The notes under the pieces: model-generated
What the model saw: the letters and a program-made list of their open reading frames with translations, nothing else
What the model was told of the DNA's origin: nothing
The model's database searches: none
NCBI GenBank assembly: GCA_947589005.1
Contig: CANPZO010000002.1
Span: 7,713-71,712 of the forward strand
Length of the DNA stretch: 64,000 nucleotides
DNA from: an uncultured Clostridia bacterium
GTDB taxonomy: Bacteria > Bacillota > Clostridia > UMGS1883
Direction: 5' to 3'
Program-made: the position numbers and the translations under genes
Shown here: piece by piece, positions 1-64,000 of the stretch
Layout: each line of letters starts with the position of its first letter
Position numbering within the stretch: the first letter of the stretch is position 1

Positions 1-373
1 AGTCCTGATTTTTGTCCACCCAAGATGTAAAATACCGGCCGTCACTGCTGCGGAAATCCGCACGGAATATGCCTATGCAGCCGTTATTTGTTCTGAGCCG
101 TCGTATGTCGGCCTCCTCTGTTTTGGGAACGGTCAGCTCCACGGCGCACATTTCCATAGGCTCGTATGTTGCCCCGACGCGCTCCATCATTTCGGCAAAC
201 TGGCAGATATGATAAACGCTTCTGTTGTTAAGCTCAAAGTGATAGTCGTCTATGTACCGACAGGGGTAGGTGTTTTTTTCGCCGTTTCTGTCTGTGATAC
301 ATATCTTCCCTCCGTCGGGGATTGAAAAAAGTCTCTCGTAGTCGCTGTTTATGAAGTTTATATCCCTGTTCAT
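1..373 (-). CDS. Hypothetical protein, 5' end in window (N-terminus MNRDINFINSDYERLF...); gene continues past the left edge
   Basis: Start codon at complement 373-371, preceded by RBS AGGAGGG (revcomp of 'ccctcct' at 377-384). Open frame to the window edge. AT-rich context typical of a mobile element. Confidence 0.45.
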   Translation of the reverse strand, partial: MNRDINFINSDYERLFSIPDGGKICITDRNGEKNTYPCRYIDDYHFELNNRSVYHICQFAEMMERVGATYEPMEMCAVELTVPKTEEADIRRLRTNNGCIGIFRADFRSSDGRYFTSWVDKNQD

Positions 374-541
374 TATTATTTCCCTCCTGTGTACCGCTCA
401 TGTTTACCCGACCTGATTGGCGGATATTTTTTCAGATCGTCTCTGTACTGCTCTCTTGTTTTAAAAAAGCTGCACCGCCCTGCCGCGCAAAACATATTCA
501 TCAATACGCTGCACTCTCCGTTTTTGTATGCGAAACAAGTC

Positions 542-751
542 TTATTTACCATAGTTTTCATCTTCCTTTTCAATTAATTTTACATAGCTCGCCACACGAA
601 GCCCCTCGGCTTCGGCGGCGGCAAAGAGTTTTTTCATTACGCGCCCGCGCCTTGCGGTCAGCTCCTTGCGATAGGCCGCCTTGACAGCCTTATATGCCGT
701 GAGGTCAAGATAACCGCTGGCGTTTCGCTTTTCACTGTCCACATGGCTCAC
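542..751 (-). CDS. Small hypothetical protein (69 aa), mobile-element associated
   Basis: ORF overlaps the next gene by 4 bp (ATGA coupling). Basic, helical composition. Confidence 0.4.
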   Translation of the reverse strand: MSHVDSEKRNASGYLDLTAYKAVKAAYRKELTARRGRVMKKLFAAAEAEGLRVASYVKLIEKEDENYGK

Positions 752-1005
752 CTCTCAGGCTCGCGCTTTTTCTTAAACTGCTCGAGGAATTCTATTTCAC
801 TCATTGTGCGGTCGCAGAAATCCTTTTTTGCGCTGAGTTCGGAGGCGAAGTAATGGCCGTGATTGTAGCTGTCACCATTCACGCAGGACCATGTGACGTA
901 TGGGGATGGAGTGCTTACGCCTTTCTTTTCACCGAGGACGATCTCCTTTTGTCCGACGGTGATACTGCTCGTTATAACGTAACCGGCGTTAGTTCTCTGT
1001 TCCAT
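748..1005 (-). CDS. Hypothetical protein (85 aa)
   Basis: ORF in an operon-like string with neighbouring minus-strand genes. Start overlaps the stop of an upstream small ORF. Confidence 0.4.
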   Translation of the reverse strand: MEQRTNAGYVITSSITVGQKEIVLGEKKGVSTPSPYVTWSCVNGDSYNHGHYFASELSAKKDFCDRTMSEIEFLEQFKKKREPER

Positions 1006-1156
1006 CGGCTTTTTCCTCCTCTTTTGTTTCGTCCGAAGCGGGCGAATGTCTGTCCATTTCGTCGTCGGCCTGACTTGCTACGACGAGGCAGCAATATACC
1101 GCGATAATTATGCCCGCGACCACAAATGCGGCTGCTGCTACAAGTGCGATTTTCAT
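989..1156 (-). CDS. Small predicted membrane protein (about 55 aa, MKIALVAAAAFVVAGIIIAVYCCLVV...)
   Basis: Not in the ORF track (below cutoff). ATG at complement 1156 with upstream GAAAGG. Hydrophobic helix then acidic tail. Stop overlaps the start of the 748..1005 gene. Confidence 0.35.
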   Translation of the reverse strand: MKIALVAAAAFVVAGIIIAVYCCLVVASQADDEMDRHSPASDETKEEEKADGTEN

Positions 1157-1164
1157 TGTGTACA

Positions 1165-2019
1165 CTACCTTTCTTTATCTATTTTTCTTTTTCTTGACCA
1201 GTTTTCAAGGAGCTTTATGACGGTTTCCTCCATCTGCTCCGGTGTATATCCCCTTGGGAAATATTTTCGGATTTTGTCCGTTTTGAACGTCAACTTGGCC
1301 TTCTCGGGCTTTTCCTCCCGCATTATGGCCTCTATGACGGCGGGCGAGAGCTTGTCCTCCTGATAAAACTGCCGTATTCGCCCGGCTTGTGAAATGGAAG
1401 GAGCGGTGCAGTCCTGCTCGATGACCTTCAAAACCTCCGATTGAGCTTTTGAGCCGAGGTATGACAGCTCAACCGCTGCGCTGAGGGCAATTTCCTTCCT
1501 GTCCACCATGTCCAGCAGGGGAGTTATGAGGTTGGTGAGGCGTATGTAGCGCTGGATTTGCTTGACGCTCTCACCTGAAATTTCCGATAAAACCTCATTT
1601 GAACGTCGCTTTTCTAACTTCGGGCCAATTTGACCCGAAGTTAAATCTGTCCTTTTTCCCTGACGTTTCATAGCTTCCAGCTTCATTTGATATGCAAAGG
1701 CTTTTTCGCTGAGAAGGATATTTTCCCTTTGCAAGTTGCTGTCCACAAGCAATATAACCGCCGCGTCGTCGTCAAGCTGGCGCACCATGACCGGCGCTTC
1801 CTTTATTCCTGCAATCTCACAGGCTTTGACACGTCTGTGGCCGGACAGTATCTCATACCCGCCGCCCTCTCTTGGCCGGGCAATGATGGGGGACAGCACC
1901 CCGCTCTGGCGTATGCTTTCCGCAAGCTCGTCCATACCTTCATCAAGCTGCACCTTAAAAGGCTGCTCAGAAAAGGGATACAGCTCCGACAGTGGGACGG
2001 TGCGGAGTTCTTCGTCCAC
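1165..2019 (-). CDS. ParB/Spo0J-like nuclease-domain protein (plasmid or ICE partition or processing)
   Basis: ParB N-terminal domain motifs: 'GHRRVKACEIAGIKEAPVMVR' and 'ILLVDSNLQRENI'. Stop/start overlaps the upstream gene. Confidence 0.7.
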   Translation of the reverse strand: MDEELRTVPLSELYPFSEQPFKVQLDEGMDELAESIRQSGVLSPIIARPREGGGYEILSGHRRVKACEIAGIKEAPVMVRQLDDDAAVILLVDSNLQRENILLSEKAFAYQMKLEAMKRQGKRTDLTSGQIGPKLEKRRSNEVLSEISGESVKQIQRYIRLTNLITPLLDMVDRKEIALSAAVELSYLGSKAQSEVLKVIEQDCTAPSISQAGRIRQFYQEDKLSPAVIEAIMREEKPEKAKLTFKTDKIRKYFPRGYTPEQMEETVIKLLENWSRKRKIDKER

Positions 2020-2885
2020 TAAGTATCACTCCCTCCGTACAAATCAAAAGCCACCGCGTTCTGGAGCTGGGCTTCAGCGGTGGCAGGTACATTAAACAGC
2101 GACGTTATGAGGTAGGCTTTCATGTTGCGGATTTTCTGGGTGTTTTTCTCAAACTGGAGCAAAAAGCTCTCAATGCCGGCATAGTCTATATCACGGAAGC
2201 GCTTCCGCACAAGCTCTGTGCTGTATGTGTAGCCCTCTATGACATAGCTTGACCGCTCCACGGTCAGGACTTCGGCCATGATGTTGACTATTTCATCGAC
2301 TACGGCCCGGTCATGTGTGGCCGTGAGGCTTTCATAGCAGATGTTCTGCCGGACAAATTCGGCGTTCTGTTCGTATTTATCCACCGACCTATCCGCTGCG
2401 GGATTGATAGATGGGTAATTAATACGCTCAGTATTTGATTTGTTTTTATTTGATTTATCTTTTATTAATTGCGTTGGATTTTCCAACGTAGGTTTTGCCT
2501 GCGTTGGCTTTACCAACATTGGATTTTCCAACGTAGGCTTTTCCAACATAGGTTTCTCCAACACAGGCTCGTCCAATGCAGGCTCTCTCGGCTCAGGCTT
2601 TTCGTGTATCACATACTCTGCGTCGGTGAGCTGGCCTTTTTCATTCCTGCGGCGGCTGCGCTCGATGTATCCGGCCGCCTCCAGCTCCTTTATGGAAACG
2701 CGGATAGCGTCGATGCCCTCCCTGCTGATGATGGCTAACCCTCTCAGGGTGTAGTCCCACTCCTCCGGCAGACTGAGCATGACGGACATCAACCCCTTTG
2801 ACCTGAGCGACAGCCTCTTGTCCCGCAGATGACAGTTTGACATCACGGTAAAGTCCTTGTTTTTTTCTACCCGGAATACTGACAT
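2019..2885 (-). CDS. Putative replication initiator / DnaD- or RepA_N-like winged-helix protein with Pro/Glu-rich pentapeptide repeat region
   Basis: N-terminus 'LSLRSKGLMSVMLSLPEEWDYTLRGLA...IKELEAAGYIERSRRR' resembles Firmicutes RepA_N / replisome-organiser wHTH. Central in-frame repeats (EKPMLEKPTLENPMLVKPTQ...) are encoded by the 15-bp tandem DNA repeats. Confidence 0.5.
   Translation of the reverse strand: MSVFRVEKNKDFTVMSNCHLRDKRLSLRSKGLMSVMLSLPEEWDYTLRGLAIISREGIDAIRVSIKELEAAGYIERSRRRNEKGQLTDAEYVIHEKPEPREPALDEPVLEKPMLEKPTLENPMLVKPTQAKPTLENPTQLIKDKSNKNKSNTERINYPSINPAADRSVDKYEQNAEFVRQNICYESLTATHDRAVVDEIVNIMAEVLTVERSSYVIEGYTYSTELVRKRFRDIDYAGIESFLLQFEKNTQKIRNMKAYLITSLFNVPATAEAQLQNAVAFDLYGGSDT
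2466..2600. repeat. About nine tandem 15-bp repeats (ttggattttccaacg-like units) inside the initiator-like gene
   Basis: Direct reading of the sequence. The units encode pentapeptide repeats on the minus strand. Confidence 0.8.
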
Positions 2886-2967
2886 GGTGTTCCTCCTTTC
2901 TTGATTTTTTGTATATGAAAAAGGCGTGTATCTTTGGTGATACGCGCCTTAACAACAAAATTGGGCA

Positions 2968-2996
2968 TTGACAAAGTTGTATAGTTATGATATAAT
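2968..2996 (+). promoter_or_regulatory. Consensus sigma-A promoter (TTGACA-17-TATAAT)
   Basis: TTGACA at 2968-2973, a 17-nt spacer, TATAAT at 2991-2996. Confidence 0.7.
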
Positions 2997-3002
2997 CTAC
3001 TA

Positions 3003-3188
3003 TACACAGGTAATATGTGTGAGCTTAATATGGCTTGTGTATATTTTATGGCAAGAAGTATTTGAACAAGCGCCTATGTCCCTAAAAGCTGAAATTATTC
3101 CTAAAAAATCGGCATACTTCTCCGCCAACAAAACCCCCACTTGGGGGCGAAAAATCCCAGAGCTTAAAGGGCTTTGGGATTTTTTGTG
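3003..3188 (+). ncRNA. Candidate small RNA (about 185 nt) from the consensus promoter to a two-hairpin intrinsic terminator
   Basis: A perfect promoter is followed about 140 nt later by hairpins 'cccccacttggggg' and 'aaaatcccagagcttaaagggctttgggatttttt' plus a T-run. No credible ORF. The overlapping 79-aa ORF starts inside the promoter. Confidence 0.35.
3134..3186 (+). terminator. Rho-independent terminator (double hairpin plus T-tract)
   Basis: Stem-loops at 3134-3147 and 3151-3185 followed by TTTTTT. Confidence 0.7.
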
Positions 3189-3313
3189 CTTTGTTGCGGT
3201 ATTGTAGTAGGGAAAAACTGATGTCGTTATAGAAATTTTCAATAGCTCATGCACCAAAGCTCCTTTCAGATATATATCATTACTTTGATATTATCAGAAA
3301 GGAGTTTTTTATT

Positions 3314-3682
3314 ATGAAAAAAATCTGGACAAAAGCGCAGTGCCATGAGCTTATGGGGCTTCCCCCTCCCGTTCATGCGAAGATTGATGAAACCGTCGCG
3401 ATACTCAACTTTTACTATGGCGAGAACAGAGATGTTGACAAAAATCTCGGCGGATACGTTCTACTGATAGAGAGTGAGAAAGATTTTGAAAGCCTTAAAG
3501 CTATCTTTCATGAGGAGATAGAAAACCTGACCGCAGAATATGTGGATATAATCCAATGCGAAAATACATCCGCATATATATGCGCTCAAATTATGCTCTC
3601 TGACGATTATTCCGTCGTATTGCTTATTCCCCGTCCCATAACGCCAAACTCGCTGTTAAAACAGGCAAATTCACGCTCATAA
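3314..3682 (+). CDS. Hypothetical protein (122 aa), paralog of 9442..9810
   Basis: RBS GAAAGGAG 8 nt upstream. No recognisable family. Duplicated within the window. Confidence 0.6.
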   Translation: MKKIWTKAQCHELMGLPPPVHAKIDETVAILNFYYGENRDVDKNLGGYVLLIESEKDFESLKAIFHEEIENLTAEYVDIIQCENTSAYICAQIMLSDDYSVVLLIPRPITPNSLLKQANSRS

Positions 3683-3906
3683 GCACACATTATCCGGCTA
3701 TGGTCTATCATTGGGCCATAGCCTTTTTTATTTGCCCTGAAAATACATCTGCACATGGGGACGCGAAATAAGGTCATATTACGATGACTTTTTCCCTCGC
3801 CTGTATTTTGGCGCCGGGCACTGAAAACATGACAAAAACAAACCCCGGAGAGCGAGGGAACTCTCCGGGTAAATTTATATTAAAGGGGATTTACACCCAC
3901 GTATTT

Positions 3907-6900
3907 TTACACTATTTCCACTGTCTCAGCTTCGCCGAGGGGCGTCATTGCTCGCAGCGATCTCCACACAAAGACCTTGGCCCGCTTAATATCCGCGGAA
4001 AGCGGAATATCAATGGTGTAGGACGCGCTGCCGTCACATTCCTGACTTCTCACCGACAAAAGTTTGCCATTGCCATCATATGCCGTCACAATTACAAACG
4101 CATTTTCGAGAGGTTCTGAGGCATCGACATAAAACCTGTAGCTGGACGAGAGCTTTTTATATGTAGTGGCCGTGAGCTTTTCACCGGGTTTGTCGCCAAC
4201 ATCGCCATCATCAAGGCCCACGTCAGGCTCCTGACCGGTGGTGAAAGACTTTATGTCGCCAAATTCAGTCATCTGGAACATATATGTTGTCTCCGAAAGC
4301 AGTCCGTCAATACGCACGCTGTAATCTCCGCCGCCGGCCTCGACCTCGGTCAAAATGACGTTTTCCGGCTCGGAGGCCATCCAATAGCGGATGTATCTCA
4401 CTATGCCGTCGCCCTGACCGGATACGCTGCCGCTCAGTGTCGCGTACCAACTGTCCACATCTTCCGCGTCATTGGTGACCGCCGTAACCTTTGTGCTGGT
4501 GCCGGCCACGTCTAAGGTAATAACGGTGTCCTTGTCGATGATGAAGCTATTGCCGCCCAGCTCCTCGCCGTTGACGTAAATCGCGTCGACCGTATACTCG
4601 GCGGCGGCTTCGGCGTTTACGCGGATTTCCGCGCCGTCAAGAGCTTTAATTCCGCTTGAACCGTCCGCCATCAGGAACACCGCTGAGGCGATCTCCGCCG
4701 GATCGGCGTCCACGTTTTCAAGGGAGCCGGCGGCGTTGGCCGTGGCCTGAACGGTGGCTCTGTATTCGGGAGTTATTTCTCCAAAGGTGGCGTACACGCT
4801 GCTGTCGCCGCTGACCTCGAAGGTGGAGCCGACGGTCTCGACGCCGTTGACGTAAATTTTGCCCAACACATAGCCCTGGTCAGGAACGGCGGAGACGGTG
4901 ACGATCTCGCCGTCCACGGCTTGGGACTTGTCCACGGTCACCGTACCGTGCTCCACCGCGCCCACGCTTATCTCGTTAAGGCAGTCGGTGTACAGGGTGG
5001 GGAGCTGACCCTCTCTTATCACCCATACGGCGTCGGGATTTTCTTGGAGATAGTCCATGGACTGGTAAGGCGTACCGAAAACTCTCTGCTGGAAGGACGC
5101 GCTCTTAAGCTGAGACATGGGTCGCTTGGTCTCGCTTGTTTCAACCTTTTTGCCGCTCGTCGTCAGCTTGAGACCGTCGTTGACATGGTTGTTTTGATAT
5201 GTGGCTGATAAATTGATTTCGCCAACAATATCGCCAACTTTAGAGCCGGTGTTATTGGAAATTATTTCATTAACGATAACAACAACGTCGTTTACGACGC
5301 CACTGCCTGACGCACCGCCAATATTTGCTTTACAATTAGCGGATATTACGCCGTTTACTTTTGCGAAACATTTTTTGCAGTCACCTTTGCCTGTCAAACC
5401 GCCAATTTTAATATTTGCTTTCTCATTTTTATTCCCATTGCATACAATTGCACCACCTTGATATTGGCTATCTTCGATGATTCGAGACATATTCCCCGCT
5501 ATGCCGCCAACATACATATCCTTTGCTCGGTTAGAGTTTACGCAAATGCTGTCATCGTCTGATGTAAACTTTACTGTACAGCGAAGGATGGAATCCGTAC
5601 ATATGCCAACAAGCCCGCCAATATTAAACGTGCTGTATGAGGTGTCGTTATAATATAGTTCTGTAGGATTACTGGTCAATTGTGCGGCGGATACTGTACA
5701 ATTGTATATCATTCCTTCTGAAGCACCGACCATACCGCCCACACTCGTATATTGACCAACAGTGCCGGAAATGGTCATAAGACTATCTTGGGACGTTACT
5801 TCGCAGTCAGTTAGATTGCCATCTATGCATCCTGACAATTGTCCTACTGTTAAATTTCCCCAGTTAACATCTCGATCAAGTGAAATAAAACATGTGTATG
5901 CCGAGCAATTTATGATGTCTCCTGTAATATCACCCAAAAGGCAGCCGAGACAACCCTCATCAGCAAATGAAACTCCTGATACGTTTACATATGTAGCTTT
6001 GCAACTGTCAATGTTTAAACATAATCCGCGTCCTAAAAGTGCTCCCACATATCCGTCACCATATCTATTGTCCATAGTAAAGCCATGGATATCTCCTGAC
6101 ACAGCTACATTTTTCAGCTCGCCAAATTTACCTGATTCCCAGTATGATTTTTTCCCTTTCGCATACCCAAAAATACCAACATAGCCTTCATAAGCCTTGG
6201 TGATCCTCAAATCCGAAATAGTATAGCCGTTGCCGTCAAACGAGCCGCGAAAATACTGATAATCGTTGCCGTAAAGACCGATGGGCACCCATTCGGTGTT
6301 GCCGAGGCTGATGTTGCCGGTAAGCTCGTAGTATTCATACTCCGGATCCGAGGTTTGGGAATTTACCCTTTGTGCAAGATAGGCGAGCTCGGCGGCGCTG
6401 GATATCTGATAGGGGTCGTCCTTGGTGCCGCTGCCGCCGGCAAAGGCCGTGGCCGTGCCGCCGCTCCACGAGCTGTCGCCCCAGACCGCGTAAAGGGTGG
6501 CGTCGTCCTCAAAGGTGTAGTCCATGCCGAGGCGGTATTCCGGCGCGGAAGCGTCGTAGCTCTTCGCCCAGCCACGAAGATAGCAGCCGTCCTTTATGGC
6601 CGAATTGGGCATACGCATGGTGTCGCCGTAGGTCAACTTCTGGTCCTGGAGCTCGCCCTTGCCGCCGTTGAGGTCAAAGTGTATGTCAAAGACCTTTGGT
6701 TCCCATACGGCGTAGAGGGTTATGTTTGTGTTTCTGTTATATCTGCCGCCGGCCTCGTATGAAGCGTAAGCCGCGGTTCGGCTTGAGGCCCAGCCCAGAA
6801 AATTATAGCCCTTTTTTGTGGGCACGGTACGGGACAGGGTCAGGGGCTGATCCTGTATTTTGGACTGCTGGGCGGGCGCGCCAGTGCCGCCGTTGGCGTC

Positions 6901-7965
6901 ATACTGCACGGTATAGGTGTTGTATATCCGGAAATCGTCACAGCTTACGGTCTTTTCCTGACCGGTATTAGTGTTGCGGACAATAAGGCTCGCGGAGTAG
7001 CTGCCGGCGGAGAGGCCGTTTACGCGGTGCTCGATGGCGTTCATGCTGTAGGTGGCGTAAAGGCCGCCGTTTTGGTAAAGCTGGAGGGTATAGTCCGTGG
7101 CGTTGGAAGCGTTGCCGCGCTTGAAGGTGGCGCTCCCGCCGGTTTTGTCAACCGTTCTTGTGAGAACGATATTGCCGATGGGATAGCACGAGCGGCAGCT
7201 TGTCACGCTTCGGGTGGAGCCGGTGTACTCCTTAGCCCCGCAGGACGTACACGTTTTGTACTCCTGATGCGGGTGGCCGCTTTCTAATTGAGTGATCCAG
7301 CTGTGGGTATGGGCGGCGGGTTTCTGGGCCGGTGAAGTCAGATTGCAGCTTCCGCTCGAAATGTACCAGTATTGGTTCAGGTTGCCTATTCGTTGGTCTT
7401 GCGTATCTCCGGATAAATAAGCCTGTGTAAGTTTAATACGGCCTGAGGGAATGCCAGAGGCTGGGTCAGCACAATAGACCGTATCCGAAGAAGCGTCGTA
7501 GTCAGTCGCCAAAACAGCATGGCGGCGTTTGGAGGGGTAGCTGTCATTAGGATACATATAGATAACTACGCCTTCCGCATGCTCACTGAGCAAAGAAATG
7601 AGCTTGTTTTTCTTATCCGCCGAAGAACCGGAAAACATACCGTATTTTACGGTCATTCCGGCATAAGAAAAACTAAGTCTTTGTCCCGCACCGGATACCC
7701 ATCCATAAGGCTCAACCGCGCTTTCTGTTATAGAATCCCAGTTTTCGTTGCCGCTTAAAAGCGCGTTCCTGCGAAGCATCATTGTTACAGAGGCCAAGGT
7801 ACACCTGCCTTTGCCCGACTGCTTTTTAAACACCGACGGATCATTTGCTGATGGAAGCGCCATAGTTTCGGCATCCCCTGTGCTCGCAAACGAAGCCGCC
7901 GGCACAAAGCTCAGAACCATTGCCATACAGACAAGCATGGCTAAAAGTTTTTTCCACTTTATCAT
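3907..7965 (-). CDS. Large secreted surface protein with several domain-like segments
   Basis: Start is the MIKWKK ATG with AAGGAGG RBS (the upstream ATG lacks an RBS). Signal peptide present. Segments: C39-like papain-fold peptidase motif 'GKGRCTLASVTMMLR'; two 'YNFLGW...YAVWEP' Listeria-Bacteroides repeats; a long Gly/Asn-rich beta-helix region; FN3-like; C-terminal recurrent 'YDGNGKLL...VFVWRSLRAMTPL' module. Confidence 0.75.
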   Translation of the reverse strand: MIKWKKLLAMLVCMAMVLSFVPAASFASTGDAETMALPSANDPSVFKKQSGKGRCTLASVTMMLRRNALLSGNENWDSITESAVEPYGWVSGAGQRLSFSYAGMTVKYGMFSGSSADKKNKLISLLSEHAEGVVIYMYPNDSYPSKRRHAVLATDYDASSDTVYCADPASGIPSGRIKLTQAYLSGDTQDQRIGNLNQYWYISSGSCNLTSPAQKPAAHTHSWITQLESGHPHQEYKTCTSCGAKEYTGSTRSVTSCRSCYPIGNIVLTRTVDKTGGSATFKRGNASNATDYTLQLYQNGGLYATYSMNAIEHRVNGLSAGSYSASLIVRNTNTGQEKTVSCDDFRIYNTYTVQYDANGGTGAPAQQSKIQDQPLTLSRTVPTKKGYNFLGWASSRTAAYASYEAGGRYNRNTNITLYAVWEPKVFDIHFDLNGGKGELQDQKLTYGDTMRMPNSAIKDGCYLRGWAKSYDASAPEYRLGMDYTFEDDATLYAVWGDSSWSGGTATAFAGGSGTKDDPYQISSAAELAYLAQRVNSQTSDPEYEYYELTGNISLGNTEWVPIGLYGNDYQYFRGSFDGNGYTISDLRITKAYEGYVGIFGYAKGKKSYWESGKFGELKNVAVSGDIHGFTMDNRYGDGYVGALLGRGLCLNIDSCKATYVNVSGVSFADEGCLGCLLGDITGDIINCSAYTCFISLDRDVNWGNLTVGQLSGCIDGNLTDCEVTSQDSLMTISGTVGQYTSVGGMVGASEGMIYNCTVSAAQLTSNPTELYYNDTSYSTFNIGGLVGICTDSILRCTVKFTSDDDSICVNSNRAKDMYVGGIAGNMSRIIEDSQYQGGAIVCNGNKNEKANIKIGGLTGKGDCKKCFAKVNGVISANCKANIGGASGSGVVNDVVVIVNEIISNNTGSKVGDIVGEINLSATYQNNHVNDGLKLTTSGKKVETSETKRPMSQLKSASFQQRVFGTPYQSMDYLQENPDAVWVIREGQLPTLYTDCLNEISVGAVEHGTVTVDKSQAVDGEIVTVSAVPDQGYVLGKIYVNGVETVGSTFEVSGDSSVYATFGEITPEYRATVQATANAAGSLENVDADPAEIASAVFLMADGSSGIKALDGAEIRVNAEAAAEYTVDAIYVNGEELGGNSFIIDKDTVITLDVAGTSTKVTAVTNDAEDVDSWYATLSGSVSGQGDGIVRYIRYWMASEPENVILTEVEAGGGDYSVRIDGLLSETTYMFQMTEFGDIKSFTTGQEPDVGLDDGDVGDKPGEKLTATTYKKLSSSYRFYVDASEPLENAFVIVTAYDGNGKLLSVRSQECDGSASYTIDIPLSADIKRAKVFVWRSLRAMTPLGEAETVEIV

Positions 7966-8084
7966 GTATATTCCTCCTTGTTTTTTTCTCATTATAACAT
8001 ACTATCTTTAAAAAAGCAATACTATCTCTATAAATTTATAAAAAATGTCTTTAAAAAGGATATAATATATTTGGTGATGATATA

Positions 8085-8414
8085 ATGAATTTGAAAAACA
8101 TAGGAAAAAACGTCAAGCAAATACGGAAGTCACGTAACTTGACCCAAGAAAAGCTGGCCGAGGCTATTGATATTTCCACCGTTCATATGTCACACATTGA
8201 AACAGGCAGCGTCTGCATGAGCCTCGACTGCCTGCTTTACCTGTGTACGGTTCTTGGAACCACGCCAAACGACATTTTGTTAGGCGAATTTGACCTGCCG
8301 GTCGAGGGGCAGGTGCGCATATCTGACGAAAAAATAAAAAGGCTCACCGCCGACGAGCTTTTGTTTATAGGCCGCGTCGCCGATTTGTTGAATGAAATTA
8401 AGCTGAACAGATGA
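8085..8414 (+). CDS. Xre/Cro-C1 family HTH transcriptional regulator
   Basis: HTH_3 motif 'IRKSRNLTQEKLAEAIDISTVHMSHIETG'. Confidence 0.8.
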   Translation: MNLKNIGKNVKQIRKSRNLTQEKLAEAIDISTVHMSHIETGSVCMSLDCLLYLCTVLGTTPNDILLGEFDLPVEGQVRISDEKIKRLTADELLFIGRVADLLNEIKLNR

Positions 8415-8692
8415 GGCCCGATATCCCTTTTGAAAACTCTATGCAACTGTTTACCGGCAAAATCAACGAGTTGACAGAGGAAAACGAGCGGCTTAACCGA
8501 GAAATAACTGAGAAAAAAGCCTCACTACCCGCCGCCCCTCTATCAACAGATGAAATCATGGCCTTAAAGCAAGACTTCATCACCTATATGCTTGACGAGA
8601 ACAATCTCCCGATTTGTAAAAAATGCCTTCAATCACTGATTGAGGGCATTTTTATTTATGAGGATGAAGTCAAGATAGTTTTCAACATTTAA
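8411..8692 (+). CDS. Hypothetical coiled-coil protein (93 aa)
   Basis: ATGA overlap with the upstream Xre gene. C-terminus '...CKKCLQSLIEGIFIYEDEVKIVFNI' faintly recalls a recombinase C-terminus (weak). Confidence 0.4.
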   Translation: MRPDIPFENSMQLFTGKINELTEENERLNREITEKKASLPAAPLSTDEIMALKQDFITYMLDENNLPICKKCLQSLIEGIFIYEDEVKIVFNI

Positions 8693-8699
8693 ACCTACA

Positions 8700-9231
8700 T
8701 CTGTCCCCATTTTGAGCCTATCCTCACCATAAGAGGATAGGCTCCTTTCGGGCATGATTTGTAAAATTCAAATATACATCTACCTATGAATTTAAGATAT
8801 CAGCTATATGCAGATGAGCAGATGTTTTCATCTGCATATCATGCGCACTCTTTCGAAGATAGTTTTTACCAATAACTTACTGCACTTTATAAATCCATGC
8901 TCCCCCGCTCCCCCTTGTTTAATCTATCACGCATGCAGGGATAGAACGATTTTTCATGTGCATATATGGTTATACAGCTTTAGTTAAAGAGATTATTATT
9001 TTCTATAAGGTCTGTGTAATATTATCAACAGAAGATGAGACAAGTACATATATCATCTGAAGATAGCTATTATATATTTTCATAGCAAGATGAATTATGT
9101 AACTCTATCATCTGCGGATAGATTTTTTTAAACCTCATCTTTCCATGATAACTTCATTTTCACTAAAAATTTTTTAAAGTTATTTTTATCAGGTACTTAC
9201 TGCACTTTCGTCTCCAAGGTGGGGAATTTGA
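8700..9231. repeat. AT-rich non-coding region with multiple short inverted repeats around a 'catctg' core and 14-bp direct repeats 'acttactgcacttt' (8873 and 9195)
   Basis: For example 'atgcagatga...tcatctgcat', 'agatga...tcatct', 'ctatcatctgcggatag'. The direct repeats are exact. Confidence 0.6.
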
Positions 9232-9258
9232 CGGTATACGCACCTTCTCCGCCAACAA

Positions 9259-9312
9259 AACCCCCACTTGAGGGCGAAAAATCCCAAAGCTTAAAGGGCT
9301 TTGGGATTTTTT
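9259..9312 (+). terminator. Rho-independent terminator (copy of 3134..3186)
   Basis: 'cccccacttgaggg' then 'aaaaatcccaaagcttaaagggctttgggattttttt'. Confidence 0.65.
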
Positions 9313-9441
9313 TGTGTCTTATTGCGGTATTGTAGTAGGGGAAATGTGATGTTGTTATAGGATTTTTCAATCGCTCATGCACCAAAGCTCCTTTCAGATA
9401 TATATCATTACTTTGATATTATCAGAAAGGAGTTTTTTATT

Positions 9442-9810
9442 ATGAAAAAAATCTGGACAAAAGCGCAGTGCCATGAGCTTATGGGGCTTCCGCCTCCTGT
9501 TCATGTTAAGATTAATGAAACTGTCGCAATACTCAATTTTTACTATGGCGAGAACAGGGACGTTGACAAAAATCTCGGCGGATACGTTCTGTTGATAGAG
9601 AGCGAAAATAATTTTGAAAGCCTTAAAGCTATCTTTCATGAGGAGATAGAAAACCTGACCGCAGAATATGTGGATATAATCTCATGCGAAAACACGTCCG
9701 CATATGTATGCGCTCAAATTGTGCTCTCTGACGATTATTCCGTCGTAATGCTTATTCCCCGTCCAATAACGCCAAACTCGCTGTTAGAACAGGCAAATTC
9801 AAGCTCATAG
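9442..9810 (+). CDS. Hypothetical protein (122 aa), paralog of 3314..3682
   Basis: About 93% amino-acid identity to the copy A gene, with the same RBS context. Confidence 0.6.
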   Translation: MKKIWTKAQCHELMGLPPPVHVKINETVAILNFYYGENRDVDKNLGGYVLLIESENNFESLKAIFHEEIENLTAEYVDIISCENTSAYVCAQIVLSDDYSVVMLIPRPITPNSLLEQANSSS

Positions 9811-10084
9811 GTAATGCCATAAGCGGTTGATGAAACATATATTATCATTTTGATATATACCAGCGGCCGACTGTGCAGGAACATAGTCCATCGCTCCTAT
9901 TCTACTTAAGAGAGACTTGTATTTTATAAAAAGCTGTGTTATTATACATATGATTTTACTCATCAATAAACTACATCTCAGATCTTGGTGTAAATAAAAA
10001 AATTATATAAAAACCGAACCTTTTACGCTGATTTTGTCACTATATAATGTCAGTACTGAAAAAATTATGAAAGTGGGATGCCAT

Positions 10085-12571
10085 ATGAAACGGTACAGTG
10101 ACCGGAGCGATGGCGAGCTTGTCTACATGACTCTAAGCGGTGACACAGATGCTTATGGAGAGCTGGTTGCCCGGCACAAAAATACAGTCTACAATGCGGC
10201 TTATGCTGTTGTGCATGAGCATTACGCGGCGGAGGACATCGCCCAAGACAGCTTTGTGGACGGCTTTATGCAGCTTCACCGGCTTTACGATCCGAACAAG
10301 TTTCCGGGCTGGATATATGCTGTCGCCCGGCGCAAGGCATTGCATTACGTCTCTCGCCGGCGGACGCATGAGGACATAGACAATGTTCCGGCAGTCAGCG
10401 CCGGCAGCGACCCTCTTGCCCGTATACTGAAAGAGGAAAGAATAAACGAAGTCAGAGCCGCTGTTGACGCCCTTTCTGAGAAAAACAGAACCGTAGCGGA
10501 GTTATTCTATTTTAAGAATGTTAATGTCAGCCGGATATCCGCTTTATTGGCTCTGCCGGAGGGAACTGTTAAGCGCAGGCTTCATGAGGCAAGAAAAAAA
10601 CTTAAAGAGAGGTTGGGATATATGCACGAAATGAGAAAAGAGGTCTCTGCCGATTTTGAAAAGATAGTGCAGAGGAAGATCAAGGAGTTGTCCGATTACG
10701 TGAGGCTCCACGGTTATGACGAGGATTATGATAAGCTGATCGGGGAGCTGGTGGACTTTGTTGTAACCCTGCCGGACTCCGAAGAAAAATGGTCGGCATC
10801 AGAAAATGTGGCTGAAACGCTTAGAGATATGTTTTTCTACCAATTCCGCGGGATGAATGATAATCATGAGGAGGCTATAAAATTCTTTGATACTGTGGCA
10901 GTTCCAAAAATGGAGAGCCTGAAAAATAACACCGGCATGGGTGATATTCTGTTTTGGCGTGGAGTGTGCAAATTTGCGCTTCGCCAAACAAATGAGGCCC
11001 GGGCCGACTTTACGGAGTCCCTGCGGCACTCAAAACCCTCCGATATTATGCACGCTTTGGCGGTTTCGGCTGTCAGGACGGTTGATCTGCTGAAAGAAAA
11101 TGCCGAGGACAACATACTGGGATATCAAATCACAGCCGAGGGCTACCGTTATGAGGGAGGAAAGCTCATTTTCCGAAGCCAGCCGGGAATTATCTCCGGC
11201 CGCCAGCACGAGAGCCTTAGTCATGTTTCCTTGGGATATTTCCTGTCGCGCTGTGATGACATTATGTTTGATACAGAAATGAAGGTGGGAGACATTCGCA
11301 CGAGCGACGGCGGAAGGATAAGTCTCGCGCTTGTTGCCCTTGACGAAAGCGTTACCGTTCAGGCGGGGACCTTTGAGTGTATGCACCTGATTTTGACTGA
11401 GGCGGGAGAGGTTACAGATGTCTGGTACTCCGATGGCATTGGCCTTGTTCGCGCAAGGTTCAATGGTCAGGAAAATGAGGAGGTTTACGAGCTGTCGGAG
11501 TATGAAATCAAGGGCGGCGAGGGGTATTGGCCTTTCTGTGAGGGCAACCGCTGGCGGTATGAAAACCCCGGTGTGCCCGACTACATTTATTATCGGCTGG
11601 AATATGAGGTGGACTGGACTGACGGTGCCTCCGCCAACCTATCCTACGTTACACCCATTGCATATAAGAAGAATTACGATTTGGAATATAGCATGGACAG
11701 CGATATGTATATTGATAAATGTTATCTCTGCTGCGACAACTGGGAGATAGATGAGGCTATTGAAGCTCTACGGCTGGCCGTTAGGGAAAACACATCACAG
11801 CAAGCGGCCTTGGCGGCTCTGGGCGGCATCGAGTATCTCGAATGGTTCAGAGATCTCAACAACAAGAATTACCGCTTCTGCCCGTCGAGCTACGCCGTCA
11901 GCAAAATCGGAAGGCTCGGCGACAAGATAGTTTATTCAGAGGGCGGAGTATATAGGTTTGGGCCATACCGTCTCGGTACCCGTTTTGAGGAAAACCGTAT
12001 TTTCGGTTATAAGCCCTTGCGATATCTGGAAATACTCTGTGACTGCGTCTGGGATGATAGCTGGGTTGACGGATACAGAAGCGAATGGAAATATGATGAC
12101 GCGGATGTTACGCTAACCGTGAATAAGGCGGGAGAAATTACCGTTCCGGCGGGTACATTTGCAGACTGCTTGAAGGTGATCATTACCGCCGAAGCTTCGG
12201 GTCTCAGCGGCGGCTGCTACTTTGACGATTACTCTCACACCTGGCGGGGAAAAAAGGAATACTGGTTCGCGCCCGGAGTGGGACTTGTACGCTTTGATTG
12301 TGAATGGGGTGATGTGCTGGACGCCTCTGCGCAATTGGTAAATTACCGTAATCCTGCCGGAGAATATAGATATTTCCCCTTGGCGCTGGGCTGCGAATGG
12401 GAGTATGACGAAGTGAATATGTCTCGCGAGGGCTACTGCGCTAAACGAATCATGAAAGTTATGTGCGGCATGAACAAACAATACCTGATGCAAGACATAA
12501 GCAAGGGCGTATTCCTTGGCACAGAAGAAGAGTATGAGGAATTTAAGAGAAAAATCTCGAAAAACAATTAA
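10085..12571 (+). CDS. ECF-type sigma-70 family protein fused to a long (about 650 aa) C-terminal extension with an internally duplicated domain
   Basis: Sigma region 2 ('YNAAYAVVHEHYAAEDIAQDSFVDGFMQL...PGWIYAVARRKALHY') and region 4 HTH ('LSEKNRTVAELFYFKNVNVSRISALLALPEGTVKRRLHEARKKL'). The C-terminus shows twice '...AGTF..C....IT.A.......YW.APGVGLVRF...' with no TM segment. The start is taken at MKRYS (the upstream ATG lacks an RBS). Confidence 0.7.
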   Translation: MKRYSDRSDGELVYMTLSGDTDAYGELVARHKNTVYNAAYAVVHEHYAAEDIAQDSFVDGFMQLHRLYDPNKFPGWIYAVARRKALHYVSRRRTHEDIDNVPAVSAGSDPLARILKEERINEVRAAVDALSEKNRTVAELFYFKNVNVSRISALLALPEGTVKRRLHEARKKLKERLGYMHEMRKEVSADFEKIVQRKIKELSDYVRLHGYDEDYDKLIGELVDFVVTLPDSEEKWSASENVAETLRDMFFYQFRGMNDNHEEAIKFFDTVAVPKMESLKNNTGMGDILFWRGVCKFALRQTNEARADFTESLRHSKPSDIMHALAVSAVRTVDLLKENAEDNILGYQITAEGYRYEGGKLIFRSQPGIISGRQHESLSHVSLGYFLSRCDDIMFDTEMKVGDIRTSDGGRISLALVALDESVTVQAGTFECMHLILTEAGEVTDVWYSDGIGLVRARFNGQENEEVYELSEYEIKGGEGYWPFCEGNRWRYENPGVPDYIYYRLEYEVDWTDGASANLSYVTPIAYKKNYDLEYSMDSDMYIDKCYLCCDNWEIDEAIEALRLAVRENTSQQAALAALGGIEYLEWFRDLNNKNYRFCPSSYAVSKIGRLGDKIVYSEGGVYRFGPYRLGTRFEENRIFGYKPLRYLEILCDCVWDDSWVDGYRSEWKYDDADVTLTVNKAGEITVPAGTFADCLKVIITAEASGLSGGCYFDDYSHTWRGKKEYWFAPGVGLVRFDCEWGDVLDASAQLVNYRNPAGEYRYFPLALGCEWEYDEVNMSREGYCAKRIMKVMCGMNKQYLMQDISKGVFLGTEEEYEEFKRKISKNN

Positions 12572-12605
12572 CGTTTAAGTATCCATTGGTCCTCCGTCTG
12601 ACATA

Positions 12606-12640
12606 ATGAAAAACGGCTGTCGGTGACAGCCGTTTTCTCT
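12606..12640 (+). terminator. Intrinsic terminator after the sigma-fusion gene
   Basis: 'aaaacggctgtcggtgacagccgttttctcttt'. Confidence 0.6.
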
Positions 12641-13242
12641 TTAGTTCTTGCAAAGTTCTTAACGCCGGTGTATTGAACGAGTTTCATGCAATATTAATCT
12701 TTTCGTGAATTATATTTTTTACAACAATGCAATTTAAAAAAGAGAACATTTCAAAATTTGTTAATGGGGTAGGTGAATATAATTTTGACTGTAAATACAA
12801 AATGGCGGTTGTGTCCCATTTGTCTATCTTAAGATCTACGCCCATATACAAGTTATCATCTCTGTAGAAAATGGGGGGCGGGCTCTAACTATACCAACAG
12901 CAAAGTCTTTTGGCTCAGAAAGGAGATGCCAAGCTGTTGGAGCCATATAAAATCCCATGTATCCTGCGCATAGGAAATCAGGACGAAAACGGATCGGCGG
13001 GAACAGCCGTTCCGATGATGAAAAATTGACGTTTATGCAAAAATATGGCTGGCTGATGGAGGACACGGATGTGAGGTTTTACAGCTCATTTTTTAAACAG
13101 CAGCGTAAAGAAACGCAAAAATAGGATTTAAATGAAAATGCAGTGCTTAGGCACATGGTGAACAAAGTCGTATATATACACTTTATGGTAAATATAAATG
13201 GTTAATATTTTGCGCAATTTCCTATCATCGTATTTTATACAC

Positions 13243-13271
13243 TTGATTTTATCAGTCATATCATTTATAAT
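13243..13271 (+). promoter_or_regulatory. Sigma-A-like promoter for the LysR gene (TTGATT-17-TATAAT)
   Basis: Hexamers at 13243-13248 and 13266-13271. Confidence 0.5.
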
Positions 13272-13328
13272 ATTTATGTATAACCGCAAAAAAATTACAA
13301 TGAGCGCACGTCGAAAGGAAAAAATGCC

Positions 13329-14213
13329 ATGTTGAAACAAATCAGATATTTTCACGCCGTGGTGCGTCTGGGCAGCTTCAGCGAGGCGGCGGAGCAATGT
13401 TACATATCGCAGTCCGCGATCTCTCAGCAGGTTCAGGCCCTGGAGCGGGAGCTGGGCGTAACGCTGCTGAAACGGGAGAACCGGCATTTTTCTCTGACGC
13501 CCGCCGGAGAGCATTTCTACCGGCAAAGCCTTTTATTTATGGCGGACTTTGACCGGCTGTGCAAGGAGACGAAACAAATCGCTCAGGGAGATGATTTTGT
13601 CCTGCGCGTCGGATATACCAAGGGATACGGCGGCGCGGAATTTCAGCGGGCGGTGGCGGAATTTACGGCGAAATACCCCGATGTTCCCATCGACATGAAA
13701 AACGGCAATCACGAGGACTTGTATGAACTACTGCGCGGTGGACAGGCGGATTTGGTGCTGAACGACCAGAGGCGCGCTTTTTCGGACGAGTACGTCAATA
13801 CCGTCCTGACCGTAATAAACTGCTATATCGAAATATCCGCCAGAAATCCCATTGCCGGGTTGGATTATGTCAATGTCAGCGATCTGCGGAACACTCCCTG
13901 TATTTTGGTCGCATCGAAAGAGCAGCAGGAAAACGAACGGTCCTATTATCATGAGATATATGGGATCGAGAGCCAATTTATATTCGCCGAAAATTTGGAT
14001 GAAGCACGGCTCATGGTCGTGAGTGGGAAGGGCTTTCTCCCCATTGAGGGAGGCGAGGCGCCGTCGCAGTTTGCCGAGACGATTGCGCGGCTTCCCCTTT
14101 GCCGAAACGGAAAACCCATAAGACGCAATTACTGCGCTTTTTGGAAGGTCAATAACTCCGGCTACTATATCGAGGAATTTGCCGAGATATTGAAAGCTCA
14201 GTTTAAGAAATAG
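13329..14213 (+). CDS. LysR-family transcriptional regulator
   Basis: N-terminal LysR HTH 'IRYFHAVVRLGSFSEAAEQCYISQSAISQQVQALERELGVTLL'. 294 aa. Confidence 0.85.
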   Translation: MLKQIRYFHAVVRLGSFSEAAEQCYISQSAISQQVQALERELGVTLLKRENRHFSLTPAGEHFYRQSLLFMADFDRLCKETKQIAQGDDFVLRVGYTKGYGGAEFQRAVAEFTAKYPDVPIDMKNGNHEDLYELLRGGQADLVLNDQRRAFSDEYVNTVLTVINCYIEISARNPIAGLDYVNVSDLRNTPCILVASKEQQENERSYYHEIYGIESQFIFAENLDEARLMVVSGKGFLPIEGGEAPSQFAETIARLPLCRNGKPIRRNYCAFWKVNNSGYYIEEFAEILKAQFKK

Positions 14214-14382
14214 AATATTTGATTCTGTCTAAGAGCCTGCCGGTGCAGGTTCTTTTTTCGTATTAGCTTTTGCTTATAGATAAGCCCCGAAAATCGAATT
14301 GCACTTTCCGACGGAAAGCTGTACAATATAAAGTGTAAATATGGCTTCGGAAGATAAAACAAATCATAAGGAGGACTTTATC

Positions 14383-14904
14383 ATGGATAAAAATCTGATC
14401 ATCTACTACTCCCGCAAAGGGAAAAACTACGTAAACGGCGGCATCAAAAATCTTGCCAAGGGCAACACGGAGATCGTGGCGGAGTTTATCCAAAAAGCAG
14501 TGGGCGGCGACCTTTTTCAGATCGAGACGGTAAAGGAATACGCAGCGGACTATTATGCCTGCACTGACGAGGCTAAGAAAGAACTGCGCGAACAGGCAAG
14601 ACCGGAGCTGAAAAAGTATCTGGACAGCATTGACTGTTACGACAACATTTTTGTTTGCGGCCCATGCTGGTGGGGAACTTTCCCGATGGCGGTGTTCACC
14701 CAGCTTGAAAGGCTGGATTTCACCGGCAAAAAGGTAATGGCCGTCATGACCCATGAGGGCAGCGGCCTCGGCTCCTGCGAGCGCGACCTGAAGAAAATCT
14801 GCGTGGGCGCGTCCTTTGGAAAAGGGCTTGCCATTCACGGCGCGGACGCCGCAAGGTCCGAAAGCACGGTTGCGGCATGGACGAAAAAGGCCGCCGCAAA
14901 TTGA
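14383..14904 (+). CDS. Flavodoxin-family protein (Flavodoxin_4-like), cytoplasmic
   Basis: RBS AAGGAGG before MDKNLIIYYS. Motifs 'LIIYYS...G.T' and 'FVCGPCWWGTFP'. Paralogous to the flavodoxin domains at 37768, 35687 and 38466. Confidence 0.8.
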   Translation: MDKNLIIYYSRKGKNYVNGGIKNLAKGNTEIVAEFIQKAVGGDLFQIETVKEYAADYYACTDEAKKELREQARPELKKYLDSIDCYDNIFVCGPCWWGTFPMAVFTQLERLDFTGKKVMAVMTHEGSGLGSCERDLKKICVGASFGKGLAIHGADAARSESTVAAWTKKAAAN

Positions 14905-14929
14905 TGATTTTAATAAGGAGGAAAGCAAA

Positions 14930-15784
14930 ATGATTCTTGACAGAAACGAAAACAAAGAAGTGGTTGTTCTTTTGGGCGCCGGCAGCATGGGGTGCGCCAT
15001 TGTCCGCCGCATTGCCGCGGGCAAAAAGATTTTGCTGGGCGACATCAGCGAAAAGGCGCTGGAGAGGGTTTCCCGTGAGTTCACCTACGGCGGGTACGAT
15101 GTGGAAACGCAGGCCGTAGACGCCTGTGATGAGCAGTCCATAAGGGCATTCGCGGAAAAGGCCGCCTCTCTCGGTCCGGTAATGTACTACATCCACACGG
15201 CGGGCGCGTCCCCCAGTCAGGCAAGCCCGGAACATATCATCAAGCTCGACTTGATCGGCACCTCCTACGCCATTGACGCTTTCGGTGAAGTGATGGCGCG
15301 GGGCGGCGCGGGCCTCATCGTTTCCAGCCAGACCGGGTATATGCCTCATACCCTCACTGCCGAGGACGAAGAAGCCCTTGCCATGACGCCGACTGATAAG
15401 CTCGCCTCCCTCCCTTGTCTCGACGGCTCGAAAACGCCTAATCAGGGCGCGGCCTATATCGTCTCCAAGCGGGTGAATCAGCTCCGCGTCCGCACGGCGG
15501 CGGCCACAACATGGGCGGATCGAGGTGCAAGGATTAACACCATAAGCCCCGGCATCATCGTGACGCTATTGGCCTATGACGAGTTCAATTCGCCGGGCAA
15601 CACCTATCAGAACATGATCGACTGCTCCGCCGTGGGCCGCGCGGGAACATCGGACGAGATCGCGGCGGCGGGCGCGTTTTTGCTGGGGACGGACGCCGGA
15701 TTTATCACGGGAACCGATTTGCTCATAGACGGCGGCGTGATCGCTTCTCTTAAAAGCGGGCGGTTCAATCTCAATATCAGGTAA
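14930..15784 (+). CDS. Short-chain dehydrogenase/reductase (SDR)
   Basis: RBS AAGGAGG. Rossmann 'VVVLLGAGSMGCAIVRRIA'. SDR catalytic region 'AAYIVSKRV'. Confidence 0.85.
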   Translation: MILDRNENKEVVVLLGAGSMGCAIVRRIAAGKKILLGDISEKALERVSREFTYGGYDVETQAVDACDEQSIRAFAEKAASLGPVMYYIHTAGASPSQASPEHIIKLDLIGTSYAIDAFGEVMARGGAGLIVSSQTGYMPHTLTAEDEEALAMTPTDKLASLPCLDGSKTPNQGAAYIVSKRVNQLRVRTAAATTWADRGARINTISPGIIVTLLAYDEFNSPGNTYQNMIDCSAVGRAGTSDEIAAAGAFLLGTDAGFITGTDLLIDGGVIASLKSGRFNLNIR

Positions 15785-15892
15785 GAAAGTCAGTGCGAAA
15801 ATGGAGCGGCGTGGACAGCCGTTCCGTTTTTTATGGCTCATTATCGTCGCCCTTAATTTCATTCAATTCATGAACCGTTTTCTTACCCGGCT

Positions 15893-15940
15893 TCAACCTT
15901 TTGGTTTAACCGTATAAACTTTTTTGAACTTCCCTTTTTT
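15893..15940 (+). promoter_or_regulatory. Conserved upstream element copy 1 (aaccttttggtt...ataaacttttttgaacttcc)
   Basis: One of three copies (also 33066..33112 and 37652..37725), each about 45-50 bp upstream of a start codon. Confidence 0.6.
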
Positions 15941-15991
15941 GATAAGCTGTTGTAAAATATGCTTAGGTAAAGTTTTCAGGGAAGGATGTGG

Positions 15992-17855
15992 AATGATGAA
16001 AAATATTATCGGAATGGTTCTGGGGCTGGCTGTCGTGCTGACTGCGTCAGCATGCAGCGCGGCGGAAAACGACAGCGGCAACGCTTCGAGCTTTATCCCC
16101 GACGCCAGACGGACTCAGACCATTTATTTTTGGGACGAGGGAAATGTCCCGGCCACCACAAGCTATACCGTCAACAACGGCAATTACTTTGATCCGCCCG
16201 AGTTCCGGCCGAATATGATTTTTTATCCGGCGGACGAGGGTACGCAGATAAAGGGCGCCGTGATGATAAATCCGGGCGGGGCTTTCATGTTCCGTGGCGA
16301 CAATGAAGGCGCTCCGGTGGCGAGAATGCTCAACCGTTACGGCTATCAGTGCTTTGTCGTCAATTACCGGCTCCGTCCCTATACCCAGGAGGAGGGCGCC
16401 CTCGACCTGGCGAGAGGCATAAGGTTCGTGCGGAAACACGCCGACATCTACGGCATCGACCCCCGGGATATAGCGTCAATCGGTTTCAGCGCCGGAGGAA
16501 TTCTGAGCGGAGAAGTGGCCATGAACTTTGACGGGCTTGTGAACGGGACCGCCATCGATAGTGGCTATGTCCCCGATGAACTGGATCAAGTGAGCGCCGA
16601 CTTGGCCGCGGAAGGGATGTTCTATTCATTTTACGGCAGGCTAAGCGTGGCGTCCCTCGACGTCGATAAGTTTCGGGAGGCCGAGCTGCCGCCAACCTAT
16701 GTCTGCTATGGCAGCAACGAGGTGTTCCGAGGTCAGATCGAAAATCACATTGTCGCCCTCCGCGAGGCGGGTATCCCTGTCGAGACTAATATGCTTGAGG
16801 GTCTGTACCACGGCTTTGCCTCGGGCGGCGGCTGGGGAGATGATTTTGACCGCTGGCTGAGCGGGGTTTTCGCGGAAAACGGCGGGGAGCTTACCGCTGA
16901 CTTTGCCTCGGCGGAACTGCGCGGCGGCGAGCTGACATACTCCCTCGACATAAAAGGGAACCCCGACAGAGCCGACATAATAGTCGCCTTTTACGACAGC
17001 GGCGGGACATTGGCGGGCGTGAACATAAATAAGCCGGAGGGCACGATAAACGCCGGTGGCGGAGGCACGCTAAAGCTGTTCCTGTGGGAGAAAGGGGCGC
17101 TCAGACCACTGACCGCGGCGAAAACCCTGCGTTTCGGCGGCGAACGGGAAACTCACCTCAACAATGTACTCGCCGGAGCGGACGGCAATATCCACTACAC
17201 CTACATTCTTCCGGCGGGGTACGACGAAAGCAAAACCTATCCCATGCTGATGACCTTGCCCGGCTGGAGCAATCTGTTCAATACCATCGAGACGACGCCC
17301 CTTACACAGAACCGTTACGCCGAGGGCAACGCGGCCGCGTGGACCGAGCTGGGAGGGGACTTCATCGTGGTTTCGCCCAGCCTCACCGACTGGGGCGCGA
17401 AATCGGCCCGTCAGACTGTTGAGCTTGCCGACTATTTTGTGGAAAACTTCCCCGTTGACCCAAAGCGGATATACGCGGCGGGCTTTTCCGCCGGAGGAGA
17501 GACTCTTTCGAGGGCGGTTGACATGAGGCCGGAGCTGTTCGCGGCCTATCTGCATATCTCGTCCCAGTGGGACGGCGGCTTTGAAAACGCGGCCTCCGCG
17601 CGTCTGCCGGTGTATATCTTCATAGCGGAGAACGACGAATACTACGGCTCGGCTCAGGCCCGCCGGGCATACGCTTCTCTTCGGGAAGCCTACGCCGCCG
17701 AGGGCATGACGGATGAGGAAATCGACGGGCTGCTGGTTCTGGACGTGCGGGACGATGAGTTCTTCAACGATCTGGGCATATACAGCTACCATGGCGGCGG
17801 AGGCGTCGCCGCAAACCAACAGGATATTATTTTGTGGATGTTAGGGAGGAATTAA
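15992..17855 (+). CDS. Secreted lipoprotein with two alpha/beta-hydrolase (esterase) domains separated by the recurrent YD..G.L/F.W..PL module
   Basis: Signal 'MMKNIIGMVLGLAVVLTASAC'. Domain 1 has 'NPGGAFMF' and the 'GFSAGG' nucleophile elbow. Domain 2 has 'GFSAGGETLS' (esterase / PHB-depolymerase-like). The middle carries 'AFYDSGGTLAGV...LFLWEKGALRPL'. Confidence 0.8.
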
Positions 17856-17857
17856 AA

Positions 17858-20800
17858 ATGAAAAAGCTTATTTCAATTCTTACGGCTGCGGCCCTTTTGA
17901 TTTGCTCAGTCGCCTGCGGCGCGGCGGGAGAACAGAACATGAGCGCCGCCGAAAAGGAGAGCTTCATAAGCGAAAATCTGGACGCCAGACACAGGCACCT
18001 GTCGGCCCTCGTAACCCTCAGCGCCAACATGGCCTACGACAAAATCGCCGGAGAGGTGGAGGCCGCTCTCAACGACGGCCTCACGCCCGTTGAGATAAAG
18101 GAGGCCATATATCACAGCGCGGCCTACTGCGGCTACACCCGGGCGGCGAGCGCCCTTGACGCGGCGGACGCGGCCCTTGAGGCCCTGGGCGCCGACACGG
18201 CTTACAGAACGCGGATAACCTCAAATGAGGAAAACCGCTACAATGACGGCCTGACGGTGCAGCGTTTCCTCTTTGGGCCGCAGATAGGCACAATAACCGA
18301 GGGCATGGCTCCCGCCATGAAGCTGCAAACCCTGTACCTTTCGGGAATATGCTTCGGCGACTTCTACAATCGCACCGGCCTCAGCCTTTACGACCGTGAG
18401 TTCCTGACCTTCTGCACCATAGTCGCCGACGGCAACTGTCAGGGTCAGCTCATGGGTCACGCCAATGGGAATTACGGCGTCGGACACTCCCCGGATATGC
18501 TTCGGGCGGCCATCCTCGCCAACGAGGAAGTGAACGGCCCTGAAAAGACCGCTCAGGCTCTGAACGTGATAGATACCGTGCCCGGCGCGGCGGCGGAGAA
18601 TGTGAAGCCGGAGCCGGAAGAAAAAACGCCCGTGACCCTTGACTACGAAAGCGACAGCGCCGAGCTTTTGGCCACAATGGAGCATTACAGGGCCGACGAC
18701 GCCGACGGCTTCATAGCCGCCAATCTGGACGGGCAGGCTCAAAACCTCGTCACAGAAGCGACGACAGCGGCAATAAACGGAGCCGCCGCTCCAACCTCCG
18801 ATAACAAGGCCCTGCAAAATCTCATCGACCTTGCGGTAATCGCCGCCGAGGGCGGACGGGAGGCCGAAGTCCCCGCCAAGGTGGCCGAGAGCATAAGCGC
18901 CGGAAACAGCGGCGACAGAATGTTGGCGGCGGCTCTGCTGGCCACGCCGTACAACGGCTTCCCCCGGACGCTGAACATCATGAGCGCGATTAATTCCGCC
19001 CTTGCCGATTTGCCCGAGCCGGAAAAGACCGTTGTCACCATGACAATAGGAAGTCCCACCATGACCGTGAACGGCGCCGAAGCTCCCATCGACGCTGAGG
19101 ACACCGTGCCCATGGTGACAAACGGACGCACCCTGCTGCCTGTACGGGCCTTCGTGGAGGCAATCGGCGGCAGCGTAAGCTGGGACGACGTGTCCCGTAC
19201 GGCGACCCTTACCTATAACGGAACCGAAATCAAGCTCACGATAGACTTGGCCGCCGCTATCCTTAACGGTGAGGAACGCACCCTTGACGTTGCCCCCGTC
19301 GTAGTAAACGGACGCACTATGCTGCCCATACGCTTCATCGCTGAGAGCTTCGGTTTTACGGTGCTGTGGAACGGAGAAACGCAGACCGTGACCGTAATCG
19401 ACGCGGACACAATAGATTACGTTTTCCCCAGAGGAATGGTAAATCCCGTCCCCAACTTCACCGGCGTGTCATATCTGAACTTCATGACCGGTTATGACGA
19501 AACAATGAAGATACCCTCCTTCGGGCTGGTGACCTTCGAGCCCTGCACAAGGACCGACTGGCACAGCCACGACGGCGGGCAGATACTCCTTGTGACCGAG
19601 GGAAGAGGGATATTCAAGGCCGAAGGAGAACCGGCCCGGTATATGCTCCCCGGCGACGTTATAATGATAGCTCCGGGGCAGAAGCACATCCACGCCGCCG
19701 CCGATGACAGTTGGTTCGCCCATATTGCGCTGAGCACCAATCCGGGCGCCGGTACCACCAACTGGTACGAAAAGGTCGGCGACGAGGAATACCAAACCTA
19801 CGTCGCCGAGGCGGAGGCCTCCGGCAGAACCGCCGAAGTGAGAAACACCGTGTTCCCCCGTGGCGAGGTTTACACCTCACAGGGCCTGATCGGTACGGCC
19901 TATAAAAACACCCTTGTTGAATATGAAAGCATCTGGAACTGTCCGGAGGTGGACAATTATACCCTTGAAGCCGGCGCGTCGGTAAGCCCCCACAGCCATC
20001 AGGGCGGTCAGATAATAGCCGTCACAAATGGCGGCGGCAGCTACACGGAAAACGGCGAAACAACAGAAATTAAGCCCGGTGACATTTTGACCGCTCAGCC
20101 CGGAGCAATTCACTCGATAACCGCCGGCGGAAGCGGGATTGCCTTCATAGCCGTGAACGGAAGTCCCGGCAGCGACGCTGTGAAATGGGAAAACGGCTCC
20201 GTTGCCCCGACCGAACAGTCCGCCGTGGCAAAAACCGAAGCGGGGCTTGTGCAGGGCGAGATCAGAAACGGCATATACACATATCTCGGCGTTCCATACG
20301 CCGAGGCGAAGGAGCGCTTCGTTCCGGCCGAAAAGGTGACCCCATGGGAAGGCGTGCGTCCGGCTCTCGAATACGGGCCAATGTCGCCCCAGGGCATGGT
20401 GCAGGGCGGCACGGACAACAACTGCCAGAATTTGAATATATGGACGCCGGCACTGGCCGACGGCGGTAAACGCCCGGTTATGGTGTGGCTCCACGGAGGC
20501 GGCTTTTCCTCCGGCACGGCCAACGAAACCACCACTGACGGCGAAAACCTCAGCCGTAAAGGCGACGTGGTCGTAGTTTCGGTCAATCACAGGCTGAACC
20601 TCATGGGACATCTTGACCTTTCGGCCTACGGCGACAAGTATAAATATTCCGCCAACGTGGGCATAGCCGACATAGTTGACTCCCTTGAATGGATAAGGGA
20701 CAATATCGAACAGTTCGGCGGCGACCCAAACAACGTGACCGTTTTTGGCGAGTCTGGTGGCGGCGCCAAGGTTCTGGCCCTGATGACCGCGCCCGAGGCA

Positions 20801-21691
20801 AAGGGCCTGTTCGATAAGGGCATTGTCGAAAGCGGCGCTACCGAGACAGTCGGCCCGGTGTTTACCTCCCTTGAGGCCAGCCGCAGGGTCACCGAGCTGA
20901 TGCTCGGCGAGCTCGGCATAACCCCCGACCGTATCGAGGAGCTGCAAACCGTTGATTATGACAGGCTCAACGAGGCCGGTAACGCGGCTCTTGCTCAGAC
21001 AGCTCAGGAGTTTAAGATACCCGCCGCTTTGGGCGCGGGCTACAGCATGGAATGGGAGCCGGTTTTGGACGGCGATTATATGCCCACCGACCCGGTGACC
21101 GCGGACTCCTTTGCCGAGGCGGGCAGAGATGTTCCTCTCCTGATAGGCACCAACCTCAACGAGTGGACGGTAATGGGTTCCATGTTCGGCGGCGGACAGC
21201 AGGATAACGCCAGCCTTGACGAGCGTATGCGTCAGACCTACGGCGACGACGCCCAGCGGGTAATGGAGGAGTTCGCCAAAGCCTATCCCAATGAGGAGCC
21301 GAAGAACGCCCTTTACATCGACACTCTCATAAGAATGCCCATACTTAAGATCATGTCTCACAAGGCCGACCAGAACGGCGCGCCGGTCTACTCCTACATT
21401 TTCAGCTGGGGAACGTCCTATCACACGGCGGAGATACCCTTTGTGTTCAACAATGTTGACAAGACCCAGGTCAGCGGCGACCCGGAAGAGGCCAGCAAGC
21501 TGTCCGAGGTGATGAGCCAGGCGTGGATAAACTTCGCCCGAACCGGTAACCCGGGCGGGAACGGAGTTCCAAGCTGGGAGCCGTATACGCGGAGCGGCGG
21601 TGCGGTGATGATTTTCGACAACGAGACCTATCTCACCCACAACCACGATAAGGAGCTGCTTGAGATACTGGCCCCTGATTATGAGTATTAA
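17858..21691 (+). CDS. Giant multi-domain secreted lipoprotein, domain order CMD(AhpD-like) x2, Cu-amine-oxidase-N x2, cupin x2, type-B carboxylesterase
   Basis: Lipoprotein signal 'MKKLISILTAAALLICSVAC'. CMD motifs 'IKEAIYHSAAYCGYTRA' and 'LLATPYNGFPRT'. Cu_amine_oxidN1 repeats 'MTIGSPTMTVNGAEAPID...LLPVRAFVEAIGGSVSWD'. Cupins 'WHSHDGGQILLVTEG' and 'SPHSHQGGQIIAVTNG'. Carboxylesterase has 'VWLHGGGF' and 'FGESGGG'. Confidence 0.8.
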   Translation: MKKLISILTAAALLICSVACGAAGEQNMSAAEKESFISENLDARHRHLSALVTLSANMAYDKIAGEVEAALNDGLTPVEIKEAIYHSAAYCGYTRAASALDAADAALEALGADTAYRTRITSNEENRYNDGLTVQRFLFGPQIGTITEGMAPAMKLQTLYLSGICFGDFYNRTGLSLYDREFLTFCTIVADGNCQGQLMGHANGNYGVGHSPDMLRAAILANEEVNGPEKTAQALNVIDTVPGAAAENVKPEPEEKTPVTLDYESDSAELLATMEHYRADDADGFIAANLDGQAQNLVTEATTAAINGAAAPTSDNKALQNLIDLAVIAAEGGREAEVPAKVAESISAGNSGDRMLAAALLATPYNGFPRTLNIMSAINSALADLPEPEKTVVTMTIGSPTMTVNGAEAPIDAEDTVPMVTNGRTLLPVRAFVEAIGGSVSWDDVSRTATLTYNGTEIKLTIDLAAAILNGEERTLDVAPVVVNGRTMLPIRFIAESFGFTVLWNGETQTVTVIDADTIDYVFPRGMVNPVPNFTGVSYLNFMTGYDETMKIPSFGLVTFEPCTRTDWHSHDGGQILLVTEGRGIFKAEGEPARYMLPGDVIMIAPGQKHIHAAADDSWFAHIALSTNPGAGTTNWYEKVGDEEYQTYVAEAEASGRTAEVRNTVFPRGEVYTSQGLIGTAYKNTLVEYESIWNCPEVDNYTLEAGASVSPHSHQGGQIIAVTNGGGSYTENGETTEIKPGDILTAQPGAIHSITAGGSGIAFIAVNGSPGSDAVKWENGSVAPTEQSAVAKTEAGLVQGEIRNGIYTYLGVPYAEAKERFVPAEKVTPWEGVRPALEYGPMSPQGMVQGGTDNNCQNLNIWTPALADGGKRPVMVWLHGGGFSSGTANETTTDGENLSRKGDVVVVSVNHRLNLMGHLDLSAYGDKYKYSANVGIADIVDSLEWIRDNIEQFGGDPNNVTVFGESGGGAKVLALMTAPEAKGLFDKGIVESGATETVGPVFTSLEASRRVTELMLGELGITPDRIEELQTVDYDRLNEAGNAALAQTAQEFKIPAALGAGYSMEWEPVLDGDYMPTDPVTADSFAEAGRDVPLLIGTNLNEWTVMGSMFGGGQQDNASLDERMRQTYGDDAQRVMEEFAKAYPNEEPKNALYIDTLIRMPILKIMSHKADQNGAPVYSYIFSWGTSYHTAEIPFVFNNVDKTQVSGDPEEASKLSEVMSQAWINFARTGNPGGNGVPSWEPYTRSGGAVMIFDNETYLTHNHDKELLEILAPDYEY

Positions 21692-21887
21692 ACGCGGGAG
21701 GGAGGGCTTAGTGTGAAAAAATCACACTAAGCCCCGGCAGATTTTACGCGCCGTCGAATTTTTCCTCACCCCGATGGGGTTCGGAAACGACGATGCGCAA
21801 AAAAATCTCTTATCATTCCTTGCCCTGCGATAAGAGATTTTCCGTGAATTATAGTTTTTGCTCGCAGGGCGGCGGAATGGAGATTTT

Positions 21888-23981
21888 ATGAAAAAAATAC
21901 TTGTAACCCTCCTGTGCCTGACGCTGATAATGACGGGCTCGGCCTGCGGCGCGGCGGAGGACGGTGATATAATCAGCGCCGAACGGCCCGTGTTCGACGG
22001 CGGCGCGATAAGGTTTTCGATAACCTCGAAAACCGACGCCGACGATGTGCTGACAGCCGCCGCCCTCTACAGCGGCGGCAGGCTGGAAGGGGTGAAGGTG
22101 AACACTTTGAACGGCGAATTTGCCGTAAACAGCGGCGACGAATATATGATGAAAATTTTTGCTTGGGAAAGGGACACCTTAAGACCTCTGACCTCCGTTT
22201 TGACCTTTGACGGCCTGAAAGCGGGGGATAAGCGCCTGCCCGGCGAGGAGCTGGACGAAATCCCCGCGCCCTATTATAACGCCTCCAACGAACCGGGAAC
22301 TCTTGAGGAGCTGTATTACGACACATACGAGTCCTTTTCATACGAGAGCAAGACCCGTCCCCTTACTAAGCGGGCCATAATCTACCTCCCATACGGCTAT
22401 GACGAGGGCAAGCGGTACAATATTTTTTACTATATGCACGGCGGCTGGAGCAACGAGACTACCTCCCTCGGCGTACCGGGCAGGCCCTCAGCCTTAAAAA
22501 ACGTTATTGACAACGCCATAGCGAACGGCGAAATGCAGCCGATGATAATCGTGTGTCCCACTTATAACAACACTAACGAAAACGGTCAGGACAGCGACAA
22601 TTTCAGCCTGGCCCTCCAGCTCAACCGTCAGTTTCACAACGAATTGGTGAACGACCTGATGCCGGCGGCGGAAAGCAGGTACAGCACCTACGCTGCGGAC
22701 GTGACGCCGGAGGGGCTGGCCGCTTCCAGACGGCATCGGGGCTTCGGGGGCTTTTCCATGGGTTCGGTAGCCACGTGGCGAACCTTTCAGAACTGCCTGG
22801 ACTACTTCTACTATTTTATGCCCATGAGCTGCGGCACCTCCCTTGACGATGAAAACATATTCAGCGCCGCCGAGGGCCGGGATCAAAGCGATTATTTTGT
22901 ATGGGTCATGACCGGCACAAACGATTTTGCTTACAGCTACGTCAACAATCGCGTCAATAAGATGCGTGGCTCGAAGTATTTTACCGAAAATGAGAACTTT
23001 ATTTACCGCGTAAAGGAAGGGTACGACCACGGCGGTCTGGCGAGCATGGAATACAGCTATAACGGATTGAAATATTTTTGGAACGAATACGGCGCGACCG
23101 GCGGCCAATCGCACGCCGCCTACACCGCCGAAACAAAAATTTCCGACGTGATAAGCGACCCCGCCTTCGGCGATTACGGGCGGCTGCTGTTCCCGGTGAA
23201 CAGCGGCTATTACGGCGGAAGCACTCTGGGCGATCTGTCCATGACATGGTACAACTATATCGACCCGGACAAGACCGTGGAGATAGCAAATTATATGAAG
23301 TCCCACGCGGATGCCGGAGATACGGTGTTTTATGACATTTACACCGAGGCCGAAAAGACGGCTGACCCCGCCAAGCGCAACACCGGCCTGTTCTTCTTCC
23401 GGGGTGAGCCGGGCGCCAAGTTCGCCATCTGCAACGCCGGCGGAGGGTTTGCCTACGTGGGAGCGATGCACGACAGCTTTCCCCACGCTTTGGAGCTGAG
23501 CAAAAAGGGCTACAACGCCTTTGCCCTGATATACCGTCCCGGCTGGGACACCGCCATGGAGGACCTGGCCCGGGCCATCGCCTTTGTGCATGAAAACGCC
23601 GGCGAACTTCAGGTGGATGTTACGGGCTACTCTCTTTGGGGCGGCAGCGCCGGGGCGAGAATGGCCGCCGACCTCGGCACATACGGCACGGCCTATTACG
23701 GCGAAAAGTCCTATCCCAAGCCGGCCGCCGTCATAATGCAGTACACCGGCCATTCGGAGGTCACCGGCGACGAGCCGCCCACCTACAGCTGCGTGGGCAC
23801 AAGCGACGGCATCGCCAATTACCGCACCATGGAGCGGCGCATAAACGCCATAAAAGCCAACGGAACGGACGCCGAGATAGAAGTGTTTGCGGGTCTGCCC
23901 CACGGCTTCGGCCTTGGCACAGGAACCGTGGCCGAGGGCTGGTTAGATAACGCCGTGGCCTTTTGGGAAAGAAATATGTAA
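21888..23981 (+). CDS. Secreted lipoprotein: N-terminal recurrent module plus esterase-family domain plus alpha/beta-hydrolase (BD-FAE/lipase-like) domain
   Basis: Signal 'MKKILVTLLCLTLIMTGSAC'. Recurrent module 'ALYSGGRLEGV...IFAWERDTLRPL'. Esterase signature 'IIYLPYGYDEGKRYNIFYYMHGGW'. Second domain has 'YSLWGGSAGA' GxSxG. Confidence 0.8.
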   Translation: MKKILVTLLCLTLIMTGSACGAAEDGDIISAERPVFDGGAIRFSITSKTDADDVLTAAALYSGGRLEGVKVNTLNGEFAVNSGDEYMMKIFAWERDTLRPLTSVLTFDGLKAGDKRLPGEELDEIPAPYYNASNEPGTLEELYYDTYESFSYESKTRPLTKRAIIYLPYGYDEGKRYNIFYYMHGGWSNETTSLGVPGRPSALKNVIDNAIANGEMQPMIIVCPTYNNTNENGQDSDNFSLALQLNRQFHNELVNDLMPAAESRYSTYAADVTPEGLAASRRHRGFGGFSMGSVATWRTFQNCLDYFYYFMPMSCGTSLDDENIFSAAEGRDQSDYFVWVMTGTNDFAYSYVNNRVNKMRGSKYFTENENFIYRVKEGYDHGGLASMEYSYNGLKYFWNEYGATGGQSHAAYTAETKISDVISDPAFGDYGRLLFPVNSGYYGGSTLGDLSMTWYNYIDPDKTVEIANYMKSHADAGDTVFYDIYTEAEKTADPAKRNTGLFFFRGEPGAKFAICNAGGGFAYVGAMHDSFPHALELSKKGYNAFALIYRPGWDTAMEDLARAIAFVHENAGELQVDVTGYSLWGGSAGARMAADLGTYGTAYYGEKSYPKPAAVIMQYTGHSEVTGDEPPTYSCVGTSDGIANYRTMERRINAIKANGTDAEIEVFAGLPHGFGLGTGTVAEGWLDNAVAFWERNM

Positions 23982-24027
23982 TAAAAAAGCGACCGGGCGG
24001 CTCAAACTTGCCGGTGAGCCCTATGAA

Positions 24028-24215
24028 TTAGGGGGAAAGCTCGAAAGGGATCTCCCTTTCGATAAAAAACATAAAATCCCAGGGCGTGTACCTGGGATTT
24101 TATACCTTAATCGGGGTAGAAATTAAATTTTATCAAGATAAAATTTAATTTTGTAAGCGCAAGCGCCCGATGCGGAGGGGTTCTCTCAAAGGGGAACCGT
24201 GCGGGTTCCCCTTTG
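24028..24215. repeat. Multi-hairpin intergenic repeat element, copy A (four stem-loops plus conserved single-stranded motifs)
   Basis: Matches the reverse complement of 34331..34512. Loops and linkers are conserved ('gggcgtgtacc', 'ataccttaatcgggg', 'gtaagcgcaagcgcccgatgcgga') while the stems differ in sequence but stay complementary. Confidence 0.7.
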
Positions 24216-24216
24216 A

Positions 24217-24609
24217 TTAAAACTTTATTTCCTCCGGCGGGGCGGTGAAGGACGAGAAAACCGCCGTGGCGTCCTTGAAATACAGAACCTCGGTGTTGTC
24301 GTCGTCGGGGGAGTACATGGCCTGAAGATCGGGATAGCTCTCGAGCAGGTGGGCCTTGGCCTCCCTGCGGTCGTCCCGCACAAGTGTGCCCGAAACGCGG
24401 AGCCACTTTTCGCCGTTAAAAGCGCAAAGCTCCGCCTTGGGGTTAGCTTGAATTTGCTTCGACACGGCCTTTGCCTTGCCGGTCTGAATGTAAAGCTTAC
24501 CCTCGAAAATGTCCACCGTACCGAAGGGGCGCACCCTCGGCTGGTCCCCCTCCGCCGTGGCCATATAGTAGGTTCCGCAGGCTTTCAGAAATTCATAAAC
24601 CTTTTCCAT
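24217..24609 (-). CDS. Pyridoxamine 5'-phosphate oxidase-like FMN-binding protein (general stress protein 26 family)
   Basis: 'MEKVYEFLKACGTYYMATAEGDQPRVRPFGTV' is a typical PNPOx-like N-terminus. 130 aa. Confidence 0.75.
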   Translation of the reverse strand: MEKVYEFLKACGTYYMATAEGDQPRVRPFGTVDIFEGKLYIQTGKAKAVSKQIQANPKAELCAFNGEKWLRVSGTLVRDDRREAKAHLLESYPDLQAMYSPDDDNTEVLYFKDATAVFSSFTAPPEEIKF

Positions 24610-24771
24610 AAATCATACCTCCATATTTGTTGTATTATCATTATACAAAATTTAAGTTGAAAAATCAAGCGCGAAATGAAAAATCTCACACAATCCTCAC
24701 ATTTTCCTCATAAATTTTTAACAAATATGTTGTACAATAAAAACAGAAATTCGTAACGGGCGGGAAAAAAT

Positions 24772-25437
24772 ATGAAGATGTTGATTGTTGACGACGACAG
24801 GCATTTGAGAAAGCTTGTTTATACATACGCCGGGGCCGAGGGCTTCGACTGTGTACAAACGGGCAGTGGGGCCGAGGCGATAACGCTTGTGAGGAACAAT
24901 AAATTTGATATAATCATACTCGACATAATGATGCCCGGCCTTGACGGGTTTGAAACTTTGGCCGAAATGCGCAAATATTCCCGGGCGCCGGTGATAATGC
25001 TGACGGCCAGAAGCGAGGAATACGACAAGCTGCGGGGCTTTGAGCTGGGGGCCGACGATTATGTGGTAAAGCCATTCAGCCCCCAGGAGCTGATGGCGAG
25101 GGTCAACGCCATACTCCGGCGCACCAAGGGCGAGCTGGCCCCGGAGCTGCGCTTCGGCGGGCTTTACATTTCAGAGGCCGCCAGGAGCGTGTATATTGAC
25201 GGCAAAAGCGTGGATCTGCCGCCCAAGCAGTTTGACCTCCTGCTGACCCTGGCAAAAAGCAGGGGAGCGGTGCTCAATCGGGAACACCTCATAGAATTGG
25301 TTTGGGGCTATGATTTCATAGGCTACAGCCGGACGGTTGATACCCATATAAAGGAGCTCAGGGACAATCTGGGCAAATATCGGGATATGATACAGACCGT
25401 GTGGGGAGTTGGATATAAATTTGAATACAAAGAATAG
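24772..25437 (+). CDS. OmpR-family response regulator
   Basis: Receiver 'MKMLIVDDD...DIIILDIMMPGLDGFE' and a winged-helix C-terminus. Confidence 0.9.
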   Translation: MKMLIVDDDRHLRKLVYTYAGAEGFDCVQTGSGAEAITLVRNNKFDIIILDIMMPGLDGFETLAEMRKYSRAPVIMLTARSEEYDKLRGFELGADDYVVKPFSPQELMARVNAILRRTKGELAPELRFGGLYISEAARSVYIDGKSVDLPPKQFDLLLTLAKSRGAVLNREHLIELVWGYDFIGYSRTVDTHIKELRDNLGKYRDMIQTVWGVGYKFEYKE

Positions 25438-26854
25438 AAGGCTTCTGCCGGGAATGACTCTGCGCCTGTGGCTGATTATGATGCTGCTGGTGGTGTTCAC
25501 CGTGGGCTTCATGTGGACGGTGCAGATTGTCGTATTGGAAAGGAGCCACATAACCTCCGAAGAAAAAGAAGTGGATGACGGCCTCGCCTCGGTGAAGGGC
25601 CGCTTGGAAAGCGAGGACCTGGAGGGCAGCGATCTGCTGGCCTACCTTGGTATGAAGGTTGGAGAAAAGCTGGTTATTTCCGGCAGCGACGGCGAGCTGA
25701 TATCCATATACTCCAACGGCCACCCGGTGGACATGGCTCAAGAGCCCGAGGAAAACTTTGTGTGGCGGATGCTGCAAAGCAGTGAATGTTACGGTGATAT
25801 TCTGGCGCACCGCTCTTTCAGCTGCGAGGAAAGATACAAGGGCCGCGTTTACGCATATGAGGCGGGAGTGCCGGTGACCTACGGCGGAAAGGAAGCGTAC
25901 CTCATCGTGATACGCTCCTTTGGGACCCTCTATAACATAATCGACATAAACCGCAGACATCTGGTAGTGCTGAGCGTATTGCTGACGCTGGCGTCGGCGC
26001 TGCTGGCGGCGCTGCTGGCACGGCGCTTTGTGAAGCCTATCAAAAAAATAAAGACCTCGGTGGACGAGCTGGCGAAGGGCAATCTCATTGATGTGCCGGA
26101 GCTGAAGATGAATGACGAGCTGGGCCGGCTTTCCAAGTCCGTAAAGGAGCTGGGCGTGAACCTCCGCCGAGTGGATAAGCTCCGCAAGGAGGTCATAGCG
26201 AACGTGTCTCACGAGCTCCGTTCGCCTCTTGCTCTCATCGGCGGCTATGCGGAAATGGTGAGGGACATAGACTGGAAGGACGAAAAAAAGCGGAACGAGG
26301 ATTTGAACCTCATAGTGAGCGAGTCCAAGCGCATGAGCGAGATGGTCAGCGATATTCTGGACTATTCACAGCTGCAAGCGGGCTATTTAAAGCTGAATTG
26401 CGACCGTTATGACCTTTTGGATATAGCCGAGGCGGAAATCGGGCGCTGCGGCGCGGAGGCCGCCCGGCATGAAATAAACATAAAGCTCAATACCGAGCTC
26501 AGCGAGTTGACGGTGTACGCCGACGCCGCAAAGCTCTGTCAGGTCATAAGGAACCTTTTGTACAACGCCATAAACCACACCGAAAACGGCGGCGAGATTG
26601 AGGTTAAGATTTCCGTCGATGAAAAGGGCGTGTTATTTGAAGTCAAAAACCCCGGCGAACCAATTCCGGAAGACGAAAGGGCCATTATTTGGGAGCGTTA
26701 CCAGCGCAGCCAGCATCAGGGCGGGCGAAGTGCCGGTACCGGCATAGGGCTTTCGATAGTCAGCACCATTCTTGAGGCCCACGGCGCGACTTACGGCGTG
26801 GACTGCGACGGAGGCATAACGGATTTTTGGTTCAGGCTCGACAGCGAAAATTGA
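25409..26854 (+). CDS. Sensor histidine kinase (TM, HAMP, HisKA, HATPase)
   Basis: H-box 'NVSHELRSPL'. ATPase motifs 'YNAINHT' and 'GTGIGLSIV'. The start may be the internal ATG near 25454. Confidence 0.85.
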   Translation: MDINLNTKNRRLLPGMTLRLWLIMMLLVVFTVGFMWTVQIVVLERSHITSEEKEVDDGLASVKGRLESEDLEGSDLLAYLGMKVGEKLVISGSDGELISIYSNGHPVDMAQEPEENFVWRMLQSSECYGDILAHRSFSCEERYKGRVYAYEAGVPVTYGGKEAYLIVIRSFGTLYNIIDINRRHLVVLSVLLTLASALLAALLARRFVKPIKKIKTSVDELAKGNLIDVPELKMNDELGRLSKSVKELGVNLRRVDKLRKEVIANVSHELRSPLALIGGYAEMVRDIDWKDEKKRNEDLNLIVSESKRMSEMVSDILDYSQLQAGYLKLNCDRYDLLDIAEAEIGRCGAEAARHEINIKLNTELSELTVYADAAKLCQVIRNLLYNAINHTENGGEIEVKISVDEKGVLFEVKNPGEPIPEDERAIIWERYQRSQHQGGRSAGTGIGLSIVSTILEAHGATYGVDCDGGITDFWFRLDSEN

Positions 26855-26918
26855 CGCTTTACATTTCAGGGAAAGTGTGGTACAATTTTTATAGGTATAT
26901 TAAAAAGGAGGTTTTTAT

Positions 26919-28352
26919 ATGAAAACATTGAACGCAAAAAGGCTGATCGCCTTTGCGGTGGCCGTGGCGGTGATCTGCCTGGGCTTCGGCCTTTACGCCT
27001 GGCACAGCGGCCGTCCCGTGATGGACACGGCGCAGGCGGCGGACGCGGGCACGGTGATCAAGCTGCAAATCGGCAGCCCCACCATGACCGTCAACGGGGC
27101 GGAGCAGGAGATCGACCCCGGCAGAGGAACGGCGCCCATCATTCAGGATAACCGGACGCTGCTCCCAATTCGGGCGGTCATCGAGGCCCTGGGCGGCAGC
27201 GTGACCTGGGATCAGGAAACTCAGACGGTTATGCTGGCGTATAAGGGCGACATAATCACCATGGTCATCGGCAGCACCTCGGCCTATATCAACGAGGACG
27301 CCCAGACCCTTGACGTGGCCCCCGTCATAATCGACGGGCGCACCATGCTGCCCATACGCTTTGTGGCGGAGGGCTTCAAGCTGGGCGTTGACTGGGACGG
27401 CGAGACCCGGATCGTCACCGTGACCGCGTCCGCGCCGGAGGGACACGCCACCAATGACGCCGACGCCCCGACGGTGTACATGACGACGAGCATCACCCCG
27501 GAGGCCCTTGTCGCCATATATGAGAAGCTGGGCTTTGAACCCCAGGGCAACGTCGCGGTGAAGATGTCCACCGGCGAGCCGCCAAACAGCAACTATTTAA
27601 GACCGGAGCTTATCGGCGACTTGGTTAAAAAGGTTGACGGTACAATCGTTGAGTGCAACACCGCCTACGGCGGCAGCCGCTCCAATACCGCCATGCATAA
27701 ACAAGTTATAGAGGATCACGGTCTTAACGCCATATCAAAGAACGGTGTCGCTGACATTATGGACGAGGACGGTTCCCTCGTAATCCCCGTACCCACGCCC
27801 GAAAACGGCAAGTCAACCATTACCGAGGACTATGTGGGCGCTCACCTCGCCAACTATGACAGCCTAATCTCGCTGGCCCACTTCAAGGGTCACGCAATGG
27901 CGGGCTACGGCGGAGCCATAAAGAATATGTCAATCGGCATCGGCTCCACCGAGGGCAAGTGCTATATCCATTCCGCCGGACAGAGCCACACCTCGCCCTG
28001 GGGCGGCGATCAGGACAAATTCCTTGAATCCATGGGCGACGCCACCAGCGCCGTTGTCAATCAGTTTGACGGACGGGTGGTATATATCAACGTGATGAAC
28101 CGGCTGTCCGTGGACTGCGACTGCGACGGCAATCCCGCCGAGCCGGATATGCACGACATCGGTATACTGGCCTCCTATGACCCGGTGGCTTTGGATCAGG
28201 CGTGTCTTGACCTCGTATATGCTCAAAAGGACGGCGACGGCAAGTCTCTCGTCCAGCGCATCGAGAGCCGCAACGGTCTCCACACCCTCGAGCACGCCGA
28301 GGAAATAGGGCTTGGAAGCAGAACGTACAATTTGGTCAGCATAGATAACTAA
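26919..28352 (+). CDS. Secreted or membrane-anchored protein: Cu-amine-oxidase-N repeats plus DUF362 domain
   Basis: N-terminal anchor 'LIAFAVAVAVICLGFGLYAW'. Cu_amine_oxidN1 'LQIGSPTMTVNGAEQEID...LLPIRAVIEALGGSVTWD'. DUF362-like 'IVECNTAYGGSRS...LAHFKGHAMAGYGGAIKNMSIGIGS...DCDCDGNP'. Paralog of 38466..40205. Confidence 0.75.
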   Translation: MKTLNAKRLIAFAVAVAVICLGFGLYAWHSGRPVMDTAQAADAGTVIKLQIGSPTMTVNGAEQEIDPGRGTAPIIQDNRTLLPIRAVIEALGGSVTWDQETQTVMLAYKGDIITMVIGSTSAYINEDAQTLDVAPVIIDGRTMLPIRFVAEGFKLGVDWDGETRIVTVTASAPEGHATNDADAPTVYMTTSITPEALVAIYEKLGFEPQGNVAVKMSTGEPPNSNYLRPELIGDLVKKVDGTIVECNTAYGGSRSNTAMHKQVIEDHGLNAISKNGVADIMDEDGSLVIPVPTPENGKSTITEDYVGAHLANYDSLISLAHFKGHAMAGYGGAIKNMSIGIGSTEGKCYIHSAGQSHTSPWGGDQDKFLESMGDATSAVVNQFDGRVVYINVMNRLSVDCDCDGNPAEPDMHDIGILASYDPVALDQACLDLVYAQKDGDGKSLVQRIESRNGLHTLEHAEEIGLGSRTYNLVSIDN

Positions 28353-28427
28353 GCTTGACAGAACCAATAAAAAAGAGTATAATTCAGGTAGTACAAAATT
28401 AATATTTAATATAAGGAGGAAAACAAA

Positions 28428-28781
28428 ATGGCATGTTTTATCGTACCAACGGCGGAGGCAATCGTAACGACGGTTGTAAAGAAATCTACGGACAAAAAGG
28501 AAACGCGTAATCCCTTCATCAAACGGCTGAACTGGCTTAACAATATGCTTTGGGGCGGCAGCGCGCTCCTCGCTTTCGAGCACGTTTGGCACGGGGAGGT
28601 TACGCCCTGGTTCCCGTTCCTGACCAACGCGGCGACGCCCGCAAGCACGGCCGCGATGCTGGGAGAAATGGCGACGTCCGGCGTGGGCATGGCGCTCTTG
28701 GTTACGGCGGTATGGGCCGGAATTGCCGCCGCTGCAAACGCGATAGAAAAACGCCCTGTAAGCGCGGAATTGCAGGCATAA
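28428..28781 (+). CDS. Small predicted membrane protein
   Basis: RBS AAGGAGG. Hydrophobic segments. Confidence 0.5.
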   Translation: MACFIVPTAEAIVTTVVKKSTDKKETRNPFIKRLNWLNNMLWGGSALLAFEHVWHGEVTPWFPFLTNAATPASTAAMLGEMATSGVGMALLVTAVWAGIAAAANAIEKRPVSAELQA

Positions 28782-28785
28782 ACGA

Positions 28786-29094
28786 ATGACGCTTTTAATA
28801 ACGGTTTTCGCGGCCGTCACGGTAACGGTGATTTGGTACAACACCGCGGGCAGAATGAAGCTGGGGACGCTGGCGCTGATGCTTTGGGGCGCGGCGTTGA
28901 TGTGGCTTGTTGACGCTGTCGCGGAATACATAGAAGTCGGGGCGGAGTATTTTACTCCCGCCCCGGCGGATATGCTGAACGACGCTTATCTCGGACTGTC
29001 CGTGATTGCCCTCGCGCTGGTGATATGGCTTGCGGTCGTCTTGTACAAAGACCCGAAGGGCCGGATAAGAAAGGCCATACAAAAAGAAAAATAG
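28786..29094 (+). CDS. Small predicted membrane protein
   Basis: Three hydrophobic helices. Adjacent to the previous small gene. Confidence 0.5.
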   Translation: MTLLITVFAAVTVTVIWYNTAGRMKLGTLALMLWGAALMWLVDAVAEYIEVGAEYFTPAPADMLNDAYLGLSVIALALVIWLAVVLYKDPKGRIRKAIQKEK

Positions 29095-29103
29095 GGGATA
29101 GGG

Positions 29104-29150
29104 CGGTTTTGTTTGTAGGCTGAAACCGCCCTTCTTTTCAGGAGCAAACA
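29104..29150 (+). terminator. Intrinsic terminator
   Basis: 'agggcggttttgtttgtaggctgaaaccgcccttcttttc'. Confidence 0.55.
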
Positions 29151-29164
29151 GGAGCAAAGAAAAA

Positions 29165-29956
29165 ATGAACGCAAAATATGAGAAGCTAAAAAATTATCTG
29201 AAAGACCTTGGCTCGGTTGCCGTGGCCTTTTCCGGCGGCGTGGATTCTACCTTTCTGTTAAAGACCGCCCATGACGTTTTGGGCGACAAGGCGGTCGCCG
29301 TGACCGCCCGGTCCTGTTCCTTTCCGGAGCGGGAGCTCGGCGAGGCAAAGCGGTTTTGCGCCCGGGAGGGAATTCGCCATATTGTGGTGCAATCGGAAGA
29401 GCTGAGCATCGAGGGCTTCGCGGACAATCCGAAAAACCGCTGTTACCTCTGCAAAACGGAACTGTTCAAAAAAATGCGTGAAGCGGTCGCCTCCCTTGGG
29501 ATAGAGCATATCGCGGAGGGGTCCAATATGGACGACAACGGCGATTACCGCCCCGGACTTATCGCGGTTCGGGAGCAGGGCATCAAAAGTCCGCTGCGAT
29601 ACGCGGAGCTTAATAAAAATGAAATACGGGAATTATCCAAGGAGCTTGGTTTAGATACATGGAATAAGCAGTCCTTCGCCTGCCTTTCCTCCCGCTTTGT
29701 TTACGGTGAGAAAATTACGGAGGAAAAGCTGAACATGGTGGACAGGGCCGAACAATACCTGCTGGATTTGGGATTTACTCAGGTGCGGGTGCGGATCCAC
29801 GGGAAAATGGCGCGAATAGAAATTAACAGGGACGAATTCCCCAAAATGATAGGCGTGTCCCAACAGGTTTACGAGTATCTGAAAAATTTGGGCTTTACCT
29901 ATGTGTCGCTGGACCTTTGCGGCTACCGCACGGGGAGCATGAACGAGGTGCTGTGA
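29165..29956 (+). CDS. larE: LarE-like ATP-dependent sulfur-transferase (PP-loop ATP pyrophosphatase) of nickel-pincer cofactor biosynthesis
   Basis: PP-loop 'AVAFSGGVDSTFLLKTAHD'. Conserved 'NPKNRCYLCK'. Immediately followed by larB. Confidence 0.75.
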   Translation: MNAKYEKLKNYLKDLGSVAVAFSGGVDSTFLLKTAHDVLGDKAVAVTARSCSFPERELGEAKRFCAREGIRHIVVQSEELSIEGFADNPKNRCYLCKTELFKKMREAVASLGIEHIAEGSNMDDNGDYRPGLIAVREQGIKSPLRYAELNKNEIRELSKELGLDTWNKQSFACLSSRFVYGEKITEEKLNMVDRAEQYLLDLGFTQVRVRIHGKMARIEINRDEFPKMIGVSQQVYEYLKNLGFTYVSLDLCGYRTGSMNEVL

Positions 29957-29957
29957 A

Positions 29958-30719
29958 ATGGAGCAAAAGGAATTAAAACAGCTCTTGCGGGACGTGGCGG
30001 AGGGAAGGCTCTCCGCGGACGACGCGCTGCTGAAATTCAGGGCCCAGCCCTTTGAGGATTTGGGCTTTGCCAAAATTGACCACCACAGGAGCGTGCGTCA
30101 GGGAGCCGCGGAAGTGATTTACGGAGCGGGAAAAACGCCGGAGCAGATTGCGGAGATTGCAAAGCGGCTCCGCTTCGCCGGACAGAAAACGGTTTTGATT
30201 ACCCGAATGAGCAAGGAGGCGGCGGAGGTCACCGGCGGCGAGCTTCCGCTGACCTATCACGAGATAGCGCGGATAGGAATTGTGGGCGAAATGCCGGAGC
30301 CCGATACGGACTCGGCCGTCGTCATTGCCAGCGGCGGCACCAGCGATATGCCCGTCGCGGAGGAGGCCGCGCTTACCGCTCAGGCGCTCGGGAACAAGGT
30401 GACGCGGCTTTACGACGTGGGCGTCGCGGGCCTGCACAGATTGCTGGCGCATACGGAGGAGATCATGCGGGCAAAGGTGATTGTCGCGGTCGCCGGCATG
30501 GAGGGCGCGCTGGCCAGCGTGATAGGCGGCCTGGCGGACTGCCCCGTTGTCGCCGTCCCCACAAGCGTCGGTTACGGAGCGTCTTTCGGCGGCCTGTCCG
30601 CGCTGCTGTCCATGCTCAATTCCTGCGCAAGCGGCGTCAGCGTGGTAAACATTGACAACGGTTTCGGCGCCGGTTATCTTGCGAGTATGATAAATCACAT
30701 GGGAGGGACAAACCGGTGA
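29958..30719 (+). CDS. larB: LarB-like pyridinium-3,5-biscarboxylic acid mononucleotide synthase (PurE-like)
   Basis: The N-terminal extension plus PurE-like 'KVIVAVAGMEGALASVIGGLADCPVVAVPTSVGYG' is typical of LarB. Confidence 0.75.
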   Translation: MEQKELKQLLRDVAEGRLSADDALLKFRAQPFEDLGFAKIDHHRSVRQGAAEVIYGAGKTPEQIAEIAKRLRFAGQKTVLITRMSKEAAEVTGGELPLTYHEIARIGIVGEMPEPDTDSAVVIASGGTSDMPVAEEAALTAQALGNKVTRLYDVGVAGLHRLLAHTEEIMRAKVIVAVAGMEGALASVIGGLADCPVVAVPTSVGYGASFGGLSALLSMLNSCASGVSVVNIDNGFGAGYLASMINHMGGTNR

Positions 30720-30845
30720 AAATTTTATACATGGACTGCGCGATGGGCGCTTCCGGCGATATGCCGGCCGCTTGGCCCGAATTGCACTGGAACGCGAAAT
30801 CAGCCTTGAAGAGGCCGGACGGCCGCTGGAAAGCGAGAGTTAAAA
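30716..30845 (+). pseudogene. larC: LarC remnant: only about 20 N-terminal codons recognisable, the rest deleted or frameshifted
   Basis: GTGA overlap with the larB stop. 'VKILYMDCAMGASGDM' matches the canonical LarC N-terminus (M.ILY.DC..G.SGDM). The frame then collapses and the next gene starts at 30846. Confidence 0.5.
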
Positions 30846-31751
30846 ATGATTTGGAACGTTTTAAGGCGTGAGTTCGTCTACCTCTGGTACTACTTTGAGG
30901 TGCAGCTCCGTCAGATAGTGCCCTATTGGGCGCTGGGTATAGTGCTGGGCTCGGTAATCTCCGTGTTCGGCAAGGAAAAAATACACAAAATGGTGGTCGC
31001 AATTCAGGACAAGCACCTTGGTCTGTTCGGGCTGATACCGGCGGCTTTGCTGGGCATCGCCTCGCCCCTGTGTATGTACGGGACAATCCCGCTGGCGGCG
31101 TCCTTTTCCCAAAAGGGCCTGCGGGACGACTACCTGGCCGCCTTCATGATGTGCAGCGTGCTGTTAAATCCCCAGCTTCTCATCTACAGCGCGGCTCTGG
31201 GGCCCACGGCCCTGACGGTGCGCTTCGTGAGCTGCTTCCTCTGCGGAGTGGTGGCGGGACTGTTGATACGGTGCTTTTTTAAGGACAAAAGCTTCTTCAA
31301 CTTCGAGGGCTTTTCCGAGCGTGCCAGCCGTGATACCGACCCAAATATGCTCCTGCGGCTGCTTAAAAACATTGGCCGCAACATCAAGGCCACGGGCAAG
31401 TGGTTTTTGCTGGGCATATTCCTTACGGCGCTGTATCAAAGGTACGTCCCGCAGGAGGCTTTCGCCGCCCTTTTCGGCAAAAACGAAGGCTTCGGGGTGC
31501 TGATGGCGGCGACGATAGGCGTGCCGCTGTACGTCTGCGGCGGCGGGACGATACCGCTGCTCCAGGAATGGCTCATGAACGGCATGAGCATGGGCGCGGC
31601 GGCGTCATTTATGGTGACCGGCCCGGCCACGAAGATAACCAACCTTGGCGCGCTTAAAATCGTGCTTGGGATAAGGAATTTCATTCTCTACATAGCTTAT
31701 GTGATAGCGTTTTCGCTGGCGGCGGGACTGCTGGTGGATCTGATTGTTTAG
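30846..31751 (+). CDS. Predicted permease (DUF318/YraQ-like two-repeat permease family)
   Basis: Multiple TM helices. Motifs 'IASPLCMYGTIPLAASF' and 'GVPLYVCGGGTIPLL' typical of DUF318 permeases. Confidence 0.65.
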   Translation: MIWNVLRREFVYLWYYFEVQLRQIVPYWALGIVLGSVISVFGKEKIHKMVVAIQDKHLGLFGLIPAALLGIASPLCMYGTIPLAASFSQKGLRDDYLAAFMMCSVLLNPQLLIYSAALGPTALTVRFVSCFLCGVVAGLLIRCFFKDKSFFNFEGFSERASRDTDPNMLLRLLKNIGRNIKATGKWFLLGIFLTALYQRYVPQEAFAALFGKNEGFGVLMAATIGVPLYVCGGGTIPLLQEWLMNGMSMGAAASFMVTGPATKITNLGALKIVLGIRNFILYIAYVIAFSLAAGLLVDLIV

Positions 31752-31764
31752 GGAGGAGAAGCTC

Positions 31765-32661
31765 ATGCACAACCATCACCTTGAAACCTTCATTAGGGTT
31801 GCCGACAGCGGCAGCTTTTCAAAGGCCGCCGACGTCATGTTCATTTCCCCCACCGCGGTTATCAAGCAGATAGATTTGCTTGAGCAGGAGCTGGGGCTTA
31901 AGCTCATGGAGCGCAGCTCTCGGGGCGTTAGCCTCACCCCCGCCGGTGAGTCAGTGTATAACGACGCCAAGTACATGATACAGTATTCCCACGACTCCAT
32001 CGTCCGCGCTCAAAACGCCATGGAAAAAAAGGAAAAGGTCATACGCATCGGCGTGTCGCTAATGACCCCGGCCCAATTCGTGCTTTCGCTGTGGCCGAGG
32101 ATCAAGGAGATATGCCCGGGGCTGACGTTCCGTCTTGTGCCCTTTGACAACACTCCGGCCAACGCCCGGGAGATACTGAAAAACCTTGGCACCAACATCG
32201 ACATTGTGGCCGGCTGGTACGACGAGGATTTCCTCAGCAGCCGGGGCTGCGCGGCCCTTCGCCTTGAGGACGAGCCTATCTGCTGCGCGGTGAGCGTTAA
32301 CCACCGTCTCGCGGGCAATAAGCGGCTCAAGGTGGAGGACTTGGCGGGCGAAAACCTTATGCTCATCCGCCGGGGCTGGAACCGCTACACCGACGCTCTG
32401 CGGGAGCATTTGTGGATGAACTTTCCCGACCTCAAGGTGACCGACGTGCCTTTCTTCGACGTGAGCGTATTCAACCGCTGCGAGGAGGAGGGCGGCGTCC
32501 TCGTCGCTTTCGGCAAGTGGGAAAGCGTCCACCCGCTGCTCAAAATAATCCCCGTGGACTGGGGCTTTACCATTCCCTTCGGTATATTGCACTCGCCGAG
32601 GCCGTCAAGCGTGGTGAGCGAGTTTTTGAGCGCGGTCAAAGATGTGTGTTCAATTTCATAA
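31765..32661 (+). CDS. LysR-family transcriptional regulator
   Basis: RBS GGGAGGAG. HTH 'LETFIRVADSGSFSKAADVMFISPTAVIKQIDLLEQELGLKLM'. Confidence 0.85.
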   Translation: MHNHHLETFIRVADSGSFSKAADVMFISPTAVIKQIDLLEQELGLKLMERSSRGVSLTPAGESVYNDAKYMIQYSHDSIVRAQNAMEKKEKVIRIGVSLMTPAQFVLSLWPRIKEICPGLTFRLVPFDNTPANAREILKNLGTNIDIVAGWYDEDFLSSRGCAALRLEDEPICCAVSVNHRLAGNKRLKVEDLAGENLMLIRRGWNRYTDALREHLWMNFPDLKVTDVPFFDVSVFNRCEEEGGVLVAFGKWESVHPLLKIIPVDWGFTIPFGILHSPRPSSVVSEFLSAVKDVCSIS

Positions 32662-33065
32662 CCTTTAGGGCTGTAAAAAATAGTGCAGACCTGCGTCGTC
32701 ACAAAATCGGCATCGCCGTTTTGCGGGGGGTTGCCGCCTTCGGCGGCTTATATGTCCGTCTTTGTATGACGGCGGCTTGAAGGCAAGCCGCCCTACGCCC
32801 TACTGTAACAGTTACGTATAGGGCGGGCTGCCCTCAGCCCGCCGCGGCCCGCATGACGGGCTTTGCCCCGACGCAGACAGTGTGATTTTCGTTCGTAGTT
32901 CAATGGCATAAAATGAGAAAATTCGCTCGTAAGGGCGAATTTTCTACATTAATGCAACTATTTTATTTTTATAGACTAATATTACAACACTAAAATTTGC
33001 CTTAAATTAAGGAATTAAGCCCTTGAACGATCTGCGCCATTTTTTTACGGCCCCCTTTTTAGCTT

Positions 33066-33112
33066 AAACCTTTTGGTTCAAAGGCATAAACTTTTTTGCA
33101 CTTCCGTTTTGG
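33066..33112 (+). promoter_or_regulatory. Conserved upstream element copy 2, with extended -10 'tgctacaat' downstream
   Basis: 'aaaccttttggttcaaaggcataaacttttttgcacttccgttttgg' lies about 50 bp upstream of the Fe-ADH start. Confidence 0.6.
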
Positions 33113-33160
33113 TAAAAACCGTGCTACAATGAAATCAACAACAAAAGGGGGCAGTATAAT

Positions 33161-34330
33161 ATGGACAACTTCATTTTTGAAAACCGCACCAAGGTATATT
33201 TCGGCAAGGGCTGCGTCAAGGAGTTTCTTGTCTGCGAGGCGAAAAAATACGGCGGCAAGGTGATGCTGGCTTACGGCGGAGGCTCGATAAAAAGAAACGG
33301 CATCTACGACGAGATAACCTCCCTGCTCCGTGACGCCGATTTGGAGACGGTGGACTTCCCCGGCATCATGGCAAACCCCACCTATGAAAAGGTGCTGGAG
33401 GGTGCGCGTCTTGCCCGGGAGGAAAACGTCGGCCTCATCCTCGGAATTGGCGGAGGCTCGGTCATGGACTGCTGCAAGGCGATTTCTCTGGCGGCGGTCT
33501 ACGACGGCGATATATGGAAGGACTACTGGGCGAGGAACGGGGTCATCGGCTTTGAGCCCCTGCCTCTGGGCGTGGTCGTTACCGTGACCGGCACCGGCAG
33601 CGAAATGAACGGCGGGACCGTCATAACCAACGAGGCACTCAAGGTCAAAACGGGCCGGGATTATCCCGCCTGCAACCCCCGCTTTGCCCTTTTGGACCCG
33701 ACCTACACCTTCACGGTACCGCCTTTACAGATGGCCGCGGGCGGCTTTGACACCCTGAGCCATATAATGGAGATATATTTCAGCAAGCCAGACGAGGACA
33801 ATGTGTCCGACGATATTGCCGAGGCTTTGATGCGCGGGGTTATAAAAAACCTCCCCGCCGCCCTGAAGAACCCGGAGGACTACACCGCCCGCAGCAACCT
33901 TATGTGGCTGGCAACGATGGCGGAGAACCGCGTTATCAAGCTGGGGAAACGGACGGACTTCCAAGCCCATCAGATCGAGCATCAGCTTGGGGCCTACACC
34001 GACTGCAACCACGGCTGCGGTTTGGCGGTCATAACCCCGCCCTATTACCGGCGCATCTACGAGGCCGGCATATGCAAATTTGTGCGCTTCGCCACCAACG
34101 TGTGGGGTATCTCTACCGTGGGTAAAAATTCCGCCCAGGTGGCAAGGGAAGGCATCGACGCTTTGGAGAAATTCATCAGGGACATCGGCCTACCCTCAAG
34201 GCTCCGCGATATCGGCGTCGCCGAGGACGCGCCCCTTGACGAGATCGCCCAAAGCTGCAATATCTCACCCGGCAGCTACAGACAGCTCACCCACGAGGAG
34301 ATAGCGGAAATATTAAAAAGCAATTATTAA
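33161..34330 (+). CDS. Iron-containing alcohol dehydrogenase (Fe-ADH; butanol or propanediol dehydrogenase family)
   Basis: 'GGGSVMDCCKAISLAA' glycine-rich NAD motif. Metal-binding His motifs. 389 aa. Confidence 0.85.
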   Translation: MDNFIFENRTKVYFGKGCVKEFLVCEAKKYGGKVMLAYGGGSIKRNGIYDEITSLLRDADLETVDFPGIMANPTYEKVLEGARLAREENVGLILGIGGGSVMDCCKAISLAAVYDGDIWKDYWARNGVIGFEPLPLGVVVTVTGTGSEMNGGTVITNEALKVKTGRDYPACNPRFALLDPTYTFTVPPLQMAAGGFDTLSHIMEIYFSKPDEDNVSDDIAEALMRGVIKNLPAALKNPEDYTARSNLMWLATMAENRVIKLGKRTDFQAHQIEHQLGAYTDCNHGCGLAVITPPYYRRIYEAGICKFVRFATNVWGISTVGKNSAQVAREGIDALEKFIRDIGLPSRLRDIGVAEDAPLDEIAQSCNISPGSYRQLTHEEIAEILKSNY

Positions 34331-34512
34331 TTCGCGGGGACAACCCGCGCGGTTTTCCCCGCGGAACCCTTTTCCGCATCGGGCGCTTGCGCTTACGGGA
34401 ATTTGTCTGCGGACAAATTCCCTACCCCGATTAAGGTATCAAAAGTCCGGTACACGCCCGTACTTTTGATAAATTTAATCGAAAGGGGGTTCCCTTTCGA
34501 GCATTCCCCCTA
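34331..34512. repeat. Multi-hairpin intergenic repeat element, copy B (inverted relative to copy A)
   Basis: See copy A. It sits between the Fe-ADH stop and the hydrolase RBS. Confidence 0.7.
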
Positions 34513-34558
34513 AGTATATAAAAGTTTAATATTTTAATATAAAATGGAGGTAATAAAA

Positions 34559-35686
34559 ATGAAAACACAGAGAACATTACTGGCTTTGGCTCTGGCCGGA
34601 GCACTGGGGGCCATGTCCCTTTCCGGCTGCACCGCTCAAAACGAAACCGCGAAGGAGCCTGAAACAAATCAAGAGGTACAGTCTCAGGCGGAAATCCCGG
34701 AGGGCGCTTTAGTGATCGCCGAGCAGGGCATTTTCTCCGCCGGCGGCACCACAATTACCAGCGAGGGCACATTTAATCCGGAGGATCAGTGGGAGGCCAC
34801 AGGCGCCGGGCAGACCCTTCACGCCGACCACGCAAACGTGCTCTACCAAATACCCGCCGATGAGACGGGCCTCCCCATGGTATTTCTCCACGGATACGGC
34901 CAGTCCCGTATGGGTTGGATGACCACTCCTGACGGACGGGAGGGCTGGTCGGATATGTTCCTGCGCAAGGGACACAGCGTATTCCTGATAGATGAGCCCC
35001 GGCGCGGCGAGGCCGGAATGACTACCGTAAGCGGAAATATCAGCACCACCACGCTTGACCAGCGTTGGTACACCCAGTTCCGTATCGGACGCTGGGAAAA
35101 CGGAAAGTCCGTTGTAAACGAGGGCTCTCAATTCCCCAACGACGATGAGTCCGTGGATCAGTTTTTCCGCCAAATGACGCCGGACACGGGCATGACCTCC
35201 GATATGGGCGGCGACTTTGATATGGAAACGGTGTCCAAGGCCGTTGCGGCCACCATTGACGAGGTTTACGAGCGCACCGGAAAGAATTCCATACTTGTGA
35301 CCCACTCTCAGGGCGGCGGCCCGGGCTGGGCGGCGGCCGCATATACCGACCACATAGCCGCCATCGTCGCCATTGAGCCCGGCGGAGCTCCGGCCGCGGA
35401 CAGCGCCGAATTTACGGCGGTGCTTGAAAAGAAGATACCCGTTACCATGTACTTTGGCGACTACATCAACAACGGCGACCCGGCCATTCAGGCCACGGCA
35501 ATGTGGCAGGGTATGCGCGGCGCCTGCTACGCCTTTGAGGAGGCTTACAATGCTCAGGGCGGCAACTGCACCGTTATCGATCTGCCAGAGGAGGGTATCA
35601 CCGGCAACGACCACTTCATGTTCCAGGATTTGAATAATGACGTGATCGCCGACCATATTCAAAATTGGATAGAGGAGAATGTAAAA

Positions 35687-35689
<3 letters not shown>
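34559..35689 (+). CDS. Secreted lipoprotein alpha/beta-hydrolase
   Basis: Signal and lipobox 'LGAMSLSGC'. Motifs 'MVFLHGYGQSRMGW' and 'LVTHSQGGGPGW' (GxSxG). Confidence 0.75.
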
Positions 35690-37391
<1,702 letters not shown>

Positions 37392-37651
37392 ACGCTGGGG
37401 CGGCGGCTTTGTCCGCCGCCTTAAACCTTTAGAATTGGAATAAAAAATTGTCGCTGAAACACATTTTGTCATTTCTCCAAAACTTCGTAAACGCCTTCGG
37501 CGTTGTTTGTCGCTTTTACTTAAATTCAATGTTCTTTTGCGCGGCAAAAGAACCAAAAGCGCCGGGGCCCTCGCCATGGCCCCGGACCCCTCAAGGCGCT
37601 TAAGGGGCCTGCGGGCCCCTTAAGAATCCCCAAAACTTGTTTGCCGCCGCA

Positions 37652-37725
37652 ACTGCTTAAACCAAAAGGTTTCTTTGAACCTTTTGGTTTGGCGGCATAA
37701 ACTTTTTTGCACTTCACTTTTTTGA
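37652..37725 (+). promoter_or_regulatory. Conserved upstream element copy 3, with a perfect 14-bp inverted duplication of the aacc-tttt-ggtt hairpin and extended -10 'tgataaaat'
   Basis: 'aaaccaaaaggtttctttgaaaccttttggtttggcggcataaacttttttgcacttcac'. Confidence 0.6.
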
Positions 37726-37767
37726 AAAAAAGTGATAAAATTAAATTAATCTAAGGAGGCAGAAGCT

Positions 37768-38250
37768 ATGGCGTCGTTGATAATATATTATTCTCAGGCG
37801 CGTGGGAATACGAGGCGCATCGCGGAAATGATACGTCAGGCCACGAACTATGACATCGCCGAAATAGAAACCGCGTTTCCGTATAAGGGAACTTATGAGG
37901 AAATCGTCGATCAGGGAAAGGCCGAGGTCAGCGAGGGCTATATGCCGGAGCTGAGGCCCTTGGGTAAAATACTTTCCGGCTATGACACCGTCATAATCGG
38001 CACGCCGACATGGTGGTACACCATGGCCCCCGCCGTCCGCGCCTTTCTCACGGAAAACGATTTCAGCGGAAAAACCGTTGTTCCGTTTCACACTCACGGC
38101 GGCTGGCCCGGACACACCCTTGACGACATGAAGGCGCTGTGCAAGGGGGCGAGCTTTAAAAACGAGATGTCCGTGCAGTTTGATTTTGAGGGCGGGAGCA
38201 CTCTCATAACGCCCGAGGATAAGCTGCGGGATTGGATAAAGAAGCTTTAA
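37768..38250 (+). CDS. Flavodoxin-family protein (cytoplasmic)
   Basis: RBS AAGGAGG. 'LIIYYSQARGNTRRIAE' and 'VIIGTPTWWYTMAP'. 160 aa. Confidence 0.8.
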   Translation: MASLIIYYSQARGNTRRIAEMIRQATNYDIAEIETAFPYKGTYEEIVDQGKAEVSEGYMPELRPLGKILSGYDTVIIGTPTWWYTMAPAVRAFLTENDFSGKTVVPFHTHGGWPGHTLDDMKALCKGASFKNEMSVQFDFEGGSTLITPEDKLRDWIKKL

Positions 38251-38259
38251 TAAGTTTAA

Positions 38260-38430
38260 GGCAATACCGCACAAAGACCGCTTTAAAGCTTTGCACCCGT
38301 CTTGCTTGCATCTTTTCCGACGTTTCTTACGAAAACTCCTTGAAATACGACAGGTATCCTATGGTCGTTTTCGTAATTCCGTCAAAAAATCTGCGGCGCA
38401 ATACGGGCACAATCTCTGTGCGGTATTGCC
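38260..38430. repeat. REP-like palindromic element (arms GGCAATACCGCACA / TGTGCGGTATTGCC) split by an about 140-bp insert; related hairpin at 63779..63811
   Basis: Arms at 38260-38273 and 38417-38430. The inner region carries a degenerate second copy. Confidence 0.55.
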
Positions 38431-38465
38431 TTAATATAACCACTATAACTACTGGAGGCGAGAAA

Positions 38466-40205
38466 ATGAAAAATCTCAAAAAAATCACGGCCTTTGCCCT
38501 GAGCCTTGCCGTACTCTGTCTCGGCTTCGGGCTGCTTGTCCGCACGCAAAAGACCACCACGGCCTACGCCGCGGACACCGGCTACGAGACCACTGACCCT
38601 GACGCTCCCGAGGTGCTGTTCACCTCGGAGATAACCTCCGAGTCGCTGCTCCGTATATATAAAGCCCTTGGCTTTGACGCGGAGGGCGAGGTGGCCGTCA
38701 AGATGTCCACCGGCGAGCCGCCAAACAGCAACTATCTCCGTCCCGAGCTGATAAAAGACCTTATCCAGGAGGTGGACGGCACCATCGTCGAGTGCAACAC
38801 CGCCTACGGCGGACGGCGCTCCAGCACCGCCATGCACCGGCAGGTGATAGAGGACCACGGCTTTCTCGACGTGGCAAAGGCCGTTGACATAATGGACGAA
38901 GACGGGGACATCACCATTCCCGTTCCCACGCCTGCCACAGGCGCGCGTTCGACCATAACCACCAACCGCGTGGGCGCCCATCTTACGAACTACGACAGCC
39001 TTATCTCGCTGGCCCACTTCAAGGGCCACGCCATGGCGGGATACGGCGGAGCTATCAAAAATATGTCAATCGGCATCGGCTCGGTGGCGGGCAAGTGCCT
39101 TATCCACACGGGCGGCAGATCCAGTACAAGTCCCTGGGGCGGCAACCAGAACGCCTTTCTTGAATCCATGGGCGACGCCACAAGCAGCGTGGTAAATCAG
39201 TTTGACGGAAAAGTCGTTTATATCAACGTGATGAACCGGTTGTCAATAGACTGCGACTGCGACGGCAACCCCTCCGAGCCGGATATGCACGACATCGGCA
39301 TACTGGCCTCCTATGACCCGGTGGCGCTGGATCAGGCTTGCCTTGACCTGATTTCTCAGGCCGACGGCAACACGAGATTTTTAAACCGTGTCAACGGTCA
39401 AAACGGCTTCCACACCCTTGAACACGCAGAGGAGATAGGTCTCGGCAGCCGAAGCTACCGCATACGGGATATCGACGCCGAGCCGGTGGCCGTCACCATG
39501 AGCTATGACAACGGACAGCTTACGGTTTCGGGCCTTGACGGCGAGGCGGCCCTCATCAGAGTTTCATATTCCGACGGCGCTTTGGCGGGAGTCGATATTT
39601 CCTCCGTTACCAACGGGACGCGGAACATGGAGGCCGAGGGCGGCGACAGGCTTTTCCTCTGGAACAGTCTCATGTCCATGCAGCCCCTGTGCCCGTCGGT
39701 GACCGTGCCCGACGGCGGGCCCAAGACCCTCGTGGTCTACTACTCCGCCACCAACACTACCGAGGGAGTGGCCGAAAAGATAGCCGCCTACACCGGCGCG
39801 GATATTTTCGAGATCACTCCGTCCGACCCCTACACCGACGACGACCTTGACTGGACGGACAATAACAGCCGCGTTGTGGCCGAGCATGACGACCCCGACG
39901 GCCGCCATGTGGAGCTTGAGACTACCGACGTTCCCGACTGGACAAGCTACGACACCGTATATATCGGCGCGCCCATATGGTGGGGCGAGTTCTCGTGGGT
40001 AATCGACGATTTTGTAAAGAACAACGATTTCACGGGTAAAACAGTTATACCTTTCTGCACCTCAATGTCCTCCGGTTTGGGCGACAGCGGGCGGCACGTC
40101 GCTGAAATGACGTCCTCCGGCAACTGGTTGGACGGCAAACGCTTTGGCACACGGGCAAGCGAAGCAGAGGTACAGGAATGGATAGACAGCTTGGGGCTTA
40201 ATTAA
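38466..40205 (+). CDS. Secreted or anchored protein: DUF362 domain plus recurrent YS.G.L/F.W..PL module plus C-terminal extracellular flavodoxin-like domain
   Basis: RBS GGAGGCGAG. Anchor 'ITAFALSLAVLCLGFGLLV'. DUF362 paralog of 26919 ('IVECNTAYGGRRS...DCDCDGNPSEPDMHDIG'). The C-terminal 145 aa are nearly identical to the 35687 flavodoxin domain. Confidence 0.75.
   Translation: MKNLKKITAFALSLAVLCLGFGLLVRTQKTTTAYAADTGYETTDPDAPEVLFTSEITSESLLRIYKALGFDAEGEVAVKMSTGEPPNSNYLRPELIKDLIQEVDGTIVECNTAYGGRRSSTAMHRQVIEDHGFLDVAKAVDIMDEDGDITIPVPTPATGARSTITTNRVGAHLTNYDSLISLAHFKGHAMAGYGGAIKNMSIGIGSVAGKCLIHTGGRSSTSPWGGNQNAFLESMGDATSSVVNQFDGKVVYINVMNRLSIDCDCDGNPSEPDMHDIGILASYDPVALDQACLDLISQADGNTRFLNRVNGQNGFHTLEHAEEIGLGSRSYRIRDIDAEPVAVTMSYDNGQLTVSGLDGEAALIRVSYSDGALAGVDISSVTNGTRNMEAEGGDRLFLWNSLMSMQPLCPSVTVPDGGPKTLVVYYSATNTTEGVAEKIAAYTGADIFEITPSDPYTDDDLDWTDNNSRVVAEHDDPDGRHVELETTDVPDWTSYDTVYIGAPIWWGEFSWVIDDFVKNNDFTGKTVIPFCTSMSSGLGDSGRHVAEMTSSGNWLDGKRFGTRASEAEVQEWIDSLGLN
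39770..40197 (+). repeat. Near-identical (about 99%) duplication of 36090..36520 (flavodoxin-like domain coding sequence)
   Basis: Direct comparison. The antisense ORFs 36270..36473 and 39947..40150 translate identically. Confidence 0.85.
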
Positions 40206-40374
40206 ACGCAGGTGAGCCGAATCCCGCACGAAATCGGTTCCTCATTGCTCCGCCCCGGGCATAAACGGCCGCAAAAATTAAGAGGCGCGGGCCTCTTTGA
40301 TATATAAAATCCCTCCGGCGTAAACCCTCATGCGCCGGAGGGAATTTTTTATTTACGGCGTCCACACCGCGGTG

Positions 40375-40983
40375 CTATTCCCAAACATCAAGTTTTCTGT
40401 CTTTGTAGTAAAACTCTCTGTCTTTCTCTCCGATTTCACGAACAACTTGGCAGGGAACGCCAAAGGCCACCGTATTTGAGGGAATATCATGCGTTACAAC
40501 ACTGCCCGCTCCGATAACGGAATTGTCACCTATCTTAATGCCCGGCATAATTTGACAACCCGAGCCTATCCAAACATTTTTTCCAATATGAATTGGGAGG
40601 TTGTAAACATAGTGATGCTCGCGCAAAACGGGCAAAATGGGGTGCCCGGAGGTTGTAAAGACAACATTTGGGGATATCATCGAATAATCGCCGATGTATA
40701 TGTGCTCATCGTCCACAAATGTGACATTTGAGTTGATATAAATTCCTTTGCCCAAATGTACGTGTTTGCAGCCCCAGTTTGCGTGGAGAGGTGTTTCGAC
40801 CGTACACCCTGTTCCAACCTCGGCAAATACCTCATGAAGGAGTTCTTGACGAAGTTCCGTCTGCGTAGGCAAAGTGCGGTTATACTCTGTCATCTTGTCT
40901 TGATATATATGTTGGTCTCCAAGTAACGCGGGGTCGTCGTAGCGATAGGGTAAACCTTGTTGTTTTCGTTCGACATTATTCAT
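40375..40983 (-). CDS. Sugar (maltose/galactoside-type) O-acetyltransferase, hexapeptide-repeat family
   Basis: RBS AAAGGAG before MNNVERK. 'YRYDDPALLGDQ...EYNRT' N-terminus typical of Maa/LacA. LbH repeats 'IGKNVWIGSGCQIMPGIKIGDNSVIGAGSVV'. Low-GC island. Confidence 0.8.
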   Translation of the reverse strand: MNNVERKQQGLPYRYDDPALLGDQHIYQDKMTEYNRTLPTQTELRQELLHEVFAEVGTGCTVETPLHANWGCKHVHLGKGIYINSNVTFVDDEHIYIGDYSMISPNVVFTTSGHPILPVLREHHYVYNLPIHIGKNVWIGSGCQIMPGIKIGDNSVIGAGSVVTHDIPSNTVAFGVPCQVVREIGEKDREFYYKDRKLDVWE

Positions 40984-41035
40984 AACAATAACTCCTTTGT
41001 TAAATTTCGGTTGATTTGGAGAAGAAAAACCATAT

Positions 41036-41329
41036 ATGAAAGTTGTCACATTGTGCGGAAGCATGAAATTTTTTAAAGAAATGCAGGATATAGCAGTTGA
41101 GCTTGAAACAAAATTTGACTGTTGTGTTGTTACACCTATTGGCGGTACAAAGAAAGGTATGGACAACACTGCAATAAAAAAGCTGGCCAAAGCCCATTAC
41201 AAGAAAGTCGACATGGCGGATGCTGTTTATATCGTAAATATAGGAGGTTATATTGGCGAGGCTGTCCGAGAAGAGCTGCGCTATGCACAGACGCACAATA
41301 AAGATATAATTTTTCATGAAGTCAAATAA
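41036..41329 (+). CDS. Hypothetical small protein (97 aa), possible Rossmann-like fold
   Basis: ORF in the low-GC islet with a weak RBS. Not confidently assignable. Confidence 0.35.
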   Translation: MKVVTLCGSMKFFKEMQDIAVELETKFDCCVVTPIGGTKKGMDNTAIKKLAKAHYKKVDMADAVYIVNIGGYIGEAVREELRYAQTHNKDIIFHEVK

Positions 41330-41339
41330 AAACAAATTC

Positions 41340-41412
41340 CAGCTTATTTCCCGCTCCAAAGCCCCTTTCAGATATATCATTACTTTGATATTATCAGAAA
41401 GGAGCTTTTTAG
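41340..41412 (+). repeat. Relic third copy of the 5'-UTR/RBS-hairpin region that precedes the 122-aa genes (no gene follows)
   Basis: 'ccaaagcccctttcagatatatcattactttgatattatcagaaaggagcttttta' matches 3255-3312 and 9383-9440. Followed by an immediate stop. Confidence 0.7.
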
Positions 41413-41508
41413 GTTGTGAACTAAATATCGCGTTTGTTCAGTGTGTTGTTCGCAAAAGAGCGGTATCAAAATCATGCCGTCTTAAGTATAACTTTTTATG
41501 GCCCCCAA

Positions 41509-42417
41509 TTACCTTTTCACACGTACCACAATATCGCCGGTGTCCGTCTTTATTTCACACTTGCCGCCGGTCACGGACTTTGGCACGCTTACGTGGCCGG
41601 TGTCAGAATCCGCGAAGAAAATCTTATCCGTCAGAAGCTCGCCGCTGACGCCGCCGGTGTCGGTTTCGATATACAGCTCGGCGGCGTCGCAACCGTTGAG
41701 GCCGATATGCCCGGTATCGCTTATAAGCTCGAATTTTCCGGTGCCGACGACATTTTTGAGCGAGATGTCTCCGGTGTCTGTCTCGGCGCGAAGGTCGCCG
41801 CAAGTAACGCTGTCAAGGCTCACTCGTCCGGTGTCGGCGCCGAGTTTCATATTCCCGGCGGAGACGCCGCTTATGACCATCGCGCCGGTGTCAAGCTCAA
41901 TATCGACGCTGCCCCTGACATTCGCCGAACAGCTCACCGCGCCCGTGTCACCGGCGATATTTATACTCTCAAAGGTAAAGCCCCTCGGGAGGTAAACGTT
42001 GCCGGTGTCGGTATTTATGTTCAAAAATTCGTACTCGTTTTGCGGCAGATACACCGTCATCGTCGGCCTTGTGAAGGATATCGAAATAAAGCCGAGCCAC
42101 CCGCGCGAGTCTTTGGTATCAATAATCAAGGCGCCGTCTTTGACCTCCGCGGTGTGCCTGACCTCCTCGTCCTCATAGCAGACGACCCTGCATTTTCCGT
42201 CCTCTGAGGGCAAAAGCTCGAGGTCGGCCGTGTACACGTTTACCGTGATATTTTTGAAATCCCCGCTCGGCTCAAATGTGTTTGTGGCATAATTGACCGT
42301 CCCGAGCCGGGTGATATCCCAGCCGCACAGCGCCAAAGTTATGACGAACAGCACCGCGCTTGCGAGAATTAGCGCCGCGGCGGTAATAAGCCAATTTTTG
42401 ACGGTTTTATTCATCAC
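41509..42417 (-). CDS. DUF4097-family putative adhesin / LiaG-like membrane-anchored beta-helix protein
   Basis: N-terminal TM. Repeated 'DTG.ISL' / 'DTGDI' beta-strand repeats typical of DUF4097. Confidence 0.7.
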   Translation of the reverse strand: MMNKTVKNWLITAAALILASAVLFVITLALCGWDITRLGTVNYATNTFEPSGDFKNITVNVYTADLELLPSEDGKCRVVCYEDEEVRHTAEVKDGALIIDTKDSRGWLGFISISFTRPTMTVYLPQNEYEFLNINTDTGNVYLPRGFTFESINIAGDTGAVSCSANVRGSVDIELDTGAMVISGVSAGNMKLGADTGRVSLDSVTCGDLRAETDTGDISLKNVVGTGKFELISDTGHIGLNGCDAAELYIETDTGGVSGELLTDKIFFADSDTGHVSVPKSVTGGKCEIKTDTGDIVVRVKR

Positions 42418-43013
42418 GACGCCTCCTTTCCGACAAGCATATGCTTAAGCCCGACGGCGGCCTTTTTTGTCAGCCAAATTGCGCCCTTAGTAACGGCAAG
42501 GCATACAAAAAACATAAGTATCGCCGTCCCCGCGCACAAAAGCCCAACCGCGAGCATTGACAAAGCGGTGAGGGCTCTGCCGCGTATCACAAAGTATATC
42601 GCCGAAGCAACTCCGCCGAGCGCCCCGGCGGCGACCGAAACAAAGGCCGCCCAGAACGAGATTATCACCGCCCACACGACGATATACGCCGCTAACACAA
42701 TTGAGATAACGGAAATCAAAAGCGGGAGCCACAGCGGAAAACCGAGTATCAAAAGTACTATGACCCACGGTCTTATCGGGCTTTTCGGCCTTATTTTTTC
42801 TTTTACAAGCCTTGTGATCGGAGTATCCGCCAGGATTTGCGAGACTATATCCTTGACATTTCCGATCTCAGCAACCGCCTCGGCCTCCGACAGCCCGTCC
42901 TCGACGCGGTCGTCGATCATCTCGCCGTAAAACATCAGCCGCTCCTCGACGTCCTCCCGAGGCAGCCCGCGCAAGCCCCGCCGAAGCTGCGCCAAAAATT
43001 CCTGTTTATTCAT
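42414..43013 (-). CDS. DUF1700 (HAAS-domain) membrane protein
   Basis: Start at MNKQEFLAQLRRGL with AAGGAGG RBS. N-terminal DUF1700 then TM helices. Coupled to the PadR gene. Confidence 0.65.
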   Translation of the reverse strand: MNKQEFLAQLRRGLRGLPREDVEERLMFYGEMIDDRVEDGLSEAEAVAEIGNVKDIVSQILADTPITRLVKEKIRPKSPIRPWVIVLLILGFPLWLPLLISVISIVLAAYIVVWAVIISFWAAFVSVAAGALGGVASAIYFVIRGRALTALSMLAVGLLCAGTAILMFFVCLAVTKGAIWLTKKAAVGLKHMLVGKEAS

Positions 43014-43323
43014 TTTCTTCCTCCTTGACAACAAAACGGTAGATGAAAAGAATTTCCTTCCAATCCTCTTTAAATTCCTCGATGCGCCGAAGTCCCGAGT
43101 CGGTAATATGGTAATATTTTCTGAGCCGACCATCATGCTCGGCGCTGTGGACGGTCAACATTCCCGCCGCCTCAAGGCGCTTTAAAATGGTATATAAAGT
43201 CGATTCGGACAGCGAAAGATAGGGCTTCATGTCCTTGATTATTTGATATCCGTAGGAGTCCTTGTCCTTTATCGCCGCCAGCACGCAAACGTCCAAAAGC
43301 CCGCGCTTCAACTGAATATCCAT
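43006..43323 (-). CDS. PadR-family transcriptional regulator
   Basis: 'LDVCVLAAIKDKDSYGYQIIKDMK...STLYTILKRLEAAGML' PadR wHTH. Confidence 0.85.
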   Translation of the reverse strand: MDIQLKRGLLDVCVLAAIKDKDSYGYQIIKDMKPYLSLSESTLYTILKRLEAAGMLTVHSAEHDGRLRKYYHITDSGLRRIEEFKEDWKEILFIYRFVVKEEENE

Positions 43324-43564
43324 ACAATACCTCCTCTCACGGTATACATTGTATCACGAAGTATTCAATTTGTCAATAGGGAAAATGAAAAAATTTAAAC
43401 ATAAAAAACAGATCCCCGGCGAAGGCGAGGATAATTTTATACTAATCTGTGCGGAAGAACTCTCCCCTTTCTTGTCCTTAGTATACATTCGGACGCGAAT
43501 ATTATTGACAGGTCAAACATTTTATGATATAATATATACAAGTAAATATGGAGGATTGATATTC

Positions 43565-46500
43565 ATGAACAGGAAATTTATTTCCGCCGTGTTGTCGGCG
43601 GCGCTGTTTATCGGTGCGTCATACGTTCCGGCGATTGCCGATGGCAAAAGAGCGACGCCTATGGGCGACAGAGTGACGCTCATAGTTGAAACGGAGGGGG
43701 CTCCGCTTTTGGAAACGAAAAACGCCGTCCTTATGGGGGCGTCGGAGTATATGGAAACGGACGAGGCGAAGGAAACGGAGGCGCAAATTTTAAGCGCGCA
43801 GTCGGCGGTAAAGTCCGACATTAAGAAGCGCGTGGGAGCGGACGTCAGCTCCGGCCGCACATACACGAGCGTTTTTAACGGATTCTCGGTAGAGGCTTAC
43901 GAAAGCGATATTGAAAAAATAAGGGCCGTTGACGGCGTAAAAAACGTGTACAAATCGGTAACCTTTGAAGTTCCGCCCGAGCCGGCATCGGGAGGCGAAA
44001 GCGAGCCGGGCTACGGCGCGGCGATGATGAACGCGCAGGCGATGTACGACGCGGGCTTTGACGGTCACGGAAAGGTTATCGCGATCATAGACGCCGCCTT
44101 TGACACGTCCCATGAGTTTTTCGCGTCCGGTGTTGAAGAGCCGGCGCTGACAAAAAGCAAGATACGCGAATTTATCGAAAACAACGAGTTTAACGTCGAT
44201 ATATCGGCAAATCAGGTCTATAGAAGCGAAAAAATTCCGTTCGCGTACGATTACTGTTACGGCGACGCGGACACATACAACGCGTTGGAAACTCACGGCA
44301 ACCACGTCGCGGGTATAGCGGCGGGTAAAAACGGCGTGTTTGAGGGTACAACCTTTTCGGGCGTCGCGCCCGAGGCGCAGCTTGTGCTTATGAAGGCCGG
44401 GTATGATGGCGATGACGGTTCAATGTCTATTGATGTGGTTATTGACGCGCTGGACGACGCGTCAAAGCTTGGTGTGTGCGCCGTGAATCTGAGTCTTGGA
44501 TCAACCATCGCGGAGTATGCTCCTTATGATACGGCCGTGGAAAATATGCGCAAAGCGGGCATCGCGGTCGTATGCTCGGCGGGTAACTCTGACAGATACG
44601 AGGAAACGACTGATAATCCCGACTACATATACAACAACGTACCGGCGTCGGTCTCCGCGTCAACGTCGGTCGCGTCGATTGACCCGAATAAAAAGTGGGT
44701 CTTCACCGGAGGCTTTACGCTGGGCGGCGGTGAAAGATTGAGTACGCCTCTGTACAGCAAGCTGTTTTTTGAAAAATTTGCGGATAAGTACCACGATTAT
44801 GTTTGCGGCGATACTCTGGCCGATTTTCAGGCTATGGGCGATATCTCGGGAAAAATAGCGGTGGTTCCGAACGGGACGGACGCGAAAAGCGGCAAACTGC
44901 TTGAAATGGGTGTTGTAGGTATTATAGTCGTGTCGGAAGACGAACAGATCGGGAGAGTAATTACGGCAAGCGATGAGATACCGGGCATAATGGTGAGCAA
45001 AACCGTCGGTGATCGGCTCAGGAGTGCGGAAACCAAGACCATTCAAACCGACAGGACGGAAAACAGGACTATAGAGGAGGACAGCGCATCGGGCATGGCA
45101 TACTATACGAGCTGGGGCACCCAGTCCGACCTTGAGCTTAAGCCTGAAATCACCGCTCCGGGCAGCGATATACTTTCGGCGGGGAATGACGACGAGTACG
45201 TAAACGACAGCGGCACATCCATGGCGTCTCCTCAGATAACGGGCGCGATGGCGCTTATGAGCGGATTTGTCGATACGAAGTGGCCCGACGTAACGGGCGC
45301 GGATAAGGTCGCGCTTATGGAAAATCTGCTGATGAGCTCGGCGGATATTGTGTTCCAGGACGCGGAAAAGACGCTCCCCGAGTCGCCGAGACGGCAGGGC
45401 GCTGGCCTTGCAGACCTTTCGGACGCGCTGACGCTCCCCGTAATACTGAAGGGCGGCACGGGCAAGTCGAAGCTCAGCCTGAGGGACCGGCTTGACGACA
45501 ATATAACGCTTAAATTCACGGCGGAAAATCTGACGGGAGAGGACGTGACATACGACAGTATTAAAATATACGCGTTCACCGACAATTACGAGGAGAGGGA
45601 CGGTGAAAAAATAATCACCGACTCCGTGCCGCTGGAATTTGAGCCCGCCGCCGATAATCCCGAGAGCGTGACAGTGCCCGCGAACGGGGAGAAGGAAATA
45701 ACGCTCAAAATAACCCTCGACAGCGAACAGACAGCCGCCAACAAGGAAATTTTCACAAACGGCTTCTGGGTTGACGGCTATATAGTCCTCTCGTCAAGGG
45801 ACGGCTCGGCGACGGAGGCGAGTATGCCGTACACGGGCTTCTACGGCGACTGGACATCCTTTGACGCTATGACTCCCTCGTATTTCGAGGAGGGCGGCAG
45901 CGATGAAAACGGCGGCTTGATGGCGTCAGACACCGTGCTCGGCACAAATGTGTTTGTTCCCGAGGACGCGCCGGACAGGAGCGAATACGAAAGCGAGGAT
46001 TATGTGGGTCTTTCAAACAGCATTGATCTTTACTATAATATAAATATTCGTATGCTGCGTTCACTGCGCGATGCCACTACAACGGTTAAAAATTCAAACG
46101 GCGATATTATCATTACGGAGCCAGCGTATATGGGACTGTCGCGTAAGGAGGATTATATGGACATTGTTCCGATTGGCGTGGGAGACTTGCCGGACGGCGA
46201 CTACACCGCGATGGTATCGGGTACTCTCGCGTATGAGAGCGAGCGGAGCAGAACGGAGGAAAAGACGTATAAATTCTACGTCGATTCTATTCCGCCAAAG
46301 ATAAAAAATCCGAGAATTTACGAGGAGGACGGAAAAACCTACGCGTCCTTTGAGGCGAGCGACAATCGCTATCTGATGGGCGCCGCGGCGTGTGACGCCA
46401 CCGGCCAAACGGTTACCGAGGCGGTGAAAGCCGAAAAGGAAGCGGAAATAAAAATAGATGTGACCGGCATGGACATGGAAAGCCTTGAGTTTTCCGTCAG

Positions 46501-46855
46501 CGATTACGCGTTTAACGAAAACGTGTTCACAATCGGCACGGTAAGCGCGAAAATCACGGACAGTGTCATAGACGGCGGAAACGTCGCGTTTGTCGCGAGC
46601 GTCACGAATATGTCGGCCGATGCGGACGCGGACATTATAATGGCGCTGTATGACGGCGACGGCAGACTTATCGGCGTGAATATGCAAAACGCTTTTCTCG
46701 AAAGCGGAGAGAAGAAAATGTTCACATTCGATTTTACCGATGTATCGGAGATGGCTGACGCGAGACTGTTTGTCTGGGAGCATGGCAAAATGGCGCCGCT
46801 GGGGGCGGTGGGAACGACTACAGAAAACAAAAATCCATCAGGGGACATCGGTTGA
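43565..46855 (+). CDS. Cell-envelope subtilisin-like serine peptidase (S8; I9 propeptide, PA domain insert, FN3-like, C-terminal recurrent module)
   Basis: RBS GGAGG. Signal peptide. Catalytic triad contexts 'VIAIIDAAFD', 'HGNHVAGIAAG', 'GTSMASPQITGA'. C-terminal 'ALYDGDGRLIGV...LFVWEHGKMAPL'. Confidence 0.85.
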   Translation: MNRKFISAVLSAALFIGASYVPAIADGKRATPMGDRVTLIVETEGAPLLETKNAVLMGASEYMETDEAKETEAQILSAQSAVKSDIKKRVGADVSSGRTYTSVFNGFSVEAYESDIEKIRAVDGVKNVYKSVTFEVPPEPASGGESEPGYGAAMMNAQAMYDAGFDGHGKVIAIIDAAFDTSHEFFASGVEEPALTKSKIREFIENNEFNVDISANQVYRSEKIPFAYDYCYGDADTYNALETHGNHVAGIAAGKNGVFEGTTFSGVAPEAQLVLMKAGYDGDDGSMSIDVVIDALDDASKLGVCAVNLSLGSTIAEYAPYDTAVENMRKAGIAVVCSAGNSDRYEETTDNPDYIYNNVPASVSASTSVASIDPNKKWVFTGGFTLGGGERLSTPLYSKLFFEKFADKYHDYVCGDTLADFQAMGDISGKIAVVPNGTDAKSGKLLEMGVVGIIVVSEDEQIGRVITASDEIPGIMVSKTVGDRLRSAETKTIQTDRTENRTIEEDSASGMAYYTSWGTQSDLELKPEITAPGSDILSAGNDDEYVNDSGTSMASPQITGAMALMSGFVDTKWPDVTGADKVALMENLLMSSADIVFQDAEKTLPESPRRQGAGLADLSDALTLPVILKGGTGKSKLSLRDRLDDNITLKFTAENLTGEDVTYDSIKIYAFTDNYEERDGEKIITDSVPLEFEPAADNPESVTVPANGEKEITLKITLDSEQTAANKEIFTNGFWVDGYIVLSSRDGSATEASMPYTGFYGDWTSFDAMTPSYFEEGGSDENGGLMASDTVLGTNVFVPEDAPDRSEYESEDYVGLSNSIDLYYNINIRMLRSLRDATTTVKNSNGDIIITEPAYMGLSRKEDYMDIVPIGVGDLPDGDYTAMVSGTLAYESERSRTEEKTYKFYVDSIPPKIKNPRIYEEDGKTYASFEASDNRYLMGAAACDATGQTVTEAVKAEKEAEIKIDVTGMDMESLEFSVSDYAFNENVFTIGTVSAKITDSVIDGGNVAFVASVTNMSADADADIIMALYDGDGRLIGVNMQNAFLESGEKKMFTFDFTDVSEMADARLFVWEHGKMAPLGAVGTTTENKNPSGDIG

Positions 46856-47448
46856 CGCGTCAAAAAGGAAAGATGCTGTAAAAGCAGAGTGAGCATAAGC
46901 CGCGTTTTGCCCGTTATCTCGCCAATAAAGCATAAATAATATCCGATGAGAGTGTTATAACAGTTTCCTATACTGTTTCCAAAGGTGTTTTTGTAGTAAA
47001 CACCGGCAATGTCGGCATAAGGTCTCCGCATATCCGACGCAAAAAACTTCACCTGCCGTCAGCTTGCTTTCGGCGCTTTCCACTTTTTACGATGACCTCT
47101 TGCAAATTGAGAATTTCTGTTGTATAATGTTGTATAATTATTAGTAGAGAGCATATTTGTTTCCTCCTGTCTGAGTTTAGGGGTAAATTCATTATACAGG
47201 ATTTTTCCAAATATGCTCTCTCTTTTTTGCTTTTTTGAGAGGTGATTTTGTATAGTATAGAACCGAAATTTAATAAAACCATCGGCAGCGTATATTGGTT
47301 CAACACTGACTTCGTGACCATCGCAGTTCCATACTTTTATGATATCGGTCTTATAGAGCTTCGATGCATAAAAAGATGGAATTTTTATCGTAAGGCGAAT
47401 ATGCCATGACCATTCGTATGCGGTCCGTTTTCCGCGCTTGATAAATCA

Positions 47449-47964
47449 TTAGAAATCCGTTTTCAGCCTTACCAGGCGGCCCAGCACCCGAACCCGACCG
47501 GCGAAGGACTCCCTTGACATTATGGCCTCGTTAAGGCCGTCGCTCAGGCACACGCGGCCGCCGTCGCATCGGAATTGGGCGAACCGCTCCCCGCCGTCCG
47601 CGGCCAGGAGCAGAATGTCCCCGTCCTTCGGCGTCCGGCACGGCCTTACCAGGGCGGAGGCTCCGGGCGTCAGCCCTTGACCGGCCATATTTCCGTCCTT
47701 TATCTCAATCACCAGGCCGTCCATCGCCGAGGGCAGCTCGGCCGCCTCGAAGGGCAGCTTGTCCGCCGCCATCACCGCGCCCTCGGCGGGCAGAAGTGCC
47801 AGCGCCGCAATAAGGCGGGACACGGCCCGCTGTGAGGGCGGAACGTAGCCGTTGGTGAAATTGTCAAAGCCGGCGGGACTCACGCCCATTATTTCGGCCA
47901 GCTCCCTGTCGCTCAGGTCCACGCTGTCCTTGATTTTCTCGATATAGGCCGCGAACGTGTTCAT
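47449..47964 (-). CDS. HTH plus S24(LexA)-like C-terminal domain repressor with apparently substituted catalytic dyad
   Basis: N-terminal HTH 'LSDRELAEIMGVSPAG'. The C-terminus aligns to the LexA/S24 fold, but the GxSM position reads 'DGNMAG' and the Lys position appears to be Arg. Confidence 0.5.
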   Translation of the reverse strand: MNTFAAYIEKIKDSVDLSDRELAEIMGVSPAGFDNFTNGYVPPSQRAVSRLIAALALLPAEGAVMAADKLPFEAAELPSAMDGLVIEIKDGNMAGQGLTPGASALVRPCRTPKDGDILLLAADGGERFAQFRCDGGRVCLSDGLNEAIMSRESFAGRVRVLGRLVRLKTDF

Positions 47965-47968
47965 CCTC

Positions 47969-48298
47969 TCACCTCCGGCTTTCCGCGTAAAGGAGGATGA
48001 GCTCCTCCACGAACTTCCGCTGCTTTTCGTCCATGTCCGCGTACAGGCGCTCCAACGGGCCGCCGCCGCTCTGCCCGAACAAAATGTAGTCGGCGCTTGT
48101 TTCCAGCGTCCGGCACAGCTCTATCAGGGTGCCTACCGACAGGCCGCAGACGCCGCGCTCGATGTTGCTTATGTTTTGACAGTCCATATCCGTTTTTTCG
48201 GCCACATATTCCTGGGTATAACCCTTCGCTCTGCGCGCCGCCTTAACTCGGGCGCCCACCGCCCGGTAATCATAGCCCTGATGCTTCAAAGCAGCCAC
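47969..48298 (-). CDS. Xre-family HTH transcriptional regulator
   Basis: 'VGARVKAARRAKGYTQEYVAEKTDMDCQNISNIERG'. Confidence 0.8.
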   Translation of the reverse strand: MAALKHQGYDYRAVGARVKAARRAKGYTQEYVAEKTDMDCQNISNIERGVCGLSVGTLIELCRTLETSADYILFGQSGGGPLERLYADMDEKQRKFVEELILLYAESRR

Positions 48299-48444
48299 CT
48301 CGTATACTAAGTCTTATACATCTATTATAGTTTTATTATGTGATATTTTTAATGCAGTAGTATTTCTATATATAGAAGTAGTATATCTATATATTACGGG
48401 GAAATTCTGCCGAAACACAAAATAAAAAAATCCCAAAAGAGGGA

Positions 48445-48473
48445 TTGACATTTCGGAAAAATTGTTATATAAT
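48445..48473 (+). promoter_or_regulatory. Consensus sigma-A promoter (TTGACA-17-TATAAT)
   Basis: Hexamers at 48445-48450 and 48468-48473. Confidence 0.7.
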
Positions 48474-48481
48474 ATTGACAG

Positions 48482-48670
48482 ATAAAAGGGAGTAGTTAAC
48501 GCCCTGCGTCGGTTGTCCCGTCAGTACGGTCAAATGACCCGGGACGCCGGTCGAGACACGGAGCCTTTCCGCGCCTCGATAGACGAGACTTTTATTGCGG
48601 TGTGTTCATGCGGGGCGCACCGCAATAAAAGTCTCGTTTTCTCATTGTGGGCGGCCTGTCCAGAAATAAA
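48482..48670 (+). ncRNA. Structured 5' leader with intrinsic terminator; possible yybP-ykoY-like (Mn2+-type) riboswitch
   Basis: Begins 'AAAGGGAGUAG' (resembles the conserved yybP-ykoY 5' segment). 18-bp perfect terminator stem 'gagacttttattgcggtg...caccgcaataaaagtctc' plus U-tract just before the RBS of a cation antiporter. Confidence 0.35.
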
Positions 48671-48682
48671 GGAGGAAAAAAC

Positions 48683-49642
48683 ATGGACATTTTAATCAGC
48701 GTGCTGCTGCTCATCGTGGGCTTTGTCCTGCTGGTAAAGGGGGCCGACCTGTTTGTGGACGGCGCCGTGGGCATCAGCCAAAAGCTCAAGATACCCGCCA
48801 TAGTTATAGGCTTGACCGTGGTTGCCTTTGGCACCAGCGCGCCGGAAACCTCGGTGAGCATATCCGCCGCCGTCGCCGGCGCCAACGGCATCGCCGTGGG
48901 CAACGTCATAGGCTCGAATATGTTCAACCTTTTAGTGGTGACGGGCCTTTCGGCCATTTTTATGTCCCTGCCCGTGTCGGGGAGCATACTGAAGCGGGAC
49001 TACCCCTATATGCTGCTGATAACGGCGGTGCTGCTGGGTATGTTCTTCTTTGTCACCCCCAAGGACCTGAGCCGTGCCGACGGAATAATCCTGCTGGCGC
49101 TTTTCGCCTTTTTCCTGATTTATACCGTTGTCGGGGCGCTTAAGGCGCGTTCCGGCGAGGCCGGGCCCGACGGCGACACGCCGCCGCTGTGGAAAAGCCT
49201 GCTCCTCTCGGCCATCGGAATTGCGGCAATCGTTTTCGGCGGCGATTTGGTAGTGGATCACGCCACCAGGGTCGCCCGTGCCTGCGGCATGAGCGAGGTG
49301 CTGGTGGGCCTGACAATAGTGGCCTTCGGCACCTCCCTGCCCGAGCTGGTCACCAGCGTCGTGGCCTCGAAAAAGGGTGAAAACGACATCGCCATCGGCA
49401 ATGTGGTGGGCTCCAACATCTTCAATATCCTGCTGGTGCTGGGACTTTCCGCCACCATCAACCCTATCGCCGTGGACGGCGACGTCATCATAGACACCGC
49501 CATACTCATAGCCGTCTGCGCGGCCTTTGCCGTGCCCATGTACAGGAACAAAAAGCTGGGCCGGCTGTCCGGCGTGCTGATGGTTCTGACCTACGCGGCC
49601 TATTTGACGTATATCATCATGCGCAATTACGGGATAGTGTAA
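48683..49642 (+). CDS. Ca2+/Na+ antiporter, CaCA (YrbG) family
   Basis: RBS AAGGAGG. Two alpha-repeats 'GTSAPE' and 'GTSLPE'. 10 TM helices. Confidence 0.85.
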   Translation: MDILISVLLLIVGFVLLVKGADLFVDGAVGISQKLKIPAIVIGLTVVAFGTSAPETSVSISAAVAGANGIAVGNVIGSNMFNLLVVTGLSAIFMSLPVSGSILKRDYPYMLLITAVLLGMFFFVTPKDLSRADGIILLALFAFFLIYTVVGALKARSGEAGPDGDTPPLWKSLLLSAIGIAAIVFGGDLVVDHATRVARACGMSEVLVGLTIVAFGTSLPELVTSVVASKKGENDIAIGNVVGSNIFNILLVLGLSATINPIAVDGDVIIDTAILIAVCAAFAVPMYRNKKLGRLSGVLMVLTYAAYLTYIIMRNYGIV

Positions 49643-49691
49643 ACTCTTTCGCGGCGGTCTGTCCGGCGGGAAAAATATCGGGGCGGCGGCC

Positions 49692-52307
49692 TCACTCCTC
49701 ATTGGGGATATCTATTCCCGCCCTCGGCACGCTCAAATTCGCTTCCTTTATAAGGTCGCGGATAGCCGCCTCCGCCATGGATATCTCGGCGTGGAGCTCG
49801 GCGGCGGACAGTCGGAGGGCGCCGCCGCCGAGGATTATGACCTGCTCAAGATTGTCGGAGGTGGCCACCCGTACCCGATGGTTCTTCACCAGCCGGTGGG
49901 TCACCTTTTCGATATACATATCGGCGGTCTCGGCCTCCTTGGTATAGACCACGTCCACGCCGTCGATACGCTCGACCTCCCTGCGCTCGCCCTTGACCCT
50001 GTAGGCGTCAAAGACCGCTATAACCTCCTTGCCGGAAAAGCCCCTGTAGTTGGAGAGCGTTCCGATAAGGGCTTCTCGGGCAAGCTCGAGGCTTTCCTCC
50101 GCCAGCTCCTTAAGCTCGTCCCAGGCAAAAATGATATTGTAGCCGTCCACCAGCAGGTATTCCGGTCCGGAGGGCGGCTTTTTTGCGCGCGCTTCACCGT
50201 GGGAGGCGGGCTCGCGCCGGGTCTCCATGGAGTAGCGGTCATGCTTTATGGGGCCGTAGGTGCGCTCGAATATCTTTATAAGCTCCTTGTCCTCGGCCGC
50301 CCGGGCGACGTAGCCGGCGGCCATTTCACGTACCGTGGGGCGCGGCCTGTCTCCTTCGCCGCCGAAGGAAAAGCCGCTCTCGGTGTGCATATGGTCCCGA
50401 ACCTGATACCAGGGCACCAGAAAGCCCGCCCCGCCGCCGCAGAACACCGAATCGGCGGTGTTGTCAAGGTCGGCGTCACAGTCATAGCCTATCCCGGCTA
50501 TGACCTCATCGGCGTTGTGGCAGGGGCGGTAGCCCCCGGGCAGACAGCCGAGCCGTCCCCGGCCGCCGGTATAGCCGGCCACCTGCGTGTGATAGCCGCC
50601 AATCTCCGACACGGGGGCTTTGCCGGTAATCACCGCCGACGCGGGCGACTGCTCCGGTTGAGAAAATTCCGCCCCCATAAGGCGCAAATCGTTCATGGCC
50701 CGTCCTATGGCCTCGGGCGGTATTTCCAGCCGGAAGTCGTACCAAGGCTCCAGCAGCACCGACTTTGCGGAGCGCAGTCCCTGTCTTACCGCGCGGTAGG
50801 TGGCCTGGCGGAAGTCGCCGCCCTCGGTGTGCTTTTTGTGGGCGCGGCCGCCCACCACCGTTATGCGCATATCCGTAATCGGCGAGCCGGTCAGCACGCC
50901 TATATGCTGCTTTTCACGCAGATGGGACAAAATCAGGCGCTGCCAGTTTTTGTCAAGTATATCCTCGCCGCAGTCGGCGGCGAAGCTGAGCCCGCTGCCG
51001 GGGCGGGTCGGCTCCAGCACCAGATGCACCTCGGCATAGTGGCGCAGAGGCTCGTAATGGCCCACGCCCTCCACCGGAGCGGCGATGGTCTCCTTGTAGG
51101 CGATGCTGCCTGGGCCGAAGGCTATGTCGAGGCCAAAGCGTTCGCGCACCAGCCGCTGCAGCACCTCCAGCTGGACCGTGCCCATGAGCCTTACCCGTAT
51201 TTCCCGATGCCCCTCGTCCCAGGCTATGTGGAGCTGGGGGTCCTCGGCCTCAAGCTGGCGGAGCTTTTGCAGGGCCGCCATCGGGTCCGTGCCGGCGGGC
51301 AGCTCCACCCGGTAGCTTAGCACGGGCTCGAGCACTGGGGGCGAGGCCGTCCTTTCAAAGCCCAGCCCCTCCCCTGCGGAGGCGGCGGTGAGGCCGGTGA
51401 CGGCGCAGACGTCGCCCGCCTCCGCCCTGTCGGTGGAGCGGAACTTCGCCCCTGAATATATGCGTATCTGATTTACTTTTTCCGAAATTTCTCCCTCGTC
51501 CACGGTATCTCTCGCGCGGAGGGCGCCGCCGGTGAGCTTCATGTGGGTCAGGCGTTCGCCCCTTTCGTCCTCGGATATCTTAAAGACCCTGGCCCCGAAC
51601 TCCCGGCCATACGAGTGCTGTACGGTCCGTTTGTCCAGCATATCCGCGAACCTGTCCACGCCCTGCATTTTCAGGGCGGAGCCGAAAAGACAGGGGAATA
51701 CCCGCCGCTTTTTAATGGCGTCGGCAATGAGGCCGTCGGGAGCCTTTTCGCCCTCGAAAAATTTTTCGGCGATCTTGTCGTCAAAGACGGCAAGGGCCTC
51801 CTGCGTCTCATCGCTTTCAACGGCGGTAAAGTCGGTAAAGCCCTTGCCGAGGCGGTTGTTCAGCTCGGCCGTCAGCTCGGCGCGGGTGCGGGCGCAGATG
51901 TCCATTTTATTCACGAAAACAAAGACCGGAACCCTGTACCTTTCCAGCAGCCGCCAAAGGGTCTCGGTGTGGCTCTGCACCCCGTCGGGGCCGCTGACAA
52001 CCAGTACGGCGTAGTCCAGAACATTCAGAACCCTTTCCGTCTCGGCGGAAAAATCCACATGGCCGGGAGTGTCAAGGAGGGTAAGCTCCGTGTCCCCCAG
52101 CCGCAGCACCGCCTGCTTTGAGAATATGGTGATGCCCTTTTCTTTTTCTATGGCGTGAGTGTCCAGAAAGGCGTCCCCGTGGTCCACCCGTCCGGTCTTT
52201 CTTATTTCTCCCGCCAGATATAGCAGTCCCTCGGAAAGGGTGGTTTTGCCCGCGTCCACGTGGGCCAGTATGCCGACGGCGATTTTTTTCATGCGCTCAA
52301 ATCCGTT
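49692..52307 (-). CDS. Ribosomal-protection (TetM/TetO)-like translational GTPase fused to a C-terminal YacP/Rae1-type NYN ribonuclease domain
   Basis: N-terminal 'ILAHVDAGKTTLSEGLLY...DTPGHVDF...NKMD' G-domain. 'RVFKISEDERGERLTHMKLTGGALRARDTV' parallels TetM. The last about 230 aa have 'EYLLVDGYNIIFAW...VIAVFDAY...VVYTKEAETADMYIE', diagnostic of the NYN/YacP family. Single uninterrupted ORF. Confidence 0.75.
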   Translation of the reverse strand, partial: NGFERMKKIAVGILAHVDAGKTTLSEGLLYLAGEIRKTGRVDHGDAFLDTHAIEKEKGITIFSKQAVLRLGDTELTLLDTPGHVDFSAETERVLNVLDYAVLVVSGPDGVQSHTETLWRLLERYRVPVFVFVNKMDICARTRAELTAELNNRLGKGFTDFTAVESDETQEALAVFDDKIAEKFFEGEKAPDGLIADAIKKRRVFPCLFGSALKMQGVDRFADMLDKRTVQHSYGREFGARVFKISEDERGERLTHMKLTGGALRARDTVDEGEISEKVNQIRIYSGAKFRSTDRAEAGDVCAVTGLTAASAGEGLGFERTASPPVLEPVLSYRVELPAGTDPMAALQKLRQLEAEDPQLHIAWDEGHREIRVRLMGTVQLEVLQRLVRERFGLDIAFGPGSIAYKETIAAPVEGVGHYEPLRHYAEVHLVLEPTRPGSGLSFAADCGEDILDKNWQRLILSHLREKQHIGVLTGSPITDMRITVVGGRAHKKHTEGGDFRQATYRAVRQGLRSAKSVLLEPWYDFRLEIPPEAIGRAMNDLRLMGAEFSQPEQSPASAVITGKAPVSEIGGYHTQVAGYTGGRGRLGCLPGGYRPCHNADEVIAGIGYDCDADLDNTADSVFCGGGAGFLVPWYQVRDHMHTESGFSFGGEGDRPRPTVREMAAGYVARAAEDKELIKIFERTYGPIKHDRYSMETRREPASHGEARAKKPPSGPEYLLVDGYNIIFAWDELKELAEESLELAREALIGTLSNYRGFSGKEVIAVFDAYRVKGERREVERIDGVDVVYTKEAETADMYIEKVTHRLVKNHRVRVATSDNLEQVIILGGGALRLSAAELHAEISMAEAAIRDLIKEANLSVPRAGIDIPNEE

Positions 52308-52386
52308 CATAAAATTTATTGAGATAATTGTACCACAGAGGGGTAAAAATTGCAATAAAATTTTCTAAAAATATGAACAAAAGCCC

Positions 52387-52415
52387 TTGATTTATCTTTT
52401 CAAATGTGCTATACT
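52387..52415 (+). promoter_or_regulatory. Promoter for tRNA-Leu (TTGATT-17-TATACT)
   Basis: Hexamers at 52387-52392 and 52410-52415. Confidence 0.5.
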
Positions 52416-52428
52416 GTTAAGGAAATAT

Positions 52429-52515
52429 GCCGATGTGATGGAATTGGTAGACGTAGTGGACTCAAAATCCACCGGTAGCGATACCGTGCCGGTTCGAGTC
52501 CGGCCATCGGCACCA
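52429..52515 (+). tRNA. tRNA-Leu (anticodon CAA)
   Basis: Cloverleaf readable: acceptor GCCGATG/CATCGGC plus CCA, anticodon loop CUCAAAA, long variable arm, T-arm GGTTCGAGTCC. Confidence 0.85.
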
Positions 52516-52518
52516 CGT

Positions 52519-52552
52519 CGGAGCAAAGGGTGACTACGCTCCGACGTTTCCT
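52519..52552 (+). terminator. Intrinsic terminator after the tRNA
   Basis: 'cgtcggagcaaagggtgactacgctccgacgttt'. Confidence 0.6.
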
Positions 52553-52750
52553 TTTCGGAAACGTCCGTAGCTCGTACCCATTTGCTCCTCCTTTTCCCCA
52601 AGAATAACTCCGTTATTCTCGGGGGCTCCGATTTTTACGCAAAGAGCGACTACGCTTACCCCCCTTCCCAAAACCCGCCGTCCGCGGCGGAAAAACACGC
52701 GACACCGATGCCCAAATGTCCCTAACTTTTTACGTTTGGTCGTGATACAA

Positions 52751-53935
52751 ATGAAGGCACAAAAACCACAAATCAACAAGCCCGCTCTGGCGCTGGCACT
52801 GTTCTGCGCGGTCTGCATTTCCGCCGCCATGACGCTGGTGGCGCTTCAGCTCAGGTCCGACTCCGCGGCCCGCTCCGGCGTACCCGCGGAGCCGCAGCCG
52901 CCCGAGGCGGTCACCGTCGAGCTCGCCGCCGTGGGCGACAATCTTATGCACCTGCCTCTGATAAACAGCTGCCGCACGGATACAGGCTACAACTTCGACG
53001 GCTTTTACGAGCACATAGCCCCCTATCTGGCAGGGGCCGACATCAAGGCCATAAACCAGGAGACCGTGTTCGTGAACGACCCCTCCCGCTACAGCGGCTA
53101 CCCGAGTTTCGGCGGCCCCACGGCCATAGGCGAAAGCGTGGTCAAGGCGGGCTTCAATGTTGTCGAGCAGGCGTCAAATCACTCCTACGACCAGGGCCTG
53201 ACAGGTCTTGAGGACACTATGGCCTTTTGGAAAAGCCGGCCCGTTACCCTGCTGGGGGTCAACGAGACTCCCGAGGAGGCCCTTCGCGTCGATAAATTTG
53301 AAAAGGACGGCTTTACCGTCGCGATGATGAACTACACCTACGGTCTCAACGGCTATGTCCTCCCCTCCGGCAGAGAGCATATGGTAAACGTGCTGAACGA
53401 GGACGGCCGCCCCGCCATGGCGGAGCAGATAGCCCGCGCCAAGGCCGAGAGCGATATGCTCATAGTCTTTCCCCACTGGGGCACGGAATACGACACCGAG
53501 CCGGACGACTATCAGCGGGACTGGTTAAAGTTCTTCAACGAAAACGGAGTTGACATAATTATAGGGGCGCACCCTCACGTACTCCAGCCCGTGGAGGAAT
53601 ACGTTGGCGAGACCGGCTATAAAACGCTGGTGTTCTACTCTCTGGGCAACTTCATCTCCAATCAGGATTCCGTCGTCAAGGAGCTGGGCGGCATGGCGCG
53701 GGTGACCCTTGTGAAGGACGGGGAGGGCTGCCGGGTGGAAAAATACTCGCTGGAGCCGTGCTTCACCCATCTTTCCGGCGGCAAATACACGGTCTATATG
53801 CTCAAGGACTACACCGACGAGCTGGCTCGGAGCCACGCCAAATACGGCGGCAGTCTCAGCACGGCGGCCATATGGGACAAGTTTTACGAGATAACCGGCC
53901 GGCCGGAGGGTGAAACGGCGGCGCCGGCGGCCTAA
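52751..53935 (+). CDS. CapA-family (PGA_cap metallophosphatase-like) membrane-anchored protein
   Basis: N-terminal TM. 'LAAVGDNLMH' and 'FPHWGTEY' motifs of the CapA/PgsA family. Confidence 0.7.
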   Translation: MKAQKPQINKPALALALFCAVCISAAMTLVALQLRSDSAARSGVPAEPQPPEAVTVELAAVGDNLMHLPLINSCRTDTGYNFDGFYEHIAPYLAGADIKAINQETVFVNDPSRYSGYPSFGGPTAIGESVVKAGFNVVEQASNHSYDQGLTGLEDTMAFWKSRPVTLLGVNETPEEALRVDKFEKDGFTVAMMNYTYGLNGYVLPSGREHMVNVLNEDGRPAMAEQIARAKAESDMLIVFPHWGTEYDTEPDDYQRDWLKFFNENGVDIIIGAHPHVLQPVEEYVGETGYKTLVFYSLGNFISNQDSVVKELGGMARVTLVKDGEGCRVEKYSLEPCFTHLSGGKYTVYMLKDYTDELARSHAKYGGSLSTAAIWDKFYEITGRPEGETAAPAA

Positions 53936-54040
53936 AGGCCGGACGCCGTTGAGAGGTATTATCTTAATACTTTATTCAAAAATTTACGACAAAGCCGAAA
54001 CAAAAACCGAGTATCATAATTTTAAAGGATGTGATATTCT

Positions 54041-56248
54041 GTGAAAAAGACGATTGGAAAAATTCTGGCCCTGACCGCCGCCTGCGCGGTGGGCGTATCG
54101 GCGGCGTTCGCTCTGCAAGGGGCCCGCGCCGAGGACGTCAGGGTCACGCTGAACGGGGAGGAGCTGACCTTTGCTCAGCCGCCCTTTATACAGAACGGCA
54201 CCACCATGGTGCCCATGAGGACCATATTCGAGGCTTTGGGGACGGACGTTTCGTGGAACGCCGGAGAAAAATCGGTGACCGCCGTTAAAAACGGAAAGAG
54301 CGTCTATGTTGCCGCCGACAGCAGGTCCGCCGTCATCAACGGCGCCCCCGTGGAGCTGGCCGAGGCGCCCGTAATCAAAAACGGCGTGACCCTTGTGCCC
54401 CTCAGAGTAGTCAGCGAGGCCATGGGCCTTGACGTGGAGTGGGACGCGGAAAACCGCACCGCCGTGCTGATAGACGAGGACTCGCCCAAAGACGACAGCT
54501 GGAAGGAGACAACCGGCGATATTGACCTGAGCTCAATGACCGTGAACGGCCCCGGCCTGTCCGTGGACGGAAAGACCGTCCTTGTGACCGAAGGGGGCGA
54601 CTTTACCGTCACCGGCAAAAATGCCGACGCCATGATAAAAGTCAACTCCAAATCCCGGGTGAAGCTGCGTCTAAGCGGCGTTGAGCTCACCAACTCGGAC
54701 GGCCCCGCCATTTACTTTGAAAACTGCGACAAGGGCTTTATAACCGTATCAAAGGGCACCGAAAACTACCTGGCCGACGGGACGGAGTATTCCGTGGACG
54801 CCAAGGGCGCGGTGTTCAGCAACGACGACCTGGAAATTCAGGGCGGCGGCAAGCTTACCGTAGTGTCAAACTATAACCACGCCATCGTCAGCGACGACAA
54901 GCTCACCGTGGAGGAGGGCGTCCTTGTGCTCACCGCCAAGGGCGACGGTCTCCACGCCAACGACGGCATCGAAATATCCGGCGGCGACCTGACGGTGACC
55001 GCCTTGGGCGACGGCATACAGTCCGAGGACTATGTGGACATAACCGGCGGCACGGTGAATATCACCACCACCGGCCAGGTGGAGCCGTCCGCCGCGGGCT
55101 GGGGAGGCTTTGGCGGCCGGGGCGGTATGGGCCTCGGAGACATGGGCGGAGCCGATTTCGGCGGCAGAGGCGGCTTTGGCGGCCGTCAGCCCATGCAGGA
55201 CGGCCAGACGCCCCCGCAGATGCCCGACGACCGGCAGCCCATGGAAATGGCCGGCGACCGGCAGCCCATGGAAATGCCTGATGACCGGCAGCTTCCGCAG
55301 ATGCCGGAGGGCGGCCCCGGGGAGGAAGACGTCCTGACCGACGAAAGCGCCTACCCCTCCACCAAGGGCATAAAGGCTGAGACCAACCTGCTCGTAAGGG
55401 GCGGCGACGTCACCGTGAACTCCTCCGACCACTGTCTCCACAGCGCGGGCATAATATATATCGACGGCGCCGCGCTGAGCCTGACCTCTCAGGCGGGCAA
55501 GGGCGTTTCCGCCCACGCCGGACTGTGCGTAGAGGGCGGCGCAATAAATGTGCTTAAGAGCACCGAGGGTCTTGAAAGCAAGGACCGCTTTGTCATAAAC
55601 GGCGGCACGGTACACGTCACGGCCAGTGACGACGGTCTCAACGCCGGAGGCACGAACGGTCGGGACGCCGGAATGAATGGCGGCCACTGTCTGTATATGA
55701 ACGGCGGATACGTCTATGTAGACGCGGCAGGGGACGGCCTCGACGCCAACGGCATACTGTACATTACCGGCGGCACGGCCGTTGTGAACGGCCCCACAAA
55801 CAGCGGGAACGGCGCCCTTGACAGCGGCGGCGGCATAGTGGTTACCGGCGGTACTCTTATCGCCTCCGGAGCCGCCGGAATGGCCGAATATCCCGCAGGC
55901 GGGCTGTCTGCCCAATCCACGGTGGTCTACGCCGGTTCCTCCGCGGCGGCCGGCGACCTGATAAGGATAGAGGACGCGGAGGGCCAAGAGATACTCACCT
56001 ATTCCTCCTCCAAGCCATGGCAGAATCTTGTATTTTCCTCGCCGTTGCTCGAGCGGGGCAAGGAGTACCGCATACTCACCGGCGGCAGCTATGAGGGCGG
56101 GACCGAGACGGACGGCGTATACGAGGGCGGCAGCTACACCGGCGGAACGGTGGCGGAGACCTTTACTCTCGACGACGCGACCGTGACCGTGGGCGCCGTG
56201 ACGGGCATGGGCGGCTTCGGCGGCATGGGCGGCCATCGCGGACGGTAA
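54041..56248 (+). CDS. Secreted protein: Cu-amine-oxidase-N repeats, Pro/Met-rich linker, right-handed beta-helix (Cthe_2159-like carbohydrate-binding) domain
   Basis: Possible GTG start. Signal 'MKKTIGKILALTAACAVGVSAAFA'. Cu_amine_oxidN1 'TLNGEELTFAQPPFIQNGTTMVPMRTIFEALG'. Repeated 'GDGL.A' / 'GGT..V' beta-helix rungs. Confidence 0.7.
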   Translation: MKKTIGKILALTAACAVGVSAAFALQGARAEDVRVTLNGEELTFAQPPFIQNGTTMVPMRTIFEALGTDVSWNAGEKSVTAVKNGKSVYVAADSRSAVINGAPVELAEAPVIKNGVTLVPLRVVSEAMGLDVEWDAENRTAVLIDEDSPKDDSWKETTGDIDLSSMTVNGPGLSVDGKTVLVTEGGDFTVTGKNADAMIKVNSKSRVKLRLSGVELTNSDGPAIYFENCDKGFITVSKGTENYLADGTEYSVDAKGAVFSNDDLEIQGGGKLTVVSNYNHAIVSDDKLTVEEGVLVLTAKGDGLHANDGIEISGGDLTVTALGDGIQSEDYVDITGGTVNITTTGQVEPSAAGWGGFGGRGGMGLGDMGGADFGGRGGFGGRQPMQDGQTPPQMPDDRQPMEMAGDRQPMEMPDDRQLPQMPEGGPGEEDVLTDESAYPSTKGIKAETNLLVRGGDVTVNSSDHCLHSAGIIYIDGAALSLTSQAGKGVSAHAGLCVEGGAINVLKSTEGLESKDRFVINGGTVHVTASDDGLNAGGTNGRDAGMNGGHCLYMNGGYVYVDAAGDGLDANGILYITGGTAVVNGPTNSGNGALDSGGGIVVTGGTLIASGAAGMAEYPAGGLSAQSTVVYAGSSAAAGDLIRIEDAEGQEILTYSSSKPWQNLVFSSPLLERGKEYRILTGGSYEGGTETDGVYEGGSYTGGTVAETFTLDDATVTVGAVTGMGGFGGMGGHRGR

Positions 56249-56257
56249 AATTATTTG

Positions 56258-56286
56258 TTGACATTTGGCCCTCCCTGTGATATACT
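56258..56286 (+). promoter_or_regulatory. Promoter (TTGACA-17-TATACT) with partial palindrome overlapping the -10; candidate Fur-family autoregulatory site
   Basis: Hexamers at 56258-56263 and 56281-56286. 'atactaagaacaagtcctgatagtat' partial inverted repeat. Confidence 0.45.
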
Positions 56287-56327
56287 AAGAACAAGTCCTG
56301 ATAGTATAGTCAAAGGGAGGGCGCTTT

Positions 56328-56711
56328 ATGGCCCAAAAACGCGACACAAAGCAGCGGCGGCTGGTTTTGGAGGCGGTGCGTTCACGGACGGACCACCCCA
56401 CCGCCGACGAGATATATCTGGCCGTCCGGGAGAAGGACGGGAGGATAAGCAGGGGCACCGTTTACCGCAACCTGAGCGTTTTGGCCGATAGCGGAGAGCT
56501 GACCCACGTAAGGGTGCCGGCGGCGGACCGCTACGATTTGCGGCTGGATTTGCACTATCACATTTTCTGCACGGGCTGCGGAGCGGTATTTGACGCGCCG
56601 GAAGAGTACGACGGCGGCGCGGACCGACGGGTGGAAGCGGCCACAGGCTTCAGTATAGAGCGCCACAGGACCGTGTTCGAGGGACTGTGTCCCGAGTGCC
56701 GGGAAAAATGA
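56328..56711 (+). CDS. Fur-family metalloregulator (Zur/PerR-like)
   Basis: 'RLVLEAVRSRTDHPTADEIYLAV', 'HHIFCTGCGAV', C-terminal 'CPECRE' metal site. Confidence 0.85.
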   Translation: MAQKRDTKQRRLVLEAVRSRTDHPTADEIYLAVREKDGRISRGTVYRNLSVLADSGELTHVRVPAADRYDLRLDLHYHIFCTGCGAVFDAPEEYDGGADRRVEAATGFSIERHRTVFEGLCPECREK

Positions 56712-56802
56712 AAAACAGCACATAAAAAATTCGGCGCGACCGAATTTTTTATATAATGACCGAAAGTCCGCCGTGGGGCCTTTCGGCGGTAGTATGAGAC
56801 AG

Positions 56803-58353
56803 GGTGATAAAATGAGGCTTAGGAGAGTGGCGGCGATGATGCTGGCCGTTTGTTTGTCCATGGCGGCCCTCCCGGCGGGGGCGGCCTTTTCCGACGTGAA
56901 GGAGAGGGACTGGTTCTATGACAGCGTTACTGCCATGGCCGGGGCCGGTCACATCAACGGCTATCCCGACGGCTCTTTTCGGCCGAACGAAAAGATAAGC
57001 GGCGCGGAGCTGGTGAGCATAGCCGCCCGTATGCGCGGTCTCGCGCCTGTCCCCGCACAAAACGCTCACTGGGCGGGAGGGCTGATGCGGGCGGCACTTG
57101 ACGCGGGCTGGTACGATTGGGACGAGCTTCCCCCGGACGCGCGGAATTACGACGAGCCGATATCCCGTCAGCTTGCGGTGAAAATAGTGATGAGGGCCTT
57201 TGCCCCCGACGCTCGGGGCGACTACGCCGTCGAGTCGGCGAAGATAGCCGATTTTTCCCAGCTGGACGGCAGGTACTACGAGCCGGTGCTGGCGGCCTAC
57301 GCCCTTGGCATAGCCACCGGCGACGACAGGGGCAACTTCGAGCCCAAATCCGGCCTCAGCAGGGCTCAAGCCTGCGCCCTTTTGAGCAGGGCGGCGGGCT
57401 TTGCTCCGGCGGGGGAGGGGGCCGCGCCGCCGGAAACCTCCGTGCCCGTTGTCCCCGTTTCGGGCGGGGTCGGCGAAAACGGGCATCTACGGGTCATAGG
57501 CACACGCCTCTGCAACGAAAACGGCGACCCCGTGGTGCTCCGCGGCATGAGCAGCCACGGCCTCCAGTGGTTCCCGCGGTTCATGACGGGAAACGTAATA
57601 CGCTCCACGGCCGAAAGGGGAGCCAACCTCCTCCGTCTGGCGATGTACACCGCCGAGGGCGGCTATCTCAGCGACCCTTCCGTCAAAAACACCCTTTATG
57701 ACGCCGTTGACCTCGCGCGGGCGCTGGATATGTACGCCATTATCGACTGGCACATACTTTCCGACGGGGACCCCATGACCCACCTTGAGGAGGCGGAGAC
57801 CTTCTTCCGGGAGGCGGCGGAGAGGTATCGCGGCGACCCGGCGGTGATTTACGAGATATGCAACGAGCCCAACGGCAATATTACCTGGAGCGGGAACGTA
57901 AAGCCCTATGCCGAGGCGGTCATCGGGGTCATCAGGGCCGTGGACCCTCAGGCGGTGATACTGGTGGGCAGTCCGACCTGGAGCCAGGACCTCCACGAGG
58001 CCGCAAAAGACCCTCTCGCCTTTGACAATATAATGTATACCTGCCACTTTTACGCCGGCACCCACGGCCAATGGCTCCGTGACCGTATAGACGAGGCTTT
58101 GGCCCGGGGCCTTCCGGTGTTTGTCAGCGAGTGGGGCGTCAGCGCCGCCGACGGCGGGGGAGGAGTCTTTGCGGCGGAAACCGGAGAGTGGCTGAGCTTT
58201 ATGGAAGAAAGGGGCATAAGCTGGGCCAACTGGTCCCTCTGCGACAAAAACGAGACCTCCGCCGCCGTGAGGCCGGGGGCGGATATTTCAGACGGAATAT
58301 CCGACGGCGAGCTGAGCGAGTCGGGAAAAATCGTGTTCGGCGCGTTCCGATGA
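56803..58353 (+). CDS. SLH-domain-anchored glycoside hydrolase family 5 enzyme
   Basis: Signal peptide. Three SLH repeats ('FSDVKERDWFYDSVTAMAGAGHINGYPDGSFRPNEKISGAE'). GH5 catalytic motifs 'ICNEPNG' and 'FVSEWGVS'. Confidence 0.8.
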   Translation, partial: GDKMRLRRVAAMMLAVCLSMAALPAGAAFSDVKERDWFYDSVTAMAGAGHINGYPDGSFRPNEKISGAELVSIAARMRGLAPVPAQNAHWAGGLMRAALDAGWYDWDELPPDARNYDEPISRQLAVKIVMRAFAPDARGDYAVESAKIADFSQLDGRYYEPVLAAYALGIATGDDRGNFEPKSGLSRAQACALLSRAAGFAPAGEGAAPPETSVPVVPVSGGVGENGHLRVIGTRLCNENGDPVVLRGMSSHGLQWFPRFMTGNVIRSTAERGANLLRLAMYTAEGGYLSDPSVKNTLYDAVDLARALDMYAIIDWHILSDGDPMTHLEEAETFFREAAERYRGDPAVIYEICNEPNGNITWSGNVKPYAEAVIGVIRAVDPQAVILVGSPTWSQDLHEAAKDPLAFDNIMYTCHFYAGTHGQWLRDRIDEALARGLPVFVSEWGVSAADGGGGVFAAETGEWLSFMEERGISWANWSLCDKNETSAAVRPGADISDGISDGELSESGKIVFGAFR

Positions 58354-58454
58354 CGGCGGACCATTTCATACAAATTTGTTAAATTTAAAACTTGGTTATT
58401 GACTACAAGGCGGATTTGATGTATAATACACTTTGGATTTATGCGTGACCCGTT

Positions 58455-58709
58455 ATGGAGGTGATATGCTTGTTCTGTCCCAAATGCGGAAAAATGAACC
58501 CGGACGACCGGGAAAAATGCAGCGGCTGCGGAGCGGTGCTCCATGAACCGAAGGCCGAGGCTCCGAAGAAAAAATCCGGCCTTGCCGGTAAGATAATCGC
58601 GATAGCGGCGGCGGCGGCCGTAGCCGTGGGCGGCACGGTCTTCGCGGTGAGCAGCTGTGAAAAGGCGGACGCTCAAAGCCGCGGCGCCTGCGTAATTATG
58701 GCTTTTTAA
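58455..58709 (+). CDS. Zinc-ribbon plus TM small protein
   Basis: 'CPKCGKMNPDDREKCSGCG' zinc ribbon then a hydrophobic helix. The start could be the TTG at 58470 after GGAGGTG. Confidence 0.45.
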   Translation: MEVICLFCPKCGKMNPDDREKCSGCGAVLHEPKAEAPKKKSGLAGKIIAIAAAAAVAVGGTVFAVSSCEKADAQSRGACVIMAF

Positions 58710-58738
58710 GCGTCCTGAGCGAAGGAGGTTAAATAAAA

Positions 58739-60832
58739 TTGATATCCGTGTTTAAATCCGTATGGAAAAACATAAGAAAATTCTTTTCCGGGCTCTACCG
58801 CTTTATTGAAAATCACACCCTGATTTTCTGCGCTTTTCTGAGCATTGTGGAAAACTTTATCATAGAGGCGCTGAGCCGGCGCAGCGTTGTGGAGGCGGCT
58901 CGGTATCTGGTCAGCAACCCGGTGGTGTTTTTGTACAATTCCCTTATAATACTGCTGTTCCTGTCCATGAGCCTGCTGTTCAGGCGGAGGATATTCGGTA
59001 TAGTGCTGTTCTCCCTGCCGTGGCTGCTCTGCGGCGCCATCAACAGCGCCGTCCTCAGCTACCGCGTTACTCCTTTGGGCGCCATTGACTTCCAGATAGT
59101 CAAGATGAGCCTCATCATGGTCTACCTCAGCAAGGCCCAGCGTATAATGCTGTACGTGGGCGCGGCCCTGATGGTGGTGGCGATAGTGGCCCTTTGGATA
59201 TTGGGGCCGAAAATCAGCGGCAAGATAAATTTCGGCCGGAACGTGGCCGCGATAGTGGGCGTGCTTTTGGCGGTTATCCTCTGCACAAATCTCGGACTCA
59301 ACTTCCAGGCCCTGGGCAACCGCTTCGGCGACCTGCCCGGCGCCTACAACAAGTACGGCTTTGTCTACTGCTTCAGCTCCAGCGTGCTGGACACCGGCAT
59401 GGACAAACCCGCCGGCTACGGCCCCGAAATGGTGCAGGAGGTCCTTGACACCCTGCCGCCGGAATCCGTGCCCGGCGAGGACGCCATAAAGCCCGACATA
59501 ATCATGATACAGTTGGAGTCCTTTATCGACCCCAACCTTATAAAGAACGCGAAGTTCAGCGAAAATCCGACGCCGGTGTTCACCTGGCTTAAGGAAAATT
59601 ACACCTGCGGGGCGCTGCATATGCCCTCCTACGGCGGCGGCACCGCCAACTCGGAGTTCGAGGTGCTGACCGGCATGACAATGGAGCCCTTCGGCGCGGG
59701 AGAATATCCCTACAAGACCATCATGCTCAAGGCCAACTGCGAAAGCATCGCCACCAATCTTAAGGAGCTGGGCTACGGCACCCACGCCATACACAACCAC
59801 ACCGGCAACTTCTACGACAGGGACAAGGTCTACCCCCACATGGGCTTCGACAGCTTCCAGTCCATAGAATATATGAACAATATCGAGCGCACCTCCTACG
59901 GCTGGTGCAAGGACAAAATACTCACCAACGAGATACTCACCGCCATGGACACCGACCCCGAGCATGAGCAGCAGTTCGTCTGGGTGGTATCGGTTCAGGG
60001 CCACGGCAAGTACCCCTCCGAGCCCATCGAGGGGCTGGACCTTACGCTGACGATGGAGAGGGGCGACTTCAGCGACGAGCGCACCTCGGAGATAGAATAT
60101 TACTCCAACATGGTGTATGAGATGGACGCCTTTGTCGGCGATTTGATATCCAAGCTGGAGGAGCGCGGCAGTCCCACGGTGCTGGTGCTTTACGGCGACC
60201 ATCTGCCCAGTCTGGACTTCACCGCCGACGAGCTTGAGCTGGGCGACATTTACACCACCGAGTACGCCATCTGGGACAACATCGGCCTCCAAAAGCAGCC
60301 CTATCAGAAAATGGAATCCAACTTCCTCAGCGGCTATGTGACCTCGCTGCTGGGCTACAACGTGGGCGTTATCAACCGGCTCAACCAAAGCTGCGGCAGC
60401 GACCCCGACTACGAGGAAAAGCTGGAGCTTCTTCAATACGACTCCCTTTACGGCGAGCATTACAGCTGGCCCGACCCGGACTACTATCAAGCCACGGATA
60501 TGAGAATGGGCACCGTGCCCGTCACGGTGGACTATGTGACCCTCATCGGGGAAAACCTCTACATCCACGGCAGCGGCTTTACCGATAAGAGCGCAATTTA
60601 CATCAACGGAGAAAAAATGACCGGCACAAAGAAGCTGAGCTCCTCCTGTCTTGTGCTCAGCGGTATGTCCTCAATCAAGAAGGGCGACGCCATTCAAGTG
60701 GGACAACCCTCGAGCAAGCGCGAGGTTCTGAGCTATACCGGCGAGGTAATCTTCGGCGCGCAGGTGTCCCCACCCGAGGAGGACGTCGAGACGTCCGGAG
60801 ACGAGGCGTCCGGTCTTGACTCCGCCGCATAA
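58739..60832 (+). CDS. LTA synthase (LtaS)-family phosphoglycerol transferase / sulfatase-domain membrane protein
   Basis: TTG start after AAGGAGG. 5 N-terminal TM helices. Sulfatase-fold motifs 'IIMIQLESF' and 'TANSEFEVLTG'. Confidence 0.8.
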   Translation: MISVFKSVWKNIRKFFSGLYRFIENHTLIFCAFLSIVENFIIEALSRRSVVEAARYLVSNPVVFLYNSLIILLFLSMSLLFRRRIFGIVLFSLPWLLCGAINSAVLSYRVTPLGAIDFQIVKMSLIMVYLSKAQRIMLYVGAALMVVAIVALWILGPKISGKINFGRNVAAIVGVLLAVILCTNLGLNFQALGNRFGDLPGAYNKYGFVYCFSSSVLDTGMDKPAGYGPEMVQEVLDTLPPESVPGEDAIKPDIIMIQLESFIDPNLIKNAKFSENPTPVFTWLKENYTCGALHMPSYGGGTANSEFEVLTGMTMEPFGAGEYPYKTIMLKANCESIATNLKELGYGTHAIHNHTGNFYDRDKVYPHMGFDSFQSIEYMNNIERTSYGWCKDKILTNEILTAMDTDPEHEQQFVWVVSVQGHGKYPSEPIEGLDLTLTMERGDFSDERTSEIEYYSNMVYEMDAFVGDLISKLEERGSPTVLVLYGDHLPSLDFTADELELGDIYTTEYAIWDNIGLQKQPYQKMESNFLSGYVTSLLGYNVGVINRLNQSCGSDPDYEEKLELLQYDSLYGEHYSWPDPDYYQATDMRMGTVPVTVDYVTLIGENLYIHGSGFTDKSAIYINGEKMTGTKKLSSSCLVLSGMSSIKKGDAIQVGQPSSKREVLSYTGEVIFGAQVSPPEEDVETSGDEASGLDSAA

Positions 60833-60837
60833 ACGAA

Positions 60838-60866
60838 AAGGACTTCCGAACGGAAGTCCTTTGAGC
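60838..60866 (+). terminator. Hairpin terminator; identical hairpin repeated at 61075..61106
   Basis: 'aaggacttccgaacggaagtcctt' occurs twice, and the second is followed by TTTTTTAT. Confidence 0.6.
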
Positions 60867-61133
60867 TTGTCGAAAAACAAAAATGCAGTCTTGATACTGT
60901 AGGGGCGGTCATTGGCCGCCCGCCATCAAACGTTTATGTTGGCAATGATAAATGATATTACAATCAAATATATCCATAAAACCGTATATTTGTCGCCGTA
61001 AATCTGTGTAAGCGGGAGCGCAATGCGCTCCCCTACAAAATCCGGCAAAGAAATCGACTTTATCGACAGTCTGAAAGGACTTCCGAACGGAAGTCCTTTT
61101 TTATAAAATCTGGCAAATGGGAACCGCCCCTCG

Positions 61134-62459
61134 CTATACCGCCAGAACTCCGGTGTCCGTTTCCAGCAGTATCATTATATCCTCCTCCGCGCCGGTCTGG
61201 GTGTTGATATAGATGAGGAAGTTTCTGTCGTCCACCCGGCCGCGGAGCTGGTAGCAGAAGGCTTCGTCCCCACCGTCAAGGGGAATGACCGCATAGGACA
61301 CGTCCGATACCGGCGCGCCGCGGCTGACCAGCTTTACCGCGTCGGCGGGCGTCAGCTTCGGCTCGGGGATGTCACGGTGGCAGTGGTTCATCACGTAGCC
61401 GCGGCCCTCGAAGCCCACGACCTCGCCGTTGTCAAGGGCCACCTTTACCTTTATCAAATCTGGATAGACCGTGTAGCCGTCCTGAGTCCAGGCGTAGTTC
61501 AGCACAGCGCAGTCGTCCTTTATGTCATAATAGCTCTCGGTCATACCGTTGTAGCCGTTCCGCCGCAGAAAGTCGGCGGCAAACTGCTTCGCCTCCTCCA
61601 GCTCCAGCTTTCTCTCGCCCACGCTGCGGTTGTTGAGCAGCCAAAGCAGGCTCCCTCCGGCCTTGGCAAGCTCCAGCTTTTTGCCGCCGTTCTCGAAGTA
61701 ATAGGAGGGTATCTTTCCCTCGCCTTCGCCGGTGAGCTTCGCCCCAGAGCCGATATATACCTCGGCCGCGGCGAGGGCGGTCTTTTCGTCTATATCGGAG
61801 GCGTACTCGAGAGAAACGGGCGCCTTGTTCATCACGTGCTGGGAAAAGGGACCGTCATACACCAGGGACGGATAGTCGTGGAGCTCCTGCTCAAGGTCCG
61901 CGATGCTCTTGGCCATAGCGGAGCCGCCTCCGCCGCCGGAAAGCGCTTTTATCCCCGATTCCGCAAAGCTGACGTCGCCGTTGTTCATCTTTACCAGCAG
62001 CTCGTCAAGACCCTCCTGAAGGCTCTGGGCATACCGACCCAGCTCGGTTATGGTCTCGAGCTCGCTGTCCGTCATTTCGCCGCCGTTAAGCACGCGCATG
62101 GAAACGCTGTGGGCGTAATCTCCCACCTGGGACAGGAACTCCGCCGTTTTCGCCACCGATGTCTCGCCCAGCGGCAGGGCGCAGAGATCGGTCTTTGCCG
62201 CCGCCGCGCTGCGGTACAGCTCGCCGCTGAGGTCCACCAGCCGGCTGGGGTCCCCGATGAGCCGGCTCTTAAGCAGCTGGGTCTCCATGTCGTCCACATA
62301 GCCCGTCAAATCAGTGAATATTTGGCGGTACATAAGATTTTGCGCGTATTCCAGCTCCCGGGCCTTTTTGTACTGGCAGAGCCCGAACACCGCCAGCGCC
62401 AGCAGCAAAAGGGAAAGAATGATGTGCTGGCCGTATTTTTTCAATTTACTCATATCCAT
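61134..62459 (-). CDS. ypeB: YpeB-like spore germination protein (PepSY domains)
   Basis: N-terminal TM then 'YRQIFTDLTGYVDDMETQLLKS...LPLGETSVAKTAEFLSQVGDYAHS' parallels B. subtilis YpeB. Confidence 0.7.
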   Translation of the reverse strand: MDMSKLKKYGQHIILSLLLLALAVFGLCQYKKARELEYAQNLMYRQIFTDLTGYVDDMETQLLKSRLIGDPSRLVDLSGELYRSAAAAKTDLCALPLGETSVAKTAEFLSQVGDYAHSVSMRVLNGGEMTDSELETITELGRYAQSLQEGLDELLVKMNNGDVSFAESGIKALSGGGGGSAMAKSIADLEQELHDYPSLVYDGPFSQHVMNKAPVSLEYASDIDEKTALAAAEVYIGSGAKLTGEGEGKIPSYYFENGGKKLELAKAGGSLLWLLNNRSVGERKLELEEAKQFAADFLRRNGYNGMTESYYDIKDDCAVLNYAWTQDGYTVYPDLIKVKVALDNGEVVGFEGRGYVMNHCHRDIPEPKLTPADAVKLVSRGAPVSDVSYAVIPLDGGDEAFCYQLRGRVDDRNFLIYINTQTGAEEDIMILLETDTGVLAV

Positions 62460-62558
62460 CCTCCTAAGTAAGTTTATTTTTATTGATTTTTGTTTTGTTT
62501 ATTCGCCGCGGTTGCAATTTTTTTGAAAAGATGCTAATATATTTAGCGGAAAGGACTG

Positions 62559-63767
62559 ATGAATGTGAAATATGTGATAGTTCTGGCGGACGGCTGTGCC
62601 GACCGTCCTTTGGCGGAGCTTGGGAACAAAACTCCCCTTGAGGCCGCCTATACGCCCAATATGGACAGCTTTGCCGACAATGGCAGCCTGTATTTTGTCA
62701 AGACCGTGCCCGAGGGCATGAAGCCCGGCAGCGACGTGGCCAATCTGTCGGTAATGGGCTACGACCCCCGGCTCTACTACACCGGCCGTTCGCCGCTTGA
62801 GGCGGCGTCCATCGGCGTTGAGCTTGGGCCGAACCAGACCGCCTTCCGTGCCAACACGGTGACCCTCAGCGGCGAGGAAAATTACGAGGACAAGACCATG
62901 GTGGACTACAGCGCCGGCGAGATATCCACCGCCGAAAGCGGGCAGCTGCTCAGGGCTGTCGAGGCGGAGCTGGGCGGCGGCGGCATACATTTTTATCCCG
63001 GCGTGAGCTACCGTCACCTTTTCGTCTGGGACGACGCGCCCGAGAGCTTTAAGCTCACTCCGCCCCACGACATTTCGGACAGGAAGATTAAGGACTACCT
63101 GCCCGACAACGAGGTCATTCTCGATTTGATGAAAAAGAGCGAAAAAATCCTGAAAAATCACCCCGTAAACCGGAAGCGCGTGGCCGAGGGCAAAAACCCC
63201 GCCACCTCCCTGTGGATATGGGGCGAGGGCAAAAAGCCCGCTCTGTCGGGCTTTGAGGAGCTTTACGGAGTAAAGGGCGCGGTGGTCAGCGCCGTGGACC
63301 TTATCAAGGGCATAGGCATACTGGCCGGCATGAAGAGCATCGACGTGGAGGGCGCCACCGGCAACCTGCGCACCAACTTCGACGGCAAGGCAAAGGCCGC
63401 CGCCGACGCCCTGCTGAAGGACGGCCTCGATTTGGTATACGTTCATCTGGAGGCTCCGGACGAGTGCGGCCATCAGGGGGACGCCGAGGGCAAAAAGCGG
63501 AGCCTCGAGCTCATAGACGAGAAAATAATAGGTTATATAAAGAAGCGGCTGGACGAGAGCGGCGAGGATTACAAGTTCATGGTTCTGCCGGACCACCCCA
63601 CCCCCGTTTCAATAAAAACGCACAGCGGTGAGAGCGTGCCCTGCGTGATGTACCGTAAGGGCGAGGAAAACCGCACCGGCTTCGTATATACCGAAGCCTG
63701 CGCCGAGAAAAACGGCGCTTTTCGCGCGGTGGGGCACGAGCTTATGAAAGAATTTTTGAATAAATAG
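62559..63767 (+). CDS. apgM: Cofactor-independent phosphoglycerate mutase, archaeal-type (ApgM family)
   Basis: 'YVIVLADGCADRPLAELGNKTPLEAA' N-terminus and 'VHLEAPDECGHQGD' metal site, characteristic of ApgM. Confidence 0.8.
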   Translation: MNVKYVIVLADGCADRPLAELGNKTPLEAAYTPNMDSFADNGSLYFVKTVPEGMKPGSDVANLSVMGYDPRLYYTGRSPLEAASIGVELGPNQTAFRANTVTLSGEENYEDKTMVDYSAGEISTAESGQLLRAVEAELGGGGIHFYPGVSYRHLFVWDDAPESFKLTPPHDISDRKIKDYLPDNEVILDLMKKSEKILKNHPVNRKRVAEGKNPATSLWIWGEGKKPALSGFEELYGVKGAVVSAVDLIKGIGILAGMKSIDVEGATGNLRTNFDGKAKAAADALLKDGLDLVYVHLEAPDECGHQGDAEGKKRSLELIDEKIIGYIKKRLDESGEDYKFMVLPDHPTPVSIKTHSGESVPCVMYRKGEENRTGFVYTEACAEKNGAFRAVGHELMKEFLNK

Positions 63768-63778
63768 GATAGATATGA

Positions 63779-63811
63779 AGCAATACCGCACAGAGATTGT
63801 GCGGTATTGCT
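63779..63811 (+). terminator. Hairpin terminator / REP-like palindrome GCAATACCGCACA-gagat-TGTGCGGTATTGC
   Basis: Perfect 14-bp stem. Same arms as the element at 38260..38430. Confidence 0.6.
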
Positions 63812-63964
63812 CGCTTCATGCGGCGGCGCAAAATTGAACAAACGGTTATCTTCCGCGGCCGTGACGCATAAATATATATTGATAAATTATACGCAAAAAG
63901 GATTTTGGGAAAATTTGCAGAATATATAAATAACAGAGAGAAAACGGCTGAAAGGAGGCTTTTT

Positions 63965-64000
63965 ATGAACGTCAGAGAATTGACGGAGGACATAGAGAGG
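63965..64000 (+). CDS. Start of a gene (MNVRELTEDIER...), truncated by the window edge
   Basis: AAAGGAGG RBS 7 nt upstream of the ATG. Confidence 0.35.
   Translation, partial: MNVRELTEDIER

Follow-up and report, generated by a model that had tools for sequence, protein, structure and literature searches.

An islet between 570-bp direct repeats is probably a decayed SCC-like cassette at the 3' end of tRNA-Ser(GCU) in a Clostridia bacterium

SCC elements matter since SCCmec makes MRSA, and SCC biology outside staphylococci is barely charted. Like the cassettes described below, SCC and SCCmec insert site specifically at the 3' end of a conserved gene and leave short direct repeats of this 3' end (PMC7581432, PMC11470126). 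SCC-like islands outside staphylococci, as well as tandem cassettes and pseudo-SCC cassettes mobilized in trans, have been described (PMC7581432, PMC10061031, PMC10581047, PMC11470126). They include the Enterococcus cassette chromosome, islands at rlmH in Bacillus, Geobacillus, and C. difficile, islands at ssrA in C. difficile and C. perfringens, and CIccrDE at rimL, and composites that contain the target 3' end as two or more repeats are known among them (PMC10061031, PMC10581047, PMC6222049). What these islands have in common with the family analyzed here is the same replication and recombination gene set at an altered integration site (PMC10061031, PMC10581047, PMC6222049). In a limited check of the SCC-like literature, we found mention of neither a tRNA-Ser(GCU) target nor the conserved left module consisting of a hairpin and a 122-aa gene.

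Unrelated elements are also known to pile up at single tRNA genes. In tRNA-gene island arrays and in the accretion of streptococcal ICEs and CIMEs, each element leaves a displaced tRNA 3' fragment at the shared tDNA, and decayed elements with retained att sites adjoin an ICE. Classical tDNA islands use tyrosine integrases, whereas the cassettes considered here use large serine recombinases.

We analyzed a 64-kb stretch of DNA from an uncultured Clostridia bacterium (the window), in which two long direct repeats, copies A and B, bracket a small islet. We conclude, with a probability of roughly 80%, that positions 3117-9243 of the window represent a decayed, recombinase-less cassette of an SCC-like family that inserts at the 3' end of tRNA-Ser(GCU). 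The practical gain for the window is a corrected annotation of the att cores, the pseudo-cassette, the ICE boundary, and the promoter owned by the ICE. The features are as follows.

1-3116, minus strand: right-hand part of an ICE, including ParB (1165-2019) and a DUF6017 protein (2019-2885), assigned by Pfam
2968-2996, plus strand: outward consensus promoter of the ICE terminus, TTGACA-17-TATAAT, with TG
3117-3127, plus strand: att core of copy A, the last 11 nt of tRNA-Ser(GCU), CTTCTCCGCCA, defined by comparison with related loci
3128-3193, plus strand: putative P' recombinase half-site of copy A with hairpin 1 (3133-3148), then the intrinsic terminator hairpin 2 (3147-3187 plus T-run)
3256-3308, plus strand: Shine-Dalgarno (SD)-masking hairpin of copy A with U-tract; its 3' arm is the SD sequence GAAAGGAG
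3314-3682, plus strand: 122-aa gene of copy A, encoding an acidic alpha/beta protein of an unnamed family tied to SCC-like elements
3907-7992, minus strand: cargo gene for a 1361-aa secreted protein with Listeria-Bacteroides (Flg_new) repeats, assigned by Pfam
8085-8414, plus strand: cargo gene for an Xre-family HTH regulator
8411-8692, plus strand: 93-aa ORF, the C-terminal remnant of the second large serine recombinase of the cassette, recognized by tblastn
9214-9243, plus strand: conserved right end of the cassette (P arm), CCAAGGTGGGGAATTTGACGGTATACGCAC, shared with related loci
9244-9254, plus strand: att core of copy B, which with the P arm to its left and the P' site to its right forms an attP-like junction
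9255-9318, plus strand: putative P' half-site of copy B with hairpin 1 (9260-9275), then terminator hairpin 2 (9276-9312)
9384-9436, plus strand: SD-masking hairpin of copy B, identical to that of copy A
9442-9810, plus strand: 122-aa gene of copy B
10034-14213, plus strand: genes after module B, for an 845-aa sigma-70/ECF fusion protein (10034-12571) and a LysR regulator (13329-14213)
41355-41413 (core 41364-41402), plus strand: solo hairpin relic with a 2-nt deletion and a few substitutions; the gene is absent

A gapped alignment of copy A (3117-3685) with copy B (9244-9813) revealed 92.8% identity (41 differences in 570 columns). This bears out the two near-identical direct repeats (about 93%) described in a sequence-only reading of the window, while the limits given there, 3107-3690 and 9232-9815, extend too far, by about 10 nt at the left ends and about 5 nt at the right ends. 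The copies are colinear on the same strand, 6.1 kb apart. Each contains the paired hairpins that had been reported (3133-3148 and 3147-3187 with the T-run in A; 9260-9275 and 9276-9312 in B), and the proposed paralogous 122-aa genes are intact ORFs in both (3314-3682 and 9442-9810). Between A and B, 14 synonymous and 10 nonsynonymous codon differences were counted, and none of the 58 positions of the hairpin region differed. Judged from the sequences, both 122-aa genes are under purifying selection.

Copies of the 3' end of the target gene flank the islet as direct repeats, as expected of an SCC element (CTTCTCCGCCA at 3117 and at 9244); the cassette target is the 3' end of tRNA-Ser(GCU) and not rlmH (orfX). 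The left module comprises the att core from tRNA-Ser, a recombinase half-site, a terminator, the hairpin, and the gene (112-133 aa across relatives). In all likelihood, two site-specific cassettes stand in tandem here, and the 570-bp repeats are their left-end modules instead of the termini of a single cassette. The earlier description as a mobile or recombining cassette holds with regard to an origin from mobile DNA; it fails with regard to the 570-bp repeats as termini, each of them being a left module that starts at the tRNA fragment. Nor are the repeats the recombination sites: these are predicted to be the 11-12-nt tRNA fragment and the dyad of about 50 bp around it.

Intact relatives in other Clostridia show the complete arrangement. 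An intact tRNA-Ser(TGA)-tRNA-Ser(GCT) pair stands immediately before the module in five loci (L003, L005-L008) and about 300 nt upstream of it in L002. The element of the relatives, about 7.3 kb long, consists of the module, a Mor-like gene, a large serine recombinase gene, a Cch-type DUF927 helicase gene, a second recombinase gene, a right end of about 30 bp, and a tRNA fragment; variable genes are also held between the Mor-like gene and the first recombinase gene. The gene order is identical across L002-L006. The intact relatives L002-L007 have two recombinases each, with the domains Resolvase, Recombinase, and Zn_ribbon_recom, and Pfam analysis of L007 revealed Mor, this recombinase architecture twice, and DUF927 plus Cch-HTH.

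The relatives thereby resemble SCC and SCCmec elements, which have one or two large serine recombinases and a Cch helicase (DUF927 plus Cch-HTH); the likeness to SCC recombinases such as CcrA, CcrB, and CcrC is established at the level of domain architecture. Further common features are tandem arrays, recombinase-less cassettes with cargo, and a 122-aa family found beside DUF960 and DUF1643. The differences concern the target (tRNA-Ser(GCU) instead of rlmH/orfX), the hosts (gut Clostridia instead of staphylococci), the order recombinase-cch-recombinase in the relatives, and the replacement of the DUF950/960/1643 trio by a Mor-like gene and the 122-aa left module in the tRNA-Ser group. Together, the locus and its relatives show that in gut Clostridia the SCC-type machinery of recombinase and helicase has been redirected to a tRNA-Ser gene, in an array that moves surface proteins, regulators, and defense genes.

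The att sites could be followed from locus to locus. The attR junctions in L003, L004, L006, and L019 read ...GGTATACGAAC, then CTTCTCCGCCA, then non-module sequence, and in the window this right end is found before copy B. The 11-12-mer was present at both attL and attR in L003, L006, L007, and L019, and at attR in L004. In six loci, the right end, the core, and the left module together form an attP-like dyad spanning 49-58 bp, with matches at 9-11 of 11 positions; this predicted site agrees with the imperfect dyad of about 50 bp expected of the attP of a large serine recombinase. In L019, a hand count put the center of the dyad at the left edge of the shared 12-mer. L007 harbors two identical module-bearing copies (0 differences in 3186 nt), which may be no true tandem and result from an assembly that passed through a circular form. 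An assignment of the module to phages or plasmids was rejected: it had no match in PLSDB plasmids and a single weak relative in IMG/VR.

Of such an element, the islet retains the left module, the right end at 9214-9243, and a recombinase stump. The ORF at 8411-8692, previously described as a small ORF coupled to the regulator gene, is in fact this C-terminal stump: tblastn revealed 43% identity of the 93-aa product to residues 418-493 of the 493-aa recombinase of L007. Apart from the stump, the islet contains no ccr-type large serine recombinase gene; a Cch/Cch2 helicase gene is absent from it, and no recombinase was found in the 64-kb window. Neither an excision product nor an empty site of this genome was observed. 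Since the recombinase genes are missing, the islet qualifies only as a pseudo-cassette (pseudo-SCC-like). Its 1361-aa protein had been credited with a C39-like domain, which Pfam did not detect; only the Flg_new repeats were found. We propose that the inner genes of this first cassette were replaced by the cargo, a surface protein and an Xre regulator, and that the 93-aa stump was left behind. Because it has no recombinase of its own, the islet would be excised today only with a cognate recombinase acting in trans, and a proper attP would be present on the resulting circle; homologous recombination between modules A and B could, alternatively, delete the islet.

On its left side, the islet borders an ICE whose end, ...AAAAAATCGGCATA, abuts the tRNA fragment directly. 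The same ICE end is joined to CTTCTCCGCCA in three different contexts (L013-L018), and by this comparison the ICE upstream of the islet uses the same 11-nt core. Only the core is common and the arm sequences differ, so cis-mobilization of the cassettes by the ICE is not predicted. The perfect consensus promoter, which had been attributed to repeat A, lies within the terminal 150 bp of the ICE and is identical in every ICE copy, those in other contexts included; it is a property of the neighboring ICE. An intact tRNA-Ser is expected at the far end of the ICE, beyond the window. The hotspot is used by the ICE and at least three other islands, namely a tyrosine-integrase element beside the ICE and elements in L019, L054, and L056, and the ends of the latter three abut a longer tRNA fragment.

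On the right side, the linkage of module B to the sigma gene recurs in other samples. A search allowing 3-6 mismatches revealed no third tRNA fragment or att site and no right end downstream of copy B, and therefore the second unit may be a fixed remnant and not a cassette. The array is thus probably ordered as ICE, att core, pseudo-cassette, att core, and second cassette or remnant. Its two left modules, which differ by 7%, probably diverged elsewhere before they came together; one cassette may have integrated site specifically next to the other, or the modules may have served for homologous recombination. In a sample of the same species (L054; sigma protein 99.5% identical), a single module was found that is a mosaic of A and B, with a different island upstream. 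The content upstream of copy B thus differs between same-species samples. The sequence-only reading had named old, diverged paralogs at unrelated loci without a break in flanking synteny as the pattern that would speak against it; L054 and the window show a variable region upstream of copy B instead.

The protein encoded by the left module belongs to a family with 742 cluster representatives. It had no match in Pfam, PHROGs, NCBIfam, or PADLOC, and 34 family members had none in Pfam even at E<=10. Its AF2 model (pLDDT 91) matched no solved structure in Foldseek, and a profile search against solved structures yielded nothing meaningful. The protein was not assignable to DUF950/SaUGI, DUF960, or DUF1643, the small ORFs of SCC elements, with neither a Pfam nor a structure match and none to SaUGI. 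In other Firmicutes, the family colocalizes with DUF960, DUF1643, and RadC. Members were detected in SCC-like loci at rlmH with an 18-nt direct repeat at the flanks (C. perfringens-type loci, distant relatives), and also between DUF960 and DUF1643, adjoining a PolA-MP-helicase-recombinase block. The Cch-type helicase of relatives is composed of DUF927 and HTH_56, and L069 has a D5/DUF5906 helicase with PolA. Two apparent fusions were counted for gene adjacency only: P0140 (DUF960, family domain, and HTH) looks like a frameshift chimera, and in P0051 (family domain and RadC JAB) the RadC part is truncated.

The 122-aa protein is, as far as these neighborhoods indicate, very probably a conserved small accessory protein of SCC-like elements. 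By analogy to the neighboring SaUGI-, DUF960-, DUF1643-, and RadC-type genes, our best guess is a role in establishment or anti-defense. This large unannotated family travels with the cassettes and persists after their decay, and it is a concrete candidate to fill the "small conserved ORF" functions that are so far poorly understood in SCC-type elements. More speculatively, and with the odds against it, the tRNA-Ser(GCU)-targeting SCC-like cassettes might constitute a widespread, undescribed branch in gut Clostridia, whose invariant left module encodes a new core family locked by terminator and anti-SD pairing and released only in a particular state of the element, to serve as an establishment, anti-defense, or recombination-control factor. 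If true, such a role would explain why the 122-aa gene alone survives under purifying selection in decayed cassettes.

Upstream of both genes, at 3262-3302 and 9390-9430, we observed an identical 41-nt palindrome, CCTTTCAGATATATATCATTACTTTGATATTATCAGAAAGG (0 expected by chance). The full hairpin has 12 + 4 + 6 pairs (-23.4 kcal/mol; z = -8.1) and masks the RBS as had been suggested, with a longer stem than the 11 bp assumed. It is kept in 10 distinct sequences (z-scores of -4.5 to -9.9), as is the 8-bp anti-SD:SD pairing. Changes that preserve pairing include three C-to-U changes (as G.U) and one double change, and the middle stem is variable yet paired; pairs were counted from individual folds, as the MAFFT hairpin alignment mis-registers the inner stem. 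The claimed conservation of an RBS-occluding hairpin is thus upheld by these 10 sequences. With its stable stem, U-tract, paired SD, and compensatory or wobble changes, it is, by this comparison, a predicted terminator and SD-sequestering hairpin.

According to the proposed mechanism, hairpin 2 would end transcription arriving from the tRNA gene or from the outward promoter of the ICE. In the third hairpin, the anti-SD CUCCUUUC would pair with the SD GAAAGGAG, with the U-tract next to it, so that readthrough transcripts would be terminated and translationally locked. With a U-tract after its anti-SD:SD stem and right before the start codon, the hairpin is built like known intrinsic terminators and SD-sequestering leader hairpins; in contrast to known SD-sequestering leaders, it is without an Rfam match and the upstream leader is not conserved. 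Rfam gave no match at the gathering threshold in the whole window and none at E<=1 in 3090-3340. Other roles were considered and rejected: a riboswitch or attenuator leader, given a spacer that is not conserved between 92%-identical relatives; an RNA thermometer, for which -16 to -29 kcal/mol is too stable; and an Frpo-like single-stranded DNA promoter, whose -35 and -10 boxes would not fit into a stem of about 22 bp.

A different explanation of the palindrome, which we regard as possible although doubtful, is that it acts as DNA, being a promoter with an overlapping operator, and that transcripts start within its 3' arm and form no hairpin. Indeed, in both copies the palindrome contains a weak promoter-like match with an extended -10 TG (TTCAGA-18-TATTAT), all aligned sequences share TGATA, and the spacer, which is not conserved between close relatives, offers no convincing promoter. 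However, the putative -10 lacks the key final T in L002 and L007, and the CUCC in the 5' arm, which precedes any -35, stays perfectly complementary to GGAG, the sole changes being from C to U. Moreover, distant members keep a hairpin and U-tract of unrelated sequence, which points to structure and not to a binding site. For the locus as a whole, the module could instead be native chromosome downstream of tRNA-Ser, with islands inserting in between and one of them having captured a copy. This would fit its persistence in tiny remnants (1.2 kb between two cores in L062), its stable linkage to the sigma-845 and LysR genes in this species, and the purifying selection on both copies. We nevertheless consider it unlikely: the sequence after attR in L003, L004, L006, and L019 is unrelated, and therefore the module is inside the element. 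It also holds the P' half of a dyad that is completed by the right end of the element, the two halves covarying between loci; it is repeated together with the element in L007, and homologues of its gene are found deep within SCC-like elements at rlmH.

Two further explanations dispense with site-specific cassettes. The long direct repeats around a cargo segment recall a composite transposon or a recombination cassette that ends in the 570-bp repeats and moves or inverts through them, and the mosaic module of L054 shows that the repeats do recombine. However, the repeats contain no transposase or IS-like gene and encode a conserved protein under purifying selection, each begins exactly at the tRNA fragment, and copy B comes after a conserved serine-recombinase right end. 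In addition, among 69 loci there was no repeat-bracketed unit at a non-tRNA site with target-site duplications, and we consider such a composite highly improbable. Even less credible is a local segmental duplication of a chromosomal gene without a mobile element. It would account for the colinear, same-strand copies at a distance of 6.1 kb, but a divergence of 7% with synonymous bias is unlike a recent local duplication, and the tRNA fragments, the conserved right end, and the recombinase stump have no place in it.

Finally, the sequence-only reading had noted a relic of the hairpin and 5' untranslated region without the gene at 41340, beside an acetyltransferase gene. The relic is real: it comprises 59 nt (41355-41413) and adjoins a Mac/hexapeptide acetyltransferase gene. 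Its chromosomal context is conserved in sample L064, with no sign of mobility there. It follows a 97-aa gene and is at most a terminator-like hairpin after this gene.

Ungapped and gapped comparison with a base-by-base count showed that the direct repeat described in the sequence-only reading is real, with 41 differences in 570 aligned columns (92.8% identity). Each copy comprises a tRNA-Ser fragment, two hairpins, a ribosome binding site (RBS) hairpin and a 122-aa gene. The features of the window are as follows.

2968-2996, consensus promoter at the end of an integrative conjugative element (ICE)
3117-3685, copy A (module A)
3117-9243, islet between the starts of copies A and B
8411-8692, small ORF with a recombinase match
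9220-9243, element right end
9214-9275, attP-like junction
9244-9813, copy B (module B)
10034-12571, sigma-70 fusion gene
41355-41413, relic of the hairpin without the gene
52429, tRNA-Leu

The differences between A and B were spread unevenly: 5/75 across the tRNA fragment and the two hairpins at the start, 8/65 in the spacer, 0/58 from the RBS hairpin to the ATG, and 27/369 in the coding sequence. Since 14 codons (plus the stop codon) changed synonymously and 10 nonsynonymously, both 122-aa genes are intact and have diverged under purifying selection.

A scan for relatives of the 122-aa protein, with one genome per species, yielded 11 loci. A tRNA-Ser(TGA)-tRNA-Ser(GCT) pair was located upstream of the gene in six metagenome-assembled genomes of Clostridia. 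The module followed the tRNA directly in five of them (about 300 nt further on in locus L002), and in those five the double hairpin of the window is the sequence right after the tRNA. Both window repeats start with CTTCTCCGCCA, the last 11 nt of tRNA-Ser(GCT) including the CCA end; no tRNA-Ser was found within the window, where tRNA-Leu is the sole tRNA. Downstream of the 122-aa gene, L002-L007 share the order Mor-like 94-aa protein, variable small genes, 546-aa large serine recombinase (Resolvase + Recombinase + Zn_ribbon_recom), DUF927/Cch-HTH helicase (Cch being the DUF927 helicase of the staphylococcal cassette chromosome, SCC), 493-aa second large serine recombinase, and a conserved right end ...TGGGGATTTTGACGGTATACGAAC, followed once more by CTTCTCCGCCA. 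Since unrelated chromosome with its own terminator lies beyond this second core in L003, L004, L006 and L019, relatives of this type appear to be integrative elements of approximately 7.3 kb. Their attL would consist of tRNA and module, and their attR of the right end and the displaced tRNA fragment; the 570-bp module would be the left end of the element.

When right end, core and module were joined, they formed a dyad of 49 to 58 bp, which reads AAAGTGGGGATTT...AAATCCCCACTTT in L007. Both arms vary together from locus to locus, and in L019 a hand count placed the dyad centre at the left edge of the shared 12-mer. By sequence, the dyad has the form expected of a large-serine-recombinase attP site. 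Of the double-hairpin terminator proposed earlier, hairpin 2 stands as a canonical terminator, but hairpin 1 is largely the P' half-site. L007 (9815-20345, on a contig shared with L020) holds two head-to-tail, 100% identical copies of a 7345-bp element, with 0 differences over 3186 nt. Either the two copies form a real tandem, or the short-read assembly took a path through an excised circle; under either reading, the attP junction is present in that sample. In L004, three more serine-recombinase-like segments lie upstream of the module (1-3300), and the left edge of the module is without the tRNA fragment; insertion of another element to its left is suggested.

In the window, the element right end TGGGGAATTTGACGGTATACGCAC stands just before copy B; it is unique there, and none is expected by chance. 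At 43% identity (E=5e-11), the ORF previously described as a coupled small ORF matches the 493-aa recombinase over residues 418-493. The start of this ORF overlaps the stop codon of the Xre gene (ATGA, 8411-8414), and the recombinase remnant may still be translated, coupled to Xre. No trace of Mor, the first recombinase or Cch was found within the islet, the cargo of which is a 1361-aa secreted protein with Flg_new repeats and the Xre regulator. The right end, the recombinase stump and the missing genes together suggest that the islet is a cassette that has kept both ends and lost its machinery, a pseudo-cassette in SCC terms. The junction of P arm, core and P' is attP-like, as is the two-copy junction of L007. 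Because modules A and B differ by 7%, the tandem arrangement in the window is genuine. A third att site downstream of copy B was not found in the window.

The same tRNA end is probably also the target of the ICE located left of copy A, which carries ParB and DUF6017 genes. Exact copies of the DUF6017 gene were detected in other samples, where the ICE always ends with ...AAAAAATCGGCATA joined to CTTCTCCGCCA. This one end precedes three different neighbours: module A (window and L013), a tyrosine-integrase/Xis/Rep element (L014, L015) and a plain terminator (L016-L018), which argues for the shared target. The small element of L014 (2000-5700) and L015 encodes a tyrosine integrase, an HTH_17 excisionase, a REP_ORF2-G2P rolling-circle Rep and a TIR_2-TPR protein, at the same tRNA-Ser core beside the ICE. 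The consensus promoter noted before copy A exists, with a perfect sigma-70 consensus and an extended -10, but it belongs to the ICE terminus and not to repeat A; it faces outward and is present in all ICE copies. In the circular form of other ICEs, outward-facing terminal promoters drive transcription through the joint, and this one may do likewise. Within the DUF6017 gene, a tandem array with a 15-nt period (2474-2578) encodes P-x-L-E-K/N-P pentapeptide repeats (EPVLEKPMLEKPTLENPMLVKPTQAKPTLENP).

In L019, L054 and L056, other elements abut a longer tRNA fragment of approximately 22-23 nt before the module. L062 (7447-8676) contains a 1.2-kb mini-remnant between two CTTCTCCGCCA cores, retaining only the left module with its 124-aa gene and an 81-aa gene. 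L054 and the window belong to one species (sigma protein 99.5% identical); in L054, a single module precedes the sigma gene. At the sites that differ between A and B, this module is a patchwork, mostly A-like in its 5' part and B-like at its 3' end, which shows that modules recombine with each other. Thus, the "recombining" half of the proposed mobile or recombining cassette is supported; the interpretation as a whole holds in part, and the observation behind it is confirmed.

The RBS-occluding hairpin proposed earlier is indeed conserved. In the tRNA-Ser group, an 8-bp pairing of CUCCUUUC with the Shine-Dalgarno (SD) sequence GAAAGGAG is kept in ten distinct sequences. The stem is extended by A:U pairs, and a U-tract lies just ahead of the AUG. 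Changes in the 5' arm comprise three independent C-to-U transitions, with pairing kept as G.U, and one double change; the mid-stem sequence varies by locus and is paired in each (z-scores -4.5 to -9.9). In distant family members, a strong hairpin with a U-tract precedes a free SD by 10-15 nt, and these hairpins are unrelated in sequence, even between L058 and L059. This points to a terminator-like structure immediately before the gene as the conserved property, with additional masking of the SD predicted in the subgroup of the window. The 41-nt palindrome, which is unchanged between A and B and not expected by chance, contains a weak promoter-like match and might instead hold a promoter, but the candidate -10 element is not conserved. 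Rfam contains no family for the leader of the 122-aa gene.

The relic is the same hairpin (59 nt, 2-nt deletion) and still folds (z = -4.6). Both here and in another sample, L064, it comes after a 97-aa gene, next to a hexapeptide acetyltransferase. It appears to be a genuine homologous fragment, as had been claimed, and may now serve as a terminator; evidence of a mobile unit marked by it was not found.

A first search for the 122-aa protein retrieved only 35 unnamed relatives. Among 1.84 billion cluster representatives, a profile search retrieved 742 at E<=1e-3 and 294 at E<=1e-10; across sources, the only name was "hypothetical protein". The AlphaFold model is confident (pLDDT 91.3, pTM 0.85), with the predicted topology beta-alpha-alpha-beta-alpha-beta-beta-beta-alpha and no significant structural match in PDB or BFVD. 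The protein is acidic (pI 4.6-4.8), and Y35, G36, R39, G46, G47 and E75 are (near-)invariant in the family. In Clostridium perfringens-type loci, rlmH (the orfX homologue) is directly followed by elements that contain the family gene, in the order TIR or restriction-modification cargo, family gene, 99-aa gene, DUF960, Cch and large serine recombinase. The left cargo is interchangeable in L058-L061 (C. perfringens and relatives), being either a TIR_2 protein or a restriction-modification system of type I/IIG. L059 has a second copy of the final 18 nt of rlmH 12.5 kb downstream, which is the classical SCC arrangement. In Eubacteriaceae bacterium ES2 (L069, CP130740.1), the family gene is between DUF960 and DUF1643, beside RadC and after a PolA-MP-D5 helicase-recombinase block, which makes this locus the counterpart of the SCC "pattern 2" ccr complex (PMC7581432). 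The complete block (3249-11840) reads PolA, small protein, D5/DUF5906 helicase, large serine recombinase, 120-aa ORF, DUF960, family gene, DUF1643, RadC. L067 and L068 again combine the family gene with DUF960, RadC, Cch and recombinase. These contexts identify the family as a companion of the SCC small conserved ORFs that had so far gone unnamed. We tentatively favour a role in establishment or anti-defence, by analogy with SaUGI and RadC-type neighbours.

Beyond the staphylococci, SCC-like islands have been found at rlmH, ssrA and rimL, and published work documents tandem and pseudo-SCC cassettes that Ccr recombinases mobilise in trans (PMC10061031, PMC10581047, PMC11470126, PMC6222049). In contrast, the cassette family of the window targets tRNA-Ser(GCU). 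Neither this target nor the conserved left module (recombinase half-site, terminator, SD-locking hairpin and 122-aa gene family) is described in the cited SCC literature; we judge the locus to be a variant of the known islands.

Module B is followed by the sigma-70 fusion gene and a LysR gene, a linkage that recurs in L001, L054 and L055. In the fusion gene, an ECF-type sigma-70 (regions 2 and 4) continues into a C-terminal part of approximately 650 aa, where TPR and DUF3108-like segments occur. Such a single-chain sigma/sensor architecture is unusual; in several samples it occurs in linkage with module B. The G+C content is approximately 37-51% in window positions 1-14000, the ICE/cassette region (two stretches of the surface-protein gene reach 54-57%), and approximately 55-65% in most of 15000-64000; the contrast is consistent with horizontal acquisition of the whole left 14 kb.

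Follow-up and report, generated by a model that had tools for sequence, protein, structure and literature searches.

The 64,000-nt stretch of DNA from an uncultured Clostridia bacterium analysed here (hereafter the window) encodes five secreted proteins that share copies of one homologous domain, a module of 81-97 aa predicted to fold as a seven-strand immunoglobulin (Ig)-like beta-sandwich. The module is a new domain family without a Pfam name, not a new kind of biology. Within the FxLYD/CARDB-like Ig superfamily it forms a divergent branch. The family is large, extracellular and restricted to Bacillota, where it is found mostly in gut Clostridia. Its role, as we infer it, is probably surface retention or binding. 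More specifically, and tentatively, the module may be a non-catalytic accessory domain that retains secreted proteins at the cell surface or positions them there, likely by binding a component of the envelope.

Five copies of one domain in the window

The original prediction had assigned a shared module to five proteins of the window, and each of them does carry it where it had been placed (Table 1). That is, copy 1 forms the end of a surface protein with a signal peptide and Flg_new/InlB B-repeat domains, and copy 2 separates the two alpha/beta-hydrolase halves of a tandem esterase with a lipoprotein-type signal (...LTASAC), with an Abhydrolase_3/BD-FAE half before it and a Peptidase_S9/DLH-like half after it. 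Copy 3 is located directly behind the signal/lipobox (...MTGSAC) of another esterase, with Esterase (PF00756) and BD-FAE domains downstream. The DUF362-Flavodoxin_4 protein harbouring copy 4 is also secreted, and its likely start is the Met at 38466; that of the S8 peptidase with copy 5 is the Met at 43565. Two of the window carriers are probable lipoproteins and thus already tethered to the membrane. The module is N-terminal, internal or C-terminal in the window, and non-C-terminal in three of the five proteins, in keeping with its earlier description as positionally promiscuous across unrelated scaffolds. The module itself is non-catalytic. Calling all five carriers secreted enzymes was correct as to the secreted scaffolds, but does not apply to the surface protein, which has no demonstrated catalytic domain (Pfam recognises only Flg_new repeats). 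Furthermore, the module with its seven strands is considerably longer than the approximately 55 aa first proposed.

Table 1. Location of the five module copies within the window
Copy	Position	Strand	Place in the encoded protein
1	3910..4179	-	aa 1272-1361, C-terminal 90 aa of 1361-aa surface protein 3907-7992(-)
2	16887..17141	+	aa 322-406 of tandem esterase 15924-17855(+), internal
3	21960..22217	+	aa 35-120 of esterase 21858-23981(+), N-terminal
4	39477..39719	+	aa 416-496 of DUF362-Flavodoxin_4 protein 38232-40205(+), internal
5	46538..46828	+	aa 1064-1160 of S8 peptidase 43349-46855(+), near C-terminus

When leave-one-out HMMs were built from four copies each, the left-out copy was in every case the best non-training match among 797 six-frame segments, with E-values of 1e-5, 3e-17, 4e-7, 8e-3 and 2e-11 for copies 1 to 5, respectively, and with the next matches at E of at least 0.07. 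The proposed alignment thus holds up when tested by profile, with E-values between 8e-3 and 3e-17. A 135-sequence family HMM recovered the same five copies and no sixth one in the window. The literal regular expression first given for the module did not survive, as it was fully matched by none of the five copies (motif 1 by two, motif 2 by one). When relaxed to the core Y[DS]x(1-2)GxL...[KR][ILVM]FxW x(6-7) PL, the pattern matched exactly the five copies and yielded no match in 200 shuffles.

The copies are just 22-38% identical to one another, and this low pairwise identity, together with the failure of the literal pattern, is what could be said for a chance likeness of short motifs without common ancestry. 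That reading, to which we assign almost no probability, is already refuted by the leave-one-out E-values, by the homologues recovered in hundreds by profile search (see below) and by the shuffles of the relaxed motif; the same confident fold predicted for two copies also speaks against it. The five stretches are homologous copies of a single domain. Recent shuffling of the module within the genome was considered and rejected, in that each window copy shares 40-60% identity with modules that orthologous scaffolds carry elsewhere, compared to the 22-38% of the window copies among themselves. Copy 4 is 50-60% identical to modules located N-terminal to Flavodoxin_4 in other genomes.

Predicted fold and conserved residues

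AlphaFold2 modelled copies 1 and 5 with a confidence (pLDDT) of 93.9 and 91.6, respectively, and with seven strands in both cases. The predicted structure is a two-sheet sandwich of about seven strands that superposes on Ig/Fn3-like domains, i.e. an Ig-like/E-set fold. Foldseek searches against the PDB returned only generic Ig/Fn3-like sandwiches (E of at least 6.6e-4, TM 0.5-0.76). The neighbours were the Wzt carbohydrate-binding domain and, with a probability of 1.0, Ig-like domains of GH2/GH3 enzymes, monobodies/FnIII, DUF1425 and CsgC. Sequence searches of the PDB with two profiles gave chance-level matches only (teneurin YD repeats, SSB and a WD-repeat protein). An identity with YD/RHS repeats was rejected because the likeness is limited to the YDxxGxL hairpin.

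The signature of the family consists of a beta-hairpin, A-x-Y-D-x2-G-x-L, followed further downstream by K-[VIL]-F-[LV]-W-[DEN]-S-x3-M-x-P-L-(C). In the consensus hairpin, [LVI]-I-x-A-x-Y-D, the Tyr is present in 99% and the Asp in 64% of members. The conserved positions (A35, Y37, G41, L43, K71, F73, W75, M81, P83 and L84 in the numbering of the family HMM) alternate as expected of core residues of an Ig fold. The highly conserved Y, G, L, K, F, W, P and L most likely determine the fold and do not form a ligand site, so that any ligand specificity would have to lie in the variable loops.

Size, distribution and domain position of the family

A profile of the five copies matched 439 cluster representatives (50% identity) at E ≤ 1e-3 among 1.84 billion. 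The exhaustive profile search was needed for this, since word-indexed searches with 5- and 57-sequence alignments retrieved only near-identical proteins of a related strain. A near full-length domain match was present in 131 of the 152 proteins examined. In addition, a scan of 185,579 species genomes with a degenerate DNA pattern gave 91 matches, compared to about 0.1 expected from the bit count; all 91 were confirmed by the family HMM and all belonged to Bacillota, mostly gut Clostridia. Only modules with the canonical KVFxWDSxxxMKPL form, which are 6-10% of the total, come within reach of this pattern. The window itself had no blastn match to any of the 91 loci, and one ENA contig of a related strain was recovered. 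Carriers for which complete genomes exist include Clostridium ihumii AP5, Paenibacillus sp. IITD108, Lachnospiraceae bacterium MD329 and Marinicrinis lubricantis.

The module is predominantly a C-terminal domain. Domain matches among the representatives were C-terminal in 78 cases, internal in 26 and N-terminal in 15, with tandem pairs in addition, and in about 70 of 98 ORFs from the species genomes the module lay within 12 aa of the ORF end. Overall, between about a quarter and a third of the copies are N-terminal or internal. A signal peptide, of the ordinary Sec or lipoprotein type, is present at the start of nearly all full-length members.

Relation to named families

The original prediction had found no named family for the module. 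This is still accurate for Pfam (2025 copy), but the NCBIfam model FxLYD_dom (NF038353), the closest named family, does reach some members, and Pfam CARDB reaches one above its cutoff. FxLYD_dom shares with the module a hydrophobic-x-hydrophobic-Y-D hairpin and a beta-sandwich core; the corresponding motifs of the window copies (VTAYD, VAFYD, AALYS, RVSYS and MALYD) are of the F-x-L-Y-D kind without matching it literally. FxLYD_dom matched 14 of 57 members at E ≤ 1 (best match 1.5e-7, 31.2 bits), and four of ten selected members passed its 23-bit cutoff (31.2, 24.2, 24.1 and 23.1 bits). None of the five window copies did. The S8 copy came closest, with 17.2 bits for the entire protein and 19.8 bits for the module alone; the other four were absent among the matches listed at E ≤ 10. 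In the alignment with a 94-aa family member, positions 3-69 of the 71-position FxLYD_dom model cover residues 14-77. The model, unlike the module, ends at the start of the KxFxW strand. Therefore, the invariant Trp, the MxPL loop and the last strand represent a family-specific C-terminal extension.

CARDB (PF07705, cell adhesion related domain found in bacteria; E-set Ig-like) is likewise an Ig-like sandwich on secreted bacterial proteins. It scored 30.4 bits, against a cutoff of 22.7, with the C-terminal module of one family protein (P0017), and produced a single match (1.7e-7) among 57 isolated modules. The other 56, including all five window copies (searched at E ≤ 10), gave none, and CARDB lacks the W...MxPL signature of the module. 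Big_15 (PF20622), a bacterial Ig domain, showed weak local matches to the surface-protein copy and to three of the 57 members, below its gathering cutoff of 27 bits (best 13.8 bits, E 0.05, 32 residues aligned). Public names were absent for the module in ten family proteins, one of which is called a 'cohesin domain-containing protein'. One search of literature full text with the term 'FxLYD' found no relevant paper, one joining Monoglobus, cell surface, C-terminal domain and pectin found none, and 'Cu_amine_oxidN1' occurred in none of the papers listed.

The module also resembles the T9SS C-terminal domain (PF18962/TIGR04183), a beta-sandwich of ~80-90 aa that in most cases forms the very C-terminal end of secreted proteins of various kinds. 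BspA-type LRR proteins are carriers of both, those of Bacteroidota ending in the T9SS domain, and two to three of the 57 members had sub-threshold Por_Secre_tail matches (E 0.02-0.09). With its similar size, its seven-strand sandwich and its mainly C-terminal location, the module could be taken for an export, sorting or maturation domain comparable to the T9SS C-terminal or PPC pre-peptidase domains, possibly cleaved. We nevertheless consider this improbable. The Por_Secre_tail matches lie far below threshold, and all carriers possess ordinary Sec or lipoprotein signals. Moreover, unlike the T9SS domain, the module is also found in N-terminal or internal positions (as in three of the five window proteins) and in tandem, and its hosts are monoderm Bacillota. 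To our knowledge, Bacillota have no T9SS and this system is confined to Bacteroidota-like diderms, which counts further against a sorting domain.

Domain partners

The partners of the module (Pfam lists of the top 25 families) include LRR_5/BspA (28 of 96), Flg_new, cohesin, RicinB, pectinesterase, PL11, GH53 and GH30, as well as S8, GDSL, CHAP, SASA, DUF362, Flavodoxin_4 and arabinofuranosidase. Many of them are carbohydrate-active (pectinesterase, PL11, GH53, GH30, arabinofuranosidase, SASA and esterases), which could suggest a carbohydrate-binding module (CBM) that directs enzymes to a polysaccharide of the diet or the host, for instance pectin. The invariant Trp, the conserved Lys and the weak structural likeness to the Wzt carbohydrate-binding domain, a starch-binding domain and GH2 Ig/CBM-like domains would agree with this. 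However, the module is found equally on S8 peptidases, CHAP and BspA-type LRR proteins, cohesins and DUF362/flavodoxin proteins, which have no glycan substrate in common. No Pfam CBM family matches it consistently (Mannosidase_ig matched three of 57 members at E of at least 0.003), and several carriers already possess bona fide CBMs (CBM6, CBM4_9, CBM96 or RicinB). We therefore regard a CBM as unlikely; partners that are functionally unrelated argue against a substrate-specific CBM and for a need common to all exported proteins.

Spread over many unrelated secreted proteins of one genome is also a property of dockerins, and the module could be a docking domain by which diverse secreted proteins plug into one shared receptor or complex on the surface. 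Cohesins or dockerins do occur in some carriers, and 37% of members have a conserved Cys directly behind the PL motif. Against this, no candidate receptor gene was identified, and a scaffoldin-like protein (P0012) with a signal peptide and three cohesins itself ends in two modules. Anchoring scaffoldins have SLH domains or sortase signals at this position, and anchoring of the scaffold fits better than docking onto it. Docking is, in our estimation, very unlikely.

Relation to other surface modules

Ten secreted multidomain proteins of the window have exactly one accessory module each, which is the present module in five, Cu_amine_oxidN1 in four and SLH in one, the SLH domains being on a GH5 protein (56773-58353). 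SLH domains constitute another anchoring system of the organism. Like the module, SLH, LPXTG and Cu_amine_oxidN1 are accessories on unrelated secreted proteins. SLH and Cu_amine_oxidN1 have no sequence similarity to it, and SLH domains are not known to be beta-sandwiches. Binding to the wall is established for SLH domains and sortase signals; we know of no proven anchoring function for Cu_amine_oxidN1. Within the window, two paralogues with the architectures Cu_amine_oxidN1-DUF362 (26919-28352) and Cu_amine_oxidN1-Flavodoxin_4 (35665-36528) can be compared to the DUF362-module-Flavodoxin_4 protein of Table 1 (38232-40205), in which the module takes the place of Cu_amine_oxidN1.

Among 251 module proteins, no match to SLH or Cu_amine_oxidN1 was detected by phmmer at E ≤ 1e-3 with the window sequences as queries, and no LPXTG-like motif was present in the last 50 aa, as judged by a test that is insensitive, being made up of single-sequence phmmer searches and a regular expression.

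Proposed role

The terminal position of most copies, the lack of co-occurring anchors and the substitution for Cu_amine_oxidN1 are circumstantial evidence that makes a putative binding or anchoring role plausible. The scaffoldin-like protein with three cohesins and two C-terminal modules also speaks for it. The module would then do for its carriers what SLH domains, sortase signals or Cu_amine_oxidN1 'stalk' domains do for other proteins of the organism.

An inert spacer or stalk is possible but on the unlikely side; it would be an Ig-like domain without a specific ligand that separates or orients catalytic domains, raises them above the membrane or wall, or aids their folding and stability. 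The Ig-like sandwich is generic and lacks a specific structural neighbour, and its conserved residues fit a core/fold pattern. Both are consistent with a spacer, as are the copies that are internal (esterase 15924 and the DUF362 protein), directly behind a lipobox (esterase 21858) or in tandem. For the window proteins, given the lipoprotein carriers and the N-terminal or internal copies in three of the five, a spacer fits as well as an anchor. On the other hand, spacer Ig domains such as Big_2 and fn3 are usually arranged in internal arrays and accompanied by true anchors, whereas in most cases no further domain follows the module, which ends at the stop codon, and it was never seen with SLH, Cu_amine_oxidN1 or LPXTG in the 251 proteins. 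A solitary C-terminal spacer would have nothing to space.

Going beyond retention at the surface as such, the module could be an unrecognised, Clostridia-specific retention domain that binds a lineage-specific envelope polymer and represents a fourth major way of protein display beside SLH, sortase/LPXTG and CWB2-type systems. We consider this broader proposal doubtful at present. If it is true, Monoglobus, Oscillospiraceae and Lachnospiraceae would be among the lineages that display exoproteins by means of the module, and the displayed cargo would comprise BspA-type LRR adhesins, cohesin scaffolds, pectinases, proteases and extracellular flavodoxins.

Implications for gut Clostridia

For gut Clostridia, among them Monoglobus, Oscillospiraceae and Lachnospiraceae, metagenome-assembled genomes are mostly all that is available, and annotation is poor as to how polysaccharide-degrading enzymes, adhesins and redox proteins are retained at the surface. 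With an HMM defined for the module, hundreds of C-terminal regions now described as 'hypothetical' would receive a label, and a match to it would mark a protein as extracellular and probably surface-exposed. Should the module be only a spacer, the gain would be limited to this better annotation. If it is a wall-binding domain, it could in addition serve as a display tag for engineering gut Clostridia.

A module shared by five secreted proteins

Translation of the ORFs located the pattern YxxGxL...FxW...PL in all five secreted proteins, at the places where the original prediction had put it, and the host architectures of the carriers were confirmed by Pfam. The predicted length of about 55 aa was too short, the domain spanning 81-97 aa. 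In a MAFFT alignment of the five copies nine columns are invariant (Y, G, L, V, F, W, P, L and T), and the alignment holds up statistically: when an HMM was built from four copies and run on 797 six-frame segments, the fifth copy was in each case the top non-training match (E-values of 1e-5, 3e-17, 4e-7, 8e-3 and 2e-11 for copies 1-5), with the background starting at E ~0.07. The regular expression originally proposed serves as a loose consensus, but in its literal form it matched none of the five copies in full; a relaxed core motif matched exactly the five copies and gave no match in 200 shuffles. No sixth copy was found in the window with either the five-sequence HMM or a 135-sequence family HMM. 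The carriers had been described as five secreted enzymes; all are secreted, but the surface protein is without a demonstrated catalytic domain.

Table. Module copies, other accessory modules and further ORFs in the window (for Cu_amine_oxidN1 and SLH the position is that of the carrier ORF)
Feature	Position	Strand	Location or carrier
Module copy 1	3910-4179	-	C-terminus of the 1361-aa surface protein
Module copy 2	16887-17141	+	between the two hydrolase halves of esterase 15924-17855
Module copy 3	21960-22217	+	immediately past the signal/lipobox of esterase 21858-23981
Module copy 4	39477-39719	+	between DUF362 and Flavodoxin_4 in protein 38232-40205
Module copy 5	46538-46828	+	C-terminal end of S8 peptidase 43349-46855
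Cu_amine_oxidN1 (PF07833)	17834-21691	+	CMD-cupin-COesterase fusion
Cu_amine_oxidN1	26919-28352	+	DUF362 protein
Cu_amine_oxidN1	35665-36528	+	Flavodoxin_4 protein
Cu_amine_oxidN1	54041-56248	+	Cthe_2159 protein
SLH domains	56773-58353	+	GH5 cellulase
DUF6017 protein	2019-2885		
Peptidase-like region	7400-7850	-	surface protein, aa ~50-200
Sigma-70-like ORF	10034-12571	+	845 aa
GTPase-NYN ORF	49692-52355	-	887 aa

Among themselves the window copies share only 22-38% identity, as against 40-60% with the modules on orthologous scaffolds in other organisms. These identities show the copies to be old, stable subfamilies that did not arise by recent shuffling.

Fold and named relatives

AlphaFold2, with the five-sequence alignment as its only input, gave confident models of seven beta-strands for the surface-protein copy (pLDDT 93.9) and the S8 copy (pLDDT 91.6). 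In these models YDxxGxL makes up the hairpin that joins strands 3 and 4, KxFxW forms strand 6, and MxPL is the loop preceding the last strand. Foldseek matched only generic Ig/Fn3-like sandwiches in the PDB (best E-value 6.6e-4, TM 0.5-0.76), including GH2/GH3 Ig-like domains, monobodies, the Wzt carbohydrate-binding domain, DUF1425 and CsgC/CsgH, and sequence searches of the PDB with the module profiles found no match.

That the module could not be matched to a named family is correct in that no family in the 2025 copy of Pfam covers it, but some members do reach NCBIfam FxLYD_dom (NF038353) and Pfam CARDB. When 57 modules were scanned singly, CARDB matched one (1.7e-7), and the most frequent matches were Mannosidase_ig, Big_15 and DUF7490, with three modules each, all sub-threshold; the module of one further member exceeds the CARDB cutoff (30.4 versus 22.7 bits). 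FxLYD_dom matched 14 of the 57 at E<=1, and its 23-bit cutoff was exceeded by four of ten selected members (31.2, 24.2, 24.1 and 23.1 bits). Of the window copies, a single one is among its matches listed at E<=10, and the S8 copy scored 17.2-19.8 bits, under the cutoff. Positions 3-69 of the 71-position FxLYD_dom model align to residues 14-77 of a 94-residue family member, so that the alignment stops where the KxFxW strand begins; the module family thus has an extension of its own, made up of the invariant Trp, the MxPL loop and the last strand. Judging from these comparisons, the module lies outside FxLYD_dom and CARDB as presently defined, and we file it as a separate branch, so far unnamed, within the FxLYD/CARDB-like Ig superfamily. 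A literature search under the name 'FxLYD' found nothing relevant, and the public records of ten family proteins hold no name for the module. Naming the family and providing an HMM for it would be worthwhile.

Size, conservation and distribution of the family

When 1.84 billion cluster representatives were searched exhaustively with the profile, 439 proteins matched at E<=1e-3, a count that slightly overstates true membership because it includes matches to the second half of the profile only. About 12 of the best 150 matches align in this way, in 5-8 short stretches (P0021, P0034-P0036, P0041, P0077, P0088, P0094, P0114, P0116, P0127, P0150 and P0151), and look like unrelated repeat proteins caught by the FxW-type motif. 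A near full-length domain was present in 131 of the 152 proteins examined. Over 135 modules, in family HMM numbering, conservation is highest for Tyr37 (99%), Pro83 (98%) and Trp75 (97%), followed by Gly41 (90%), Ala35 (85%), Lys71 (85%, with Arg in a further 11%), Leu43 (84%), Phe73 (80%), Leu84 (76%), Asp38 (64%) and Met81 (61%). A Cys at position 85, right behind the P-L motif, occurs in 37%, including the DUF362 copy of the window ('PLCPSV'); reading through the sequences by eye revealed no partner Cys.

Almost every full-length member starts with a signal peptide. Of the domain hits in the representatives, 78 are C-terminal, 26 internal and 15 N-terminal, with several tandem pairs, and about 70 of 98 ORFs from species genomes end within 12 residues past it. 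Furthermore, 185,579 species genomes were scanned with a degenerate DNA pattern encoding K[VIM]F-h-W[DEN]S-h-xxM[KR]PL (43 bits; by our own arithmetic, ~0.1 chance matches expected in 1.2e12 positions). The family HMM confirmed all 91 loci found, 3-5 of them in each of several genomes. All are from Bacillota, and most are from MAGs of gut Clostridia (rabbit, goat, buffalo, chicken, mouse and human). These MAGs are of Monoglobus, Ornithomonoglobus, Oscillospiraceae, Lachnospiraceae, Eubacteriaceae, Clostridiaceae and Epulonipiscium; the few isolates are Clostridium ihumii AP5, Lachnospiraceae bacterium MD329, Paenibacillus sp. IITD108 and Marinicrinis lubricantis.

Domain partners and neighbouring genes

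The partner set is markedly heterogeneous. BspA-type LRR_5 is the commonest (28 of 96 proteins); others include Flg_new, cohesin (in one protein with dockerin too), RicinB, pectinesterase, PL11 rhamnogalacturonan lyase, GH53, GH30, arabinofuranosidase, SASA, GDSL, S8 peptidase, CHAP, DUF362 and Flavodoxin_4. In the scaffoldin-like member P0012, a signal peptide and three cohesins precede two C-terminal modules. A signal-module-Flavodoxin_4 order is common in other genomes (P0004, P0009, P0024 and others), and in the window a signal-bearing DUF362/Flavodoxin_4 cluster (26919-28352, 35665-36528 and 38232-40205) shows three domain combinations. Such secreted, apparently extracellular proteins hint at a flavin-related or redox role outside the cell.

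Several other genes of the window are unusual. The CMD-cupin-COesterase fusion is a single ORF of 1285 aa with a lipoprotein-like signal, a carboxymuconolactone-decarboxylase domain (CMD), Cu_amine_oxidN1, two cupins and a full COesterase, and is also kept in a related-strain contig (ENA ERZ27060228). That contig (locus L092) is syntenic with window ~15.9-28.4 kb. At its positions 7898-9986, esterase 21858-23981 has an orthologue that is annotated as a pair of genes, one of 128 aa with the signal and the module and one of 574 aa with the catalytic portion, the break falling just past the module; since contig coverage is only ~3x, the split may be a frameshift error. The 887-aa ORF joins an EF-G/Tet(M)-like translational GTPase (GTP_EFTU, EF-G D2, III, IV and C) to a C-terminal YacP-like NYN nuclease domain, and may represent either a true fusion or two adjoining genes read as one. 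The 845-aa ORF, with N-terminal ECF-like sigma-70 regions 2 and 4, then a long extension that has a DUF3108-like match, looks like a sigma factor joined to an extracytoplasmic part. This gene, the DUF6017 gene and the surface protein gene lie in the first 16 kb, where GC is 0.44-0.51 (0.53-0.60 in the remainder); this stretch may have been acquired or be mobile. In the surface protein, the N-terminal region (…GKGRCTLASVTMM… …RRHAVLATDYD…) has no Pfam match at E<=1; by eye, it resembles a cysteine peptidase of the papain-like or C39-like kind, with a Cys/His pair.

Possible function

What the partners share is not a common substrate but export by monoderm bacteria. This argues against the module being a substrate-targeting CBM, which we consider less likely, and for a function that any exoprotein may need. 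We tentatively favour, with somewhat less than even confidence, a role in which the module would retain or position exoproteins at the cell surface, in line with the binding or anchoring domain originally suggested. In favour of this, it is usually the last domain, ending at the stop codon and sometimes in a tandem pair, a layout usual for wall-binding modules (SLH, CWB2, GW and LysM). Moreover, in insensitive tests, none of 251 module proteins showed similarity to the SLH or Cu_amine_oxidN1 domains of the window or an LPXTG-like C-terminus, which also favours retention. The same holds for the distribution in the window, where each of ten secreted multidomain proteins has exactly one accessory module type (this module in five, Cu_amine_oxidN1, the second promiscuous module, in four, and SLH in one) and paralogues swap them: Cu_amine_oxidN1-DUF362 and Cu_amine_oxidN1-Flavodoxin_4 versus DUF362-module-Flavodoxin_4. 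Finally, the two modules of P0012 sit where anchoring cellulosome scaffoldins carry SLH domains or sortase signals.

Several points weaken surface retention and keep a purely structural spacer or stalk a strong rival, in our view somewhat less likely than retention: two of the window carriers are probable lipoproteins and so have a tether already, three of the five window copies lie away from the C-terminus, the conserved residues resemble fold core residues, Cu_amine_oxidN1 has to our knowledge no proven anchoring role, and the co-occurrence tests are insensitive. Roles as a sorting domain or a docking module are less likely. With its detectable links to both FxLYD_dom and CARDB, the module adds to the Ig-like accessory domains already known from secreted proteins of bacteria. 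It may also be, although we think this unlikely, a Clostridia-specific surface-anchoring domain with a role comparable to that of SLH; if true, this would be clearly more interesting than a further Ig-like accessory domain.

Follow-up and report, generated by a model that had tools for sequence, protein, structure and literature searches.

The DNA that we analysed (the window, 64,000 nucleotides) carries at 10085..12571 a gene for an ECF sigma factor of 828 amino acids, in which sigma regions 2 and 4 are followed by a soluble C-terminal extension of about 640 residues. All coordinates given here refer to the forward strand. The concept of a one-component sigma factor is already established for ECF41, ECF42, ECF238 and others (PMC8999054, PMC7826278), and thus this gene family adds a group to an existing class and does not bring in a principle of its own. 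Set against the published group descriptions, it appears to be a conserved group within that class that has not yet been described.

Pfam, NCBIfam and homologues all identify the gene as a complete coding sequence of 828 codons plus a stop. No internal stop interrupts the reading frame between TTG 10034 and the stop codon at 12569-12571. We take ATG 10085 to be the true start because the closest homologues (P0001, 828 aa, and P0002, 830 aa) share the N-terminal MKRY, and because TTG 10034 falls within the predicted promoter at 10011..10047. The protein consists of sigma regions 2 and 4 (residues 9-183), a TPR-like domain (186-340) and two homologous beta-rich, possibly barrel-like units (approximately 341-596 and 597-828). 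The first-pass annotation had described a single polypeptide with a soluble extension of more than 600 residues, built from a duplicated domain and lacking a transmembrane segment. That description holds: Pfam and HHalign support the domains and their duplication, and neither a stop nor a frameshift separates the sigma domain from the extension. The highest Kyte-Doolittle mean over 19 residues is 1.2, and the maximum across 71 family proteins is 1.69, below the threshold for a transmembrane segment. The HxxxCxxC (ZAS) motif was absent from all 71 members checked. An AlphaFold2 model of the full-length protein has a mean pLDDT of 87.7 and a pTM of 0.65, whereas residues 340-828 modelled alone reach a pLDDT of 91.5 and a pTM of 0.84. 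Because the full-length pTM is lower, the model does not fix the placement of the sigma domains against the extension.

The sigma core is, on its sequence, a member of the ECF (group 4) sigma-70 family of the RpoE/SigW type. Region 2 occupies 10109..10369 (residues 9-95, helical in the model; Pfam PF04542, E 9e-10) and region 4 occupies 10412..10633 (residues 110-183; PF08281 and PF04545, and the model). The Pfam matches themselves span residues 27-93 (Sigma70_r2) and 121-175 (Sigma70_r4/r4_2, with r4_2 at 121-173), and the linker between the two regions (92-112) is disordered in the model, with pLDDT below 50. These were the only sigma matches in Pfam; regions 1.1 and 3 were not found. The NCBIfam sigma70-ECF model TIGR02937 scored 81.2 bits against a cutoff of 42.9, which together with Pfam bears out the earlier call of sigma-70 regions 2 and 4. 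None of the NCBIfam equivalog models (SigW, SigM, SigV and others) reached its cutoff on the 828-aa protein. A family profile matched the structures of SigW, AlgU and RpoE with E values from 1e-40 to 1e-32 (SigW, 5wuq, 3.5e-40).

A short, low-confidence hinge (residues 182-185) links sigma region 4 to a TPR-like domain of seven helices at 10640..11104 (residues 186-340; helices 191-339 in the model). A TPR_2 match at residues 287-315 scores 21 bits, below the Pfam cutoff of 27, and related family members reach TPR_2 or TPR_12 matches. The first half of this domain is the least conserved stretch of the protein, with 25-32% identity versus 41-46% elsewhere. Conservation is lowest at residues 186-260, beside sigma region 4, which speaks little for a specific docking surface there. 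At 41-46% identity, the beta units match the sigma domains in conservation and so evolve under similar constraint.

Beta unit 1 lies at 11105..11872 and comprises residues 341-530 and a three-helix insert (531-596); it carries the motifs AGTFEC(432)MH, GIGLVRA and PFCEGNRWRY. Beta unit 2 lies at 11873..12568 and comprises residues 597-812 and a C-terminal helix (813-828), with the motifs AGTFADC(695), GKKEYWFAPGVGLVRF and YFPLALGCEWEY. The duplication is real. BLASTP of the two halves aligned residues 357-493 with 619-775 (27% identity, E 1e-6), and HHalign of family sub-alignments matched 353-498 with 607-780 over 145 columns (probability 99.5%, E 2.6e-23). The first-pass annotation had set the repeat at roughly 120 residues, which is too short: beyond the 145 aligned columns, the full structural unit in the model, a beta domain with a helical tail, is about 230-255 residues. 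Residues C432, G453, P483, G487, N488 and W490 are invariant in 32 aligned sequences, and cysteines 432, 550, 599 and 695 and His434 are conserved in the beta units.

The repeat had also been called an unknown domain, but Pfam catalogues it as DUF3108_like (PF21347). The match scores 38.5 bits against a cutoff of 27 in two stretches, the best at residues 678-736, and of the 199 model positions only 135-183, the final third, align well. The extension sequence had no significant match among PDB chains; the family profile reached 4fvs_A (E 1.4e-5) and 3fzx_A (E 1.1e-3). These two DUF3108 structures were deposited as a putative lipoprotein (4fvs, BDI_3050) and a putative exported protein (3fzx, BF2203). 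Searches with Pfam, the PDB and family profiles gave no match between the extension and a known anti-sigma or sensor family. Members of DUF3108 and DUF3108_like (PF11306, PF21347) that we compared are single-domain proteins of about 215-270 aa, and two of them (P0197 and P0218) have hydrophobic, signal-peptide-like N-termini. In contrast, the domain described here is cytoplasmic, is fused to a sigma factor and occurs as two copies that helical inserts interrupt. The order of motifs is also shifted, as the GNxWxY strand follows the AGTF...GVG core here but precedes it in DUF3108 members. In the literature we found no paper that ties DUF3108 to sigma factors. A LolA-like domain is known from sigma-E pathways in RseB/MucB, but there RseB works in the periplasm as a protein of its own, with the anti-sigma factor RseA as its target, and the similarity of the beta units to RseB/LolA-like domains is too weak for a claim of homology.

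The same architecture is found in 33 full-length homologues at 26-98% identity. Sigma domains and extension share one frame at 73 of 86 loci, most of the others being cut by contig ends. The extension by itself finds about 400 clusters at 50% identity, almost all of them with a length of 830-900 aa and a match that begins near residue 280. Thus, the fusion proposed from the single sequence is conserved to below 30% identity and across hundreds of clusters. In the families sampled, the extension module occurs almost only behind an ECF sigma domain. The architecture occurs in more than 100 species-level genomes, all of them metagenome-assembled genomes of gut Clostridia. In a few relatives the gene is damaged, by an internal deletion in L059, by splitting in L099 and by frameshifts in L060 and L073. 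We considered natural gene fission in the last two and rejected it. Each has its own 1-nt frameshift in a run of A, the two lying about 30 nt apart, and so there is no common split site. A free-standing, trans-acting beta unit was likewise rejected, the short matches being contig-end fragments or broken genes (L059, L099). One locus (L100) has a beta-unit ORF beside a small ECF sigma gene at the start of a contig and is ambiguous.

The gene appears to have its own ECF-type, family-specific promoter at 10011..10047, with the -35 element AACCTTTT at 10017-10024 and the -10 element CACTATAT at 10038-10045. It was located with a position weight matrix (PWM) built from the upstream regions of family genes, 47 of 54 non-redundant cases having the motif 44-236 nt (mostly 44-120) upstream of the start codon. 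The consensus, cgAACCTTTT-N13-GTCTWTA, also written cgAACCTTTT-N13-(G/C)WCWWWTA, matches the ECF promoter type in its AAC-containing -35 and GTC/CGT-type -10; ECF sigma genes are often autoregulated. On the 64-kb window the site at 10011..10047 scored 33.8 bits and was the sole strong one, whereas shuffled sequences reached at most 17.5. Sites of at least 17 bits lie within 300 nt upstream of the gene in 64 of 71 loci, and a regular-expression form of the promoter matched 38 of 54 upstream regions versus 1.1 in shuffles. From this promoter we predict that the gene is positively autoregulated. These data support the view that the protein acts as a functional sigma factor. A hairpin that resembles an intrinsic terminator, with a 12-bp stem (6 G-C pairs) and a T-rich tail, lies at 12610..12646 (also delimited as 12610..12636), 39 nt past the stop codon; with its own promoter and this hairpin, the gene probably forms a monocistronic unit.

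The PWM found no second target promoter in the window. In 871 kb of related loci it found two unexplained extra sites. One, in L075 (31.8 bits), precedes genes for a small membrane protein and a MutS2-like ATPase; the other, in L015 (19.7 bits, near chance), precedes a gene for a two-TM protein. A metagenome scan for the exact consensus gave 12 matches, of which two were family promoters, five lay in an unrelated high-GC conserved element and the rest were uninformative; it yielded no further target promoter. Rfam gave no match over 8600-13400. The gene is flanked upstream by an ORF of 122 aa, and downstream by the terminator and then a LysR regulator gene. The earlier observation that no anti-sigma gene adjoins the sigma gene in the window is correct, and no neighbouring gene is conserved across about 80 family loci. 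ECF sigma factors typically, though not always, have an anti-sigma factor encoded with them, and its absence here agrees with the groups that bear extensions (PMC7826278).

ECF sigma factors that are regulated by extensions and lack anti-sigma factors have precedent (PMC7826278, PMC8999054). Their extensions had been put at 100-200 aa in the first-pass annotation, which is too narrow. Those of ECF48/52/53 reach about 400 residues, and WD40-like repeats have been reported in the extension of ECF57 from Planctomycetes (PMC8999054). These groups resemble the present one in that their extensions exceed 100-200 aa and can be built from repeats. However, ECF48/52/53 span the membrane and have a zinc-finger anti-sigma domain, whereas the protein described here is soluble and has neither, and Pfam finds no WD40 repeats in it.

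In layout the protein resembles ECF42 (for example, Streptomyces venezuelae Sven_0747 and Pseudomonas putida ECF-10), a soluble ECF sigma factor without an anti-sigma factor that has a helical TPR-type domain right after sigma region 4. ECF42 cannot act without this extension, about 200 aa long (PMC8999054), which is thought to work through the part beside sigma region 4 (PMC8999054, PMC7826278). The ECF42 extension consists of TPRs only, whereas here a TPR-like domain, below the Pfam cutoff as a TPR match, is joined to two DUF3108-like beta units in an extension that runs about 490 aa past the helices, and the phylum is different (Clostridia). The YCII-related gene that is the conserved neighbour of ECF42 has no counterpart among conserved neighbours in about 80 loci, and no such Pfam family occurs among the neighbours in L001-L006. 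One-component logic is also shared with ECF41, ECF56, ECF205, ECF294 and ECF295 (for example, M. tuberculosis SigJ). In these SnoaL types a C-terminal fold of the small-molecule-binding type touches the sigma core and linker and stands in for the anti-sigma factor (PMC3426412, PMC8999054). The ECF41-type extension is a single SnoaL alpha+beta barrel of 100-150 aa; the fold differs here. The 828-aa protein had no Pfam match to SnoaL at E <=1, and SigJ (5xe7) matched the family profile with an E value of only 0.68.

Based on these comparisons, we think it moderately probable that the protein is a cytoplasmic, autoregulated one-component ECF sigma factor whose extension replaces the anti-sigma factor in cis and gates the sigma domains. 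The sigma factor would transcribe its own monocistronic gene from the family-specific promoter. Because it would be positively autoregulated without an anti-sigma factor, a built-in brake would be needed. This regulator would be the TPR-like domain and the two DUF3108-like beta units, carried in cis and thus always made in a 1:1 ratio to the sigma domains. The stretch of the extension beside sigma region 4 may pack on the sigma domains and set their binding to core RNA polymerase or to promoter DNA. The distal beta units may then be the input module, binding either a cytoplasmic ligand, which their fold suggests would be hydrophobic or amphipathic, or a partner protein. This gating within the molecule, its direction (a signal would lift an inhibition) and the kind of signal are inferred, the mechanism by analogy with ECF41, ECF42 and ECF238. 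In a more specific version, the two DUF3108-like units in tandem would be the receptor for a hydrophobic metabolite in the cytoplasm (a lipid intermediate, a fatty acid or a compound of the bile-acid type), and binding would directly switch the sigma factor on; we consider this version unlikely.

The direction of control could be the opposite, as the TPR extension of ECF42 is required and not inhibitory (PMC8999054). The extension here might likewise be needed for sigma activity, in folding, core binding or promoter opening, with a partner protein rather than a small ligand docking on the TPR-like domain and the beta units. The position of the TPR-like domain directly after sigma region 4, the weak TPR match here and the TPR matches of related members agree with this idea. 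Both TPR domains and beta-sheet surfaces commonly mediate contacts between proteins. However, the roughly 80 loci share no partner gene, the TPR match stays under its cutoff, and positive autoregulation with no brake would be unstable. We regard such a positive role as possible but not probable. It is also conceivable that the helices after sigma region 4 are a fused anti-sigma factor, and that cytoplasmic proteases such as ClpXP free an active 20-kDa sigma factor once the beta units are destabilized or unmasked. Processed sigma/anti-sigma fusions are known (ECF48/52/53 and IutY; PMC8999054), and the model shows low-confidence hinges at 182-185 and 92-112. Yet the known examples are membrane-anchored, and the protein lacks a zinc-binding anti-sigma motif, a transmembrane segment and a Pfam anti-sigma match. 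The distal part is a separate ORF in the frameshifted L060 and L073, which suggests that the two parts can be separate chains, but these split genes may simply be frameshift errors or pseudogenes. Release by proteolysis thus seems quite improbable.

The extension need not be regulatory at all. If control were purely transcriptional, the extension could serve as an effector or in targeting, for instance by tethering RNA polymerase to some structure in the cell, or it could have an unrelated binding or enzymatic role. DUF3108-like domains are, after all, domains of unknown function, and the conserved C432, C550, C599 and C695 with His434 could mark a catalytic or metal site. We find this highly improbable, given that the module is nearly confined to ECF sigma proteins and that all characterized ECF extensions are regulatory (PMC8999054). 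Its closest relatives outside the family are DUF3108 proteins of about 265 aa, at least two with signal-peptide-like N-termini and none functionally characterized. The last alternative is that sequencing or assembly error has merged a sigma gene with a DUF3108-like gene, or that the gene is a decaying pseudogene. The broken relatives (L059, L099, L060 and L073) might be read in this way. But the single frame recurs across hundreds of clusters, 73 of the 86 independent assemblies share it, and constraint is strong over the full length. With an AlphaFold2 model that is confident throughout as well, an artefact is vanishingly improbable and, in effect, already refuted by the comparative data.

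ECF sigma factors with fused regulatory extensions count as the one-component systems among sigma factors, and only a few types (SnoaL, TPR and Cys-rich) have been studied. In the present family the extension is soluble and three to four times longer than the studied types, and the family is restricted to, yet widespread in, uncultured gut Clostridia. Now that the start codon, the domain boundaries and the predicted cognate promoter are defined, heterologous reporter assays with truncated proteins are feasible. If the beta units bind a ligand, this would be the first function for the DUF3108-like family and would yield a sigma/promoter switch that is compact and orthogonal. If they act as a hydrophobic receptor, the protein would be the largest soluble one-component sigma factor. 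If they bind no ligand, the family is simply one more ECF group.

As judged from nucleotide comparison, the promoter and gene behave as a discrete cassette. Homology with the Oscillospiraceae MAG loci L005/L006, which hold the closest named homologue, extends over 9895..12571 (81% nucleotide identity), and the flanks beyond it are unrelated between the window and these loci. The 122-aa ORF upstream lies in direct repeat B at 9244..9809, a 566-bp repeat with 93% identity to its partner at 3117-3681; we regard it as context and not as part of the sigma unit. This ORF had no match in Pfam or PHROG, and comparison ruled out that it is TnpV-like. The extension was unmatched in plasmid and phage collections. 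A TnpV gene adjoins the cassette in L005/L006, and in L006 a Mob_Pre relaxase gene does so too.

The gene at 10085-12571 (forward strand) encodes an ECF sigma factor of 828 residues. Its N-terminus falls within the ECF superfamily (NCBIfam TIGR02937, 81 bits against a cutoff of 42.9), with Pfam matches to Sigma70_r2 at residues 27-93 and Sigma70_r4_2/r4 at residues 121-175, and the sigma part of the family profile matched the SigW, AlgU and RpoE structures at 1e-40 to 1e-32. No named equivalog model in NCBIfam reached its cutoff; the best partial matches were PRK12515 and SigW. The frame is open without interruption from TTG 10034 to the stop codon at 12569-12571, so the sigma domain and its extension lie in a single ORF, as the first-pass annotation had described. 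That annotation was also correct in starting the protein at ATG 10085, because the closest homologs, P0001 (828 aa, 98% identity) and P0002 (830 aa, 80% identity), share the MKRY N-terminus, the upstream ATG at the P0002 locus is out of frame, and TTG 10034 lies inside the predicted family promoter (10011-10047). The window protein has no hydrophobic segment (maximum 19-residue Kyte-Doolittle mean, 1.2), in agreement with the earlier reading, and neither a transmembrane segment nor an HxxxCxxC motif was found in family members. Sigma and a conserved 640-residue tail are made as one soluble chain.

A full-length AlphaFold2 model built on a 32-sequence family alignment was confident (mean pLDDT 87.7), and residues 340-828 modelled separately gave a pLDDT of 91.5 and a pTM of 0.84. 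In the full-length model, the helices of sigma region 2 (residues 9-95), a disordered linker (92-112) and the helices of sigma region 4 (110-183) are joined by a short hinge (182-185) to seven TPR-like helices (191-339), where Pfam gave a sub-threshold TPR_2 match at 287-315. Then come beta unit 1 (348-528), a three-helix insert (531-593), beta unit 2 (602-810) and a terminal helix (814-827).

The duplication within the extension is real, as the first-pass annotation had proposed, because BLASTP aligned residues 357-493 with 619-775 (27% identity, E 1e-6) and HHalign matched the family sub-alignments 353-498 and 607-780 (probability 99.5%, E 2.6e-23). The unit of about 120 residues described earlier is the best-conserved core of the repeat, but the domain layout of the model puts the structural repeat at about 230-255 residues. 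Nor is the domain new: it is catalogued as DUF3108_like (Pfam PF21347, 38.5 bits against a cutoff of 27, in two stretches, the best at 678-736), a domain without known function. The extension alone had no significant match among PDB sequences. The family profile matched 4fvs_A, a DUF3108-like structural-genomics lipoprotein (E 1.4e-5), and 3fzx_A, a DUF3108 protein (E 1.1e-3). A hydrophobic-ligand-binding role for the repeat domain is suggested solely by weak fold neighbours. Outside the family, the beta unit 2 profile matched proteins of about 265 residues with PF11306 and/or PF21347. In two full-length examples, P0197 and P0218, which have hydrophobic, signal-peptide-like N-termini, the order begins with the PxxxGNxWxY strand and ends with the TVPAGTFxDCLKV and YWxAxGVGxVK motifs, whereas in the sigma extension the GNxWxY strand closes each repeat unit. 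Judged by this motif order, the register of the extension units is permuted or strand-swapped.

Identity to the window protein across the family is 41-46% in the beta units, level with the sigma domains, and lowest in the first half of the helical domain (25%). Cys432 is invariant, and Cys550, Cys599, Cys695 and His434 are kept in 75-84% of members. Searches with the extension alone returned 398 clusters at 50% identity, 202 of them with E up to 1e-10. Nearly all matching clusters are 830-900 aa long with the match starting near residue 280, and every distant member sampled carries sigma regions 2 and 4 at its N-terminus. A one-genome-per-species scan gave 106 loci, of which 80 were kept. All 80 come from Clostridia MAGs of animal and human guts (Oscillospiraceae, Ruminococcus, Lachnospiraceae and 'Eubacteriales'), with no cultured isolate among them. 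One class is longer (1040-1140 aa), with either a third beta unit or an additional helical domain at the C-terminus. Two paralogs occur together in some genomes, as in the convergent pair at locus L058 or in L074 and L078, which derive from a single MAG.

Several copies are broken. In two distant members, L060 (4826-7446) and L073 (4895-7422), the gene is split in two: the first ORF (313 and 288 aa) covers sigma plus half the linker, the second (563 and 566 aa) the remaining extension. Each break is a 1-nt frameshift in an A-run, but the two frameshifts differ and lie about 30 nt from one another; both loci have an ATG exactly at the junction, with an ATGA overlap in L073. The breaks could be sequencing error, decay, or convergent gene fission with the tail acting in trans. 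Two other copies are decayed: L059 (5681-6669) has an internal deletion but still has its promoter, about 40 codons of the N-terminus and the final beta unit, and L099 (2943-5543) retains a 583-aa sigma ORF, a gap and a 180-aa beta-unit ORF. At the very start of contig L100 (371-2004), an ordinary ECF sigma gene of 174 aa is immediately preceded by an ORF of 250 aa that carries a single family-type beta unit; the arrangement is either what remains of a truncated family member or a beta unit and a sigma that are paired but not fused.

That the protein functions as a sigma factor is best supported by a predicted cognate promoter ahead of its own gene. We compared the 250-nt upstream regions of 71 family genes from species-representative genomes as well as other assemblies, which gave 54 non-redundant regions. 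The motif cgAACCTTTT-N13-(G/C)(T/A)C(T/A)WWTA was present in 47 of the 54, 44-236 nt (mostly 44-120) before the start codon; a simple regex version hit 38, where shuffles gave 1.1 on average and never more than 5. RpoE/SigW-type ECF promoters have GAAC and GTCT separated by about 18 nt, and the family motif has this geometry. It is conserved, family-specific and new in this analysis. With a PWM built from family sites, the window site at 10011-10047 scored 33.8 bits, and no other site in the 64 kb rose above chance (next best 12.2 bits; shuffles up to 17.5). A strong terminator-like hairpin follows the gene (12610-12636), and this unit of promoter, gene and terminator predicts a monocistronic, positively autoregulated sigma gene.

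Regulon members were sought in about 0.9 Mb of sequence and in one metagenome scan for the exact pattern. When 871 kb of related loci were scored with the PWM, the own-gene promoter was recovered at 64 of 71 loci; of seven further sites of at least 17 bits, five are promoters of family genes outside the set with defined starts. The only good candidate for a non-self target is a second copy in L075 (1171-1207, plus strand, 31.8 bits), 2 kb upstream of the sigma gene. It precedes two ORFs, one for a small membrane protein (1114-1605) and one for an ATPase of 503 aa (1625-3136) that we take, by eye, to be MutS2-like; a related ATPase also adjoins L086. In L058, two paralogs from different subclades lie tail to tail (32-1783, plus strand; 1826-4345, minus strand). 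The complete one (839 aa, minus strand) has a family promoter at 4381-4417 (33.2 bits), and the other is cut by the contig end, its promoter region lying beyond the contig. Paralogs might cross-regulate if they have the motif in common. The metagenome scan also returned five environmental contigs of GC 0.59-0.65 (L090, L091, L092, L097 and L098) with a different conserved 50-nt element, GATTC(A/C)SCCGAACCTTTT..GAMCCYTYNTGTGTCTAA......GAGAGCA, which probably serves as promoter or leader for an unrelated ECF system or an RNA gene.

The sigma gene has no partner gene. Flanking genes are unrelated and differ from locus to locus; when the flanking ORFs of about 80 loci were clustered, no conserved partner emerged, which upholds the earlier remark that an adjacent anti-sigma gene is missing, and the commonest cluster was a generic ABC ATPase (11 loci).

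In classical ECF systems, the brake is a co-transcribed anti-sigma factor. A positively autoregulated sigma would need a brake that rises in step with it, and only the tail is made 1:1 with sigma; we therefore infer that the tail is the regulator. We propose that the helical domain would gate sigma intramolecularly and that the two beta units would form the input module. We hold this somewhat likelier to be right than wrong, because of the brake argument and the precedents of three ECF groups: in ECF41, a SnoaL extension that contacts the linker inhibits sigma but is also required; in ECF42, activity depends on a TPR extension whose proximal part touches sigma region 4; and in ECF238, a Cys-rich tail senses metal (PMC8999054, PMC7826278, PMC3426412). 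The tail might instead be an activating scaffold as in ECF42, but the family lacks the conserved YCII-related neighbour of that group and its TPR match is only sub-threshold, and we consider this reading unlikely. Release of sigma by proteolysis seems improbable, and a tail that is a non-regulatory module slightly more so. Comparison across the family rules out an assembly artefact.

The protein has the defining features of ECF sigma factors apart from the usual separate anti-sigma factor. Unlike ECF41 it has no SnoaL domain, and it does not show the features tested for groups with fused transmembrane anti-sigma factors. No link between DUF3108 and sigma factors was found in the literature searched. 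The family is thus a putative new group within a known kind of sigma rather than a new principle, well defined and testable at once. Among the nearest sigma-only relatives, several have long extensions in which other domains were matched, such as ankyrin (P0036), HEAT-type (P0037) or NHL-type (P0043) repeats, so long soluble tails may be more widespread among ECF sigmas than the first-pass annotation assumed.

Nucleotide homology to the locus of the closest named relative spans exactly 9895-12571, ending with the stop codon; promoter and gene therefore form a discrete cassette. The cassette lies beside TnpV and Mob_Pre genes in that relative and beside a 566-bp direct repeat and a ParB/replication-initiator module in the window, which places the gene at the edge of mobile DNA in both. 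Plasmid and phage collections gave no match. The direct repeats (3117-3681 and 9244-9809; 566 bp, 93% identity) each contain a 122-aa ORF with no Pfam or PHROG match. The islet between them holds genes for a surface-type protein of 1361 aa (3907-7992, minus strand) and an XRE-type regulator (8085-8414), as well as a 93-aa ORF that weakly matches the C-terminal portion of an integrase. An integrated mobile element immediately upstream of this islet is indicated by genes for ParB-like and DnaD/replication-initiator-like proteins (1165-2885, minus strand) with strong PHROG matches. Five tandem repeats of 15 nt lie within the initiator gene (2474-2578) and, by eye, encode a repeated pentapeptide.

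Downstream of the sigma unit, 13329-17855 encodes a LysR regulator, a flavodoxin-like protein, a short-chain dehydrogenase and a 621-aa double alpha/beta-hydrolase, none preceded by the family promoter. The palindrome GGAACAGCCGTTCC is part of a 43-nt direct repeat (81% identity), with one copy in the intergenic stretch that follows the sigma gene (12972-13014) and the other just past the stop of the dehydrogenase gene (15784-15826); the repeat may be a terminator-type or REP-like element.
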